DNA of 63,409 nt, filler included, from Lenisia limosa (lineage: Eukaryota > Protista > Breviatea), in NCBI GenBank assembly GCA_001655205.1. It is 8 parts of 8 records of this genome, joined end to end, with 100 filler letters (N's around TTAATTAATTAA, not from the genome) between each part and the next. Parts side by side here need not be neighbours in the genome. Positions count along the whole stretch, not along the records: positions 30,836 to 39,267 come from LPNZ01006471.1; positions 39,368 to 42,216 come from LPNZ01006822.1; positions 42,317 to 45,637 come from LPNZ01002551.1; positions 45,738 to 51,641 come from LPNZ01007513.1; positions 51,742 to 62,063 come from LPNZ01000883.1; positions 62,164 to 63,409 come from LPNZ01002646.1; 2 more parts are not named here. One strand, given 5' to 3'. Every line of letters starts with the position of its first letter. Position 1 is the stretch's first letter. The position numbers and the translations under genes are program-made. This document shows positions 1 through 63,409 of this stretch, in pieces. The notes under the pieces were generated by a model. That model saw only the letters and a program-made list of their open reading frames with translations, was not told the DNA's origin and searched no databases.

Positions 1-326
1 TATAAAAATAGAATACGGAGTTTTGAATAAAATACGGAGTTTAGGTTGCCTAGCATATGTATATATGTATAGTATATGATGTATGTGGTCACCAAAAACT
101 GCATTATGCATTTTGCAAAAAACTGAAAACTCTTATATTATTCATACTATATGCATATAGTATGATATATAATATCATATACTATTATATAATATATACT
201 ACATATCGAGATATGTTCGTTAGTTCTCAAACCCCCACCATCACACATCACCCAAATCAAAACTATAATTATAGAAGGAAGTGGGATACTATCCAATCAT
301 ATCATATACTGTGTAGCATACTGAGA

Positions 327-1818
327 CCCTTGAGGGGTGCAACTTGTGGCATAAGGGCATCAACCATTGAGGCAATGGATGTAAATGTGTTCTCTAAAAT
401 TAAACCGCGAACCTAGAAAGTCATGTATTTTCTAAAATTCAAGTTAGAGTAAAAGGTTGATTAATGATTTCAAAAAACACCATGGAACAAGGCCACCAAA
501 AGATGGCAAAGACGTTAGCAACAGTGATAATGGCGATTCGTGGTTCAAACAAAAAAAACAATATATATTGAGGATTCCTCAAGAAAACAACAAACCCACG
601 GCACTGGGGTTACGGACGGCCAAGTCTGTAGCAATGGCGCCTCCAAGGGACCGGCCTGAAACATGGTGAAAAATCGGAAAAAGCAAATATACAGACCAAC
701 AACCTGTTGTGTATAACATAAGGGCACATAATCCAACAAACCGAAAAGGAAGATCTTATTATGCGCAATTCCATCTTTTCTTGCAACCCAGCTGAGGGCA
801 GCCTGTTGTACAGTTAAAGAATTAACTATAATATCTCAACACATTTTTATGAAGATTGACAAGATAGGATGATTTTTATTCATATATATATATCTCCTCC
901 CCACATCAGCGTCCTTCTTCAGCCCTTCTTCACTGGGGAATTCTCCATCAGATTTACCATAACTAGAGAATCAGCGTTTCCCAATTAACAACCACCTGCC
1001 AAAAACAGAAAGCAATTGGGTGTAGGAAGGAAAACCATGACACAAACAAGAGAAGACGATTCACAGCCCTCACCCTCTGTAGTCGAAGAGTAGGACGTTC
1101 GCATTACAACGTCCGACCAAATATGTCAATAAAGGACAGCGGTGTCCGGCGTCTGTGTGTAAGTGCTTTATGTATTTGATATTAGAATAAGATATGTAAA
1201 ATTTGTTAGTAAGGAAAACTCCTTCATTTGCCCCCTCCCCCACTGCCAGCGTTGCCATGGAAAAGGATAATGGTGGGGGCCTTGGGATCTTGGCCAAAGA
1301 CAGGTACAAAGAACCCATGCAAATTGAGGCTGGTGTTGTAAGACCACAGAAAACTAACATTCTAAAATGCGAGGAATTGTTTGGCAACAAATATATCCCA
1401 AATACCCATCTTCCGTGGGAATCTTGATTTCCTCATATTTCTCAAAGCCGAACTGTGAGGGAACTGGTACATCCTCACGAGCACCTACGAAACAGTAAAG
1501 AATGCATGGTTTGCTACGTATGCCATTGTTCAATGAGCCATACCAGGAGGCATAGAAGGGTAGTATAGCAGCCGTTCCTACTGCGGTGAGATGAGGCATT
1601 TTTTTATTGGAGAGAATGTGAATGATATTAAGGAATGCAACTTAGCTGCTGTCTGGAAGAGTAATAATGAAGGTGTGGTGGCACACCTGGAAGAAGTACA
1701 GCCCTGTTCCAATGAGAGTCAACACTGCCGTTCCAGAGACTGCAAAGAACGTCAGAATGTTGACAAGGTAACTGTTGCCCATGGTTTCGATGAAACTGTC
1801 AAGGATCTCCATCAACAT
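327..1818 (-). CDS. ABHD13: ABHD13-like alpha/beta hydrolase (depalmitoylase family), multi-exon, 3' end not resolved
   Basis: Manual splicing gives N-terminal TM ...GTGLYFFQ-ERLLYYPSMPPG-AREDVPVPSQFGFEKYEEIKIPTEDG-LNLHGFF...IILFHGNAGNAGHR...LLFDYRGYGKSDGEFPSEEGLKKDA...KIFLFGRSLGGAIA...GLILENTFTSIASM, all with GT-AG introns. Confidence 0.9.
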
Positions 1819-2135
1819 CAGAGAAAGGGGATGAACACTATGTCTTCTGCTTTTTCTTCCCAGTTCTGCCAGGTTCTTTGCCGTGTTTGCCGATATATAT
1901 CTATATATCAGGTGCACTGGTGGGCTGGGCGGAAAAAAAAAGTGAAGCAAAAAGGGCCTTTTTGTTATTATTACTAAATATTAACCATTTTTGTTGTTTT
2001 TTTACATTCTTCAACTCAACTTCAGCTCCTCTTGTCCTCCTCCAACAGTTATTGCGTTATATTTCTCAAAACTTTAAAGTGATCAGCAAAGGTTACAGCA
2101 GATAGTACTCAGACAACCCTCTCTCATACTTTTCC

Positions 2136-5100
2136 ATGTCGTCTCTTTATGGCGACATCCTGGGAACTGACGCTCCAAAGAAGCGGCCAGGAAGTATGTT
2201 GGGTGCTACTGAAAATTATTTTGGGATGATCAAGACTTTTTCAGAGAAGTTTTTTGCACTTCACGTATTGTTGTTTAAAAGGGTTTATTACCGTCTTGTA
2301 CTGCGAGAAAAAACATTAATTCACGAAACATAACCTATATTCCAGAATTTTCAGAGTGATGGGATAGGATGCTGAAGGATAGATTGGCCAATGCTCTGTG
2401 TTTTTACATGTTTGTCCGTTTATTTTGCCTTGGTGTGGATTGCTTTATTAATATTTTCTTTTTGTCAATACTCATCAAAATTTTCCTTTTTACCCCCCCA
2501 GTTGGACTTGGTGTTCCCTTTGCGCCGCGCTCGAGAAAGCCAACCGCACCCGTGCTGGCTCCTGTTCAGATCAAACGAGTTGTAGCTGCCGCCCCGGTCG
2601 TCGTCCACGCCCATGATGAAGTGAGACTCACTCGCGTTCTCATCAATAATTTTACTATTTCCCCGGAATTTTCATAACCATAAGGAATCGATGGTTTAAG
2701 GAGAAAATAGCTCTTATTAATAATACCTAAAACAGCTTGATGGTGTTGACATCTTGCATACACATAATAAAATTCTCTCACCTCAATACCTGATGTACAC
2801 TTTTAGGACGAGAAGGAAAGAGACGAGGCTGAAGACGCCGATAAAGAGCTTTTTGAACTCGAGGACCTCAAAGACGTTTACATCCCCTCCAAGCCGAATT
2901 CTTATGAAACATTTTGTCGCGGCAGGATAGATCGGTAAGCTTCAAGGGGTTGGTTTCATTTGAATACATAATCTTGAATATGACGGTACTGAAGAACAAT
3001 GAATACCTCTTTTTCCGTAGAAAAGGACCCGACCCGAACTCTTTTTATGTTCAAAAAAGCATGACTTTAGCAAAAAAAAATTTCTGTGTCAACATTTTGA
3101 ACAGTTTGACTTTTTAGGGCTCGGCAGGAGAGAGCCGCGGAAGAGAGAGCCGCCTTGAAGAAAAGAGAAGAGAGGGATTTTGAACGAAGGTTCGTACCTT
3201 GTCTTTGCTGTTTCTCTCATCGTGGACTTCCTCCAACTATTCGTTCATTCTGTTCTCTTTTTAAAATAGCAGTTCAGCTCTACTCTATGATATACACTAC
3301 CCTTTATAAACATGATCATTTATTTTTTTAGCACGATTATTTTACATAATCGTTTATTATTTCTAATTTCTATCTAGAAAAGCAGCTGCAGCTAAGGCAG
3401 CTGCAGCCCTCTCCAACTTCCAACCCCCTCCCAACGAACCAGAACCAAAAGAGCCCATTCCGACCAAAACTCAGCCTCCCCTGCCGAAGAGCCAACCACC
3501 TCTGCCTAAGACCCAGCCTCCCCTGCCCAAAGTACAACCGCCACTTCCACCCGCCCCCACGTCNNNNNNNNNNNNNNNNNNNNNNNNNNNNNNNNNNNNN
3601 NNNNNNNNNNNNNNNNNNNNNNNNNNNNNNNNNNGGTAATATTGATGGTTTTGTCAGCGAGTCCTTTTTATTGTCTACACTTCATGCAGGGTGGTCTTAT
3701 GTTCAATCAAAAGTGAATCCGTTCTCCAGTTGATGATAGTTAAAGCATTGTGATATTTTTAAACAAAAACATTGGTAAACATTGGATTCAAACAGCTGAT
3801 ATTATCCAAACATTTGACTTCAACATAGACGAGTCAGCTGATGACGTGTATAAGCGAAGAATGGCCATGTCTGGTCAGACACAAACTGCACCCCTCAAAC
3901 CTGTGGAGCCTCCTCNNNNNNNNNNNNNNNNNNNNNNNNNNNNNNNNNNNNNNNNNNNNNNNNNNNNNNNNNNNNNNNNNNNNNNNNNNNNNNNNNNNNN
4001 NNNNNNNNNNNNNNNNNNNNNNNNNNNNNNNNNNNNNNNNNNNNNNNNNNNNNNNAGATTTTTTTTATTATTTTCAGACTTAGCATCGTTTTAGAGATTG
4101 ACTCTGATGTTTCAGGAAAGATGGGCTGACCAAAGCACAGCAAATGATGCAACGAATGGGATGGAAAGAAGGCCAAGGTAGGGACTGATGTTTCCAATGC
4201 TCAAGGAAATTTTCTTCGTTTTACCACTGGAGTGATATAGTACTAGAAGCGACTGGCCTGGGCTTTGNNNNNNNNNNNNNNNNNNNNNNNNNNNNNNNNN
4301 NNNNNNNNNNNNNNNNNNNNNNNNNNNNNNNNNNNNNNNNNNNNNNNNNNNNNNNNNNNNNNNNNNNNNNNNNNNNNNNNNNNNNNNNNNNNNNNNNNNN
4401 NNNNNNNNNNNNNNNNNNNNNNNNNNNNNNNNNNNNNNNNNNNNNNNNNNNNNNNNNNNNNNNNNNNNNNNNNNNNNNNNNNNNNNNNNNNNNNNNNGTT
4501 CACTCCCAATCAAGGAAACTGGTTGTTCAAGAAGGTGGGGGCTGGTGTTGTTCAAGAAGGTGGGGGCGGTGTTGTAGGGTAGTTTCATATCATATCATAA
4601 GGGATATCTTTGGTCGAATTCCACATATCTTTGTCTGAATTTGGGGCTTCCTGTTGCAAACTCTTTTTTATTATGTTCACAAATTAGAACAAGTGTCTGG
4701 ACGGAGTCGAGTTGTCCTTCTATTGGTATGTAAAAAGGGGGGGTATATCATATCACTATTTCTCTCTCTACTTAGTATTTCCATTGAACTTCCCAATGTT
4801 AAAAGTGTTAAACGTTGACAATTTGCACCTTTCTTTATTTCTTATTTGTCTCTGGTTTTATCGAGGATTAATTGAGACTTCCAGCCTTATTTTGTCCTCA
4901 AGAATCTTACCCATCAGAACATGATCAGCCCCTCAGAAGTTGACGGCCAGCTTGAGCAAGAAACCAAAGACGAATGCTCCAAGTACGGCCGCGTGGAGAG
5001 GTGTATGATCTTCCAGGTTTGCTTTGCTCACGAAGGATATTACCAGGCTGTTATGAGTATCTGCTGATCTTTCAGGTGACAGATGGATCTGTCCCAATCA

Positions 5101-5333
5101 CCGAAGCAGTCCGAATCTTCGTCAAGTTCTCGAACCGAAATTCTGCCACTGAAGGTGAGATCCGGTGAAATTTGTTTTTTTGTTTTCAAAATTGTTTTTG
5201 GAGTAGTTTACCCCCCCCCCTTGCAGCTCTGAAGGAACTGGATGGCCGGTTCTTTGGAGGTAGACAAGTGAACGCATCATATTACGACGAACAGCGCTTT
5301 GATAAGCTGGATCTTGCCCCCAAGAAGAAGTAG
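2136..5333 (+). CDS. SPF45: Splicing factor 45 (G-patch + UHM/RRM), interrupted by N gaps
   Basis: Starts MSSLYGDILG; G-patch KAQQMMQRMGWKEGQG; C-terminal UHM NMISPSEVDGQLEQETKDECSKYGRVERC...EAVRIFVKF...ALKELDGRFFGGRQVNASYYDEQRFDKLDLAPKKK, TAG at 5331-5333. Confidence 0.9.
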
Positions 5334-5849
5334 TGTGTATGGTTTGTTGTATGTTGCTGTGCTGCTGGTAAACATGAAGCTGTTTAAACTTGCTGAGTGT
5401 GTTTCGATACCGATCATCTTAAAGGCCCAAGTTGTTGATATGTTGCTGAACACCATCAACTGGAAAAACAAAAAAAAAACGCTCATTTCCGAAAAAAGAG
5501 CAGAGTTCTTACGCTTACGTCACTCGTTACAAAGTCAATGATGTCAGGAAGATTAGTCTAATAAATATAATTGAAACTTCTCAGAATATTGGGACAAGGA
5601 TGGAATGATATACACTTCTTGCATCTGAGCATTCCAAACTATGCTTCCCTTCCAACTACTTGAGAGAGATTGGAGCAAGAGCGGAATATTCTATTCCTCA
5701 AGGTGTTGGTAACTGATCTAAGGACCAAAAATAAACTGGTCAAAAGGATGGTAAAATTTTTTTTACTACAAGGTATCAGCAAGTACCAAAGTACCAAAAA
5801 AATAAAATACATGCAAATAAGAAAGGGTTTATTGTAGTTGTAAGAACGC

Positions 5850-6248
5850 TTAACTTCTTGAGATAGTAATGTTGAGGAAGAGAATGGCAGCAACGAAGGC
5901 ACTGATGGCCATTACGATCTGAGTAGGGGTGCTACAATGTTAGAGGGAAGGACTAGGGCAAGAAGAGGTCAGATAAAAACAAGCAACACGATAGAAAAAC
6001 AACCCGCCTCTTACAATGCGACAGCACTCTCAAAAGACCTAAAAAGAATTAGACAACCAGCCAAACAAGGAATCAGGCGAGAGTGAATGAAAACTATAAC
6101 AAAATTTGTCAGTTGCCTACTTCTTTCCTTGTCCGCGAGCTTGAGCCTAGAAGGAGGGTTAAAACAAGTGACTTGAAAGAAGATTATTTTAGGGAAATAT
6201 CACTTTGTTCACTGAATCATGTATACAGTCACAATATATACTTACCAT
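5850..6248 (-). CDS. Small tail-anchored protein, probable Sec61 beta subunit
   Basis: Hand-spliced 4-exon model MAQARGQGKKSFESAVAFTPTQIVMAISAFVAAILFLNITISRS*; the C-terminal xTPxxV..S.F...L.L.I pattern resembles Sec61-beta. Splice choices are not unique. Confidence 0.45.
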
Positions 6249-6465
6249 TGTGTATTGTCTTGAAATAGGAAGAAATTTGTAAAAAAAAAATGGGTGAAAA
6301 AGAACAGTGGAGCCGCACGGAGCAGCTAATCTGTTTTTTTGGTGAACTGAAACATTCCACCTCCTTTGCATTCTCTACCTGATTTATAAAATTATATCGA
6401 AGTACAAAGGAATTATTTGAAAACAGGAAGGAAAGCACTTTTGCCACTTCTCCCAAACGTTGATC

Positions 6466-8569
6466 ATGGGTGATTCCAAAAAAATCATAGAAGCTGCCAA
6501 ACTCGCCATCCGAGAAGCATGGTGTCTGGAGAGCTGCAAAATTGTTGGTGTTGGTTGTTGTTGGCATTTTCCCCTTGTCACTGAATTCAACTTTCTTTTT
6601 CAACCGCCAACTTATTCCTTATCAAATAGAACCGAAAAAATGACTCCCTCGTCAATATACCTGATGTCAAGGACCTGAATATCAATCAGCTCAAGTCCCT
6701 CCGAAATGCTGTGGCCAGGTTGGCACACTTTTTTGCTTGGATTATTGTTGTTTTTGTACATTTCTAGAGCTCTTGATGACTGTAACTGTTCAGACAAGTG
6801 CAGCAACTCACAGCTGAGACATCGAGAGGTGACCTCAATCTCTTCAGCAAAGATACACTAAAGAGGTCCTTGGAAAGTAGAAGCGAAGAGGGTGAGCGCT
6901 GTTCTTTCTGTAACAAAATTGACTGGAGCACTCTAACACCCAGTTATCCAGTTATGTGAAAGCGCACTCTGATAGACTGTGAAGATGTTGATATACAATA
7001 CGGCCGCTCCTAACCACCCAGCTTACCCATGGATTATTGAAGATGACCCTACAAGTCTTGCTGCCCCTGCTGAAGTGAGATGACAACTAATCTTTTCTTC
7101 CTTTGGGACAATATCTTATGATATTCTATAATTGAACTTGGTACATATATCATCTCTCTGGGATGAGCAGCACCAAGGCTTTTTTTTCTTTTCCTCACAT
7201 TTATAAGGACTCATGCCAGCATGCTTTGCGGTCCGAAACTGATCGTGGGGGGTGCATGAATCTCTCTTGATGGATATCTTTTTTGGAACTACTTGTATAC
7301 AGTCCGCTGATATTGTAGGAGAAGAACTGTACACAAAGTACAAGCATGATTCGTACCCGTTCCACAGTGTTCCCATCAATAAGGATGTCAGAAGCATAGA
7401 CTGGAAGGTTTGACAGGCGTTTTCATGGAACGCTATTTGGAGCTTCACTTGGACAACAAGCTTATACTTCATTAGGCCCTCCAGAGAGAGGTTAAATTTG
7501 ATGCGATTATGACGGATCCACCCTGGGTGCTGGCCACTGAGCGGTCCACCAGAGGGGTCCATCTCAGTTACAACCAACTGAGTATGCGGGAGCAAATGAT
7601 TGATTATTTGTGAGGGTTTTTATTACGGTGTGTCATCTCACTTTTTGAGACACTTTCACAAGGTGAACATTTATAAATGATTTCTCATCCACTCATGGGA
7701 TATGGAACATCTAACACAGTCAGACGACGATGACATTGCCAATGTTCCCTTTTATGACTTGCTAAATGATGACGGTCTTTTGTTCATTTGGGTGGTCAAC
7801 AACCGATACACTGCCGCCTTAGACCTGATCGAGCAATGGGGGCTACAGTGGGTGTCTGGTTGAGGGTGAACGAATTGCGAATGTTTAACAATTCCTAAGC
7901 AATGTACAGCAATAAATGGAGGGAGGAGAGGGCCGCTTGGAGTTAGCTGTGAACATTGTGTGCTGCCAAAGCATAAATTACTTTAATTATCTTGTAGATA
8001 TATTGACCAGATCAATTGGATCAAAACTACATCCACTCGAAAGTGAGTTCATTAGAGTGTTTTGAAACCATTATTTGATATTGACCACATTTTCTACCAA
8101 GTTGTTTGTTGTTTTCAAAGAGAATAACCACAATCTTACTTTCCCCCATAGACAAGCCAAGGGACACGGCTTCTACTTTCAACATGCCAAGGAGACCTGC
8201 TTTGTGGCGTCTAAGGTTTGCGCGTATTTGAAGTGTTACTCCTTAGAGATTTTAAGAATTGATTGATATCCCTTTCTCATTGAACAGGCTTTATGGGGAG
8301 GGTATGCTATTTGTATGTTGTCTATTAATGCTCCAGGGCAACCCGAAGGTAGCTGAAAATCATGGATGCGCAGACACATTTTTTGCCGAAAGACGAGGAC
8401 AGAGCCAAAAGCCCGAGGAAGTGTACCGCCTAATTGAGAAGCTGTTCCCCACAGGTGAGTGCTTTTCCTTAACCAGCCACTTCACTTCACAGGACGGTTT
8501 TTGGAGGTATTTGCTCGACGGAATAATTTGCGAGACCGATGGGTGTCTATAGGCAACGAGCTGGATTGA
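6466..8569 (+). CDS. AMT1: MT-A70 adenine methyltransferase of the AMT1/MTA1 (DNA 6mA, ApT) clade; start codon uncertain (6466 or 6519)
   Basis: Spliced: FDAIMTDPPWVLATERSTRGVHLSYNQL...DGLLFIWVVNNRY...WGLQYIDQINWIKTT..KQAKGHGFYFQHAKETCFVASKG...FFAERRGQSQKPEEVYRLIEKLFPTGRFLEVFARRNNLRDRWVSIGNELD*. DPPW at 7515-7526; TGA at 8567-8569. Motifs match my recollection of ciliate MTA1 rather than METTL3. Confidence 0.9.
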
Positions 8570-8792
8570 AGGCAGAGGTATTATGGTTTTTGGTATTTGT
8601 AGTTTTAAGAGGAATGTACAATAGTCTCTTATCACTTTCAGGAAGATAACTTTTCGACCTTTGTTAAATCTCGCTATGTCCCACCAAAGAGAGTTGAGAT
8701 CATCCATCTACACCGTAAACCAGAAAAACACCTACAAGAACACCAAGAAAAATACTACAAAAACAACAAGAAAACCTGAGAGTGACGGCGAC

Positions 8793-10060
8793 TTAGGCAG
8801 AATCCTGATGGATGAGAATTTGCAGCATCATATGCATATGAGGAAAATCACAGCGAAATCCCTAATTTGAAACCCCCAACCTCGACCTTCTCGAGAGGAT
8901 CGTTCAGATCGGGTTCGGATGCTTCCACTCGGTGGGCTTCGGTTTCAGCCGGGATTGCCACGGTCTAATCGTGGTGAACAATCAGTGGACAAATGCCAGG
9001 TAACTATCAAGCTCATAATAAAACATGAACAAGCTGGTGGTCAAACCTCGTTTTCTGCAACAGTTTCGAGGGTATCCGCATTGGCAGCTACAGCGCCGGC
9101 TTCCTTCTCTTCCACAGGGGCTACAGTAGCAAGCTGAAAGCGTAAGATTAACATATGATAGATATATATCATGTCATAGTACTATAATATAACGTAGGGT
9201 CTCACCTCATTCTCTCCAGTCGCTACGGGGACCAAAGAAGTCATCTTCTCATCCATCAGCTCGTCCTTCTAAGTCGAGTCAAATGCGGGGGATGTGAGGA
9301 ATCATCATTTATCGGTATTATTTATCTAGAACTTGACACTAAATTATGACCAGGAAGTTGAGTGCCCGGAGAATGATTGGATGGAGGAGAAGCATAATTA
9401 CGGCTTCACTTCGAAAAAAGACAGACTTTCTTGATTAATCTATATTATCCATATTTTGCAGGTATTTTTCGATCGAAGTGAAGCTCTAAGCATAATAAAT
9501 ATTGCAAAGGTTTTGGCCTGATACTACAGCGATATCATCATATTGACCCCCCTCCAACTGAGCCTGCAACAAGCATGACCGCCGCTCCGATGGTCATGAC
9601 CGCAAGAGTCAGAAGGAGGGCAGCAATGAGCCATGTGCGGTCTTTGCTGTCACCATCAACAATCGGGACTGTGTCGCTTGTTTCGTCCGTGATAGCATCC
9701 TCTGATCAAGGTCAGGAAAGATATCGAGATGAGACAAAACAGTAACACTGCCAACCGCTGCTGCTGCTGATGAGAGTACAATCGGGTAAGCTGTACTGCC
9801 CCGATATGCATTGGGCGGACACCTGAGGGAGTAAAACGAAGGAAATAAGAATATAGGCAAAGAGAAACTAAATTGTAAATGGGAATGTATTATTGTTATA
9901 TCATATCAAATATATGATGAAAAATATGATTGGGAGCGATAAAAATTGCAAACCCATAATCCATGTTCGAATAATGATGTTTTAGTGCCCCCTCCCCTCA
10001 CCACTTGGTCCTCACACATTCCGGTGCATCCAGTGCTGTCACATGTCAGACCCTCCATCG
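8793..10060 (-). CDS. Hypothetical acidic low-complexity protein, 3' part (5' end lost in gap)
   Basis: GT-AG bounded exons EDAITDETSDTVPIVD, KDELMDEKMTSLVPVATGENE, LATVAPVEEKEAGAVAANADTLETVAENE, TVAIPAETEAHRVEASEPDLNDPLEKVE, DSA*. Confidence 0.55.
9399..9488. mobile_element. MITE family A copy (degenerate)
   Basis: TA-CGGCTTCACTTCG...CGAAGTGAAGCTC-TA. Confidence 0.75.
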
Positions 10061-10480
10061 GCTAAGGGAATCAGATGAACAAAAAAATCAAAAGAGTGTT
10101 TATATGTGATTAAAGCTGGGAAGAAACGAATGACCCCCCCCCCCCNNNNNNNNNNNNNNNNNNNNNNNNNNNNNNNNNNNNNNNNNNNNNNNNNNNNNNN
10201 NNNNNNNNNNNNNNNNNNNNNNNNNNNNNNNNNNNNNNNNNNNNNNNNNNNNNNNNNNNNNNNNNNNNNNNNNNNNAAGTCTAAAAATGTAAATCAGATA
10301 AACAATCATCAGAGAAGAGGTACAATGCACTTTGCCATACTATCCAGAAATCTGTGTTCACAGAGTTATAAGGCAAATGATTGGATGATTTAATCGAATA
10401 TCTTGAAGGTGTGGACAGATATATACTACCTTATTTTTTATCTCTCATTGTATATATCATATATGAGACCTTGCTATAAT

Positions 10481-10552
10481 ATATGCTGCAGCGCAGAAAC
10501 CGTGTCATTTTTGATTTTTTTAGGCTGTATGAGCTGTATAGCTCGTTAATAT
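10481..10552 (+). repeat. Dispersed repeat, near-identical to 13137-13199
   Basis: ATATGCTGCAGCGCAGAAACCGTGTCATTTTTGATTTTTTTAGGCT identical in both, followed by a 9-bp indel. Confidence 0.85.
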
Positions 10553-10562
10553 CNNNNNNNNN

Positions 10563-10665
10563 NGTGATGATGATGATGATGGTTATGGTGACGATGATGA
10601 TGATGATAAAGATGTTGATGGTGGTGATGATGATGATGATGGTTTTGGTGGTGGTGGTGGTGACG
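10563..10665. repeat. Imperfect (GAT)n/(GGT)n microsatellite
   Basis: Direct inspection. Confidence 0.9.
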
Positions 10666-10764
10666 GCGTCAGCCTTGTGTGGACCTCTTGAAAAATGATA
10701 ACTTAGATAATTTGAATGGTTTTCTCTCTCTTTCTCACAGGGCTTGTTTTCTTCACCATTGCAG

Positions 10765-12299
10765 AGCGTGGTACGATATCAAATCAATGAAAAAGACGGT
10801 TCCACCTAACATGGAGCATGTGGAGGAGGTCGGTGGCTTTGTGATCATAGTCACTCTAGTGCTACAGTTTTTCAGCTGTTGCGCTCGTTTTGTGTTTCTC
10901 TTTTTTTTATTATTATTATTCCTTCAACTTTCCTTTTCTTATCCCAAATTAGATTGTCTTCTCATCTCTTATTGGTTTCCCTGACGTATTACTGTGTTTT
11001 AACTTGTCCTCTTGCTGTTTCATTCTTGTCCTTTTCTCTCAAATCATGTCGTCTCCTTTTAACATTTCAGTCATATCGGGAGATTGATGAACTCATTAAG
11101 GTTTGGGTGGTACCAGGATATGGTTGTTATGAAGTAATATATGTTATCAATCCTCTTTCTCAATGGAATGGAAGGCCCTTACCCATACTTTCAAATACCT
11201 TATGTTCACTCCCTCGCAGGACGAGGTAGCAATGCAGGATGGAGATTACTCCAAAGTTACCCTGGCAGGCTTCAGCATGGGTTTGAGGGGAGGGGGTCCT
11301 CCAATGTGACCCTGGCAGGCTTCAGCATGGGTTTTGAGGTGAAATGATATGTGTTCAGTAATATATACTGTACGTATTACTAGGGCTTACCTACGGACTG
11401 ACAAAGACCGGTCAAATATCGATATTTGTCGAAGATTTATCGAGATATTCAGTCTCTTGGGGGCCGAAGGGAATCCCTACGTATTACTGGTGTTGAATAG
11501 ACGATCATTTTGTCAATTACTCAACATTGAAGTGTTATATGACGCAATTGTTTAGGAGGCGCCATGGCCCTCTACACCGGACTTCAGCAGCCGGAGCAAT
11601 TGGGCAAGATCATCGTCGCCTCTGGTTATGCTCTTGAGAAAGACGGTCAGATGGGGTTATGGCTTGAGAAAGGGGGCTTGATGGGGGTTATTGTTGTTTT
11701 GGTATTGTCAGAAAACTCTTTTTTGTTACTCATTTCTACATGTTTTCCTCTTACACAGCCAGGTAAAATCCCGGTATCAGAAGCGTACAAGGACAAGACC
11801 GAGATTCTCTGGTTAGTCGAGGGCTTTGTTTCAATGTAATCCAACCACCTCCTAAATGGAGTCAAATTTTGGCTATTATAAAAAGGGTGACTATTTTCCA
11901 AATTAACTTCACCTTGGTGCAGGACACACGGACACGAAGATGATATGGTGCCGTTCACACATGCAGTGGCCTCCATCAATCGTCTCAATGAGGAGGCTGG
12001 CGTAAAGGTACAGAGGATTGTAGCTTCTGGTGTCCTGTGTTATGATAGGGCTTACCTACGGTCTCATAAAAGACTGACACACGCAGTCTTTATAACGTAT
12101 TAAGGTTGACCTTGTGGAGACTGCGCATGGCGGTCACGATATTTCCCCTGTGGCATTCCTTCGCATTCTCCAGGTGGGGGCTGTCCATCTTTGATTTTAT
12201 TGTCATTTCCACCTCGCATGATCTCCCTGTCCTTTGGTAACGATGTAGGCCCTTCCCCTGGAGGCAGCCAGGAGCGCCGTAGCAAGAATGTACTACTAG
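10765..12299 (+). CDS. Acyl-protein thioesterase 1 / lysophospholipase-like; N-terminal exons not found
   Basis: Exons AWYDIKSM..., SYREIDELIK, DYSKVTLAGFSMG-GAMALYTGL...KIIVASGY, ILWTHGHEDDMVPF, GGHDIS: GFSxGG nucleophile elbow with Asp and His motifs. Confidence 0.85.
11381..11479. mobile_element. MITE family A copy (CCTACGG subfamily), in thioesterase intron
   Basis: TA-GGGCTTACCTACGG...CCGAAGGGAATCCC-TA with AATATCGAT/TTTATCGAG core. Confidence 0.8.
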
Positions 12300-12392
12300 A
12301 TTATGTTATTTATTATTAGCTTTAAGGGTTCGACACCATAAAAAATTAGATAATCAAAAAATACTACATAAAACAAAGACAAGATATCAGGG

Positions 12393-13002
12393 CTAATATA
12401 TCGCGAAGGTGACTTGAGTGTTGAAGATACAGCTGCCGTATCCAGTTAAGGTCGTTGCAACAATACGGCGTTCATGGTTCCCAAGATTCTGGGGGGGGGG
12501 GGGTAAAACGAAGGAAATTTCGTGAAGATACTAATCACGAACTATAATCTGAAACTCCAAACAAAAAAACGCAATAACAGTGAATATTATTTGGAAAGAG
12601 GACCATCAGCAAACAATTTCAGTAGGAGTTGGCAAGACAAACGCCGCTTCAACCTTGCAATTATCCTCCGCGCATAGGGCAGCCTGGAAGTGAAGAGTGA
12701 TAGGAATGGAAAAGACCTTCGTCACAATAACAAAGAAAGGCATATTACCACCACGTGAGAAGGATGGCCGCATAAAAAAGATAATCAATATAAAAGGAAT
12801 TGTGTCTAAGTCCATAATAATAGCAAAAATCCGGAACGCACATTATACGTCCCGGAAGCGGTTGCGGTTGTGAGAGTGGAGTTGGAGACCTTGATTTGGG
12901 CGCTGGGGAAAGGTACGTTGCCGCACACACTGTTTCCGGACGGGCTAATGGATAGCACCCGGCTCTCTGGAGGGAGGGGGGCATGTTTTAGTCTCTGGGG
13001 GA
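12393..13002 (-). CDS. Hypothetical protein, 3' exons only
   Basis: Three GT-AG bounded exons ending NLGNHERRIVATTLTGYGSCIFNTQVTFAIY*. Confidence 0.5.
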
Positions 13003-13313
13003 TTTGGATATAATATATCATACTATTGACATACAGTGTATTACTATGTTACAGATGAAATGATATTACTATATATGTAATCTACTATATCGATAAATAT
13101 AATTATGCATATGGTATGATATAGCTATATTCTACATATGCTGCAGCGCAGAAACCGTGTCATTTTTGATTTTTTTAGGCTTTATAGCTCGTTAATATCA
13201 AGTTTTGGTTAATCCGACCATAGCAGCTAGCATAGAAAATTATTTTCTTATTTTTTTTTAAATCAATTCACGGATTTCAACCCCTTTTCAGCGTTTTTTT
13301 TTTTTTTTTTTTT

Positions 13314-13413
13314 NNNNNNNNNNNNNNNNNNNNNNNNNNNNNNNNNNNNNNNNNNNNTTAATTAATTAANNNNNNNNNNNNNNNNNNNNNNNNNNNNNNN
13401 NNNNNNNNNNNNN
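13314..13413. other. Artificial contig-join linker N44-TTAATTAATTAA-N44
   Basis: The same 12-mer (stops in all six frames) embedded in Ns recurs at about 13358, 30780, 39312, 42261, 45682, 51687 and 62108. Confidence 0.97.
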
Positions 13414-16400
13414 GGTGAGCTGCTTGAATCCTGTCATTGTCCTCTGTTGGATATCGGTCCTCTTATCTGTTTCGCTATAAGGGGTTTTCTTCGTAGTTAC
13501 AGAAATAATATGAGGAAGGAAGATCCCATGCTACATGAGCCCGTTATTGATATGTTATTCATCTTTCCAAGCACCCCCCTTTCCACACATCTTTGAGAGC
13601 GGAAGCAGAAGGAACAAGGAGGGAGATCAGCATATTGCAGACCTGGATGTGAGAAAAGAGGACAAATCAGACACCGAATAATCAACCAAAAGTCTCCCAC
13701 TCACTTGGATCATAGTAATCGCGGTGGGATAGTCGGTACCATCCGTTTTTGAGGCTTCAATGCGGAACAACTAAGTAGTCAGCCATACTGACCCCTGTTG
13801 ACAGATCTTTACTGGCCACATACCCCCTTTCCACCCCCCACAGAAATGCATTCCGACGGGTAGTTGTCGAGGTAATAAATGATGCATTCCAAGCCGAAGA
13901 TTCCCAGTCCTCTGAAGTCTGTTGCCGGGTCTTTTCCCTTGACCGTGAGGACGGGTGTAATCCATCATTGCTGCGAGAAGTCGATTCAAAGAATAACAGG
14001 CAATCAAAACCATGTATACCTGGAAGCCTAAGTCTCCCCATTGGCTGGTCACACGGTTCTCCAGCGGATTGTCTGGGAAAACAGTGTTCCACAATCGAAG
14101 AAGAAGTTCCTATAGAGAGGAATTAACAAGTCTAAACTCCAATCCATCATGGAAAAGACAACCATAATAGGCTTTCTTAGAAACCAATAAAACCAATGTT
14201 CTCCCTAGTCATAATACCAACTTCATGCTCAGGGTTTTCTTTGTCGTACGATATTGACTTGCGTCTTTGGGAATAGTTGACCTACAAAATGAATAAAATC
14301 ATGAAATATAATATATTAATTTGAATGAGCTAGGCTCAGTTTTGCTTTGCTTAATGTTGAACTCTTCTTGAAATAAAAAATAAGGTCGTATCTGACCGAA
14401 GCCGTCCACNNNNNNNNNNNNNNNNNNNNNNNNNNNNGCCTTACAACTCTGTGCACACAGCTTTCTGCGTGCCATAATAATATGAAAGTAGTAAAAGAGA
14501 GGTGATTAACATGACGACATTTTGTTGTTGCAAGAGTGTGAATAAGCAAGTCATCAGACCTTCGCAATGAGGAAAAGCACGAGTTCTGCCTTGAATTGGC
14601 CCTCTTGAACAGAGAGTTGCTCCTGAACAAGTCAATGATGACGGCCCTAAACACACACAAAGAGAGACAGACACATTAGTTTGGATGTCCCTACGGTCCG
14701 AAAAAGACAAATAAAATATCGATATTTATCGAGAATTTATCGGGAAATTCACTCTTTTTTGGGACCGTTGGCTAGTTGCAAGTCCCCCACTGAAAGCGCC
14801 TGACGGAAGTTGGCTGCTTCGATGCTGTCCATTATGGCGTCAAGGTCCGACGAGGGTGAGAACTTGACCAGCGCATTAATGAGCCGTATCCTGGTAGGTG
14901 AGGTAACCCATAATAGTAATTCTAAATTTACAGTTTTTGACAAGCCCTTGGCGTCTCAAACAAGCCTGAACTTCATATTTATAGGCTAACAATACAAAGA
15001 CAGGCAGCTAATGTCCTTTTAATCGCAAAAAATGGGACTAGAAGTGTTTGTGGGATTGAGGACTGACACTTTAAATCCCCTAAATATTAATTCTAACTGC
15101 ACTTTCACTCGAAAACATAAGGAAAGCGAAAGGTGGTCAGAGTAGGAACTGGACATCATAATTTACCATTCCAATTTCGGTTTAAGAAATTCATTGTTGA
15201 CATAAAGATCCCACTTACGCCTGTGTTTGGAGGTCCACATTGGGTAACGAGACGAATTGACAGATCTGTCCTATGCCATTCTCACTCTCTTCTAGCTCTT
15301 TACGGATCTGACAAATAAAGCAAAGTTATAAGTAGGGGTTCCCTACGGTCCCAAAAACGATATTTGACCGGTCTTTTTCGGACCGTAGGGAAGCCCTAGT
15401 TGTAAGGCATATCATATCATTGTATATTAACATATATCTGTAATACATATATACATATGATATAGTATATAATATAATACTCATACATATCAATGATATA
15501 CGATAGTATGTATAATATATCATATTTCTATAAAACTATGCAGTGTATGTAATAAGCATAAATAAAAAAGCGTATAATACCCGTAAAAAGGGGCCTACCG
15601 TGGTGTATCGCGTTTGCTCCTCAGGACTGGCCTTCTCCCACGGGTCCTTCTGTAGGCGTTATCTCAGAATATTGAAAAAAGAAAAGTGTCACTATTAAGT
15701 TGCTTGCGTTCCAAAATTTGTCTGAAGTCCCAACCCTCACCTCAGCAACAGCGACAACGTTGTGCTGGGCAATTGCATGAGTTTCGCTGCTATCATTGAT
15801 ACTATCCTGTCGGTGGGCTGAAAGATAAGTTCCTTTTCACTCTTTTCTTTTCACTCTTTTCTTTTCACTCCATCGAAGCCATAAAGCTTACTTATAAAGT
15901 TGACAAGAATCTGAAGGCAAGCTCGTGACACTGTTTGATTGGGGGTGGGCAGCTTGCTGACAAAGAGCGATACCATCTGCTTTGTTAGCACACAAAAGAG
16001 TTCATAAGGCTATCTTTAGAACCACTAACATCCAATGCTTCATTCCAGGAATAGGAGTGTTGGAGAGCTATCTCATAGGCAGCAATAGCATACGCCAAAC
16101 CCGAACCGGAAGTTGAGGTGAGGGAGTCCTGGGGGGGGGGGGGGNNNNNNNNNNNNNNNNNNNNNNNNNNNNNNNNNNNNNNNNNNNNNNNNNNNNNNNN
16201 NNNNNNNNNNNNNNAAACAAAGCCCAGGTCAGTCGCTTCTGCAGCACCGCAGTGATTGAGGGGTAAGATAGACATTTATGGAACAAAAAAACAACAAAAA
16301 CATCAATAATAATAACAATAATAACAATAATAAAAATAAAAATGGGGGCTTGCATGCAAAATATTGATCACTATACCTGAAACTTCTAAAAAAAACAGTC

Positions 16401-17400
16401 GGGATATAATATCACAATAAAGATGAGCCAAATTAATAATCACAACAAGTTATCAAACCTTCAAATGCTGAATGCCCCCCTTTTCAATGAAGAAATGGGC
16501 AATAACCCGGTCCTGTGGGGGGGGGGGTAAAATAAAATCATGAAACAAAAAAAACAAGCATCCGCTGTCAAAAAAATCTCAACACAGCATGATCGCATTA
16601 AAAATACTCTTTGTGTTCTATTCAATGCATGTGGTGATTCCAGCGTTACCCACCAATAAGTCTGTTTTGAGAGCGAACACGCTGTTCTTCACCTTAGCAG
16701 CTTCCCCTGATTGAAGCCCTGGATAGTAAACCCAGAGAAATGAACTGTAAATCTTGTTTGTTTTATCATTTTTAAAAGAGATTTTGCTTCAGTCCCAAAG
16801 GCACCTTGAATGTGACTTTCAGCAATGGAGTCAGGTTTGGGCAGGAAAACTAGCTTCTCTTTATCCTGCAGTGTTTCCAGGTCCTAGGATATCAGGCAGG
16901 TGTGCTGAAGAAAGCAAATCAATCCTTAGAAGTCCAACCAGAACAGTGAAATAAAAGATGAGTTGAGGGCAGAATATTGCCCCAAGATATTATCAAGAAA
17001 GATTAGGTCCACAAACACTTGAACTCAGATACACCGAAGATCCCTGAAGAAGGTCTGATCCCTCTTTAACAAGTACCCATTCATGAACACTGTTGATAAT
17101 AAGAAAGGAAAGGCAAAGAGAGCCAGCCAATACCTGTGTTTTGCAGGAATTGTAAATGACATTTTTAAAGTTGCAATTAAAGCGTCAATTGACTCAGTCG
17201 GGTCCATCTCCACCCTGAAAGTTAGTCCTACTGTTCTTACGCTATACAGCTTACTTCTCATAAGGCCCCTCCTTGAGCCTAATTTGGGCTATTACCATCT
17301 TAATAATAAATTATTTCCACTAATACTAATATAAATACTATTGTATGATGGGTTTTTTTATTTATTTTAGGAAATTCACTTGGGGTCTCCATCCCTCTTT
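13414..17400 (-). CDS. ELMO: ELMO/CED-12 family protein (N-terminal region + ARM-like region + ELMO domain), truncated at contig edge; start approximate
   Basis: SYDKENPEHE-ELLLRLWNTVFPDNPLENRVTSQWGDLGFQ-GKDPATDFRGLGIFGL...DYPTAITMIQ; upstream GSGLAYAIAAYEIALQHSYSW and DLQTQAIRLINALVK resemble ELMO1 ARM segments. Confidence 0.85.
14682..14775. mobile_element. MITE family A copy (degenerate ends), ELMO intron
   Basis: CCCTACGGTCCGAAAAAGAC...AATATCGAT...TTTATCG...GGGACCGT. Confidence 0.7.
15333..15398. mobile_element. MITE family A short copy, ELMO intron
   Basis: TA-GGGGTTCCCTACGGTCC...GGACCGTAGGGAAGCCC-TA. Confidence 0.85.
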
Positions 17401-17774
17401 CTCCTGGACGACTTTCCCTTTTTTTTGGTTTTGTTGTTGTAACAATGTTTGTATGTGAATAGTAAATTTATTTTTGTATAGTGTGTTGTAATTTATCTTG
17501 TTAGAGAGCACCAAGTCTTTCTCGTGAAGTGGCCCTTTTATCAACCGCACTTCTGCATTCTTCCTTCTTTTTTTTTTGTTAAAAAAAAGCTAAAAAAATT
17601 AAACAGAATTGTTTAGAATTGGATGGTTGCCTTCCCAATGCCTCAGCCTTTCGATTGTTAGATTCGTTCATTAGAGGTTTGCAACAGGAAGGCACCACTA
17701 GTTAAATAAAAAAACAACAATGTTAATTTTGGTAACCATGGTGGACATTTTGGAAATGTCACCTTTGCAGGGTC

Positions 17775-20700
17775 ATGGCAGGGCAATCATGGACAGCACA
17801 GAGGCCGCGCCTCCTCATGTCTCCTGTATCAAGCAAGTGGATGAGGTTCAAACAAACGCTCATCGTTATCTTCTTGACTGCCTTCGTGGGTATTGGTCGG
17901 GTGATTTTAATAGAAAAGAGTGAGGGGGCTGTCGGCACCCGTCATTTTAAACCTATGTGATGACGTTTACTGTTCGCAATTTCACTGAGACAGATTGCTT
18001 ACGGCTACGTGATATTCTACTCTGCAGCGATACCCTATGAAGAGATTGAGAGAATAACGTTGACTGATAACTCGACAATTACGCTTAATGTTGAGGTACT
18101 TCTTGCCCTGAATTGAATTCCTCTGCATGTCGTCTATGAGGGTAGTAACCATTCAGCACTGTACTGTTCTGTTCACCGATCTCGACCAAATAGCATCTGG
18201 TCACATTGTGGCCTTCGATATTATTAGCCCTTCCACTATTGTTTGGTCCTATTCAAATTCAAATCTTAAGATCACGGCCAGGGTTTGATATTCCATACCA
18301 AGGCAATTTTATTGTTTTAGACAACAGATTTCTGTGAAATCATCATTTACTCCGCTCCAAAGGCAACTATCAAGACCTTGTCGGTATGATGTTAAATGTT
18401 CTCCACCAAATCAATAGTTGTTTAAAAGTGACAACAAAGAAATCATTCAAACGTGTTCCTTGGTAATTTTGGTATTATATGTAACATATTATTTAATTCT
18501 CTCAACTTCTCACTTGGCAAGATTACTGGTTCAAGTCCGCACCAGACTGAGACTGCGTTATCTTCCAAGAATATTATTCGTAAGCTGGATAATCCAACGT
18601 ATTTCATTTGTGATGTAACATTGTTTTTTTCCTTTCTAGGATTCCAGGCTGACTACTCTGGGTCTATTTTGGAGTCAAGCTTCAGGGGATACTTCAGAGA
18701 GGTGGGCTAGAGACGACCAATGTTCTGTTGATATTACTGAAACCAAAAACTCATGGAATAGATCCGAGCAGTTGCAGGGTCAACATGCAGTTTAGGCGAT
18801 GTCAGCATTGACGGCGATAGCGGTAATGCCATCATCGAGTGTGACTGGAGTTCGTTGGTGGTTGTGCTGCGTGCTGGTTTTGCTGTAATCGATTCTGTCA
18901 AGGTAAGACAAAGGCTTATGTAAGGAAGGGTGATAGCTTTTTGGGAGTCGTACTGCTTCAAAGTCCTCAAATGTAATCAGAATGTGGATTTGACATACAC
19001 CATACCCATCCCAAGTGACGCGTCGGATTGCCTGTGTCTGTCTTCGGCTGCTTTGCTGCGTGGGTGGTGTTGGCTTTTCAATACTGGTTTTTGTTGTGTC
19101 AATCTCAGGGCTGTTAATATTTACTTCTTTCATTTTGGTCCTCCAGCTACCATACCATCTTGCAATGCGACTTCAGGGCTGTGCCCCCAGGAAACCATTT
19201 CGCTTTCTGCAGGAACAACTGAGACACGGTGGGATGTCCTATTTTCACGCATATTTCGTGGGGCTAATTGATACGTTGCCTTGTACACATTGTCATCCCC
19301 TCAGGAAAGCTACAGTTGAGTTGCATCAACCTGGCTCTGTTCTTTCAATAGTAGTTGCTCCAACCGATGTGAGTTCAATAGCAACCCAAGAGGGCTTGAC
19401 TTATTATCATGGTTTCTGAAACTCACTGCATTACCATGTGCTATGGATGGGATACAAAGACCAACTTTAAAGGTCGTATTATGAACTCTGTTAATACAGG
19501 TCTTTCAATTTTTATGATTATAGGCAACTCTTTCAGAGGTTTCAACGTATCATGGTGATGCAAAAGGTAGGGTGAGTCCATAACTCTTGACCTAATTGGT
19601 ATAATTCACTCTCAAGGACAATCGCTCTCACTAACGTCTTCGTCGAAGCTGCAGGAGTACACAGCAGATGGGGCATCCACAACTGCGGCTTCTCAAATGG
19701 TTTGAGGCTTATCACGACACCCTCCTGTGGTAATTGCGTTCTTATTCCTGAGGTCTTCATTGGAAGTGAGGGACCTGGAAACCCCGCGACCGTTAGGGCC
19801 TGGGTGTGGTCTACTGCAGACACCTACCTTCAACTTCCCCTCATGTTGGTGGTTCATATCTATATGAGTATTGGCTTTTTGATTTTAAATGTAATCTCAA
19901 ATCCTGTTGTGAGATGATCGGTTCTTCTCAATTTACTGAAACAGATATCTTCGCGTTGTTTCGTTAACTCTGTTGGTACCCGAAAGCTCATGGCAAAACG
20001 TGACCTTCGTCCCGGGTGAGGGGTGTAGTGTATCACGTGACCTTCGTCCCGGGTGAGGGGTGTAGTGTAGCACGCTAGAATGGACTGCGTATGGTTTTAA
20101 TCCTCAGGCCTATGTCCCGTCAGTCGAGTTGCCGAGGACATGCTCATTTCAAACTCATTTACTGCGCTTCAGGCGGGGCTTGGTGGGCTACGTGTATCGT
20201 GTGTCGATTCGAAAGATATTGAAAGCGGTCGTTTTAAGAGTCAAAGGACCCACATACCCTTATTATTTTCGCTTTTTATCTGATTTTACTCCCAAAGGCA
20301 CAACATCAGGCAGATTAGCGTACGTTAAATGGGACGAAGACGAGTTCCACACTCTGGAGGAGGATGGCGTTGGCGGATATGATGTCATCAAAATGGAGTA
20401 TGCTGGATTCAAGAGTTGGGATGTGTATGGAGTGGAAGGCCAATTGCTCTTATAAATTTGATGATGTGATGTGGTTGGCCTTGATCCTTTCCCATTGATG
20501 TTGATATGTACGACATTGCTATGCGTTGACATTTCAGTTGGCGCACCGACAAAGGGCTGATCCTGGTGAATGTCCTTGGCGGTTTACTGGGCTTGGTGCT
20601 TGTAAGCGGCTACACCAAGTAACTGTTTAGTCAGAGACGTTGCATTGTTTGACATTGTAGACGGCAGTCACGTCCATCATGTGCATTCGGATTGTGAGGC

Positions 20701-22742
20701 ACCGCTGGAGCTTAGAGTTTGCTCGCTACGCTGCACAGGCAGCGCTACTGAGAAGCGAAGACACTCATTCAGTGGGTGTTGATGTTGCTTTCTTATCACA
20801 ATTTAGGAGCAGTCATTTCTACAGCAACGAGGAATTTTTTGGTATTTACAGGTGAGTTGTATTTGCTTCTTTCTAGTCTGTGCCAAACTGTTCACTTCTT
20901 ATTTTTATACACCAGGCCGAAGCCGCGCATTTAAGATTAGCCAAGGCTGCCCGAAAGGTCCTGATCACAAAGGAAGTATCACCTGAACAACGTGAGGGGC
21001 TTTTCGACAACCTCACCATAAAGGGGTCAATTGGTATATGGACATAATATAGTATACTATGCATATTTTATACAAATATACATTGATTCACATTTGTAGA
21101 CTTTGACAACCGTTTTCTCCACGTAATCGACCGAGACCTTCGACGAGGCATGATTCTGGAGCCAGAGGTACTACTACGTGTGGTTTTTAGTTCTGACATT
21201 TGTAGTCCAAAACTGACCGTGTTGGATCATTTGTCCGCTTCTTAAAGAAGGTGGGAAGGCTTTTGCTTTAGGATGTAATGTATCGTGAAACTAAAACTAA
21301 AACTAACACTTTGAGTTTCATCACGGCTTCGGCCAGATAAAACCTTATTTATTATTTCTCATTGCTATATACTATATATCCCTTGGGATCAAACCAACAG
21401 CTATCTCAATACTTTAGTCATACGAAGTTATCGGTCGAGCGTTGTACGAAACAGCGGAAGCTTTGATGTACTTTGTTTTCGTAGTGCTTTGGGGTGGTCC
21501 CATCATATTAGCAACGTACCTCTACACTTCAGGTATGGCTGTCTACGTACCTGAAGATTTTTTTTTTTTTTTTTTTCGNNNNNNNNNNNNNNNNNNNNNN
21601 NNNNNNNNNNNNNNNNNNNNNNNNNNNNNNNNNNNNNNNNNNNNNNNNNNNNNNNNNNNNNNNNNNNNNNNNNNNNNNNNTATTTCCACACGTCTTTTAC
21701 CCTTCAGCGGATCCCGACAAAGACACTTCTCTCATTCGTCTTATCACCGTTGTTGTCATAAACGTGTTCATGGTTCTCGGCTTTCTGGAGCTTCTTTTGC
21801 ACATTCGCGGCCGTCCAGGGTTGGCATTAACGCTATCTCACCATATTCTTATTTCACAGCGGAGCGTACCGCATTCGCTACTACCTTCAACTTGTGTTCC
21901 ACTACTGTAAGTGGAATATTCTGTTTATATTTGGTCTTCTTTTCTGATTTGGCCAGACGCTGGGGGAGTGGGATTGGTGTCGCTGTTCATAGTGTGGACC
22001 ATGGCGGCCTTCATCATGCTGGGTGCATTCATCAACCCGGTCAAAGTTGGGGGGGGGGGGGNNNNNNNNNNNNNNNNNNNNNNNNNNNNNNNNNNNNNNN
22101 NNNNNNNNNNNNNNNNNNNNNNNNNNNNNNNNNNNNNNNNNNNNNNNNNNNNNNNNNATCGGAGTGTACCATGTACATGAGTGACATTCCAAGATTATGC
22201 CCTACGCCACTGCAATCATCACTGTGTTGGTTCACATCTCCCTAACGTACAAAAAGTGAGGGGGCTTTTTCACACTCACACTTCCATTGCATATCAGCCG
22301 TAACCATCAGACTTGTTGGCTGGCGAGACGCAGTTCGAGAGTCGTTCTATGCTGTCTTGAATAAGGCTTCCGCTTTCGTTCCTAAGGACCTTGGGAGGGA
22401 AACTATCAAGGAGGTTTGTACTTTTTGACTATGATTCTCTGAAATGTAACATGTGCATTTCATTTCAGTTTCCAGTTTATCTATTACATTTATAGATTGC
22501 GCATACTATACATGTAGTAGTATATATATTTCCTGTGTTTGACGACTAAGGCGCTGAAGCACTCTCATAACTTATTGGCGGGCAATAACGCAGCACTGAG
22601 TCCGTTGGTGTCACCTTCAGATGAGGGTGGGTGGCTGCTCATATTCCGCCATACCTTTTGTATTCCTCTAACGCTGACAGTGCGCACGACTCCATCATTG
22701 GCCACAGATCCGGATGTGTATGATGGGTTTTTGATGGGCTGA
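17775..22742 (+). CDS. Hypothetical large membrane protein: N-terminal hydrophobic segment, long ectodomain, about 5-6 C-terminal TM helices
   Basis: Many GT-AG exons; TM-like GLILVNVLGGLLGLVL, ALMYFVFVVLWGGPIILATYLY, LIRLITVVVINVFMVLGFLELLL, GGVGLVSLFIVWTMAAFIMLGAF, IMPYATAIITVLVHISL. Family not recognised; 3' boundary uncertain. Confidence 0.6.
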
Positions 22743-22750
22743 TGTTCACA

Positions 22751-25700
22751 ATGATGATCTCATCTTTCATCAAACGGGTAGCGCAAGACGGATTTAGGAG
22801 TGCCTACCTGGGTTATTATGCAGGGGCTATTGTCCTTATTCATGAATCTAATCCTTGTAGGTATGCGGGGGAGGCACACAGAAAGCTGTGTGCACAGTTG
22901 TAAGGCAAATGATTGGGTGAATTAATATTTTACGACAATCCATTATCGCTGATATCGTGATGTTGTGGACGACGTCGGCCAGATACAACCTTATTTTTTT
23001 TCTCATATCAATAAAATATGATTGGTTATGATGAGGGAATGTTTCTGACAATTAAGCACGGCCAAGTCGGTGGTAACCTTTGTTGTGCAAAGAGCAGGTG
23101 GTGTAGAGCAGAAGACAAAGGAGGTGCAGGAGGAAGCAATGGAGTTTCAGACACTCTTATCGGTTTGTCTGTTGTTAGTGTGACCTTCTAGCTTATTCGG
23201 AGTATCATTAAAGAGGGACCAACAGCCTGTCAGAATCCTGCCGCTTCTATCTTATCATGTCTGAACCCAAGGGTCCCACCTGACTGCAACTTTCACCTGA
23301 CTCGTTTAGTGCTCTCTCAAGGCTCCATTATCGATGCGATTGAGAACGTGACAACTCCTGACAGCATATCCCTCCTTGTTCAGTCTGTTGTTGTTGTAAG
23401 TTTGGATCACATTTGGCTAATGCAGTGCATTGACGATCTTAGGGCTCTCTCGATGGAGACACCACTGGGCAATTCAAAGACATTGTGCATGATTCTGTTA
23501 CCAAATGGACTGTAAGGGACGCATTGTACAGCTTACGTCAGCAGACTCAGTATGTCCTCCCAGCCTTTCATGATCGGTTGCGTACGTCTTCTGTTCTTCC
23601 CCTATTTGCTACTGAGTTACTGGAAGTGAGGGGAGCGTTGGATAACCGAGCTTTACAATCAGAGAGCTGATATGGTAAAAGACAATACAATGAGCAGCTG
23701 ATGCGTATAACCTAAAACCTCATATTGCAGTCGATTGGTGGGAGTGGAAGGGCAGCTGCTGTTCTGAGGCATTTACTCAAGGACAACATGGAGGTTAGGG
23801 GTGGCGTATTGAACGATGTCAAAGTGATCCGAGACAACTATTCTCCTTATTCCACTTTAGAATTCGGAACAACCTGAAGTGATCAACCTGCTTGATGCTG
23901 TTTTTAGTAGTATTACTCTGGATATTGTCAACTCCAGAACCATTTTGGCGGTGAGTTCGATTAATTTCTGAGTTCCTGTCAGACTGATATGTACTTACTC
24001 CTACAGGGCGTGACTCACTTCATTTCGCAAGAGGGAGAGGGCTCACTGTTCAGTGCCCTCAACCTCTCTATGTCTTCTATCCTGGCCGATATGCTACAGG
24101 TCTGATAAGTGGCGATATGCTACAGGTCTGATAAGTAGCGATATGCTTCAGGTCTGATAAGTGGCGATATGCTACAGGTCTGATAAGTAGCGATATGCTA
24201 CAGGTCTGATAAGTGGCGATATTTTTATTTATATTTTGGCTAGTGTGCTGCCGCGCTAATCTGTGTTTTCACCCCCCCCCCNNNNNNNNNNNNNNNNNNN
24301 NNNNNNNNNNNNNNNNNNNNNNNNNNNNNNNNNNNNNNNNNNNNNNNNNNNNNNNNNNNNNNNNNNNNNNNNNNNNNNNNNNNNNNNNNNNNNNNNNNNN
24401 NNNNCTCGAAACAGCCTACTGCCGCCTGATGGACGCCCAAGACTGTCTCAAAACGGTTCAGAACATTATGCAGATCATCGTCCAGTTCAACATCGATAAT
24501 GGTGGCCGGGTCATGCCATGTGCCTTCCTGTGGCCTATTTCTCATCTCACCAGGTCCGACTAAGAAGGAGTTCCAGTCGGAGAACGTGATGGTGGGTGGG
24601 TAAGCTGAAGAACAATGCTGGATATATCTGTATAAATCTGAAATCGGACGGGCGTTCTTATATATTGTGTCACCCCCCCCCCCCNNNNNNNNNNNNNNNN
24701 NNNNNNNNNNNNNNNNNNNNNNNNNNNNNNNNNNNNNNNNNNNNNNNNNNNNNNCGCGGCCGCCAGACTCAGTGTCCGCTCTCTTCGATGACGTCACTTC
24801 TCTCCTGAAGATCCTGCCGCCATGCTCCTTCCAAGCTCCGTCAGGGCCGCAAGGTGCGCCCGCTTTCATTGTTTCTTTCAAGTTGTTCAAACTTTCGAAC
24901 ATTCTGATATTTTTTGTAGCTCTCTCTTTCGACTCTCTCTTTTCGGAATTGGCTTCTTTGGATTCTGAAATGCGAATTCGAAGAGTAGTTGCGTTGTTTG
25001 GAATGCTCAAATATTCCCTCATGAAAATACCTGGTAGGGATAAATAATGGAACATAGCTTTATACTCAGAACTCCCCCAAGCTATGGATTCACTTGTCTC
25101 AACCATCCCAAAAGTCAGCAATATTCCTTCACTGGTCTACCAAGAGGCTGTCAGCAGCCTCAGGTTCCCCGAATCCTTGGTTTCATGTAAGGCGGTGGTC
25201 GAAGGTGACGTATCTGTTTATAAGAAGCTTCCGAAACGGCTCTGATGCTCCCCTTAACATCTTGTGTATCTTTTCATAGTTCAGATGACTCTCACCTCAA
25301 AGCGATTCCATTCATGTTCTCTCAGGTCTGCAGGCTGGCTTGGGGCGGGGATGCAACATTGTTTTGTTTTCTTGGGATACGAACTTAGATACTCTACTTA
25401 CTGCACAGAACACCATCCATACCCCAGCAGTCCTGTTACTGTGGGCGGCTTTGGCCCTCACCGGCAAGGACTCCATTTTCCATGCCTTTTCCGTTGTCCT
25501 TGATACCCCTTCATTGAACAAATCCGACTCTTCAAGTCTCTTTTTTGAGGTGACCAAAGGTTGTTGATGACTTTTTAGTGCCAGGAGGTCATCAACACTG
25601 CCACAGCCCTTTCAGACGCTGCTCCTTCACTCAAAATTGGAGCGGCCATATTAGAGAACCTGGCATCGGCGTTGAGCAACATGCTTATCACCAACGGAAT

Positions 25701-28700
25701 GAAATGGCCGAATATCGCATCATTGTTGGGGGGAATGAAACGGCCGAATATCGCACCATTGTTGAGGGAAAAGGGTGCAATTCCACAAAACCATCAGCCC
25801 AATTTATTTCGTGATGAAATTGCTACTGCAATCCGCGATAGTTTGGAGCTGAGTAGTAACGACTCATTCACCACTATGATGTTGATTTGTGAAGAGTCAA
25901 GTGCTTATCAATAATCTTTGTAGAACATCGTTCAGCGAGATAGTGGCCCAAACTAACCAGTCTCTGTTTTCTACCCAAAGTGATACGCAGAAGCTGCTGC
26001 CTCAACACCTCCTCAATTCGTACATGGAAGAGGTGGGCTTTATGTTGTTCTTTTGTGCCATAGTGGGAAGGCCAGAATGTAAATGACTCATGCAGGTGGT
26101 TGCCCTTGCTCCTCCGTTCTTCAGAAGACTTCAATTCAGCTTTGGTCACTTACTTCTTGAGGAAGAACTACACAGTTCAATGTCCACAGCGTTTACCCAG
26201 GTACTCTCCTTCCGGCTTTTTGTTTAATTCCAATTGTCTGATTTCACAGGCCCTCTCTTCTGCTCTGGGTAAAGTGGCCCAAAAGACTACAGCCCACCCT
26301 ACCATCATTGCCCATTGGAAGGGTCTGTGGACAGCCTGCTACTCTGTGGTGGAGACTATCGAGGAAACTGCCCTGTTCTGTCACCCCAACGGCCTAGAGA
26401 GAGCAATCAGGTTCGCATTAATCAATTGATCAACATTACACAGTTAATCAAAGACGTATCGATATACTTGGTCCCTTAAAGAACGAAGGGCCTGATGCTC
26501 TTTGATCATCATAATATTCATCTATCTATGTAGACGAATTTGTAAAGAACCTTACATTAAAAAGCAACTTCCCGAGTCAGTCTTAATGAAGGTATGTTTA
26601 TATACCTCAATTTGAATTGTGCTTTGTGTGCAATTGAGTATCTTCACAGTTTTATTGTGCTGTGACAATTACAGATAATGCTCCCCTGGGACTTATCCAA
26701 TCTGGCTTCTTTGAAAGACAAATTGCTACGCGAATTGAACAATATCACACAGGTTGGGTCAAATGGATCACCCTATTGAAAGGGATTATCAAAAACTTAT
26801 CATTGTCGTGATGCAGTTACCAATAATGCTAACAGACCAATGACTTTGGTCGAGTTCTCCCAGCCTTCCTCAGGCATTTTGCGCAGCTCCCAAGGAATAA
26901 ACACGGCCTCGTGGCCATGGTTGGTCGCAGGGTCCCTTGAATAGCTCACCATCTCACCCCCTCTTGAATAGCTAACCATCTCACTCCACCTGTAGGCATC
27001 CGCGATGCCTGTGAGCTTTGGCGTTGCACTCTTCCAGACAGCCACTGCGTCTGATATTGAGATATCCAACAGCCATGCACGGAAAATCATCATGTCATTT
27101 TCTGCCGTATCAGGTACTCGGGACTGGGTCATCAGCACAATAAAATGAACAACCAGATTTAGTTTTTTTTTCACATTTCTTTTGTTACATCGGTCCACAA
27201 CTACTGAACCTTTAAAGGATTCTTATGACTCAAGGTGGTGTGCTATTTGAAAGCACTCTCAACAATGCTCTTCAATCTGCCCTCTCCGATGAACTCATCC
27301 CAGGTCTTATCAAGAACTTATCTCTAGTTTCCTCTGTCGAAGGTGAGTCCGCGCAGCCTTTTTGCCTCATTTCCCTCAGACGCTGCCGACATCGCAACTT
27401 CAATCGAAACGGTCTTGGACAGACAGGGACTAGGACAAATCTCGCGTATGCTTATGACTCGTCCCTAATTTTTATTTTCCTGTACTGACTCCTCAGAACT
27501 TATTAAGTCTTTGACAAGCAAAGTACTCCACCAATCTCTTTACAGTTCTCTCTTTGAACAAGTTGCTAAGATCTTGTGTCAAGCCACAGATAAGGTTGGG
27601 TTTCTCTTGAAGACTGCATTCACACACCCCCGCGCTCTAGCATTTGTTTCATAAATCGCTGCCCCCTTTTGTCATGATTTGTAGAACAGAGTTAATTCTG
27701 AGCAGCACTTTTTGCACCCTTTCCTTACCATCAAATCTAACCGTTCAGAGTCTTGTGACTGCAGTGTCGTCTGTTTTGAGCATGATGCCCGTCAGGCAGT
27801 GCAAAGAACAGTACTGGGGTCAGGCAGTGCAAAGAACAGTAATTGGGTCAGGCAGTTCAAAGAACTACTTGATTCAGGCAGTGCAAAGAACAGTACTGGG
27901 GTCAGGCAGTGCAAAGAACAATACTGGGGTCAGGCAGTGCAAAGAACAATAATTGGGTTAGGCAGTGCAAAGAACTACTTGGTTCAGGCAGTGCAAAGAA
28001 CAGTACTGGGGTCAGGCAGTGCAAAGGACAGTATTTGGGTCAGGCAGTGGGTAGTGCAAAGAACTACTTGGATGTTCTTTTTTATTTGTTATGTTTTTAA
28101 CTGTCTCAGAAGTACATCTTTGGGAGCTGAAGAGTACATTTGTAAGCCTTGCCGCGTTGCAATACCGTCGTTTTACATGAAATACCTAATCCCCACCACC
28201 CATGACAATCCCATCTCTACTACCATCTATGCTCATCCCTTAGCACCAAGCGAAGCCTCCAGAATGTCAGTGTCAATTCTACTGTCGGCTATTCCCCCGA
28301 AGGCGCTTATGCCTAGTGTGGGCCTTGGGGCACCACAATCACAGCAGTTTGGCTTGTCTCACAACACAGGCTATATGGAGTGCCTGCTTTGCTATTTGCG
28401 CGTCGTCCACCGACGTCTTTTCTGACACTGAGGTATTGTTCAAACTGAGAAACAATATATTACATCTTAGAAATAAGAAAGGAAACAGACTGTACACAAA
28501 ACCATCAGAAATAAATCCTCTTTAGATACCAAGTACTGTTCTGTGCTTGCTCATCGTCTCTGACCTTTGTAGAGCGCAGCTTGGTTGTTGCAAAGCAGGT
28601 TCACCTCAGTAACGGAAACCGTCATCACCACTCTCACCCAAAGCGTACGTTTCTCATCTTGATGAAGGCCTTCCATGTAACCTGTTTTAGATCAGAACAG

Positions 28701-30650
28701 AAGTGCAACTGGGTCCTCTCACGGCGGCAATTCAGAACAAAGTAACGCGGCTCTCGAAGGCTGAGGGGTGTTCACTCCCTATCAGAGTTATTTCAACATC
28801 TAACCGCATAGTCCATGGAGCTCTTGGAGTCAGAGGAGCTTGAATCACTGGCTGTGGATCTCACGAAATCGGTATGTGGTGCCAGCCTTTTCAAAGGCTC
28901 ATCCTAGGGGACCTTTTACCCTCCAAGCTTATTGACGTTTTTGCCGAGAACACGAACCGATTCACCACTATCATCAAAAACAGTATCACTTCTTCATCGG
29001 CCAGGTAAGCCTTCCAAAGCCCCTTTATCAAATGTCATCCGCTGTTAACCTTCTTAGGGGGGAAATGACGTCATTGCTCTCTGAAAACGTGAAATATGTA
29101 AGGCGGTGGTTCATCATCCACAATACCCTTACATATCTAACTCTTCAAATAGGTGATCAAAGACATCAAAAGTATCCTTGACGATACAGCGCTGTCCCTG
29201 GTCTGTCCCTTATTGAATCGGTCTGCTCCAGGGCTTACTGTTCACATATCATCCGTTGACTCACAACATAGGGTGGAGGAGCTGCTTTTGGAATCGCCGC
29301 AGATGCTTGGCACTCTTGTGAATCGGATAATCCAAATCTTAACACAATCGATTGGTTAGCTTTCCTTTATGATCGCATGGCACATGCAAACTTCACAAGC
29401 AGAAAAGCCAAAATGAACATATCATATGAATAGAATATGAGTGACTATTAATCGGTTGTGCTTCATAACAGAAGCTTGCGAGAGTTTCACAGTAAACACT
29501 TCAGAGGGGCTGAAATCTCATGCACAACACATTACGAGCACTCTTCTTGGGGGTTTAGAGTCAGGCAACTGGAAGAAGGCTATTGCAGTTTGGGGCTAAC
29601 TATTTGAGGGCTTTTATTGGAACATGTGGAATTACTTTGCAGGAAATTACGCCGATTCTCATTATGAACTCCCACGGTCTTCTCTCCAAGATTATCACGG
29701 CTCTTATCGAGACTGGTGGGTCTCTAACTAAAGGGTATTGAACCCTCTTCTTTTCAATCTTCAAAAATGATAACCTTGCTTGCTTCATACTTATATACAT
29801 AAGTTATCAACCCCCCCTAACTTATGGAATAAGTGTAATGACCCCCCACCCCCCAGTTCTTCCAGCAGACCTTCTTGACGCCANNNNNNNNNNNNNNNNN
29901 NNNNNNNNNNNNNNNNNNNNNNNNNNNNNNNNNNNNNNNNNNNNNNNNNNNNNNNNNNNNNNNNNNNNNNNNNNNNNNNNNNNNNNNNNNNNNNNNNATG
30001 TTTTTGATTGTGATAATAGTCTCTCTTGAAACAAAACCCAGGTTCTCACTTTGGTAGCTTCTCAGTAGCTCTCAACATTTGCACTACCTTCACACTCTTC
30101 GAAGTTGCTCCAAGTTTTTCAACATCGAGCACATTACATCATCCCTTCGTAAGCCTGTTGTGAACTGTTTTGCTAATCTGTCGCGTATTTGAAACCATTT
30201 TCTGCTAACCTCACAGTACCTACACTGCTCTCTGAGTCGCAACAGTTTTTGCCCGAGGATCTCGTCAACTATGCGGCTATCATGACCGAGATTTTCAATG
30301 ATGAAGTGGGCAGCGGGGTAGTTGGCTGTTTTTGCTCCCAATTGAAGCGAAAAGTTCGTGTCAAGTTCACGCTCAAGTCTTTCAAATATTATTGGGGTGG
30401 GGGGTGACATAATCATTGTATTGCATTATTACCTATTCTAAGGTTTTCCCGGAGTTGAAGAGATCAGTTCCGCAATCTGATAGCGTCCTTAATGCGATTC
30501 GCAAACTAGGCAGCCACCCCAGTGACATGGCTGAGGAGCGTCAGAAAGGCTTCAGCGTACTGTTGCCCACTCTCAAAGCTGTAACTGGCCCGAATATTGA
30601 AGTCAGTTTGGTTGTTCTTGGTTCAAAAATATTGTGCTTTGACTGCATGA
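22751..30650 (+). CDS. Very large hypothetical helical protein (more than 30 exons); boundaries uncertain, may be continuous with the upstream gene
   Basis: Chain of GT-AG exons, e.g. GSLDGDTTGQFKDIVHDSVTKWTVRDALYSLRQQTQ, NSEQPEVINLLDAVFSSITLDIVNSRTILA, AFLRHFAQLPRNKHGLVAM; Leu/Ser-rich; no motif recognised. Confidence 0.6.
22778..22992 (+). repeat. Hairpin-bearing intronic repeat, longest copy
   Basis: Aligns by eye over ~200 nt with 61857-62063. Core also at 10335-10432(+), 14381-14475(-), 21322-21348(+), 31862-31985(-), 35376-35490(-), 38372-38432(-), 45261-45295(-), 49531-49600(-). Confidence 0.8.
24087..24222. repeat. 26-bp minisatellite x5 starting at an exon end/5' splice site
   Basis: Unit CGATATGCTACAG|GTCTGATAAGT(G/A)G. 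Confidence 0.95.
27791..28070. repeat. ~28-bp minisatellite, about 10 copies, starting at an exon end/5' splice site
   Basis: Unit GTCAGGCAGTGCAAAGAACA|GTACTGGG with variants. Confidence 0.95.
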
Positions 30651-30951
30651 TCTTCCAACGAAATAAGACATATCGATATAGGTCACTTAACACAACCGCG
30701 AACACTCACATAACCGCGAACGCTTTTTTAAATATNNNNNNNNNNNNNNNNNNNNNNNNNNNNNNNNNNNNNNNNNNNNTTAATTAATTAANNNNNNNNN
30801 NNNNNNNNNNNNNNNNNNNNNNNNNNNNNNNNNNNAGTTCAAAAAAATAAAATTGGAATATACAGAATTGTCACAAAATAAAAATCTCATGGGGATGAGT
30901 CTCATAATATCAAAAAAAATAAGTATCAGTTAAACCCAGGGTCTACAAACC

Positions 30952-33618
30952 TCAAGGTCGATATCGGGTTGTCGAAGAGCAAGCTTCATCAGTTTCGCAT
31001 CTCCAGCTGAAAATTAAATACTGATCATAGAAGCAATAAAAGGCAACTCTTCCACCTCTTTCTAAACGATAGAGAAAAGACAGTTNNNNNNNNNNNNNNN
31101 NNNNNNNNNNNNNNNNNNNNNNNNNNNNNNNNNNNNNNNNNNNNNNNNNNNNNNNNNNNNNNNNNNNNNNNNNNNNNNNNNNNNNNNNNNNNNNNNNNNN
31201 NNNNNNNNCTCCAACGTCCAAGTCATAAGGCCCGGCTGAGAGGAGAACGTGGCAACACTGCAATAATGTAAGTAGGGCTTCACTTCGGTTCGAAAAAGAC
31301 CAGTAAAATATTGATAGTTTTTGAGGTTTTATCAAGAAATTCAGTCTTTTTTCGAACCGAAGTGAGGCCCTAATTGTAAGGTGTTAAAAAGAGGCAACAC
31401 TGCTATACTATCACTGCCTCATTGGAAAGATCGGAAAATGATGATGTTTCTCTTACTCTTCCGATTATCCCCTAATCAAGCCTAAATCAGAGAAACTTCC
31501 TTGTAAAAAGGATCACAGCAACAATTAGAAAGTCGTGTTTTAAAAGCAGAAATGCCACTTAGTGTCTATCCACACCTCAAGGTGCCCTCTCTCCGCGGCC
31601 AAAAGGAGGGCGTTGAGGGGGTCAAACTCCAGGGGCAGACAGAGAATGGCACTTGCTGGGGACACTGCAAGAATGAGCGCAATGATATGTAGCGAATAGG
31701 GAAAGTGATTTAAATTGATTTGAGAAACTATTATGTCAATGCTTGAGTCGTAATCTGTCGTAGCCTCTACAGCAGGGAATAGTCATAAGAATAAAACCCG
31801 ATTTTTGCCAATGATTTCATTTCGATATGTATACTGTCTATGTCATATGTGGAGATAAAACAAGGTTGTATCAGGCCGAAGCCGTCCACCATCACGTAAG
31901 CAATATTGGATTATTGTATATACTAATAGTCACCCAACATTTGCCATAAAAATCTGTACACATAGCTTTCTACGAGCCTCCCAGTATATAATAATACATG
32001 ATATACTATGTACTATGACAAATGTGTCATACTACTTCGCAAATATACATACAAGCGACATGAATTAAAAATATGAGAGCAAATACCCAAAGTTTCAGTT
32101 GGCCGAAAAGCATCGCCATCTGTTATTGCATCTATCACTCCCTATCAATAGGACTTCCCTTCGGTCCGAAAAAAAGATTGAATTATCCCCAAAATCATCT
32201 CTTTTGGGGATCTCAGTGAAACCTTACTTCTCCCCACAATGTTTCAGCAAGACTTTCAATGTTTCTGGGAAGTTACCACTCGCGGCAGCCGTGAAAACAG
32301 TCCAATCATCATTGGCAATTGTCTCTACATTGGCTCCCTGAGATAATAAGTTTTTCTGACTTGGAAATACCAGTGTAAGATTCTCCGTTATAATTATTCA
32401 GAAGTATAAAAAAATATACGACATCAAACTGACCTCACTCTTCTTGAAATTAGTTGTATTGTATTAAAATGATGTGTGTCTGGAATAATGTGTGTGTACG
32501 CCAGTATTATGTCCGTAATCTATAAAAACGCTTTAACATTACTCTCTACCCCTTCAAGCTGGTTTAAAAAGCCAAGCTTTTACCTCATATAAATATGGGG
32601 TCCCTCCCAATTAACAAATACTACAACATCCACCAACATGTTTCAATAGAAGCTCGCAAAATTCGGTATTGCCATGAAAAGCCTGGAAAATCAGGGTATG
32701 GGAACAAGACTATTTCAGAAAGTAGAGTAACACAAGATGTACAAAAAAAACTACTATTTCAATAATCCAGATGAGAGATACAGAAATTAGGTTCAGAATA
32801 GAGATTAACACGTCAATCATCTTTAGAAGGGCAATTATTCGCAGTAAAATCAAACACTGTCTTTGTATTAGTTTTATGTAAGGTTGAAGGTATGGTCCAA
32901 TCAATTCGAAATTGAATTGCATTACTGTTGGATAGTTCTTTCAGAAAAGCCGCCATATTTTGAAAAGAGTTCCTACCGCAACAAAAAGTGGGGTCTGATC
33001 TTGGTGGTCTGTAGGATCGACTTCGCATTTCTGGACGAAGTAAATGCAGAGCAAATGAAAAAGAAGTTGGAAGAGGCCTTGAGATATCACAAAACAGTTA
33101 GGTCAAAATCTTGCTCCTCATTTCTCTTCACACTTGTGGCATTTCAGAATAATATTCATATGACTCCGTTAAAGTATGACATACAGGCAAACAAGTTGAA
33201 AATAGTAAAAGGCTTAGTCATGAGTTGCAAGAAGGATCACTAACCGATTCCAAAAGTGCCATTCCTATTTCAATGTGGGAATACAGTGCAGCATAGTGAA
33301 GTGGCGTGCGTTTCTCAAAACTAATTCAGTAAGATTACACAGCATTTACCACGGAAGAACGGAGAGTGCCTACCATCTTGCATTGGCATCGCAGCCTGCG
33401 TTCAGTAAATGTCTCAGACACTCTTTCTTATTCGCAATAGCTGCAACATGAAGTGCACAAAGACCCGATTTAGGGTCAGGGCACTTAGCAGCGTCAATTG
33501 CCGAGACACCACCCATCCTCAGATAAGCATCTACATCGCCGCATCGCCCGCTGAATAACGCCGCATGTAGTGGTGCAATGGTGTTTACAAGGACAGCTGC
33601 CGACGATTGCCTCTCCAT
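30952..33618 (-). CDS. Ankyrin-repeat protein, partial
   Basis: GLCALHVAAIANKKECLRHLLNAGCDANA, TPLHYAALYSHIEIGMALLES, GANVETIANDDWTVFTAAASGNFPETLKVLLKH, NALLLAAERGHLE. Confidence 0.85.
31273..31372. mobile_element. MITE family A full copy
   Basis: TA-GGGCTTCACTTCGGTTCGAAAAAGAC...GTCTTTTTTCGAACCGAAGTGAGGCCC-TA. Confidence 0.9.
32149..32226. mobile_element. MITE family A degenerate copy
   Basis: TAGGACTTCCCTTCGGTCCGAAAAAAAGA...GTGAAACCTTA. Confidence 0.6.
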
Positions 33619-34160
33619 TTCGAACTTCACTCTCACCTAGCAATCAAAAGCGGTGTGTAATCGTGTTCTCCAGATACTACAGATAAATAACCTCTAATTT
33701 AAGAAAAAGAAGTTCAAAAATCCAACAAACAAGAGATAAGGGGAAAAGAAATAATAAATTATCCATCCACTCCTTTTAACCAAAACTTATTGTTCCTCAG
33801 TCCTCGAGGACTTAATTAGGTACATCTAGGTGACAGTAGGGAGAAAAGCAGAAAATACCCTCCACCACCAGTCTAAATTCTTCTTGAAGTTTCGCCGACA
33901 CCTATTACAGGTAAGAATTGAACATCTTCTTGTGTCATATAAGTTGTATTGTTATGGTATGGATAGTAATAGTTATTCTAAAATAGCCTGCCATTTTCCT
34001 TTGGTAAAAGAGCGGATAACCTTCGGATAATCAACTTATTGTTGAACAGTTATGATTTGTAAAATAACATTCCAACATATCCGTCTCCAACTAAATATTT
34101 TGAAATGGAGTAGATTCGCCTTCTTCGAATTAATAATATAAATGGAACACTTACGTCCAG

Positions 34161-36870
34161 ATGAGCGCAGTCGATAAGGCAGGTGCCGCCAAGGAGAAGG
34201 GCGACCAGATGGTTGCCAAACTGAGCGAAGGCGACAGTGGGGGGGGGGGGGGNNNNNNNNNNNNNNNNNNNNNNNNNNNNNNNNNNNNNNNNNNNNNNNN
34301 NNNNNNNNNNNNNNNNNNNNNNNNNNNNNNNNTGTCTGGGATTTAAGTATAAAAGGTTGTTGTAATAGAGATTGATGTGATTTTGAAATCACGTTGATTG
34401 AATTTGAATCATTCCACTCTCACGATATAATGTAGTACATATAATTCTACGTTTGGGATCAAACTAACATTTTTGCATAATATTCTGGTTACTATTTTAA
34501 CCCCGTAGAGCTAGGAACTGAACTTCCTGAGCCAGTCCAGAGATACTGCCCGATGTGCGGAATTTGCTGCATTTGGATCACCATCATCCTGATCATGTCA
34601 TCGTGTGGGTTTATTTGATGATTATGACTTTGTTTTATTATTTTCTTTGCTAACAGAGCTGTCCGGGGGGGGGGGATATTTCAGAAGTTTTCCATTTTTA
34701 CTNNNNNNNNNNNNNNNNNNNNNNNNNNNNNNNNNNNNNNNNNNNNNNNNNNNNNNNNNNNNNNNNNNNNNNNNNNNNNNNNNNNNNNNNNNNNNNNNTT
34801 CTACTCCGAGGAGTACATGGACGAGGGCAAGTTGAAGGTCGGGAGGCAGTCCGAACAAACTTCTGACTACAATGACGACTATGAAAAGTTCTACAACCGA
34901 TTCAACCTTTTCGTATGCGGGAGGATGCCACAGTTGGCCTTTTTTTTATTACCTTTCGCCGATACTTTCACCACAATCGAAAGATTAATCTAAAAATGGA
35001 TACTGTCATTAGGGCTTCACTTCAGGCCGAAAAATACCGGGGAAATATCGATAGCTTTCGAGGATTTATCGAGAAATTCAAACCAAAGTGAAGCCCTAAC
35101 TATCATACGATTATGGTGAGAGTATTCTCATGCTACACTAAAGCCGAAGTAATCCAGTATCCTCTTTCCACAGCTCACCCTTCCAGTTCTACCTTGCCTA
35201 CCTCCCGCTACTCTTTTCGGTGGTCGCCACTTTAGCCCGTGCCGTGGAGCTGGTTTACGTTCTCATCAAGTCCATTCCCCTTGCCGGTGACTATGTGCGA
35301 CGGAAGTATTTGACTAAACTTTGGGGTTTACCATTTGCTCGATTCTCAGTGTGATATTATAGAGATAAGAAGTAAAACAGGTTGTATCTGGTCAAAGCCG
35401 TCCACACCATCACGATTATTAGAGATATTGAATTATAGTATAATATCAGTTCAGCTAATCATTTACATTACAACTTTGTGCACTCCTCGGCATAAGACAT
35501 GATACCATCAGATCGGACAACTCTGATTCTTACCATTTAGTTTGGCGGCATGATTTCCTCCAAGCTCTGCAGACTTTGTTCTCTCTGTTGCCTTGCCTCA
35601 ATCTTTGTACTCAGTCTTCTCTTCTTCTCGTGAGTAGTTTTCTCTCTTTTGCTTTAATTTGGTTCAATTCGTCTCAGCCGGTCAAGTGTGGAAGCACTGT
35701 TGTGAATTTAAGCCAGGCTTTTTTTTTTGTGCCGAGGTGAAGCTGTGGTTAATTCCTTTTACCAAAATCACCATCCATCCACCTTCAAATCACTCACATT
35801 GACCAGAAGAACGCACACTCCACTCACATTCCAGACTTTTCCACACTGGAGCGTGTGAAAATGACTCGGACCCGAACACTGAAATCGACCTCTGTAGAGG
35901 TGGGATAGAACTCCAAGATATGATCCATTAATCTGTCTTCAACATGCTCTACCAAAATTTGTCAGCTGTCAAGGATGGATCATTAAAGAGGCAAACTTAT
36001 CACCTCGCTCACATATGATATATTATAATATTGTGAAAATTTCCTTTTATTATTTCAGATGCATTGGGCGACTCATTCTTCGGATCGAAAAACGAGGAGA
36101 ACTGGGAGGCGTCATGGGGTCCGTCAACTGGCTTCTTTGTTCTCCTCATGATGGTGTCATGTTGTATTCGTGAGGGAGGGTTACGGGTTTTGCTGCTGTT
36201 TTTTTCTCAATAATATCTAATAACCACCAGCTTAGCTTGTACATATGATACTATCATCTCATCCCCATCTTCACCATCCATACCCCTCCTCCTATCAATC
36301 CACAACCCAGCTATCATACCCCTCCTCCTATCAATCCACAACCCAGCTATCATACCACCTCCCCCTGAGGGCTTTGTTAGTTTTGTTGTTATCAAACCTC
36401 GTGTTTTGTTGGCCAACAGAGTTGATTCGGGCTTTTTTGTTTCATAAATTTTATTTACCCCCCTCCCCCCTTCGCTGGAGTGATGAGATGCGGTGCTGCA
36501 GAAGCTGGAGTGATGAGATGTGGTGCTGCAGAAGCTGGAGTGATGGGATGCGGTGCTGCAGAAGCTGGAGTGATGAGATGCGGTGCTGCAGAAGCTGGAG
36601 TGATGGNNNNNNNNNNNNNNNNNNNNNNNNNNNNNNNNNNNNNNNNNNNNNNNNNNNNNNNNNNNNNNNNNNNNNNNNNNNNNNNNNNNNNNNNNNNNNN
36701 NNNNNNNNNNNNNNNNNNNNNNNNNNNNNNNNNNNNNNNNNNNNNNNNNNNNNNNNNNNNNNNNNNNNNNNNNNNNNNNNNNNNNNNNNNNNNNNNNNNN
36801 NNNNNNNNNNNNNNNNNNCCCGGATGAGGTTGAAGCACCGGCAGCTGCAGCCCCTGCGGCTAAGGCTTAG
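34161..36870 (+). CDS. Hypothetical multi-pass membrane protein with Ala/Glu-rich tail
   Basis: Exons YSEEYMDEGK, SPFQFYLAYLPLLFSVVATLARAVELVYVLIKSIPLA, NWEASWGPSTGFFVLLMMVS; ends PDEVEAPAAAAPAAKA with TAG at 36868-36870. Confidence 0.6.
35010..35098. mobile_element. MITE family A copy
   Basis: TA-GGGCTTCACTTC...AAAGTGAAGCCC-TA with conserved core. Confidence 0.88.
36474..36606. repeat. 30-bp minisatellite (at least 4 copies, runs into N gap)
   Basis: Unit GCTGGAGTGATGAGATGCGGTGCTGCAGAA. Confidence 0.95.
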
Positions 36871-36961
36871 TTCATCTGTTCATGTGGGTGTTATGGGGTT
36901 AGTTATATGGGGTAATGTACTGTTTGCGGATGTTCAACAGAGGTACTGCATTTATTACTTC

Positions 36962-37051
36962 TAGAGCTTCACTTCGGTTCAAAAAAGACCGGTAAAAAAT
37001 CGTGGTTTATCGAGAAATTCAGTCTTTTTTTCAAACAGAAGTGAAGCCTTA
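36962..37051. mobile_element. MITE family A copy between convergent genes
   Basis: TA-GAGCTTCACTTCGG...GAAGTGAAGCCT-TA. Confidence 0.85.
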
Positions 37052-37092
37052 TTACTTCGTTGATTCGCCTCATTGTATTTGATGTTAAGCAA

Positions 37093-39130
37093 TTAAATAC
37101 ATGAAACAGGAAACGATACAAAACTATTCTTGGGACTCCTCAGGGGTCTAAAACAGTCAACATAATTCCAAAGAGACTTTATCTTTATGATCCAGGTTTC
37201 AATAGAGACTTCAATGCAAAAAAAAAAAACAAAAAAAACACTCACGGNNNNNNNNNNNNNNNNNNNNNNNNNNNNNNNNNNNNNNNNNNNNNNNNNNNNN
37301 NNNNNNNNNNNNNNNNNGGCCGCACGGCAAACGGGGCACTTATCATCGAGGTTGACAACACACTCATGGCAGACGCAAATGTGGCGACACGGCAGCAGGA
37401 GGGCATTTCGAGGCTCACTTAGACAGACCTGTGGGGGAGTAAAATTTGAAAATTTATAAAACAAAATATCATATACAAATAAACTCTGTTGGTTAAATGT
37501 GCGAGAGTTGAAAACAACAATGCACAGGGGGAGGGGTGACAGCTTTTTTCTATGTGAGTAAAATCTATAATCTATTGTGTTTTTTATGCTTCTTCATCCA
37601 CCAACCATGCATTCCTCTTCCTCGCCTTCGGCATCCTTTTCAAGCCCAAAGATATCCTAAAGCGGTCATTTTCAGCCTTCAGGGCGTTCTCAAATGGGCA
37701 TTCTTTGTAACCAATTTGATTAAAAAAAAATAGACAAATTGACAATTCAACGTTTATACAAAAGACAAATAAATGACACACAGCGTCCCACCTCGACATT
37801 GAAGGTGGCGCTATGTGTGAACGCAACCCTTCGTAGCACCCTTCCCTCTTCGGGCATCCCATCCGGGCCTAAGTAGGGCGTACCTGGGGTGTTAAATAAG
37901 CCGACAGAGGAGCGCCCTCACGTCACATTAGTTGCACGTGAACATTGAAACAGCACAGTAACAATACAGTGATATACAATCGGTATAGATGAGAGCATAG
38001 CATAGCAATCGAATTTGTTCTGATAGATGTGTGATGATCTTCAGCCAAAGATGAGTGGTGCCATGATAATAAATGAGATTAATGCTAGTTGGGCAGGGGG
38101 GTACACTAGGGCTTCACTTCGGTTCCAAAAAGATCGGTAAAAATATCGATAGTTTTTCAGGATTTATCGAGATATTTTGTCTTTTTTTCCGAAGTGAAGC
38201 CCTACTCACAACCAAGCCCACTTCTGGAGTCATCAACTTCAGTTGCCTGTGAGTCCGACGACAAAGCCCGGGTTCTCCCAGGTTCCATTGGGGGTATCAC
38301 GGGGCCCTTGCCGGAAAGTAGTGTGAGCATGGATTGGTCCTCTGTAAAAATTAGATATAGATGCGAAATAAAACAAGTTTGTATCTGGCCAAAGCCGTCC
38401 GCTGATAAGATATTGAATTATAGTAGCATATTAGAAGTATTAACCAAGAAAAGGGTATGTTGGGTGTATTAATGATAAATTCAACAAATAGGCAAGTCAG
38501 CCACAGCAGGAGCCGAATAGGAGTAAACTCATATTTACATGTAATACAACTTAGCATTCAGTGTGCCTCCTCAGAATACTAGTCCAAAATGTGGCAAACA
38601 AGAAAGTAATGAGTGCTAATCCTCCGTCCTTTACAACTTTCCATTGCATGAGAATATAATACCCTCACAGCTTACTGGTCCAAATAGCAAAAACAATGGG
38701 GACTTTGTCATCACGAGGGAGCCAATCAAGGGAAAAGGCCGAATATGCCCGGCACGGGAGAGCGGCGGGCCCTCGGGGGGTGTTTTCATCATTGGGCTGG
38801 ACGGTGCCGCGGATATAGGCTGGAATATTACGAATAGATAGTACAATTCAATGACTCAACAAGCGATATGACTTAATCTTTCCATTTGTGATACAACTGA
38901 TTGGCAGACACAATAAAACTCCAACACACTTGTGACTGATCTTAATCTCAACACTGAAATCGGCTATCCGTTCTCTTGCCGATACTAGTAAACATATTAA
39001 CTTGCCTAAACCTCAAAGCCTTGAAATGTCCCATCATACCAGGGGGAAGAGCCAATCCAAGTGTGGTATTACCGGGCAATATTGAGACTGCTGCGGTTGA
39101 GTACTTGAAATCTGCCAGATTAAAACAACG
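37093..39130 (-). CDS. RING-HC (zf-C3HC4_3, MGRN1/IAP-type) E3 ligase-like protein, partial
   Basis: VCLSEPRNALLLPCRHICVCHECVVNLDDKCPVCRAA at about 37318-37428; upstream Pro/Ser-rich exons on the same strand. Confidence 0.8.
38107..38204. mobile_element. MITE family A full copy
   Basis: TA-GGGCTTCACTTCGG...CCGAAGTGAAGCCC-TA. Confidence 0.9.
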
Positions 39131-39419
39131 ACGAAGATCAGAATTTCAATGATGTGATGTAAAACATGTAGCAGAATGAGAAGAGTAATGAGTATTCCGA
39201 GTGATGAATAGTAATATCCAGAAATGAGAAATGAAAAGACATTATTTGGGGGGAATCCTCCATATTANNNNNNNNNNNNNNNNNNNNNNNNNNNNNNNNN
39301 NNNNNNNNNNNTTAATTAATTAANNNNNNNNNNNNNNNNNNNNNNNNNNNNNNNNNNNNNNNNNNNNAAACGAACACTATGCCTCAAGAAACTACTATCT
39401 TCTCATGCAATTCCCATAT

Positions 39420-40120
39420 GGGAGAAGCTTACCAAATCAAATGGAAGAGGGTTGTCATGATGAGTACCCCAGACAAGTTTTCTGCAAGATTTTATTTGCT
39501 GTGCTCAGTTTCTCCTCAGGTTATTATTGTACTCTAGTTTTGTGTAAAAGAGGGGGAGGGGAGAGCGGAGACAAATAAAAAGGGCTACTGGATTGAAATA
39601 CATATATCGAATTTTATCGACGGTTTAACCTTTCCTCCCATGGTTTCCTCCCCAGAAAAAGCCAACGTCTGAAGAACTAATCATAAATGAGGTAAATTTA
39701 ACGAAAGAGATACTTTTTAACAGGCAGAATTGCGAACAGAAATCCAGTTTGTGGGTTCTGTTGATATATCGTTCCTTCCAATCTCTCTGAGATTGATTAT
39801 GACTTATTTTTGAACATTACTATTTTTAAGTGACCCGTAGGTGGAAAAATACCTTTCCTCCCATCCACCATAACGATCTTGGCTGTTTGAGCCTTGTTTC
39901 TTAGAATTTCAAGGAGTTATCTGGATCTTTTGCTCTTGCTGTGCATTATTGGTGTTGTGGGAGTTAACAGTTATTGATTTGGATATTTTGTGTACCGTTC
40001 GGTGCGTACGCTTGCTGGGGTCCACTCAACGGCTTTGGTGTAGTTATTAGGATTTGTTGCGGGTGTGTTTATGGATATGCGTTTGTTGGTTTGTGTGCTG
40101 TCTGTATGCGGTAGTTGTTG
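39420..40120 (-). CDS. Hypothetical protein fragments, divergent from WRAP73
   Basis: Exon-like segments RDWKERYINRTHKLDFCSQFCLLK, VGFFWEETMGGKVKPSIKFDI; full model not resolved. Confidence 0.3.
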
Positions 40121-40205
40121 TTGTAAAAATTAAGTATCATTCTTATTTCAAAAAAGGTTGAAAGAATGTAAGATGATCTTTAGTCTTTGACTGTTTTAGG
40201 GAACA

Positions 40206-42010
40206 ATGGACTTTAGTGAAAGCTTTGTGCATAGTGATCTCAATTTAGTCGAATGGAGTCCCAGTGGTAAGCTTAAATTTCTTTGTTTTTAAGACACCAT
40301 ATTATTTTTGTTGCATTACTGAGTTTACCTTAGTTAGCGTCAATGAACCATTAAAGGGGTTTATGCAATAGTATTAATAATACTGGCCAAAGCCTTTATA
40401 AATACGAGTCATCGTTTATAATATTGTAGGTGAGTTTGTAGCGTCGATTGAAGGACACCGAGTGGTTGTGCGGGAGAGGGAGTCTCTGGCGCTCATTGCA
40501 CTGTTTATTGCAGTTGACAAGATCGACCATCTGGAATGGTCTCCTGAGAGTGAGGTAAGGACTAGGGCAACTCCAGTCACAAAAAAGACCAATAAAATAT
40601 CGACATTTTTCTAGGATTACTCGACAGTTCAGTAGTAAAAAGTGAGAGTGACCATCCAATAGAGTGAGCAAGCGACACCTTATTATAGCATATGATATCC
40701 TTGTATGAGCATATCCTTGTATTATTGACGATTAGTATAACCATAACCTTGTATTTAACAACAATTAGCATATCCTAGTCGGATGCTTCCAAAGAGGAAT
40801 CTGCCACATCTTTTCATTGGAGGACAAAGACAAATCCGCCTCAATTGATGAAGTTGGAAGGGTGGTCTTTTTTGCTCAAGCAAGAAAATAGATTAAGTAT
40901 ATACTATCATATATATTCTTGGGATTTAGGGCTTCACTTCGGTTCGAAAAAATTCTCGATAAATCTTCGAAAATTATCGATATTTTACCGGGAACTGAAG
41001 TGAAGCCCTCAGAATAACACATTGAGATATCAGAACGAAATTACATCATTCACCTCGTATGCTTTGTGCAACGCATTCATGTGATAATCAGCTATATAAA
41101 TGATAAAATGTTTTTAGTTCAGTTTGAACATCATCACAACACAGGGAGCCTTAGGGATGAAATGGTGCGGTTTCATTGGAGCGGCTGACAAGCTCTACAC
41201 GGTTACTGACCATAACGTTTGCTGGCGGCTTTGATTTGTAAACCGATACTACATTAAGATTGGATATGAGGTATCATATCACTCTGTGGAAAATGATAGT
41301 TCAGTGAACCAAAAAGTGATATGATAGTTCACACGTATGTGATATATCCAAAAATATAAAATATTATTCCTCTTAGATGAGAATTAGCATTTGGGACCTC
41401 TCTAACGGCGATGCCAAGTTCTTACCGCACCCCAAGGGCACCAAAGACAGATGTGGGTGTGGATGATGTAAAGATAGATGTGGGTGTGGATGATGTAACA
41501 GTTATTCACAATTATTGATATTGATAACAGATCAGTTACTAAGATTTTTGACTCTACAGCTGTGATTGATATTATTGCCCATGTCACCCCCATCAGGTAT
41601 TGCAACTAGGGTTTCCCTATGGTCCGAAAAAGACCGTGAAAATATCGATATTCATGAGGATATATTGAGAAATGCAATCTTTTTTTTTTTGCGACCGTAG
41701 GGAAGCCCTAATTTCAACCAACAATGACACTACATTTATTTATTAACAATTCATAATTATTATCAGTTATTCATCATTTTTAATACATTGACAATTATTT
41801 GCAATTATCATCAGGTACATAGGTCTTTGTTTGTTTTGGTGTTATCAACCCTTGTGTGTTGTCAGCCAACTTTTTGATTCATAATTTTTCCAATTTTACT
41901 CCCCATCAGGTATTGCAACCAGCAGAGACGGCCACATTGCCTTCATCCACCGTCAAGATGCCAAGGACTCCCTGGTTGTCGTTGACTCTCGTCACATGGA
42001 AGTTATCAGC
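40206..42010 (+). CDS. WRAP73: WD40 protein WRAP73/WDR8 (centrosome/basal body), 3' truncated at contig end
   Basis: MDFSESFVHSDLNLVEWSPSG...ASIEGHRVVVRERESLALIALFIAVDKIDHLEWSPES...FQRGICHIFSLEDKDKSASIDE-GALGM...VTDHN-MRISIWDLSNG...PHPK, colinear with the WRAP73 N-terminus as I recall it. Confidence 0.85.
40927..41010. mobile_element. MITE family A copy, WRAP73 intron
   Basis: TA-GGGCTTCACTTCGG...CTGAAGTGAAGCCC-TC. Confidence 0.85.
41607..41710. mobile_element. MITE family A copy (CCTACGG subfamily), WRAP73 intron
   Basis: TA-GGGTTTCCCTATGGTC...GACCGTAGGGAAGCCC-TA. Confidence 0.88.
41822..41909 (+). repeat. Introner-like repeat copy ending at a WRAP73 acceptor
   Basis: GGTCTTTGTTTGTTTTGGTGTTATCAACCCTTGTGTGTTGTCAGCCAAC...AATTTTACTCCCCATCAG. 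Confidence 0.75.
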
Positions 42011-42419
42011 GTAGGGTCTGGTATTTTTGCAGTAAATTTCTATTGAAACTAAGATCCGGCTGTTGAACTGTCTGGCAAAGGGCTTCACTCAGGTCCCCAA
42101 CTGACCGGTAAAATATTAAAGTTTATCTAGGATTAAGCAAGCAGTCAGACATTTTCATCACCGAAGCATCTCTATATGGTACTATATTGATTCGTCTTTT
42201 GTTTTCAATTTTGCTTNNNNNNNNNNNNNNNNNNNNNNNNNNNNNNNNNNNNNNNNNNNNTTAATTAATTAANNNNNNNNNNNNNNNNNNNNNNNNNNNN
42301 NNNNNNNNNNNNNNNNTGGTGGTGGGGAAGAAAATTGACAATTTTCTAAAAAACACAATAGTGATAGAAAAGAGAAAATTAATGAAAAAGAATCCAACCG
42401 CCTCCCACTTGGTCGGCTA

Positions 42420-45230
42420 AGGTCCAATTTATGTTTGACGTCTTCCATAGTATCATCACAATGAAACGTCCTCGGAATTGGCGTGCAAAACTCCCCCAAA
42501 CGAAAGAGAACGTCGATATTCGGCGACTCAACATACTCCTGAATCCCATAGCGCTTGAAGAGCTTCGTGTAATCATAAGGCTTGTTACTAGGGGGTTTCG
42601 GTGGATTTTCGGGGGAGGGCGGCGGTGTTGGTTCATTGACAAGATGTGGGGATACGGAGGGGGAAGGAGGGGACTCTGGAAGCTTGTTCAGTACAAATAC
42701 ACCATTTTCCTTTTGCATAGTATAGCCTTCATGAAAGGCTTTTAGCTGCATTTTCTTCAGGACGGCCATTTGTTCCTCGAGATCAACGTCCTCAATAGCA
42801 GGACACTCCTGGTCACTTCTGGCCGCAACGTCCTCATCAATCTGAGCAGGTTTACTTGGCACGGACGGAGTGCTTGCGACTTTTGCCAATACCTGAAGCC
42901 CGGCCCCTTTTGTAGGCGGACCCATCAGGAAATGTACCGCATCTGCGCTTTCTGCGGGATTGGGAATCCCTTTAAACGTAGGGCACTCAGAGTAAAAACG
43001 GTGTTCATCGTTGTTAACGTTACGACTGCGATGGTTGCTTCCGTCACAACCGCTTTCGCAGTCACTGTTGCACTCGCCATATACCATGGCCTGCAGAATT
43101 CCCTTTTTTTGGGCAAACTCGCCGAAAAGCGGGTCAAAACTCTTCTGGAAAAGATCGTTGTTAGGCCCTCCAGTTAAAGTCAAACACGCGACACCTTCGT
43201 AAGACTTCGGCTCGGCAGGGCCTCGTTCTCGTCTTAGCTTTGCCGGCGTGATAATCGAAAACCGTTCAGCATCGGAGTCACGTGCCTCATGCGACCGTGG
43301 CGACTTCACTTCCGACGAGCCTTCTGACACGTATTCGGCCGATGAGCACGTGGATTCATCGAGACTTGAAGACTTAATTAGGCTCGGAATGTCGGCATAG
43401 GGACAGACTTCGGGCTGGGGGGTGGGGGTAAAAATGAGAAAATTATGAAGCAAAATAAGCCCAAAATCAACTCTGTTGGCTAGCAACACACACGGGTGAA
43501 AACGTTATTTCATATATACATCGATACAATACTGTTGTTGTATTTAGCCGATTCAAATTACCCCCGCCACCGAAAGAGAAGGAGAAGACTCAACTATGTA
43601 GTCATCGAAGTTCCTCTTCTTCAGGCAAGCTAAAAGTCTGGGTGGGGGGTGTGAGTCAAAAGAAACTTATGAAAAAAAAAAAAAAAAATCCAGAATCCTC
43701 CCCCCCTTTTTTTATTAACTCTGCCCCCTTCCTCCTTCATTATACCAAGGGCTTCACTTCGGTTCGAAAAACTGAATTTCTCGATAAATCTTTGAAAATT
43801 ATCGATAATTATACCGGTTTTTTTCGCATCGAAGTGACGCCCTAATGATACCCCACCAACACTCCAAGTGTGACGTTTTGAGTCAGCTGGACTTCCAGGG
43901 GGCTGTCTTCCCTACACCAAGTTAAACGGGAGGAGGGGGGGGGGGGNNNNNNNNNNNNNNNNNNNNNNNNNNNNNNNNNNNNNNNNNNNNNNNNNNNNNN
44001 NNNNNNNNNNNNNNNNNNNNNNNNNNNNNNNNNNNNNNNNNNNNNNNNNNNNNNNNNNNNNNNNNNNNNNNNNNNNNNNNNNNNNNNNNNNNNNNNNNNN
44101 NNNNNNNNNNNNNNNNNNNNNNNNNNNNNNNNNNNNNNNNNNNNNNNNNNNNNNNNNNNNNNNNNNNNNNNNNNNNNNNNNNNNNNNNNNNNNNNNNNNN
44201 NNNNNNNNNNNNNNNNNNNNNNNNNNNTACTAGTTGATGTGCGTGGCAGTTCGTAGTTAATAACTTGCTCCTGTTATTATTATTAATTTTTTGATGCCAA
44301 CTCTCTCCTATCGAGTTTCGGAGCAGTGTGAAGCTTTACTAAACCCCCAAGGACCAGTAGTGAGATGGCGGACCTCTAAGAAGGGCTTCCATTGCTCCTG
44401 CTTCTCGTCTCTTCCCCCAATGATGACACCAGTCAATTGCAACCATGCTTATGCAGATTTTGCTGCTGCAGTCGACTATTAAAACTGGTGGCACATCCAG
44501 AAATGAAGATCACTGATCTACCTAATAAAAGGTGGGGGGTTCTTGTCAGGATTTATATCTACTGTCTTTTGGGGCAGCGTGGGTTGGAATATTCAATTTC
44601 ATTGACTGCAAAGAAGAGAAAGAAGGTACAGAGAAACTGACAGAGAACTCGCAATACCATGTTTGTGTTGATGCTTCAGAAGATGACAAAGCTCCCTGTT
44701 ATTCAGCTTCAATGACTTTTATCTATTATTCTGTTGTATTTGAAACAGAATTATTTTTGCTGTAAAGCAACTGAAAAGTCTGTTGTGGGGAGGCTTGCAC
44801 AAAGCATCAACGCTGCCGGTGGTGTCAAAATCTACACAACCGGGAGACACACTGCTTAAAGCCCGTGGTAATCAGCCCTCATAATGACCGTGAAACCCGC
44901 AAAGCGTGATCCACTACACCACTACATGCCGTCGTATTCTGTTACATCTTGACCGATTTGATATTGGATCTCCGTAATATAAAGAGGCAAGGTTATAATG
45001 TTTCTTTGAGTCTTCATAACATAAAACCGCCGGAACAGTAAGCCATAGATTTTTGGTCGAACACAGTCCAAAAAGAAACTGAGGTATCGAAAACTGAACC
45101 AAAAAAAAGAGAATGCCGCCAATACCTACAATAATACCTTGCCCTCCTCACTGGTACAATTCGAAGTCGTCGAAGTTTTCGATTGCGGTCTCAACTTCAT
45201 CAATAATACACTCAACCTGCAAAAGGTAAA
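42420..45230 (-). CDS. Hypothetical protein with a ~1-kb Pro/Ser-rich exon, partial
   Basis: Open exon about 42420-43414 after a CCCCCAG acceptor (PEVCPYADIPS...PPSPENPPKPP...); upstream exons VECIIDEVETAIENFDDFELY, FFLDCVRPKIYGLLFRR. Confidence 0.6.
43747..43844. mobile_element. MITE family A copy
   Basis: AA-GGGCTTCACTTCGG...TCGAAGTGACGCCC-TA. Confidence 0.85.
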
Positions 45231-45407
45231 ATAAGAAGTAGAAATAAGAAGTAAAAGAAGGGGATATCTGGCCAAAGCCGCCCACATCATCACTCATCTA
45301 TTGGTAGTATCTCGCTTATATGCAGAAGTACAAACTAAAACAAGGTAGGATCTGGTCATTGACCACATAAAGTGCATTATTTTCCCCTTGTACAAAGCAA
45401 TATAAAC

Positions 45408-45609
45408 TAGGACTTCACTTCAGTCCGAAAAAGACCGAAAAAATATCGATAGCTTTCGCAGATTTATGAAAGATTATTTTCAAACAGAAGAAGCCATTGC
45501 AATAAACATCAGTATTGTAACACTTCGGGCTTCACTTCGGTCAGAAAAAGACCGAGAATATAGCAAAAGTTTTCGATAATTCAGTCCTTTTGAACGAAGC
45601 GAAGCACTA
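45408..45609. mobile_element. Two adjacent degenerate MITE family A copies (about 45408-45497 and 45525-45609)
   Basis: Both begin GG(A/G)CTTCACTTC(A/G)GTC.GAAAAAGACCGA. Confidence 0.75.
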
Positions 45610-45759
45610 ATAGCATCCATTGTACAAAAGAACACAGNNNNNNNNNNNNNNNNNNNNNNNNNNNNNNNNNNNNNNNNNNNNTTAATTAATTAANNNNNNN
45701 NNNNNNNNNNNNNNNNNNNNNNNNNNNNNNNNNNNNNAAGAAACCCACGTTTAGGTAAT

Positions 45760-47066
45760 TGATGCCATCCAACCCCCCTCCAACGTTTGATGTTTGAAAT
45801 CGGCTTCGTATGTGAGTGAATGTGGCTATCTCCGCCGGTCTTCTACAAATATTAGAGAGTTGCGTAAATAGGTGGACATTAGCAAAAGAAAAAATAAGTA
45901 ATTTGATAAAGTTGAGAAGTAAATAGCCAGGAATGGAACCTTGTTGAAAACCTTGACTTGACCCATTATATATCATACCTTGACCTGCTCCGTTATATGT
46001 ATAGATAAATACCTTGGCTTGGACCGATATATCATACCTTGACTTGGCCCGTTATATGGCCGAAAAGCTCATCAGGACTTAGGCCGTAAGGAACTTCCAA
46101 CTTCTCAACTGAGGTTGCTGGAGGGGGGAGGGGGTAATGAGGTAAGTGATTTGTTTTTATAAAACCTAAAATAAACCATGTTGGCTGACAACACACAACA
46201 GTTGATGACAACAAAACAACCTGGCCAGCATACGTGATGGGAAAACAGGTGACAATTAAATTGAAGGAGTGGAGGGTTATTTGACAATAGTTGTACAATT
46301 CAATATCAAATGGGGNNNNNNNNNNNNNNNNNNNNNNNNNNNNNNNNNNNNNNNNNNNNNNNNNNNNNNNNNNNNNNNNNNNNNNNNNNNNNNNNNNNNN
46401 NNNNNCATCGACAATGGTAACCTGGGAGGTAATAAATAAAAAAAGGTTTGGGGGGGGGGGTACAGTTGGATATATTTGATTATGATGAAGGCTTCCCTAC
46501 GGTACTTAAAAGACTGGCAAAACTTCGATGTTTTTAGGATTTATCGAGAAATTCAGTCTTTTTTAGGACCTTTAATCCCAAATATGATAGTGAGGATTAA
46601 CACTGACGCGATAATTCCTGACACGGATAATAAAATTTAATGAAACAAAACAAAAAAAAAAAAAGCCTAAAATTGGTGAAGTAAAGAAAATTCCGAAGAA
46701 TTTTGAATTAAAACCTATTTCATAGTTAACCAACTTTTGATGAGAGCACTGCAGCAACAGAACAAAGGCAGGACTTGTCTGGAATTGTCAGTCTTAAGCA
46801 AAGGCTAAAAACCAGTACTATGAAGGGCTAAAATTATTAATTAGTACTATGGAAGTGTTGTGATATGTAGTTTTATGATCGAGCTAATGTAATCCCGACA
46901 AAGTTCCATATTATCACCCAACTAGAGTTTCATTTTCGGTTCCAAAAGACCGACAAAATATCGATATTTATAGAGAATTCAGTCTTTTTTGGGACCGAAA
47001 GTGAAGCTCAACACCTAAGAATTAATCAATCATTCCAATATACACACCCGCTTCTCCTCCACCTCC

Positions 47067-47110
<44 letters not shown>

Positions 47111-50100
47111 AAACAAAAAAAATCATACATAAATATGTAATGCCCCAACAAAGTAAACCGCCACGCCCAAACAAAGTAGCCCCAAATACAAAGTAGCCCG
47201 GAAGGCGGCAGGGTGCCGACAGACACGGCATAAGCCAAGACGCCCTCAACCCAGGCCGGGTCAACATTGTGCGTGGCCAGGGGGGCAATGTGGGGCGGCA
47301 TCGGGGTGTTTTCTGTGAGGAATTGGTTACGTGTTACGGATACAGAACAATATGAAAATGTGATATTAGGCGCTTATAGAAGTTGGTTCAAAGACCTTGT
47401 AGCTATATACAATGACTGGTATAGTCTTGACCTATTTTCTTTGGGAAACCACATAACAAGTCGGTCAAGACTTTCCCTGTCAATGTGTGTATGTGCTTAA
47501 TGCAAGGATCTTACTCCCTAAAATAGACCGACAACCACATACACTCAATCCCACACTAATACCGTACCCACCCTGTGTCCCCTTAAGCTCGGGCCAAAAA
47601 CACGCGGTCAAACTGTCGATAAGGAGAGGTACTGTGGTTTCGTCTATTCTCGGATACTGGGTGCGTGAAATGGAACTACTGACAGTGTACCTATTTATGA
47701 GCAAGAATAAATATGAAATAAATCGTGGGGAACAAATAACTTAACCCTCTAAAAGTCACTCTTGAAAAATTAAGTATTATTATAAACATACCTCAACATT
47801 GCCTTTCCATTGGGCCAAATTGACCGAATCTCCGGAGGTGCAATGTTGCAAGCCACCTGGGGGGTACAATTAGAAAATTTATGAAGCAAAAAAAGGTCCA
47901 AAAAATCAACTCCGTGGGCTGACAACACACAAGGATTAATAACAACAAAACAAANNNNNNNNNNNNNNNNNNNNNNNNNNNNNNNNNNNNNNNNNNNNNN
48001 NNNNNNNNNNNNNNNNNNNNNNNNNNNNNNNNNNNNNNNNNNNNNNNNNNNNNNNNNNNNNNNNTCACTCCAGCGAACATAAAATTGAAAATTTAATAAA
48101 CACAAAAAGGCCCAAAATCATAAGGTCCCCCTTTACCCGAAGGAGATGCGTTACTCCCAGATTCCACCAGAGGAGTCGTCATAATAGGCGGATAGAGAAT
48201 GGCCGAACAGGCAAGGTAGGCTGGGGGGTTACATTTATATTTATATTTTTTGTTTTTTGTTTTATATGGTTTTTATTATTTGTTTTTTTATTTTATTTTA
48301 TAATTTTGATATGATAGTATAAAACTGGGTGGATACGATGAGGTGAAATACGGGTACCCCCGCCCTCTCCCAACCCATTGACAATTCAACCAGCTCCTTG
48401 GAAAGCCCTTGATTGACCCTGGCGTTTTTGCTCTGTGGAAGTGAGGCAAACAGAATACACGGAAAAAATAAATGATTATGGTGTTTATTCAAGAAGTGGT
48501 GGTATTACCTGAAAAACAAAAAAAGAAACATATGATAAATGTATATGGATGTTAATGAAGGGAAAAAAATATAGTAGCTATATCTTATTATATCATTTTG
48601 TTTTTTTCACTTTTCGACGAAGATACTATACCGAATGGAGTATAATCGGAGGATAGCTGTTAGTCATTATTCTATTAGTTGCATGTAGCCTATAATTGCT
48701 GTTTCAGCAATTAAAATTCAATCTACTAAATATATTGATCACAAAGGGNNNNNNNNNNNNNNNNNNNNNNNNNNNNNNNNNNNNNNNNNNNNNNNNNNNN
48801 TGCAATTTGAGATTTGTGAGCATCTGGCCAATTTGGTAGGTAATAGCAAATAGAGAAGCATCATTGGAGTCGTACACTTCTCCTGTAGGGTCAAATAACT
48901 TCATTGATCCTTTGAAAAAAAAAAAAAAAAAAANNNNNNNNNNNNNNNNNNNNNNNNNNNNNNNNNNNNNNNNNNNNNNNNNNNNNNNNNNNNNNNNTAA
49001 ATAAATGCAAATATATTATTCAGAAAGCAATTGATTTGTTTTGATAAATATGTTATTAGTAAAGAAATGTTAACCCAAAAGAATGAGAAACAAAATAAGA
49101 TATGATCGGAGTATAAATATAAAAATAATCATAGCATTAAAAATACCATATAATCAAAAGAGGACTACGAAAAATCATTTCAAAATTACAAATAATGAGA
49201 ACAAACGCAACTCTCTAATTAACCCCAACCCTCAAACCATTGACAAGACAGGCCGAAATAAAAGGGATGACCCTTGCACAGAGTTCATTAGTAGTGAGAA
49301 ATCCTGGATTGTGAGGAAATTATTAATTTATCGTTGTGGTTAGAAAAAAGATGAATTTTTCGATAAATCTTCAATAACTTTCGATATTGTAACTACGTAA
49401 GTGGTGACAGTAATTATTATGACTATCGCATTAATGACCGACCCGGCCCTAAACTCATACATATCCGATACTACTCTGCGCAAGAGGGTCATTTATGAAG
49501 ATATATAGCTATGATAAATAAATAAAAAATAAGGTAGTATCTGGCCGCTATTAAGATATTTTGAATTGTATAATAATAATTCACCCAATCATTTTTTTAC
49601 ACCACTATCCCAAAAATATAATAATCTGTCACTCAACCCTCCACTACCAAAAAACGATCATCACCTCCCTCAATTACCCCCTCACCATGCACCATCAACA
49701 TCCTTTTTAACACATCTCGGGCTTCAGAGGTCTTGACTGAAAACGAATCCAGCGGACCCTCATAAGTAGGACCCGGGGGGAGGGTCAGAACTGACCGGCC
49801 GAAACTCTCAACCTTGGGAAGGGGTTATAAATGGACAATGTATGAAACACAAAAAGCCCTTGAACAAAAACAAGGCTTTTCGTCTTCTCCCACGATTATT
49901 TCATCTTCTTTTTACAAAGAGCGAAACGCCAAATACCCCAATTACCACAGAAAACAGTCTTGAAGCCTCTGTGCCTTCCAGGGAATTCCGCATTAGGAAC
50001 ACTTCAGTCGACTTTTCTACCCTGTCCGTAACAGGGCAAAAGGGGACCGTTCGCCGAAGCCACGACTCGGTAGTACCACCAATGGCCATAATGAGGCCGC

Positions 50101-51640
50101 CCTGATAGGATGAGGGGACTATGTTTTTCATTAAAGGTATTAATTAATGTGGTTATATTTTCTGGAAAAAAAAAAAATGATCTTTGCACTTTCTACAAAC
50201 ATCTCCCCCGCGCACCCTTAAGGTATTAAGTACTGAGATGAGATTAGGGCTCCGTGTAATTAATTGAAAAAATAATTGCAAATTTTTAAGCGGGGCATCT
50301 ATTGTAACCAAAAACCTTTATCAAACACTTTAATTCCAAATTTTATCAATTAATTTATAATTTTGTCAATTATTGTCTTCATAAAATAATATACGTAGAC
50401 TTAGATTCTATTATATCATCTCCAATACAGCAGCCACTCCCTCCATAATCCGCCTCACTTTGGCGATTCGCATTCTGCGGTCTGTGAAGGTCACAGTTGC
50501 TGCCCCGGCAAGAGAAGCTGCTCGTACGCCTTCAACTAAGGGGGGGGGGNNNNNNNNNNNNNNNNNNNNNNNNNNNNNNNNNNNNNNNNNNNNNNNNNNN
50601 NNNNNNNNNNNNNNNNNNNNNNNNNNNNNNNNNNNNNNNNNNNNNNNNNNNNNNNNNNNNNNNGTAAGAATGGGTGCTTCCGTATAATGCTGCCAAGGGC
50701 AATGATACAAAATTCAAAATTAGGAGATATAGCAACTCCTCTTCCCCCACTCCCTTCGCCCACACAAAGCTGCTACATGGGGATAGAGGTTCGGTACAAG
50801 GTGGAGGGACAGTAAAATGGCAAAACCGCCCGTGACGATAACGGCTTCGAGTTTTCGAAGTAAAGTATGGTCGGGAAGGTCGCACTGAATGAATGATTTT
50901 ATGAAACAAACAATAAGTCCACAAACAGCCCAAAATAAAAAAATAAGCCCAAATGTGAGAAGAAGGAGGGTTAGGTCGAAGATAACAAATGGGTTGAAAG
51001 GTGAAGGGAGTGTGAATATAGTGTATAAGTGCAGAAGGATGGCCGGACATGACACACTAAACGCGACAAGTATGCATGGAGTGATGGAAAAGTGACAAGT
51101 ATGCATGAAGTGATGCGAAAGTTTCGAGAAAATGATACCTATCTCCCTCAACCCTATCCCTGTGTATTTCAATCCTCAAGTATTACCAGTTTTTAACCCT
51201 CCTCGCTATCTATTTTATTTTGTCATATTGTATTGACCTAAAAAAACGACCGCACACAGAGCAGTCAATAACAACAGTCTTCCGCGACAATAGAGCACCG
51301 AAGGCGGTAACAGCGTTTATGACGGACGATTCGGTAGTGAAACTGCCCGGGGGGAGGCCAGGGCGGCTCAGGTCTGGGGTGAGATGTTAAAATTGGAAAA
51401 TTAATAAAAACAAAAAAAAAATCCCAAAATCAACTCTGTTAGCTGACAACACAAGAGGGTTTAAAGCAACAGTTCAACCATTTTCTATATTGTTGCTGCA
51501 TTATTGTTGAATTTGAATTTGGTGGAAAACTGTGCATATGTAAGTTGCATATATCCCAGTATACCATCGGAGTCACACATGCCTGCAGAGACAACGTACT
51601 TGAGGGATGTGGGGAATGAGGAAGAGGCTCGACCCTCGGT
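45760..51640 (-). CDS. Large hypothetical protein(s) spanning contig 6, both ends partial
   Basis: Minus-strand GT-AG exons, e.g. DLSRPGLPPGSFTTESSVINAVTAFGALLSRK, VESFGRSVLTLPPGPTYEGPLDSFSVKTSEARD, ENTPMPPHIAPLATHNVDPAWVEGVLAYAVSVG. Confidence 0.55.
46118..46220 (-). mobile_element. Introner-like repeat: entire 103-nt intron
   Basis: Sense: GTTGTTTTGTTGTCATCAACTGTTGTGTGTTGTCAGCCAACATGG...TTACCCCTCCCCCCTCCAG, flanked by coding exons. Confidence 0.6.
46488..47010. mobile_element. Two separate degenerate MITE family A copies (about 46488-46579 and 46923-47010)
   Basis: GGCTTCCCTACGG...TTTATCGAGAAATTCAGTC and TAGAGTTTCATTTTCGG...CCGAAAGTGAAGCTC. Confidence 0.75.
47066..47110. repeat. (CAA)n microsatellite, intronic
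   Basis: About 15 perfect CAA units. Confidence 0.95.
47857..47954 (-). repeat. Introner-like repeat copy ending at an acceptor
   Basis: Sense: TTTGTTTTGTTGTTATTAATCCTTGTGTGTTGTCAGCCCACGGAGTTGATTTTTTGG...TTCATAAATTTTCTAATTGTACCCCCCAG. Further copies at 36369-36475(+), 37429-37500(-), 43415-43497(-), 51374-51470(-), 63044-63133(+). Confidence 0.75.
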
Positions 51641-54600
51641 TNNNNNNNNNNNNNNNNNNNNNNNNNNNNNNNNNNNNNNNNNNNNTTAATTAATTAANNN
51701 NNNNNNNNNNNNNNNNNNNNNNNNNNNNNNNNNNNNNNNNNTAAACGTTGAGGTTGGTGTTAAACCGCGAACATGATTAAAACCGCGAACAAGCCAGAAA
51801 TCGACATAAATCGCTTCAATGACACCCTTTTTAGTGTGAAATTCGGCAGTTTTGAGTACAAGACTTTCAATAACATCAAAACAAAGCAATTTTGACCGAA
51901 AAGAAGAAATAAAAGAGGAGATAAACAATTGAAAAGATCAGTTGCTCAAGGTTGCTCAAGAGTGGTAAAAAATTCAAAACTACTGATTCAAGAACGGCTT
52001 CGCTTTATCACAGGGACGATTTTAGGCCAATAATTCGTGTTTAAAATTATTTGAATGAAATATTGAAGTGTCATGGTGGTATTTTTTATGTATATATAGT
52101 CAAAGCTCCGGACATCATTCAAAATCTTCGGACACATCAAAATCTCTGGACATATCAAAACTCCCTGACAGCTTGATTTTTCGCTATAAAAGTACTATAA
52201 ACTTCATTTACCTGTTATTTTCGAAAGTAATTTCAGTCATTATCACAGGATAGAATGCGATTTTTACATATTCTTGGCTCAAACCCAAATTAAGTCACTT
52301 GGCTACCCGTTTGCGGCCCTTAAACTGCCACAAATAACCAAAACCGTCATAATCGGCCACATTCAAGGAATAAATGGCAAGTATCCGTGAAAGTTTGACC
52401 TTGTAGAAAGCACTATTTTGAACATTTTTCTCTCAAAATTCACCATTGCATAGCCAAAGCAAGGGGGAATATATTTATTTGTCCTATATTTATGTGTGTA
52501 TGTATGCACAAATATATGTACATATCATATATTACCATATATTACATGTAGTGTAGAGAATTCCACAGGATATTCGTATAGTAATTGGGATAAACATTTC
52601 CCATAATTCTTAAAGTGCTTACTTTTGCAGACGAAGCTGGAAGATGCACAAAGACTGTCAGCAAAACAGAGGCTTGAACTAAACAAAGAGTGGAAGCCTG
52701 TCTTTTTTAAAAAAATTGAAAGCAATTCGCAGTCTGGCAAGGTACTTTTATTTCACTGATGAAAGGAGAAAAAAAAAAAGGAGAAGAGCTTTATTGATGA
52801 ATGGCAATTTGGACAGTTGAAGTTGGTGCGGGTTAAAAAGTAGATGGTTTCGTTGCAGGATTAAGAGAAAGGGCTAAAATATTCAACTGGTTGTCGTTTC
52901 ACCGGTTTTAGTTCCAGCAAAATCCATTTCTATTCACGATTATACTGGTTATTTTGGAGGGTGTGATTAAATCTTGGGCTTCTCTCTTCTTTTGCCTTTA
53001 ATTATGATAATAGAAGCAAATGAACTAATTCATGCCTTTTCATATTAGTATGAAAAAGGTATACAACGCCATAATGAGCATTTACAAGAAGATTTTGTAT
53101 CTAGCTGCTTCATTTATTGGCTGATACCTGAACTAATCCTCATTCATCGGTCCACTGACTCGCTTGTTGGTAATTTTGAAGCTCTCTGATGTTTTCTTCC
53201 TTTTTATCACTTCCATTCCCCAAAATCTTTAGAATAGATTTCAGTAGATTTTCTGGGACCCAAACGGGAAAGGAAATGTGATTAAGTCGCAAGGAAATCA
53301 TATTTCCCTGTGGACTGTGTCATATTTTATCATATACCCAAGGGACAATTAGAAAGTCATATTTTTCGTTTTGGGGTCTTTTTTTTTCGCGACATTTCCG
53401 GGACAAAGGGGATAAAGGGGGTAAGAAGGGTGGGGGATATGGGGTGATATGTCATCGGAATGTCATATGTTTGATGAATGTGATGAAAAAATATGACATT
53501 TATCATATTTTACCCGCAGGAATAGGATATATATGACATATTCTGATTCATTGTTTCCCACTTGTTTTGAGAATTGTCATATTTTGGGTTGTTTAGACAG
53601 AAAGAAGAAAATGGTGGCAGAAAGAATTGTTCATAAACCCCAATTTCTTAGACAAAATCGACACAAAAAAACACTTCAATTCATTCAAAAACCCCATTCA
53701 TGATACTCCCCATAGGAAGGTCTTCAGTGTGATCGATCAGTTGAAGAGGAGTTGAGAGCAAGTGAACTTCTGAAATCATGATTAATTGCTTATATTTTGT
53801 TTATAGTGCAAAACACTGCAGAGAACAATATAGAAGTGAAGAGTAAAGGAGGAACCCAGCAACTTTTTGAATATTGAGAAGATCCTTGAAATGCTCCAGT
53901 CAATCATCCTCAAAAGAAACACGCTGAATGTTAAGGCTGAGAGCAGGGGATTTCAACCAACCAATAGAAAAGAGTGAATCATCTTGAACTGTCTTCTAAA
54001 ACTATTTCCACTCTAAAAAGGTCAAAAAGAAGGGACATTGAGAGGAAGCACACCTTCAACAGATCAGGAAGAAACTGATCACCCCAAAACTTCTTGAAAA
54101 CTGATATCTTTGATAAGAAAGCTTAATCTAAGAAGCAGTCTTCGACTGCAAGTTTCCAGCATTCAGCAGTAAGTCCTTCGTTTTGACAAGTAAAGAACCT
54201 ATTAAAGTCAATCAGCACGGTAAATACACGAACAAACCTTCTTGTTAAACAAGATTTTGCTCCAAACAACGCCAGTTGCAGGCAAACAGGAACCAATGAG
54301 GAAAGCCATATTTTAGAAACAGAAAAATGACGTTTTGAGGAAAATATGACGAAAAATATGGACAATATGGCATGGTTGTAGGTTTAAGGATTCTGAAGGA
54401 AGAACGAGGCATAGCTGAGTTCGAACCGAGGAACCTCCGCATAATAACCGAGAAAATACCAATGGGAAATGTCAAATATTTCTTCTTGGCCCTGCTTCAC
54501 TTGATTTTGATGTTGGAGTAATTTTGTATGTGGCGATTTTTGGCCATTTCCCTTCAGATGTTCAAGATGATGTTTAGGTTTCGTCAGCTAACCTGATCTT

Positions 54601-57600
54601 GGAAAGAGCAACTGTTTACCGTAACTTTAGTGTCATAATTCTTGACCAAGAAAGGAATGTTGGACTAAAGGTAGGGGAGGACTGTAAGGGAGGCCACTTT
54701 CCATGATAAACGAAGTGAAAATACGCCTCAATGCCTTTCTCATGCAATTTCTATCATCTTAGATCGAACAAGGAAAAGGAGTGAATCACCTCTCTCTCAA
54801 TATGTACTTAATTAATATTATTAAAATGGATTTTGGGGGGAAAGGGGCAAAAAGGGGACCTTTTTGTGAGATCACATCCTCGATCACTTGCTGATCCCGC
54901 CAAAAAATCGAAATAAATAAATTGTTTTTGAGACTTTTCTTGTGTAAATAATGTTCTGAACTTTAGGACCTTGAGATATGTATTGTATGGTTGAAAGAAA
55001 AGAAGGAAAATCTATTTACAACATACTTCCCAACTCTTCTCAAAAAAACAAAATTTACAGTTTAAGAAGTTTATTACCCTCTCCAGTGCTGTATAGCACC
55101 AGAACTTGCTTTAACAGCAAGTGGTACTGCAGTTTTAATGCCACATTCGATCGATTCAGTCTTATAAAGAATGAACAATGAGCAGTAGATGTTCTAATAC
55201 TAAGTTTATAACACAGTTGTAGCTTATAGTTTTTTTGTTATGTAAAACATGATCATGGGTCAAACATTGGATTCTTCTTGGGGTTTGATGAAGATAAATA
55301 ACATTCAAAAATGTGAGACAATAGTGGAGTAAAGGGGGGAAAACACTACATAAATAGGTACAATATGGTTTGAGCTTACAATACCTTCTTTGGAAGAGAA
55401 ACATTGAAATAAGCGGATGCAGTATCTTCCATCGAATATCCCTTGAAGAAAAGACAATTATAATATGAGAATCCGTTACTTCAATTTCCTCAAATTAAAG
55501 TTCAGTCACTCTATCATTTTTTATTAAGAAGAGTATCGCAAATCCCCGTTTAAGTGTCAAAAAGGAGACCAATTCAATATATCAAAATCATGGTTAGAGT
55601 AATATATTATAGAATATTAAGGTTGAGCAGCAACGTGTTTATTAACTAGGTCAAGGATACCGCTTTAAAAAGAGAGGCAAATGAAAGCAGAGAGGGAGAA
55701 ATGGACAAGATCATTTTCAAAATAGAGCCACATTCCCAACAGTAGCCTCATCAGTAATATCTCACCTTAAAAGCACTAAGATGGACCGAGAGGGTACTTC
55801 AGAAGAAAGCCAACACTGAAACATAATTAGAGCGGGATAAATGGTTGCACTCTAGGTTACCTCGCCAAAAACCCATCAACCGAAGGCTCATCTGTTGATT
55901 TTTGGGGAAGAATATAATTGTGAGAGGGGTTTTTTTTTGTTTTTTAGTTTTTTTAACTATTTTCAAGAAGTGTCTTGCACATTTCTTTCCCTTCTTTTTT
56001 GACATAACCTATCAGAGAAAGGGTTCTCATACAAGGTATTCAGTAATTATATGATATGTTGTGTTTCATTTTTCACTATTTAGAACGGATCCTTTTGACA
56101 AAGAAAAAGAAGAAGTGCACCTCAATTCTGAGAAAGACAAACGTTTACAAAGAATTAATCAAGCTGTTAACTTATTGTCTCATGATTAGTATACAAGGTT
56201 CCACCCATACCATGGAAAGTTGTAAGTGAATGATTTTCCAAATAGTGCATTTCGGCTTGCTTATGCTGCAAAAGGCTGTAAGTGTTATTGAGATACGGGC
56301 TAAGCGATTGACAACTCTTTGACGAAGAGAACAGAGAGAAAAGAAACAGAAGGGTGATCACAAGGATTTGTTTGAAAAAAATGACCACGCGCACAATTTG
56401 AACATTTGGCCCACTTTAAGCGAAGTCTAATAAAGAAGTAAAGAAGAAACAAAAAGGCATACATTTTTAGTGTGGGATTTTTAGAGCCAGGTTCGGAGAA
56501 TTAGAGGGGCCCCGTATCCTAATGTGAAATATGCGTTCTTCTACTGTTTTGGTTGAACTATTCGTTAACAGCCTTTTAGGATTTGTTCACCTTCGGCGTG
56601 GTCAATTCTGGTATATAGAGATAGAGTGTATCACCTTTATTTTCCGTTGAATTGAATTTACTCTTTGAATGGATCAGATGGTGAGTAAACTATATTTGAC
56701 AAAAGCATCAGAAGAAATATTTTTAAAAAACTAATCGTGCCTTTTTGACAGTTTTTTTTGTGTTTTTCTCTGGAACTGAATATTTAGTTTACAACACAGC
56801 AAAAACATGAAAGATATAGCTATTGGTTACATGGACATATAAAATTCATGCCAAGCCACCAACGCACGAAAGAAACATATTATATTGTGATAAAGAGGAC
56901 AATCTTGCGGATTGTGAGTTTGTCAGAAACACTCTGCTTCCATAAACACCCGATTGCTATTGATTTGATGCGCCTTCTCTACATGAAAATACAGTCCATT
57001 AAGAAAAACAAAACACCTAACCTACAACCTTATCACCTCCAATGTACTTTCTTTGTCTATTGCACGACAATTGACAAGGAATTCCAGGAGTTTTGTGGCT
57101 CTCAAAGACATCTTAAAAATGGACAAGAGTTTGGGAAACACACAAGGGTTTAAAACACGATTTAACTGCAAAAGTGTGGTAAATGTCGCTTTTCTTCTAG
57201 ATATGGAACAACAAATATTGAAGAAACAACCTTGGGAGTCAATGTCTCAATTCCTTCTTACTACGTACTAAGGGGGGAGAAAATGAAATGGTAAAGTGAA
57301 ACCCCCTTTTTACAGAAAACCTCAAAACCCATTGTCGGCACTCTTTCACAATATTGCCCACAATGGTCGCTGGTACGCGTAATACCAGTGCTAGGAAGCG
57401 TGTCGCTACCACCCCCAAGCTCATTGCCCTCTTGATAATAGGGGCGAAGATGTTGATTCCGACATTGATAGGGCGAGTTCACCTTCACTCCTATCCCTAA
57501 AAGTTTACAATGATGTCATCGGAAAAGAAGTTATCCTGCTTTCAAGAGAAATAATAATAGTTAATGCGGTTCACGCTTAACCATCCAATTTATGTTCCCT

Positions 57601-57687
57601 CATTGGTTAAGAACGCGTCGAAAATGCATCCAAGTTAGCTCCTTCTCTGCTGCTGCAGCTAGCTCCTGCTCACCTCCTCGAACAGCG

Positions 57688-58250
57688 ACTTTACATTGAC
57701 CCTCTTCAAGGAGTTAAAGGTTCGCCTACATTGTCAGATAAAGACCAGGAGATGATGTTCAAGCATTGTACCCGATGTAAATCAATAATGCCGAAATCAT
57801 TCTCACCTTTCAGAACAACTCCGAGCTCCGTGAGGTCTTTGGGGAACTGTATAGGACCTTGGGCTCTTCATTCTCTGGGACACAGCTTCTGACTTGCGTT
57901 CCGGCAGGTGAACTGAAGCGAGCCAACGAGGTTATCCAGCCTTTCCTTAGGTATATTACTGTAAGGTATCATATGATATTTGATTAAAAGGCATGAATAA
58001 GGCTGATAAGTCTTCAATCTGTGTATTTCAATAAAGCAAGCACTTTCCTAATAAGGAAAGTATGTTTTCTCATATTATTAGTGTGGATTACCCTTATTGT
58101 TTTATTATTATTGTTTTTTCAAGATTTTTTGTGAATTAAAATCATCCACACAGGACTATCAACGACATCCTCCCTGACATTGAGTCTCTCCAAATCCAGC
58201 AGGCCCTGTCCTATCTGCCGCGCCATCTATCAGGCCCCCCACCCTCGCTG
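57688..58250 (+). CDS. Hypothetical protein, 3' exons
   Basis: DFTLTLFKELK-NNSELRE-LLTCVPAGELKRANEVIQPFLR-TINDILPDIESLQIQQALSYLPRHLSGPHPR*, TGA at 58248-58250. Confidence 0.45.
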
Positions 58251-58409
58251 ACGCCAAGCATCACCATATTGATTAATCATATACGTATGGAAACGATCAT
58301 GTCAGACTATGTGGATATTTTAGCATATTTGGATTGGTATATCATTATCAAATCTGAAGTCAGAAGATAACAGAATATGACACCCCCGAAACAATAAATA
58401 ATGTAATAT

Positions 58410-60275
58410 ACCTTCAACATTCAATGACTTCAATGTGAACCCGGTTCTGGTAGATTACTTCATGACCACCCGAGCCATAAAAGCGTGAGAGACTCCGCCC
58501 CAAATCGTTAGAAGATATGAGAAAGTCAGCTCAACACCAACTAGGTTCCTCTGCAAAACATATTCCATGCATCGGCAAGGTATTTCTAAAACAGTCAGTA
58601 AAATTGATTAATACAAACCTTCTGAACAGTAGCTGGGTCAGAAGGAAGATTTCTTGACCTCTTTCAAAAAGTTACCCCGGGTCCCAGTATAAATTTTCTT
58701 GAAATTATAAGAAAATTATCAATTTGGTCATTATTTGGCTAATATGGTACAGGCCGGGAGATTGTAGCCCTTCAAAGGGCAGTTTCCAAAGTAAAACCCT
58801 TTCAATCTCATTTGTCTTAAATTGTTTTTTAATGTTTTATAAGATTGTTTTAGGTAAGAGGTGTGTCCTTCCCGATCCCCTGTTTTTGAAAATACCTTTG
58901 CCTTATCAATGTTCTACCATTTGACACAGTAGTGTGCGCTTTTCTTCACATGAGCCTGACATTTTGACTGAAATTACCAACAAAGGAAAATTCGAGAATT
59001 TTGGTAATTCAGTCAAAATGTCAGGCTTCATATCTGGAGCCTACTAACGCCATTTTAACATCTGATTCGACCATTTTAAGGGTTTTGGGGGTCAGACTTT
59101 CTGTTTCTAACGTCATTATAAGTTTTAAAGGGTTGTCAGAAGAGAAAAGGCTGTTTTGTAGACTTTCAAAGCCCTATTTTCCTAATTAGGCAAGTAAGGA
59201 ACTTTCTGGAACTTTCGGGGTCCGAATCACAAAAATATCGCAAAAGTTATGAAACTTCCACAAACTTAATTCCAAATTTGAGAACATCCCAAAATAACAA
59301 AAAGAGCAAGATTTTTGAACTGATTATTTCAGAAAATGACCCCGGGCGCCCGGCCCGGAGTGCCAATTTTCCTGCAATTTGTGTGAAATTTTACATGTGG
59401 TCATTATTTCGTATTTCTATTGGTTTTTATTGATGTCCAAGTTTTTTGAGACAAATTATTCAAAAAGTTTATAAAAATATCGGGATTTTTTTGGGTTTTA
59501 TAGGGTTTAGCCGTTCATGCATATTATATTATTGAGCATATATCGATATATTCAAATACAAATCACATATCATAAAAAAGGGGGTTCTATATGAATATAA
59601 AATCTCGGTAACCTGAATTCTTAAAAATTTCTATTTTCCAATCTTTTGTTGAGTGAAATAAAGCATTCTATTATGTTCTTATTGGCAACAGTATTATTAC
59701 AATAAGGAATGCACAAACACAAATTCAAGAACACAACATAATAATAGAATAAATAGAATGTGATACATGCCTGACAAATCCATTCTCATCTGGAATGCCA
59801 AAATTTTTAAACCAACCAGTGTCGGCTTTTGCGACTTTCAGGTGTGATGAGGCATTGGGTGCTCAGAATGACTCAGGGAGTTCCTCTAATATAGTTATTT
59901 CACAACACTCCTACGATTTTCATTCTCATTGCGGAGGTGATAATCCACACAACGGGACTCCTGCTGATGACAGACAAAGGCTTAACCATGCCGCCTTCCA
60001 ATTTTTAAAAGAGCTTTGTTCAACAAGATAAACGATTGACCCACCGTCATCCAATGGCAAATTTAAATTTTTCAGCCTCATATTGGCTGTTCTCTAACTC
60101 ACAGTGGTATCCATGAAGAGTACCATGAGGAGATACATAGGTGCATTTTGTGTTTACTATTACCTTGACGTCCTTAAATCTGGCTCCCTTGAAACTTGAC
60201 AGTGAAATGGAATGGGTCAGGTGTGAGGATATGGAAGGGAGTTGGGAATTGGTTGGAGGAGACCCTTTTTTCATG
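58410..60275 (-). CDS. Possible hypothetical gene or pseudogene fragments
   Basis: Exon-like segments NLPSDPATVQK-KYLADAWNMFCRG and HLKVAKADTGWFKNFGIPDENGFVRH; no clean model. Confidence 0.25.
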
Positions 60276-60562
60276 ATGTTTTGTTAAGAAGCAGGTAAAA
60301 AAGTGCTAATTAGCAAGAGGGAGATGCGAAGGGAAATAGAGAAAGAGGTAAAAAGGGAAAGATGGAAAAGATCAAGGGGTTTGTTTAATTTCGGCCGCTC
60401 CCGTTCCAGTCAAAATAACTCTGACCGGATACAAGTATTTAAGGCGGCGTACAGCCGCGCAAAGTTTAAATGAGCCGGATACAAGGTTTCGGCTGAAACG
60501 AGTCGAGTGTGGTGCAGGTGTGGTGTCCAATTTGGCAGGGCTTTGTCAGGGTTTTGTTTCAA

Positions 60563-61483
<921 letters not shown>

Positions 61484-61856
61484 GTGATTGATTGCCTTAT
61501 TGTGACTATTTTGAAAACAGTTCTTAAATTTAAGACTCTTGAAATATTTTTGTTATTGTTGGGCGAACTGTGTTAAATGTTATTGAATTTCTCTTCCGAC
61601 TATTTTATTCATTGACGCACAGTATAGAAACTCTTCTTGTAATTTTTTATTGTCTCTTCTTCCAACTCTTCTGTTCATTATAGAACAATGCCTCAGATTC
61701 GTTTTTTTTTGACGTAAAATATGAGTATTTTTTGTGTGTCCTTGCTTCTGGGTTGCCTCTTAGTATTATCTCCTTCGAGGATGTCATCAATATTTACGAT
61801 AATAATATTCTATCAAGCCTTTGGTGTTCTCTATCTCTCTGGCAGCTCCTGAATCC

Positions 61857-62063
61857 GTGGCGCAAGACAGATTGAGGAAGGCCAACCTGGTATGTATTAT
61901 GTAGGGGCTTTTATCCTTATTCATGAATTTTATCCTTGTAGGTATGATGGGGAGGCACATAGAAGGCTGTGTGTACAGAGTTGTATGGCAAATGATTGGT
62001 GAAGTAATTATTTTCCAATATCTCTTTAAAGCGTGATGGTGTGGACGGCTTTAATATAGATAT
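61857..62063 (+). repeat. Hairpin-bearing repeat, long copy at end of contig 7
   Basis: GTGGCGCAAGACAGATTGAGG...CCTTGTAGGTATG...GCACATAGAAGGCTGTGTGT...GGCAAATGATTGG...GTGATGGTGTGGACGGCTTT. Confidence 0.8.
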
Positions 62064-62251
62064 NNNNNNNNNNNNNNNNNNNNNNNNNNNNNNNNNNNNN
62101 NNNNNNNTTAATTAATTAANNNNNNNNNNNNNNNNNNNNNNNNNNNNNNNNNNNNNNNNNNNNCCCCCCCCCCCCATTATTCGGTTCGTGATTATTACCC
62201 TTACGCCAATATTCTTGATCAAAATTTCCTTCGTTTTACCCCTTCCCCCAG

Positions 62252-63207
62252 GTTCAGCGCATGGAGACAGTACAGGCCGAGCGGCAGGAGCATGAGGCTC
62301 GAGGCACCGCGACGGGCTTTGATAGTGGGGGGATTGGTTGGTTCATGGAAGTTCCGTTTTTACTCTCAACTTGCACTAGGGCTTCACTTCGGGTCGAAAA
62401 AGACCGTTATAATATCGATAGTTTTCGAGGATTTTCGAGAAATTCAGTCTTTTTTTTTTTGAACCCTTAAAGCACCCTCGCGGTGTTTTTCTCAATTGTG
62501 CCTTCAGAGTTGTTTATTTGTTCCATATAGGGCCTCACTTCGGTTCGAAAAAGACTGAATTTCTCGATAAATCCTTGAAAACTATCGATATTATAACGGT
62601 CTTTTTCGACCCGAAGTGAAGCCCTAGTTCTATATATTTCCGAAGCTTACGCCCGCAGTTCCTATCGACCTCAATGACGTGGACGTCCCCGAGGAATCCA
62701 GCGAAAATATCGAGAGGATGTTGACGCTGAACGAAGAGCCAGGTGGGAGGAGTATAATGAGTGAGACTTTCTTACTAGGGCTCCGTGCTGTTAATTTTTT
62801 GAAGAAATATATTGATAAAATTAGAAATTAAAGTGTCTGAAATTGCGTTCCCGTGACAATAGGTCTCACGTCAGATATTTAATAATTGCATGGAGCCCTA
62901 TTATGTATTACGATTGGAAAAAGACCGATAAAATCTCTATTTATCGAGGATTCCAAAATAAGACGGAATTTCTCGATAAATCCTCGATAAATATCGATAT
63001 TTCACTGGTCTTTTCGGACCGTAGGAAGTCTTAGTACTGGCCTGGACTTTGTTTGTTTTGCTGTTTTGTTGTCAGCTAACAGGGCTTTTTTTGTTTGTTC
63101 CATACATTTTTTAATTTTACCCCCCCCCCTCAGAACCAGTAGAAAAGGAGGAGGCTGCTGAAGCTGCTCCAATAGCCGTTACCACTGAGGGGCAATCCGC
63201 GTTCAGA
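62252..63207 (+). CDS. Hypothetical acidic protein, internal exons
   Basis: VQRMETVQAERQEHEARGTATGFD / IPIDLNDVDVPEESSENIERMLTLNEEP / EPVEKEEAAEAAPIAVTTEGQSAFR, phase-consistent GT-AG. Confidence 0.55.
62377..62626. mobile_element. Inverted pair of MITE family A copies (62377-62469 and 62528-62626) in one intron
   Basis: The second copy is complete; the first is nearly identical to its reverse complement. Confidence 0.9.
62776..62900. mobile_element. MITE family B (related TIR, different core)
   Basis: TA-GGGCTCCGTGC...GCATGGAGCCC-TA; a second left end TAGGGCTCCGTG at 50245. Confidence 0.75.
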
Positions 63208-63337
63208 GTGGGGGGGGGGATTAAGAATTTTTGGTTTATTCATTAGGGCTTCACTTCAGAAAAAAGTCTAAATGTCTCGATAAATCCTCGTAAACTATAT
63301 ATTTCAACTGTCTATTTCCAACCGAAGTGGAGCCCTA
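62917..63337. mobile_element. Composite/partial MITE A (about 62917-63034) and a full copy (63244-63337)
   Basis: TA-GGGCTTCACTTC...CCGAAGTGGAGCCC-TA at 63244-63337; core and right TIR only in the upstream copy. Confidence 0.8.
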
Positions 63338-63409
63338 TATCGTATGTGTATATCACACCGTCCATATATGTGAATTTTCCTCTATCTGTGAAAACAAGCC
63401 AAATGAACA

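Follow-up and report, generated by a model that had tools for sequence, protein, structure and literature searches.

Does a short repeat that recurs at the ends of introns in unrelated genes create those introns, or does it settle in introns that were already there? The question is raised by a 63,409-nt stretch of DNA from Lenisia limosa (the window; eight joined records, along which all coordinates run). A preliminary description reported eight copies of a ~105-nt repeat here, in the sense orientation of their host genes and ending at 3' splice sites, and proposed that it is an introner that carries its own acceptor. All eight copies were found at the places and on the strands claimed, on five contigs. 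Profiles built with one copy left out recovered the held-out copy in 8/8 cases (26.8 to 59.6 bits), and the best scores in shuffled sequence were 9.4 bits (50 block-shuffled windows) and 10.0 bits (30 dinucleotide-shuffled windows). Scores this far above composition-matched shuffles argue against a similarity that is mere T-rich composition. Pairwise identity averaged 70% (range, 55 to 88%; 28 pairs). The repeat, designated family A, proved longer than claimed, with a unit of ~150 nt; the extension over 105 nt comes from three copies cut by gaps. The copies and remnants of family A are as follows.

4223..4267, + strand: 5' part only, cut off by the gap 4268-4497; directly behind a tail of a second family (family B, below) that lacks AG
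4111-4176, + strand: exon of the host gene of this copy, a Pfam G-patch; donor at 4178
16129..16251, − strand: copy split by the gap 16145-16214, its 5' part followed by a C-run and AG
about 16252-16300, − strand: older A-like tail without AG, adjoining the preceding copy
16513..16571, − strand: decayed 3' part, probably at an acceptor; its 17.3 bits exceed every shuffle
36366..36470, + strand: 5'-truncated copy with a C-tract before it and a C-tract without AG at its end
36471..36606, + strand: copy with a full-length 5' end, stacked on the preceding copy and running into the gap 36607-36818
37429..37526, − strand: copy adjoining a RING (zf-C3HC4_3) exon, at its acceptor; an older C-tract without AG lies immediately upstream, and 37605 is the likely donor
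41822..41909, + strand: copy at the 3' end of intron 41453-41909 (phase 1, at profile codon 138), whose acceptor serves a WRAP73 exon
43415..43503, − strand: copy forming the 3' ~90 nt of an RNA-proven 156-nt GT-AG intron (43415-43570)
43638..43691, − strand: A-like tail whose weak score (8.6 bits) shuffles also reach, at the RNA-supported acceptor of intron 43638-43860
46118..46231, − strand: copy that occupies part of an intron, at the acceptor; donor probably in the gap 46316-46405
47857..48077, − strand: full-length 5' end (48065-48077), gap (47955-48064), then 3' part; likely donor 48136
48078-48120, − strand: older AG-less tail behind which the preceding copy stacks
49816..49871, − strand: decayed 3' part, probably at an acceptor; its 18.6 bits exceed every shuffle
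51374..51472, − strand: 5'-truncated copy at an acceptor
63035..63133, + strand: copy at an acceptor; a MITE adjoins it on the upstream side, and the donor is likely 62743

Further down the stretch that holds 16129..16251, ELMO exons lie on the − strand and appear by eye to belong to the same gene.

The 3' end of family A is fixed and its 5' ends are ragged; the full-length 5' start is common to two copies and is not a donor. The tail is a C-run, not poly(A), and a simple-sequence tail, a fixed 3' end and 5' truncation, the traits of a SINE or other target-primed retroposon, are all present. Near the 5' end lies a C-box-like GTGATGA, the 5' part contains a donor-like GT, and a branch-point-like TTTTAC is carried together with the C-run. 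Copy 36471..36606 holds a 30-nt unit in tandem (about 4.5 times), and in copy 36369 T-runs of 4+ number four on the sense strand and zero on the antisense strand. The 5' fragments were out of place in the MAFFT alignment, and their order was therefore set by pairwise overlaps.

Known element types were compared with this anatomy. Terminal inverted repeats (TIRs) were absent from 36360-36510, and none joined the ends of copy 41822, every full-length copy being interrupted by gaps; this counts against a MITE or other TIR DNA transposon. Helitrons begin with 5'-TC and end with CTRR-3', insert between A and T and have a subterminal 3' hairpin. Neither these ends nor this hairpin was seen in family A, which counts against a non-autonomous Helitron. 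A conserved hairpin was ruled out, as only 2/8 copies beat shuffles (z, −2.0 and −2.8) and their structures differ; fold z-scores in the other 6/8 were −0.4 to +1.8. An internal dimer was ruled out because 66/500 shuffles were equally good. Across the whole window Rfam gave no match at curated thresholds, and the nine matches within 36340-36606 were at chance level (E, 1.8 to 9.4; weak C/D snoRNA matches, 1.8 to 8.6). A box C/D snoRNA or snoRNA retroposon was set aside, since neither C/D boxes with a terminal stem nor an Rfam match was found, as was a SINE from polymerase III RNA, given the lack of an Rfam match and the four sense T-runs (A and B boxes were judged by eye). Exact scans of metagenome contigs with a 28-nt core motif and of viral contigs with a 25-nt 5' motif returned no match, which excludes near-identical relatives only.

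All family A copies (11/11) lie in sense at the intron 3' end or stacked toward it, some of the acceptors being out of view. For the eight copies first described, this placement has outside support at three, namely the RNA junction at 43415, the Pfam RING exon at 37429 and the WRAP73 profile at 41822. At 46118, 47857, 51374 and 63044 its basis is an open frame and a step in GC content after the AG. Copy 36369 has no AG of its own, and the 5' end of the next copy starts at 36471. One RNA contig shows that the AG following copy 43415 is the exact splice site used (junction 43414|43571), and the frame is open across the junction; precise splicing-out of an element-bearing intron was thus observed for one intron in one RNA contig. 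RNA contigs leave the exons of 45738-51641 uncovered and are uninformative on splicing there. Pfam matches below E 0.001 were absent for 22/26 exon pieces and for 3/6 in a further set.

Six looser, 3'-only versions of the repeat had also been listed. Only that at 16515-16560 is decayed family A, at 17.3 bits and above shuffle level; 48066-48120 consists of an old tail and the 5' end of the 47857 copy, and 46575-46680 was missed by both profiles at E ≤ 10. Those at 2440-2501, 12489-12560 and 62190-62251 belong to another family. This family B is a second, different acceptor-anchored repeat at the same place as family A.

62176..62251, + strand: family B, preceded by a C-run
12489..12545, − strand: family B at a likely acceptor
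9823..9860, − strand: family B at a likely acceptor
4190..4222, + strand: AG-less family B tail that a family A copy has displaced
2440..2501, + strand: diverged tail resembling family B, probably at an acceptor; found by alignment only and missed by the two-mismatch motif search

Introner calls need similarity to both intron ends, according to the sections cited of two surveys (PMC12130899, PMC9860276). Similar family A sequences do occur in introns of unrelated genes, and no similarity to both splice boundaries was found. Over the first 45 nt of eight element-bearing introns, the score was 19.1, versus 19.4 for shuffled sequence, and these starts are therefore unrelated; over the region −89 to −45 from the AG it was 40.1 versus 21.0, and this part is related. 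In the six introns measured, 44 to 366 nt of unrelated sequence precede family A. The RNA-proven intron 43415-43570 has a donor outside the element and 67 unrelated nt ahead of it, the size of an ordinary intron; 33 hand-picked ordinary introns had a median of 63 nt and a branch-like A ~10 nt from the AG. None of the four copies at or near the full 5' end abuts an exon. The repeat had been thought to be the whole intron at 46118-46220, but in the 95 nt upstream the one AG is that of the claimed donor, and the sole frame-compatible reading carries two stops. With coverage of the 3' part only, unrelated intron 5' ends and the failure of the 46118 case, the introner identity found no support. Because the repeat is confined to the rear of the intron, insertion into existing introns is likelier than creation. 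Nor was the proposal of an element-borne acceptor supported; the AG looks borrowed from the host, since the last 4-6 bases vary among family A copies and displaced older tails are mostly AG-less. The C-run appears to travel with the element, because C-runs of 4+ occur in only 3/33 of the ordinary introns. Element-bearing introns also start G-richer than these (5.1 versus 3.2 G at positions 3-14; 8 versus 33 introns; P = 0.006, post hoc).

The age of an element-bearing intron position was addressed in WRAP73. Its position 138, phase 1, was matched in 0/80 fetched loci, in a comparison of this gene only; introns at 137.0 (two loci) and 138.0 (one locus) lie near it. The region is intronless in 44/80 loci, and most others have only two shared introns. 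A predicted intron of locus L076 was discarded as an artefact of a partial locus. The fungal gene model P0106 breaks right after residue 138, a clue which hints that the position is old, and human WRAP73 presumably has an exon boundary at the same place. The HMMER search gave four matches, of which P0001 was dropped as a repetitive false match; a word-based homolog search with the 42-aa exon gave none.

AG-less older tails lie directly upstream of the element at five sites (4225, 16252, 36470, 37527 and 48078), and 36365 is an ambiguous case. In one stacked pair in the DNA run, the upstream tail keeps its AG. Target-site duplication was clear at one of nine junctions tested, the WRAP73 site, where two duplicates were found.

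41588..41609, + strand: 22-nt duplicate of the acceptor/exon junction 41901-41922
41809-41817, + strand: part of that junction (9 nt) repeated 4 nt upstream of the element; a candidate for target-site duplication

At the other eight junctions, matches were 3-4 nt or no longer than with the acceptors of other copies; C-run duplications are indistinguishable from tails in this test.

Our preferred reading, with a probability of roughly 0.55, is that family A is a ~150-nt non-autonomous element that inserts in sense within ~10 nt of the 3' end of introns already present and is probably copied from intron RNA. The landing site would lie downstream of the host branch point and ahead of the host AG, the AG being borrowed, and splicing would survive through the element's own TTTTAC and C-run. 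The template would be sense-strand intron RNA, with a host transcript as its likely source, since sense-strand T-runs would stop RNA polymerase III. The antisense strand, which has no T-runs, also fits an antisense polymerase III transcript. A reverse transcriptase supplied in trans could start at the C-rich 3' end of the RNA, using a nicked acceptor elsewhere, and would often halt early, and selection would purge copies landing in exons or mid-intron. RNA-templated priming is probably the route; priming by short 3' complementarity without poly(A) is known for tailless retropseudogenes, in the part of PMC5322556 cited here. Against this retroposon model, few-base pairing, such as CAG, would be insufficient alone for such strict targeting, and the window showed neither a reverse transcriptase nor a master copy. 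Target-site duplications are mostly not clear, one stacked pair keeps its upstream AG, and the G-rich starts of element-bearing introns are unpredicted by the model.

The strict position and orientation, the habit common to the unrelated families A and B, and the stacked pair with its upstream AG kept would also be accounted for if the spliceosome moved the excised 3' end of an intron, reverse-splicing or ligating it at another acceptor in RNA that is then reverse transcribed, or in R-loop DNA. Chemistry of the lariat 3' tail after splicing and reverse splicing into R-loops have been proposed (cited section of PMC10996645). Such a route, however, predicts the element's own AG and an old AG upstream or a deleted old tail, and five sites keep an AG-less old tail. 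Furthermore, the WRAP73 duplicate comprises host intron and exon bases, as after a staggered DNA cut, and the shared, non-donor 5' start suggests a defined element; we regard spliceosomal transfer as unlikely. Spread at the DNA level without RNA, by a Helitron-like or other non-TIR element or by ectopic repair or gene conversion at similar intron tails, is more doubtful still. It is consistent with the lack of TIRs in the stretch examined, the mostly absent target-site duplications, the head-to-tail stacks and the 30-nt tandem within 36471-36606, yet it gives no reason for sense-only placement. Neither a conserved hairpin nor Helitron ends were seen, and most ordinary acceptors offer no C-run as a homology seed (3/33 have one).

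Creation of the introns by the element, their 5' parts being later replaced, extended or diverged, is very improbable, and the introner reading is largely refuted within the window. Sense-only copies of <200 nt without TIRs do resemble the non-TIR introner class (as outlined in PMC10996645), and the WRAP73 position found in 0/80 loci, the donor-like GT in the 5' part and the G-rich intron starts point the same way. Weighing against them are the unrelated intron 5' ends, the 0/4 near-full-length copies abutting an exon, the non-element donor and ordinary-sized 67-nt front part of the RNA-proven intron, the failed 46118 case and the P0106 break hinting at an old position. That nothing is mobile here, and that the repeat is a long conserved splicing signal, a structured intronic RNA or snoRNA, or T-rich composition, is scarcely credible. 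The C-box-like GTGATGA and the weak C/D snoRNA matches (E, 1.8 to 8.6) would fit, but profile scores far exceed those of composition-matched shuffles, neither a curated Rfam match nor a conserved fold was found, copies are truncated and stacked, and the C-run tail is missing from most hand-picked introns.

Introners, as presented in the cited parts of PMC12130899, PMC9860276 and PMC10996645 (the non-TIR class), share with family A a short, non-coding, gene-sense repeat in many introns of unrelated genes, with TIRs unseen and, possibly, dependence on the host for one splice site. Unlike family A, which forms the 3' part only and stacks at the same acceptor, they span donor to acceptor and create the intron. 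The canine merle SINE in PMEL (excerpts of PMC7349775) is a short retroelement at an intron/exon boundary, and its 15-bp duplication contains the acceptor; it is, however, a single harmful locus, antisense, tRNA-derived and poly(A) tailed. Family A differs in its family-wide habit, sense orientation, C-run tail and the splicing kept at the one RNA-tested site. LINE-1 tailless retropseudogenes (PMC5322556, in the portion consulted) resemble it as a priming model, having no poly(A) and 2-18 nt of complementarity to the target, but derive from tRNA, 5S, U2 and similar RNAs and use A-rich L1 sites independent of splice sites. No parent RNA of the tRNA, 5S or U2 kind was found for family A with Rfam. 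In some genes of Trypanosoma cruzi, the repeat SIRE supplies a trans-splice acceptor. Its role is in trans-splicing, in few genes and among many contexts, whereas family A is pinned to cis-intron ends. Both are non-autonomous repeats of protists that can take part in 3' splice signals, SIRE with about 2,200 copies (PMC12618653, cited in part). The literature covered, with few subscription papers and no introner-survey supplements, held no report of a family fixed at the acceptors of existing cis-introns.

More broadly, family A may belong to an "acceptor-homing" class, a possible but tentative view. Pieces of intron 3' ends would exploit splicing, through excised intron RNA or through the spliceosome or its R-loop, to reach other acceptors and overwrite the branch point and pyrimidine tract; family B, then A, then A on A would have swept thousands of introns, and mobile DNA, not point mutation, would be rewriting 3' splice signals. 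Such elements would be filtered out of introner surveys by design; these surveys remove secondary insertions into pre-existing introns (methods as cited from PMC12130899 and PMC9860276). If the anchoring holds genome-wide, a mobile element has found a safe harbour in the 10 nt that precede the acceptor AG, a stretch that usually ranks among the riskiest for insertion, and transposition can replace 3' splice signals wholesale. A blind spot of introner surveys, in which one-sided matches are discarded, would be exposed, and thousands of natural events would be available for testing insertion into DNA driven by intron RNA or the spliceosome, an open question in intron gain. Similarity between introns need not imply intron gain.

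The contig at 51742-62063 is the only large element-free stretch; the MITE is also missing there and the contig may be of another organism, so that it is no control for intergenic absence. On one family A copy, 1,348 DNA contigs stack, at ~3,500 times single-copy depth, and there are therefore roughly thousands of copies. The copies in the window and this depth support the original view of a mobile, sense-oriented, acceptor-anchored repeat without TIRs, and indicate that it is also high-copy.

All eight listed copies of the sense-oriented repeat at intron 3' ends (family A; copies are named by coordinate) were found in the window, which comprises eight contigs and spacers from an intron-rich eukaryote. 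Each was recovered by a profile built without that copy, at 26.8 to 59.6 bits, compared with best scores of 9.4 bits in 50 shuffled windows and 10.0 bits in 30 dinucleotide shuffles; mean identity among the copies was 70%. We also used two runs from one study: X1, a DNA run that contains 94% of the words sampled from 41000-50900 and may be where the window itself came from, and X2, a poly(A) RNA run that contains 5% of them. The runs are independent neither of the window nor of each other. X1 placed on the single copy 43415 gave 1,348 contigs with a summed depth near 9e4, versus 26 for the flanking exon, and copy 51374 reached 1.5e5 versus about 25. Summed depth itself is not copy number, and the ratios to flank (about 3,500 and about 6,000, respectively), taken with a density of 11 copies in 60 kb of window, point to thousands of copies.

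Fragments of family A cut by gaps form an overlap chain (17/17, 22/23, 13/13, and 17/19 identical) that is consistent with the loose-end consensus of X1 and X2. They extend the 5' side by about 45 nt, which brings the unit to about 150 nt, and add three copies (4223, 16251, and 36471); the 5' end of copy 47857 was located at 48077. The copies share a fixed 3' end, in which a T-rich stretch is followed by a branch-like TTTTAC, then by a C-run and by 4 to 6 variable bases, the last two being AG. At the 5' side the copies are ragged, and two of them have the same full-length start. No terminal inverted repeats, conserved fold, or Rfam family was found for family A. A C-run of four or more is found within the last 20 nt of just 3 of 33 ordinary introns; it is therefore for the most part brought in by the element and is not a universal target. 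A 30-nt unit derived from the 5' part of the element is repeated about 4.5 times at 36471-36606 and continues into the gap, which may reflect slippage, template jumping, or an assembly artefact.

The acceptor AG after copy 43415 is used in splicing. One RNA contig from one study (277 nt, depth 6.9, zero mismatches) connects 43571 directly with 43414, leaving out a GT-AG intron of 156 nt; the contig's loose end corresponds to the following exon, from 43861, and the frame is open over both junctions. Several host genes could be named.

Host genes in the window
2130-5335, + strand, G-patch/RRM protein (G-patch from an exon piece), which we take to be SPF45-like
6600-8570, + strand, MT-A70 methyltransferase (named from exon pieces)
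13414-17380, - strand, ELMO-domain protein (named from exon pieces)
39950-42216, + strand, WRAP73 (named from exon pieces)

The exon after the AG of copy 37429 encodes a Pfam RING domain. The exons flanking copy 41822 are contiguous in the WRAP73 profile (115-136 and 138-171), and spliced alignment put this intron at 41453-41909. Host direction at copies 4223 and 16251 is supported by G-patch and ELMO exons, respectively; for the remaining copies, orientation and acceptor are based on open frames and the GC step. The preliminary description was thus partly confirmed: its repeat, sense orientation, and acceptor anchoring are borne out.

It had also read the repeat as a candidate introner, making up a whole intron at 46118-46220. 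That intron was not upheld: no acceptor lies upstream, the required frame contains stops, and the claimed donor belongs to the 5' part of the element itself. The RNA-proven intron opens with a donor outside the element, and 67 bases of unrelated sequence lie ahead of the repeat there; in five other introns this stretch is 44 to 366 bases (some donors in this measurement are 1 to 3 nt off, corrected in the alignments that follow). The first 45 nt of eight element-bearing introns aligned no better than shuffled sequence (19.1 versus 19.4), whereas the region 45 to 89 nt before the AG in seven copies scored 40.1 versus 21.0. The median length of ordinary introns is 63 nt (33 introns picked by hand, two contigs), and subtracting the element at 43415, 4223, and 48077 leaves a remainder of about that length. 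Two introner surveys demand similarity reaching both intron boundaries and drop secondary insertions (PMC12130899, PMC9860276). Because the element covers the 3' part only, family A is not an introner in this sense; its reading as a mobile element is supported.

At five sites (4225, 16252, 36470, 37527, and 48078), a copy lies directly behind an older intron tail that lacks an AG. Such tails are expected if insertion separates the branch point of an old acceptor from its AG, which the element then takes over; the insertion point would lie between the two, with the AG borrowed from the host. The picture is not uniform. Site 36365 is ambiguous, and four further sites lack such a tail or have a MITE interrupting them. 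Among the stacked pairs seen in X1, one kept the AG on its upstream tail and the others are ambiguous. Clear duplications were found at one of nine junctions, that in WRAP73, where the acceptor together with the start of the exon recurs upstream (9 nt adjoining the element, 22 nt farther up).

The age of the WRAP73 intron was assessed with a profile aligned across introns in 80 fetched WRAP73 loci. None has an intron at exactly position 138, phase 1; 44 lack introns in the region, and of the remaining 36 most have introns only at 41 and 204. Near positions are 137.0 in two loci and 138.0 in one. The human gene presumably has a boundary at 138, phase 1. Hints of age come from a fungal gene model (P0106) without residues 139-165 and from a shark isoform that breaks at 113/114, the position of the neighbouring element-free intron.

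Copying may have been RNA templated and target primed, from sense intron RNA. T-runs in the sense strand speak against polymerase III transcription in this orientation, which makes host pre-mRNA or the excised intron the likely template, and priming without poly(A), via short complementarity, is described in PMC5322556. Such priming does not fully account for the strict targeting, and we therefore retain a spliceosome-linked route, drawn from an account in PMC10996645, as an improbable alternative. Element-bearing introns start G-richer than ordinary ones in a post hoc comparison of small sets on different contigs; donors followed by G-runs lie at 4178, 37605, 41453, 43570, 48136, and 62743, and also at 22049-22061, 34241-34252, and 63204-63218. 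Base pairing between these starts and the C-run near the acceptor would be possible.

Among known systems, introners without terminal inverted repeats resemble family A in orientation and size but are whole introns, and tailless retropseudogenes resemble it in its proposed priming. The SIRE element of T. cruzi has an acceptor role. It is among the closest known systems and is described in PMC12618653; the passages of PMC2323293 considered make no mention of that role. The merle SINE occupies the same kind of site but is described as a single, antisense, harmful event (PMC7349775). In the literature searched, we came across no description of a repeat family tied to the acceptors of cis-introns that already exist. 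The evidence supports family A as a probable non-autonomous intronic mobile element of a variety previously unreported in the literature searched; that it represents a new, splicing-guided class is a tentative suggestion.

The "looser" sites of the preliminary description are not a uniform set, as three have a different common sequence (family B). Its 16-nt motif occurs four times versus 0.09 expected, each time in sense orientation where an intron probably ends, and two of the copies can be aligned across about 55 nt. A copy of family A lies behind a tail of family B at 4190-4267, which makes B the older of the two there. The acceptor habit is thus a matter of the genome's biology rather than of one sequence.

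Other repeats were also seen. A palindromic MITE of about 90 to 100 nt, TA-flanked in its best copies, occupies 23 window sites on seven of the eight contigs, mostly in introns (for example, 31275-31371, 36964-37049, 38109-38203, 43749-43843, and 62530-62625), and is very abundant in X1. A further dispersed intronic repeat with a motif around GGCCGAAGCCGTCCAC was spotted by eye at 14380-14410, 22969-22990, 31860-31900, 35375-35420, 38400-38440, and 49530-49560. A near-identical pair of about 65 nt (10485-10553 and 13135-13200) is possibly the end of another repeat. Intron-internal tandem duplications of 27 to 41 nt lie at 27790-28060, 24095-24220, 36280-36360, and 41443-41496, and two of them copy a donor region. 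The contig at 51742-62063 contains neither family A nor the MITE, has a lower GC (0.37), and carries a kinase-like gene, near 60570-61500, whose introns are very short; the contig may derive from another organism. Similar stretches of about 120 nt at 22790-22920 (+) and 61890-62010 (+), on two contigs, would argue that this contig does have repeats or a paralog in common with the others.
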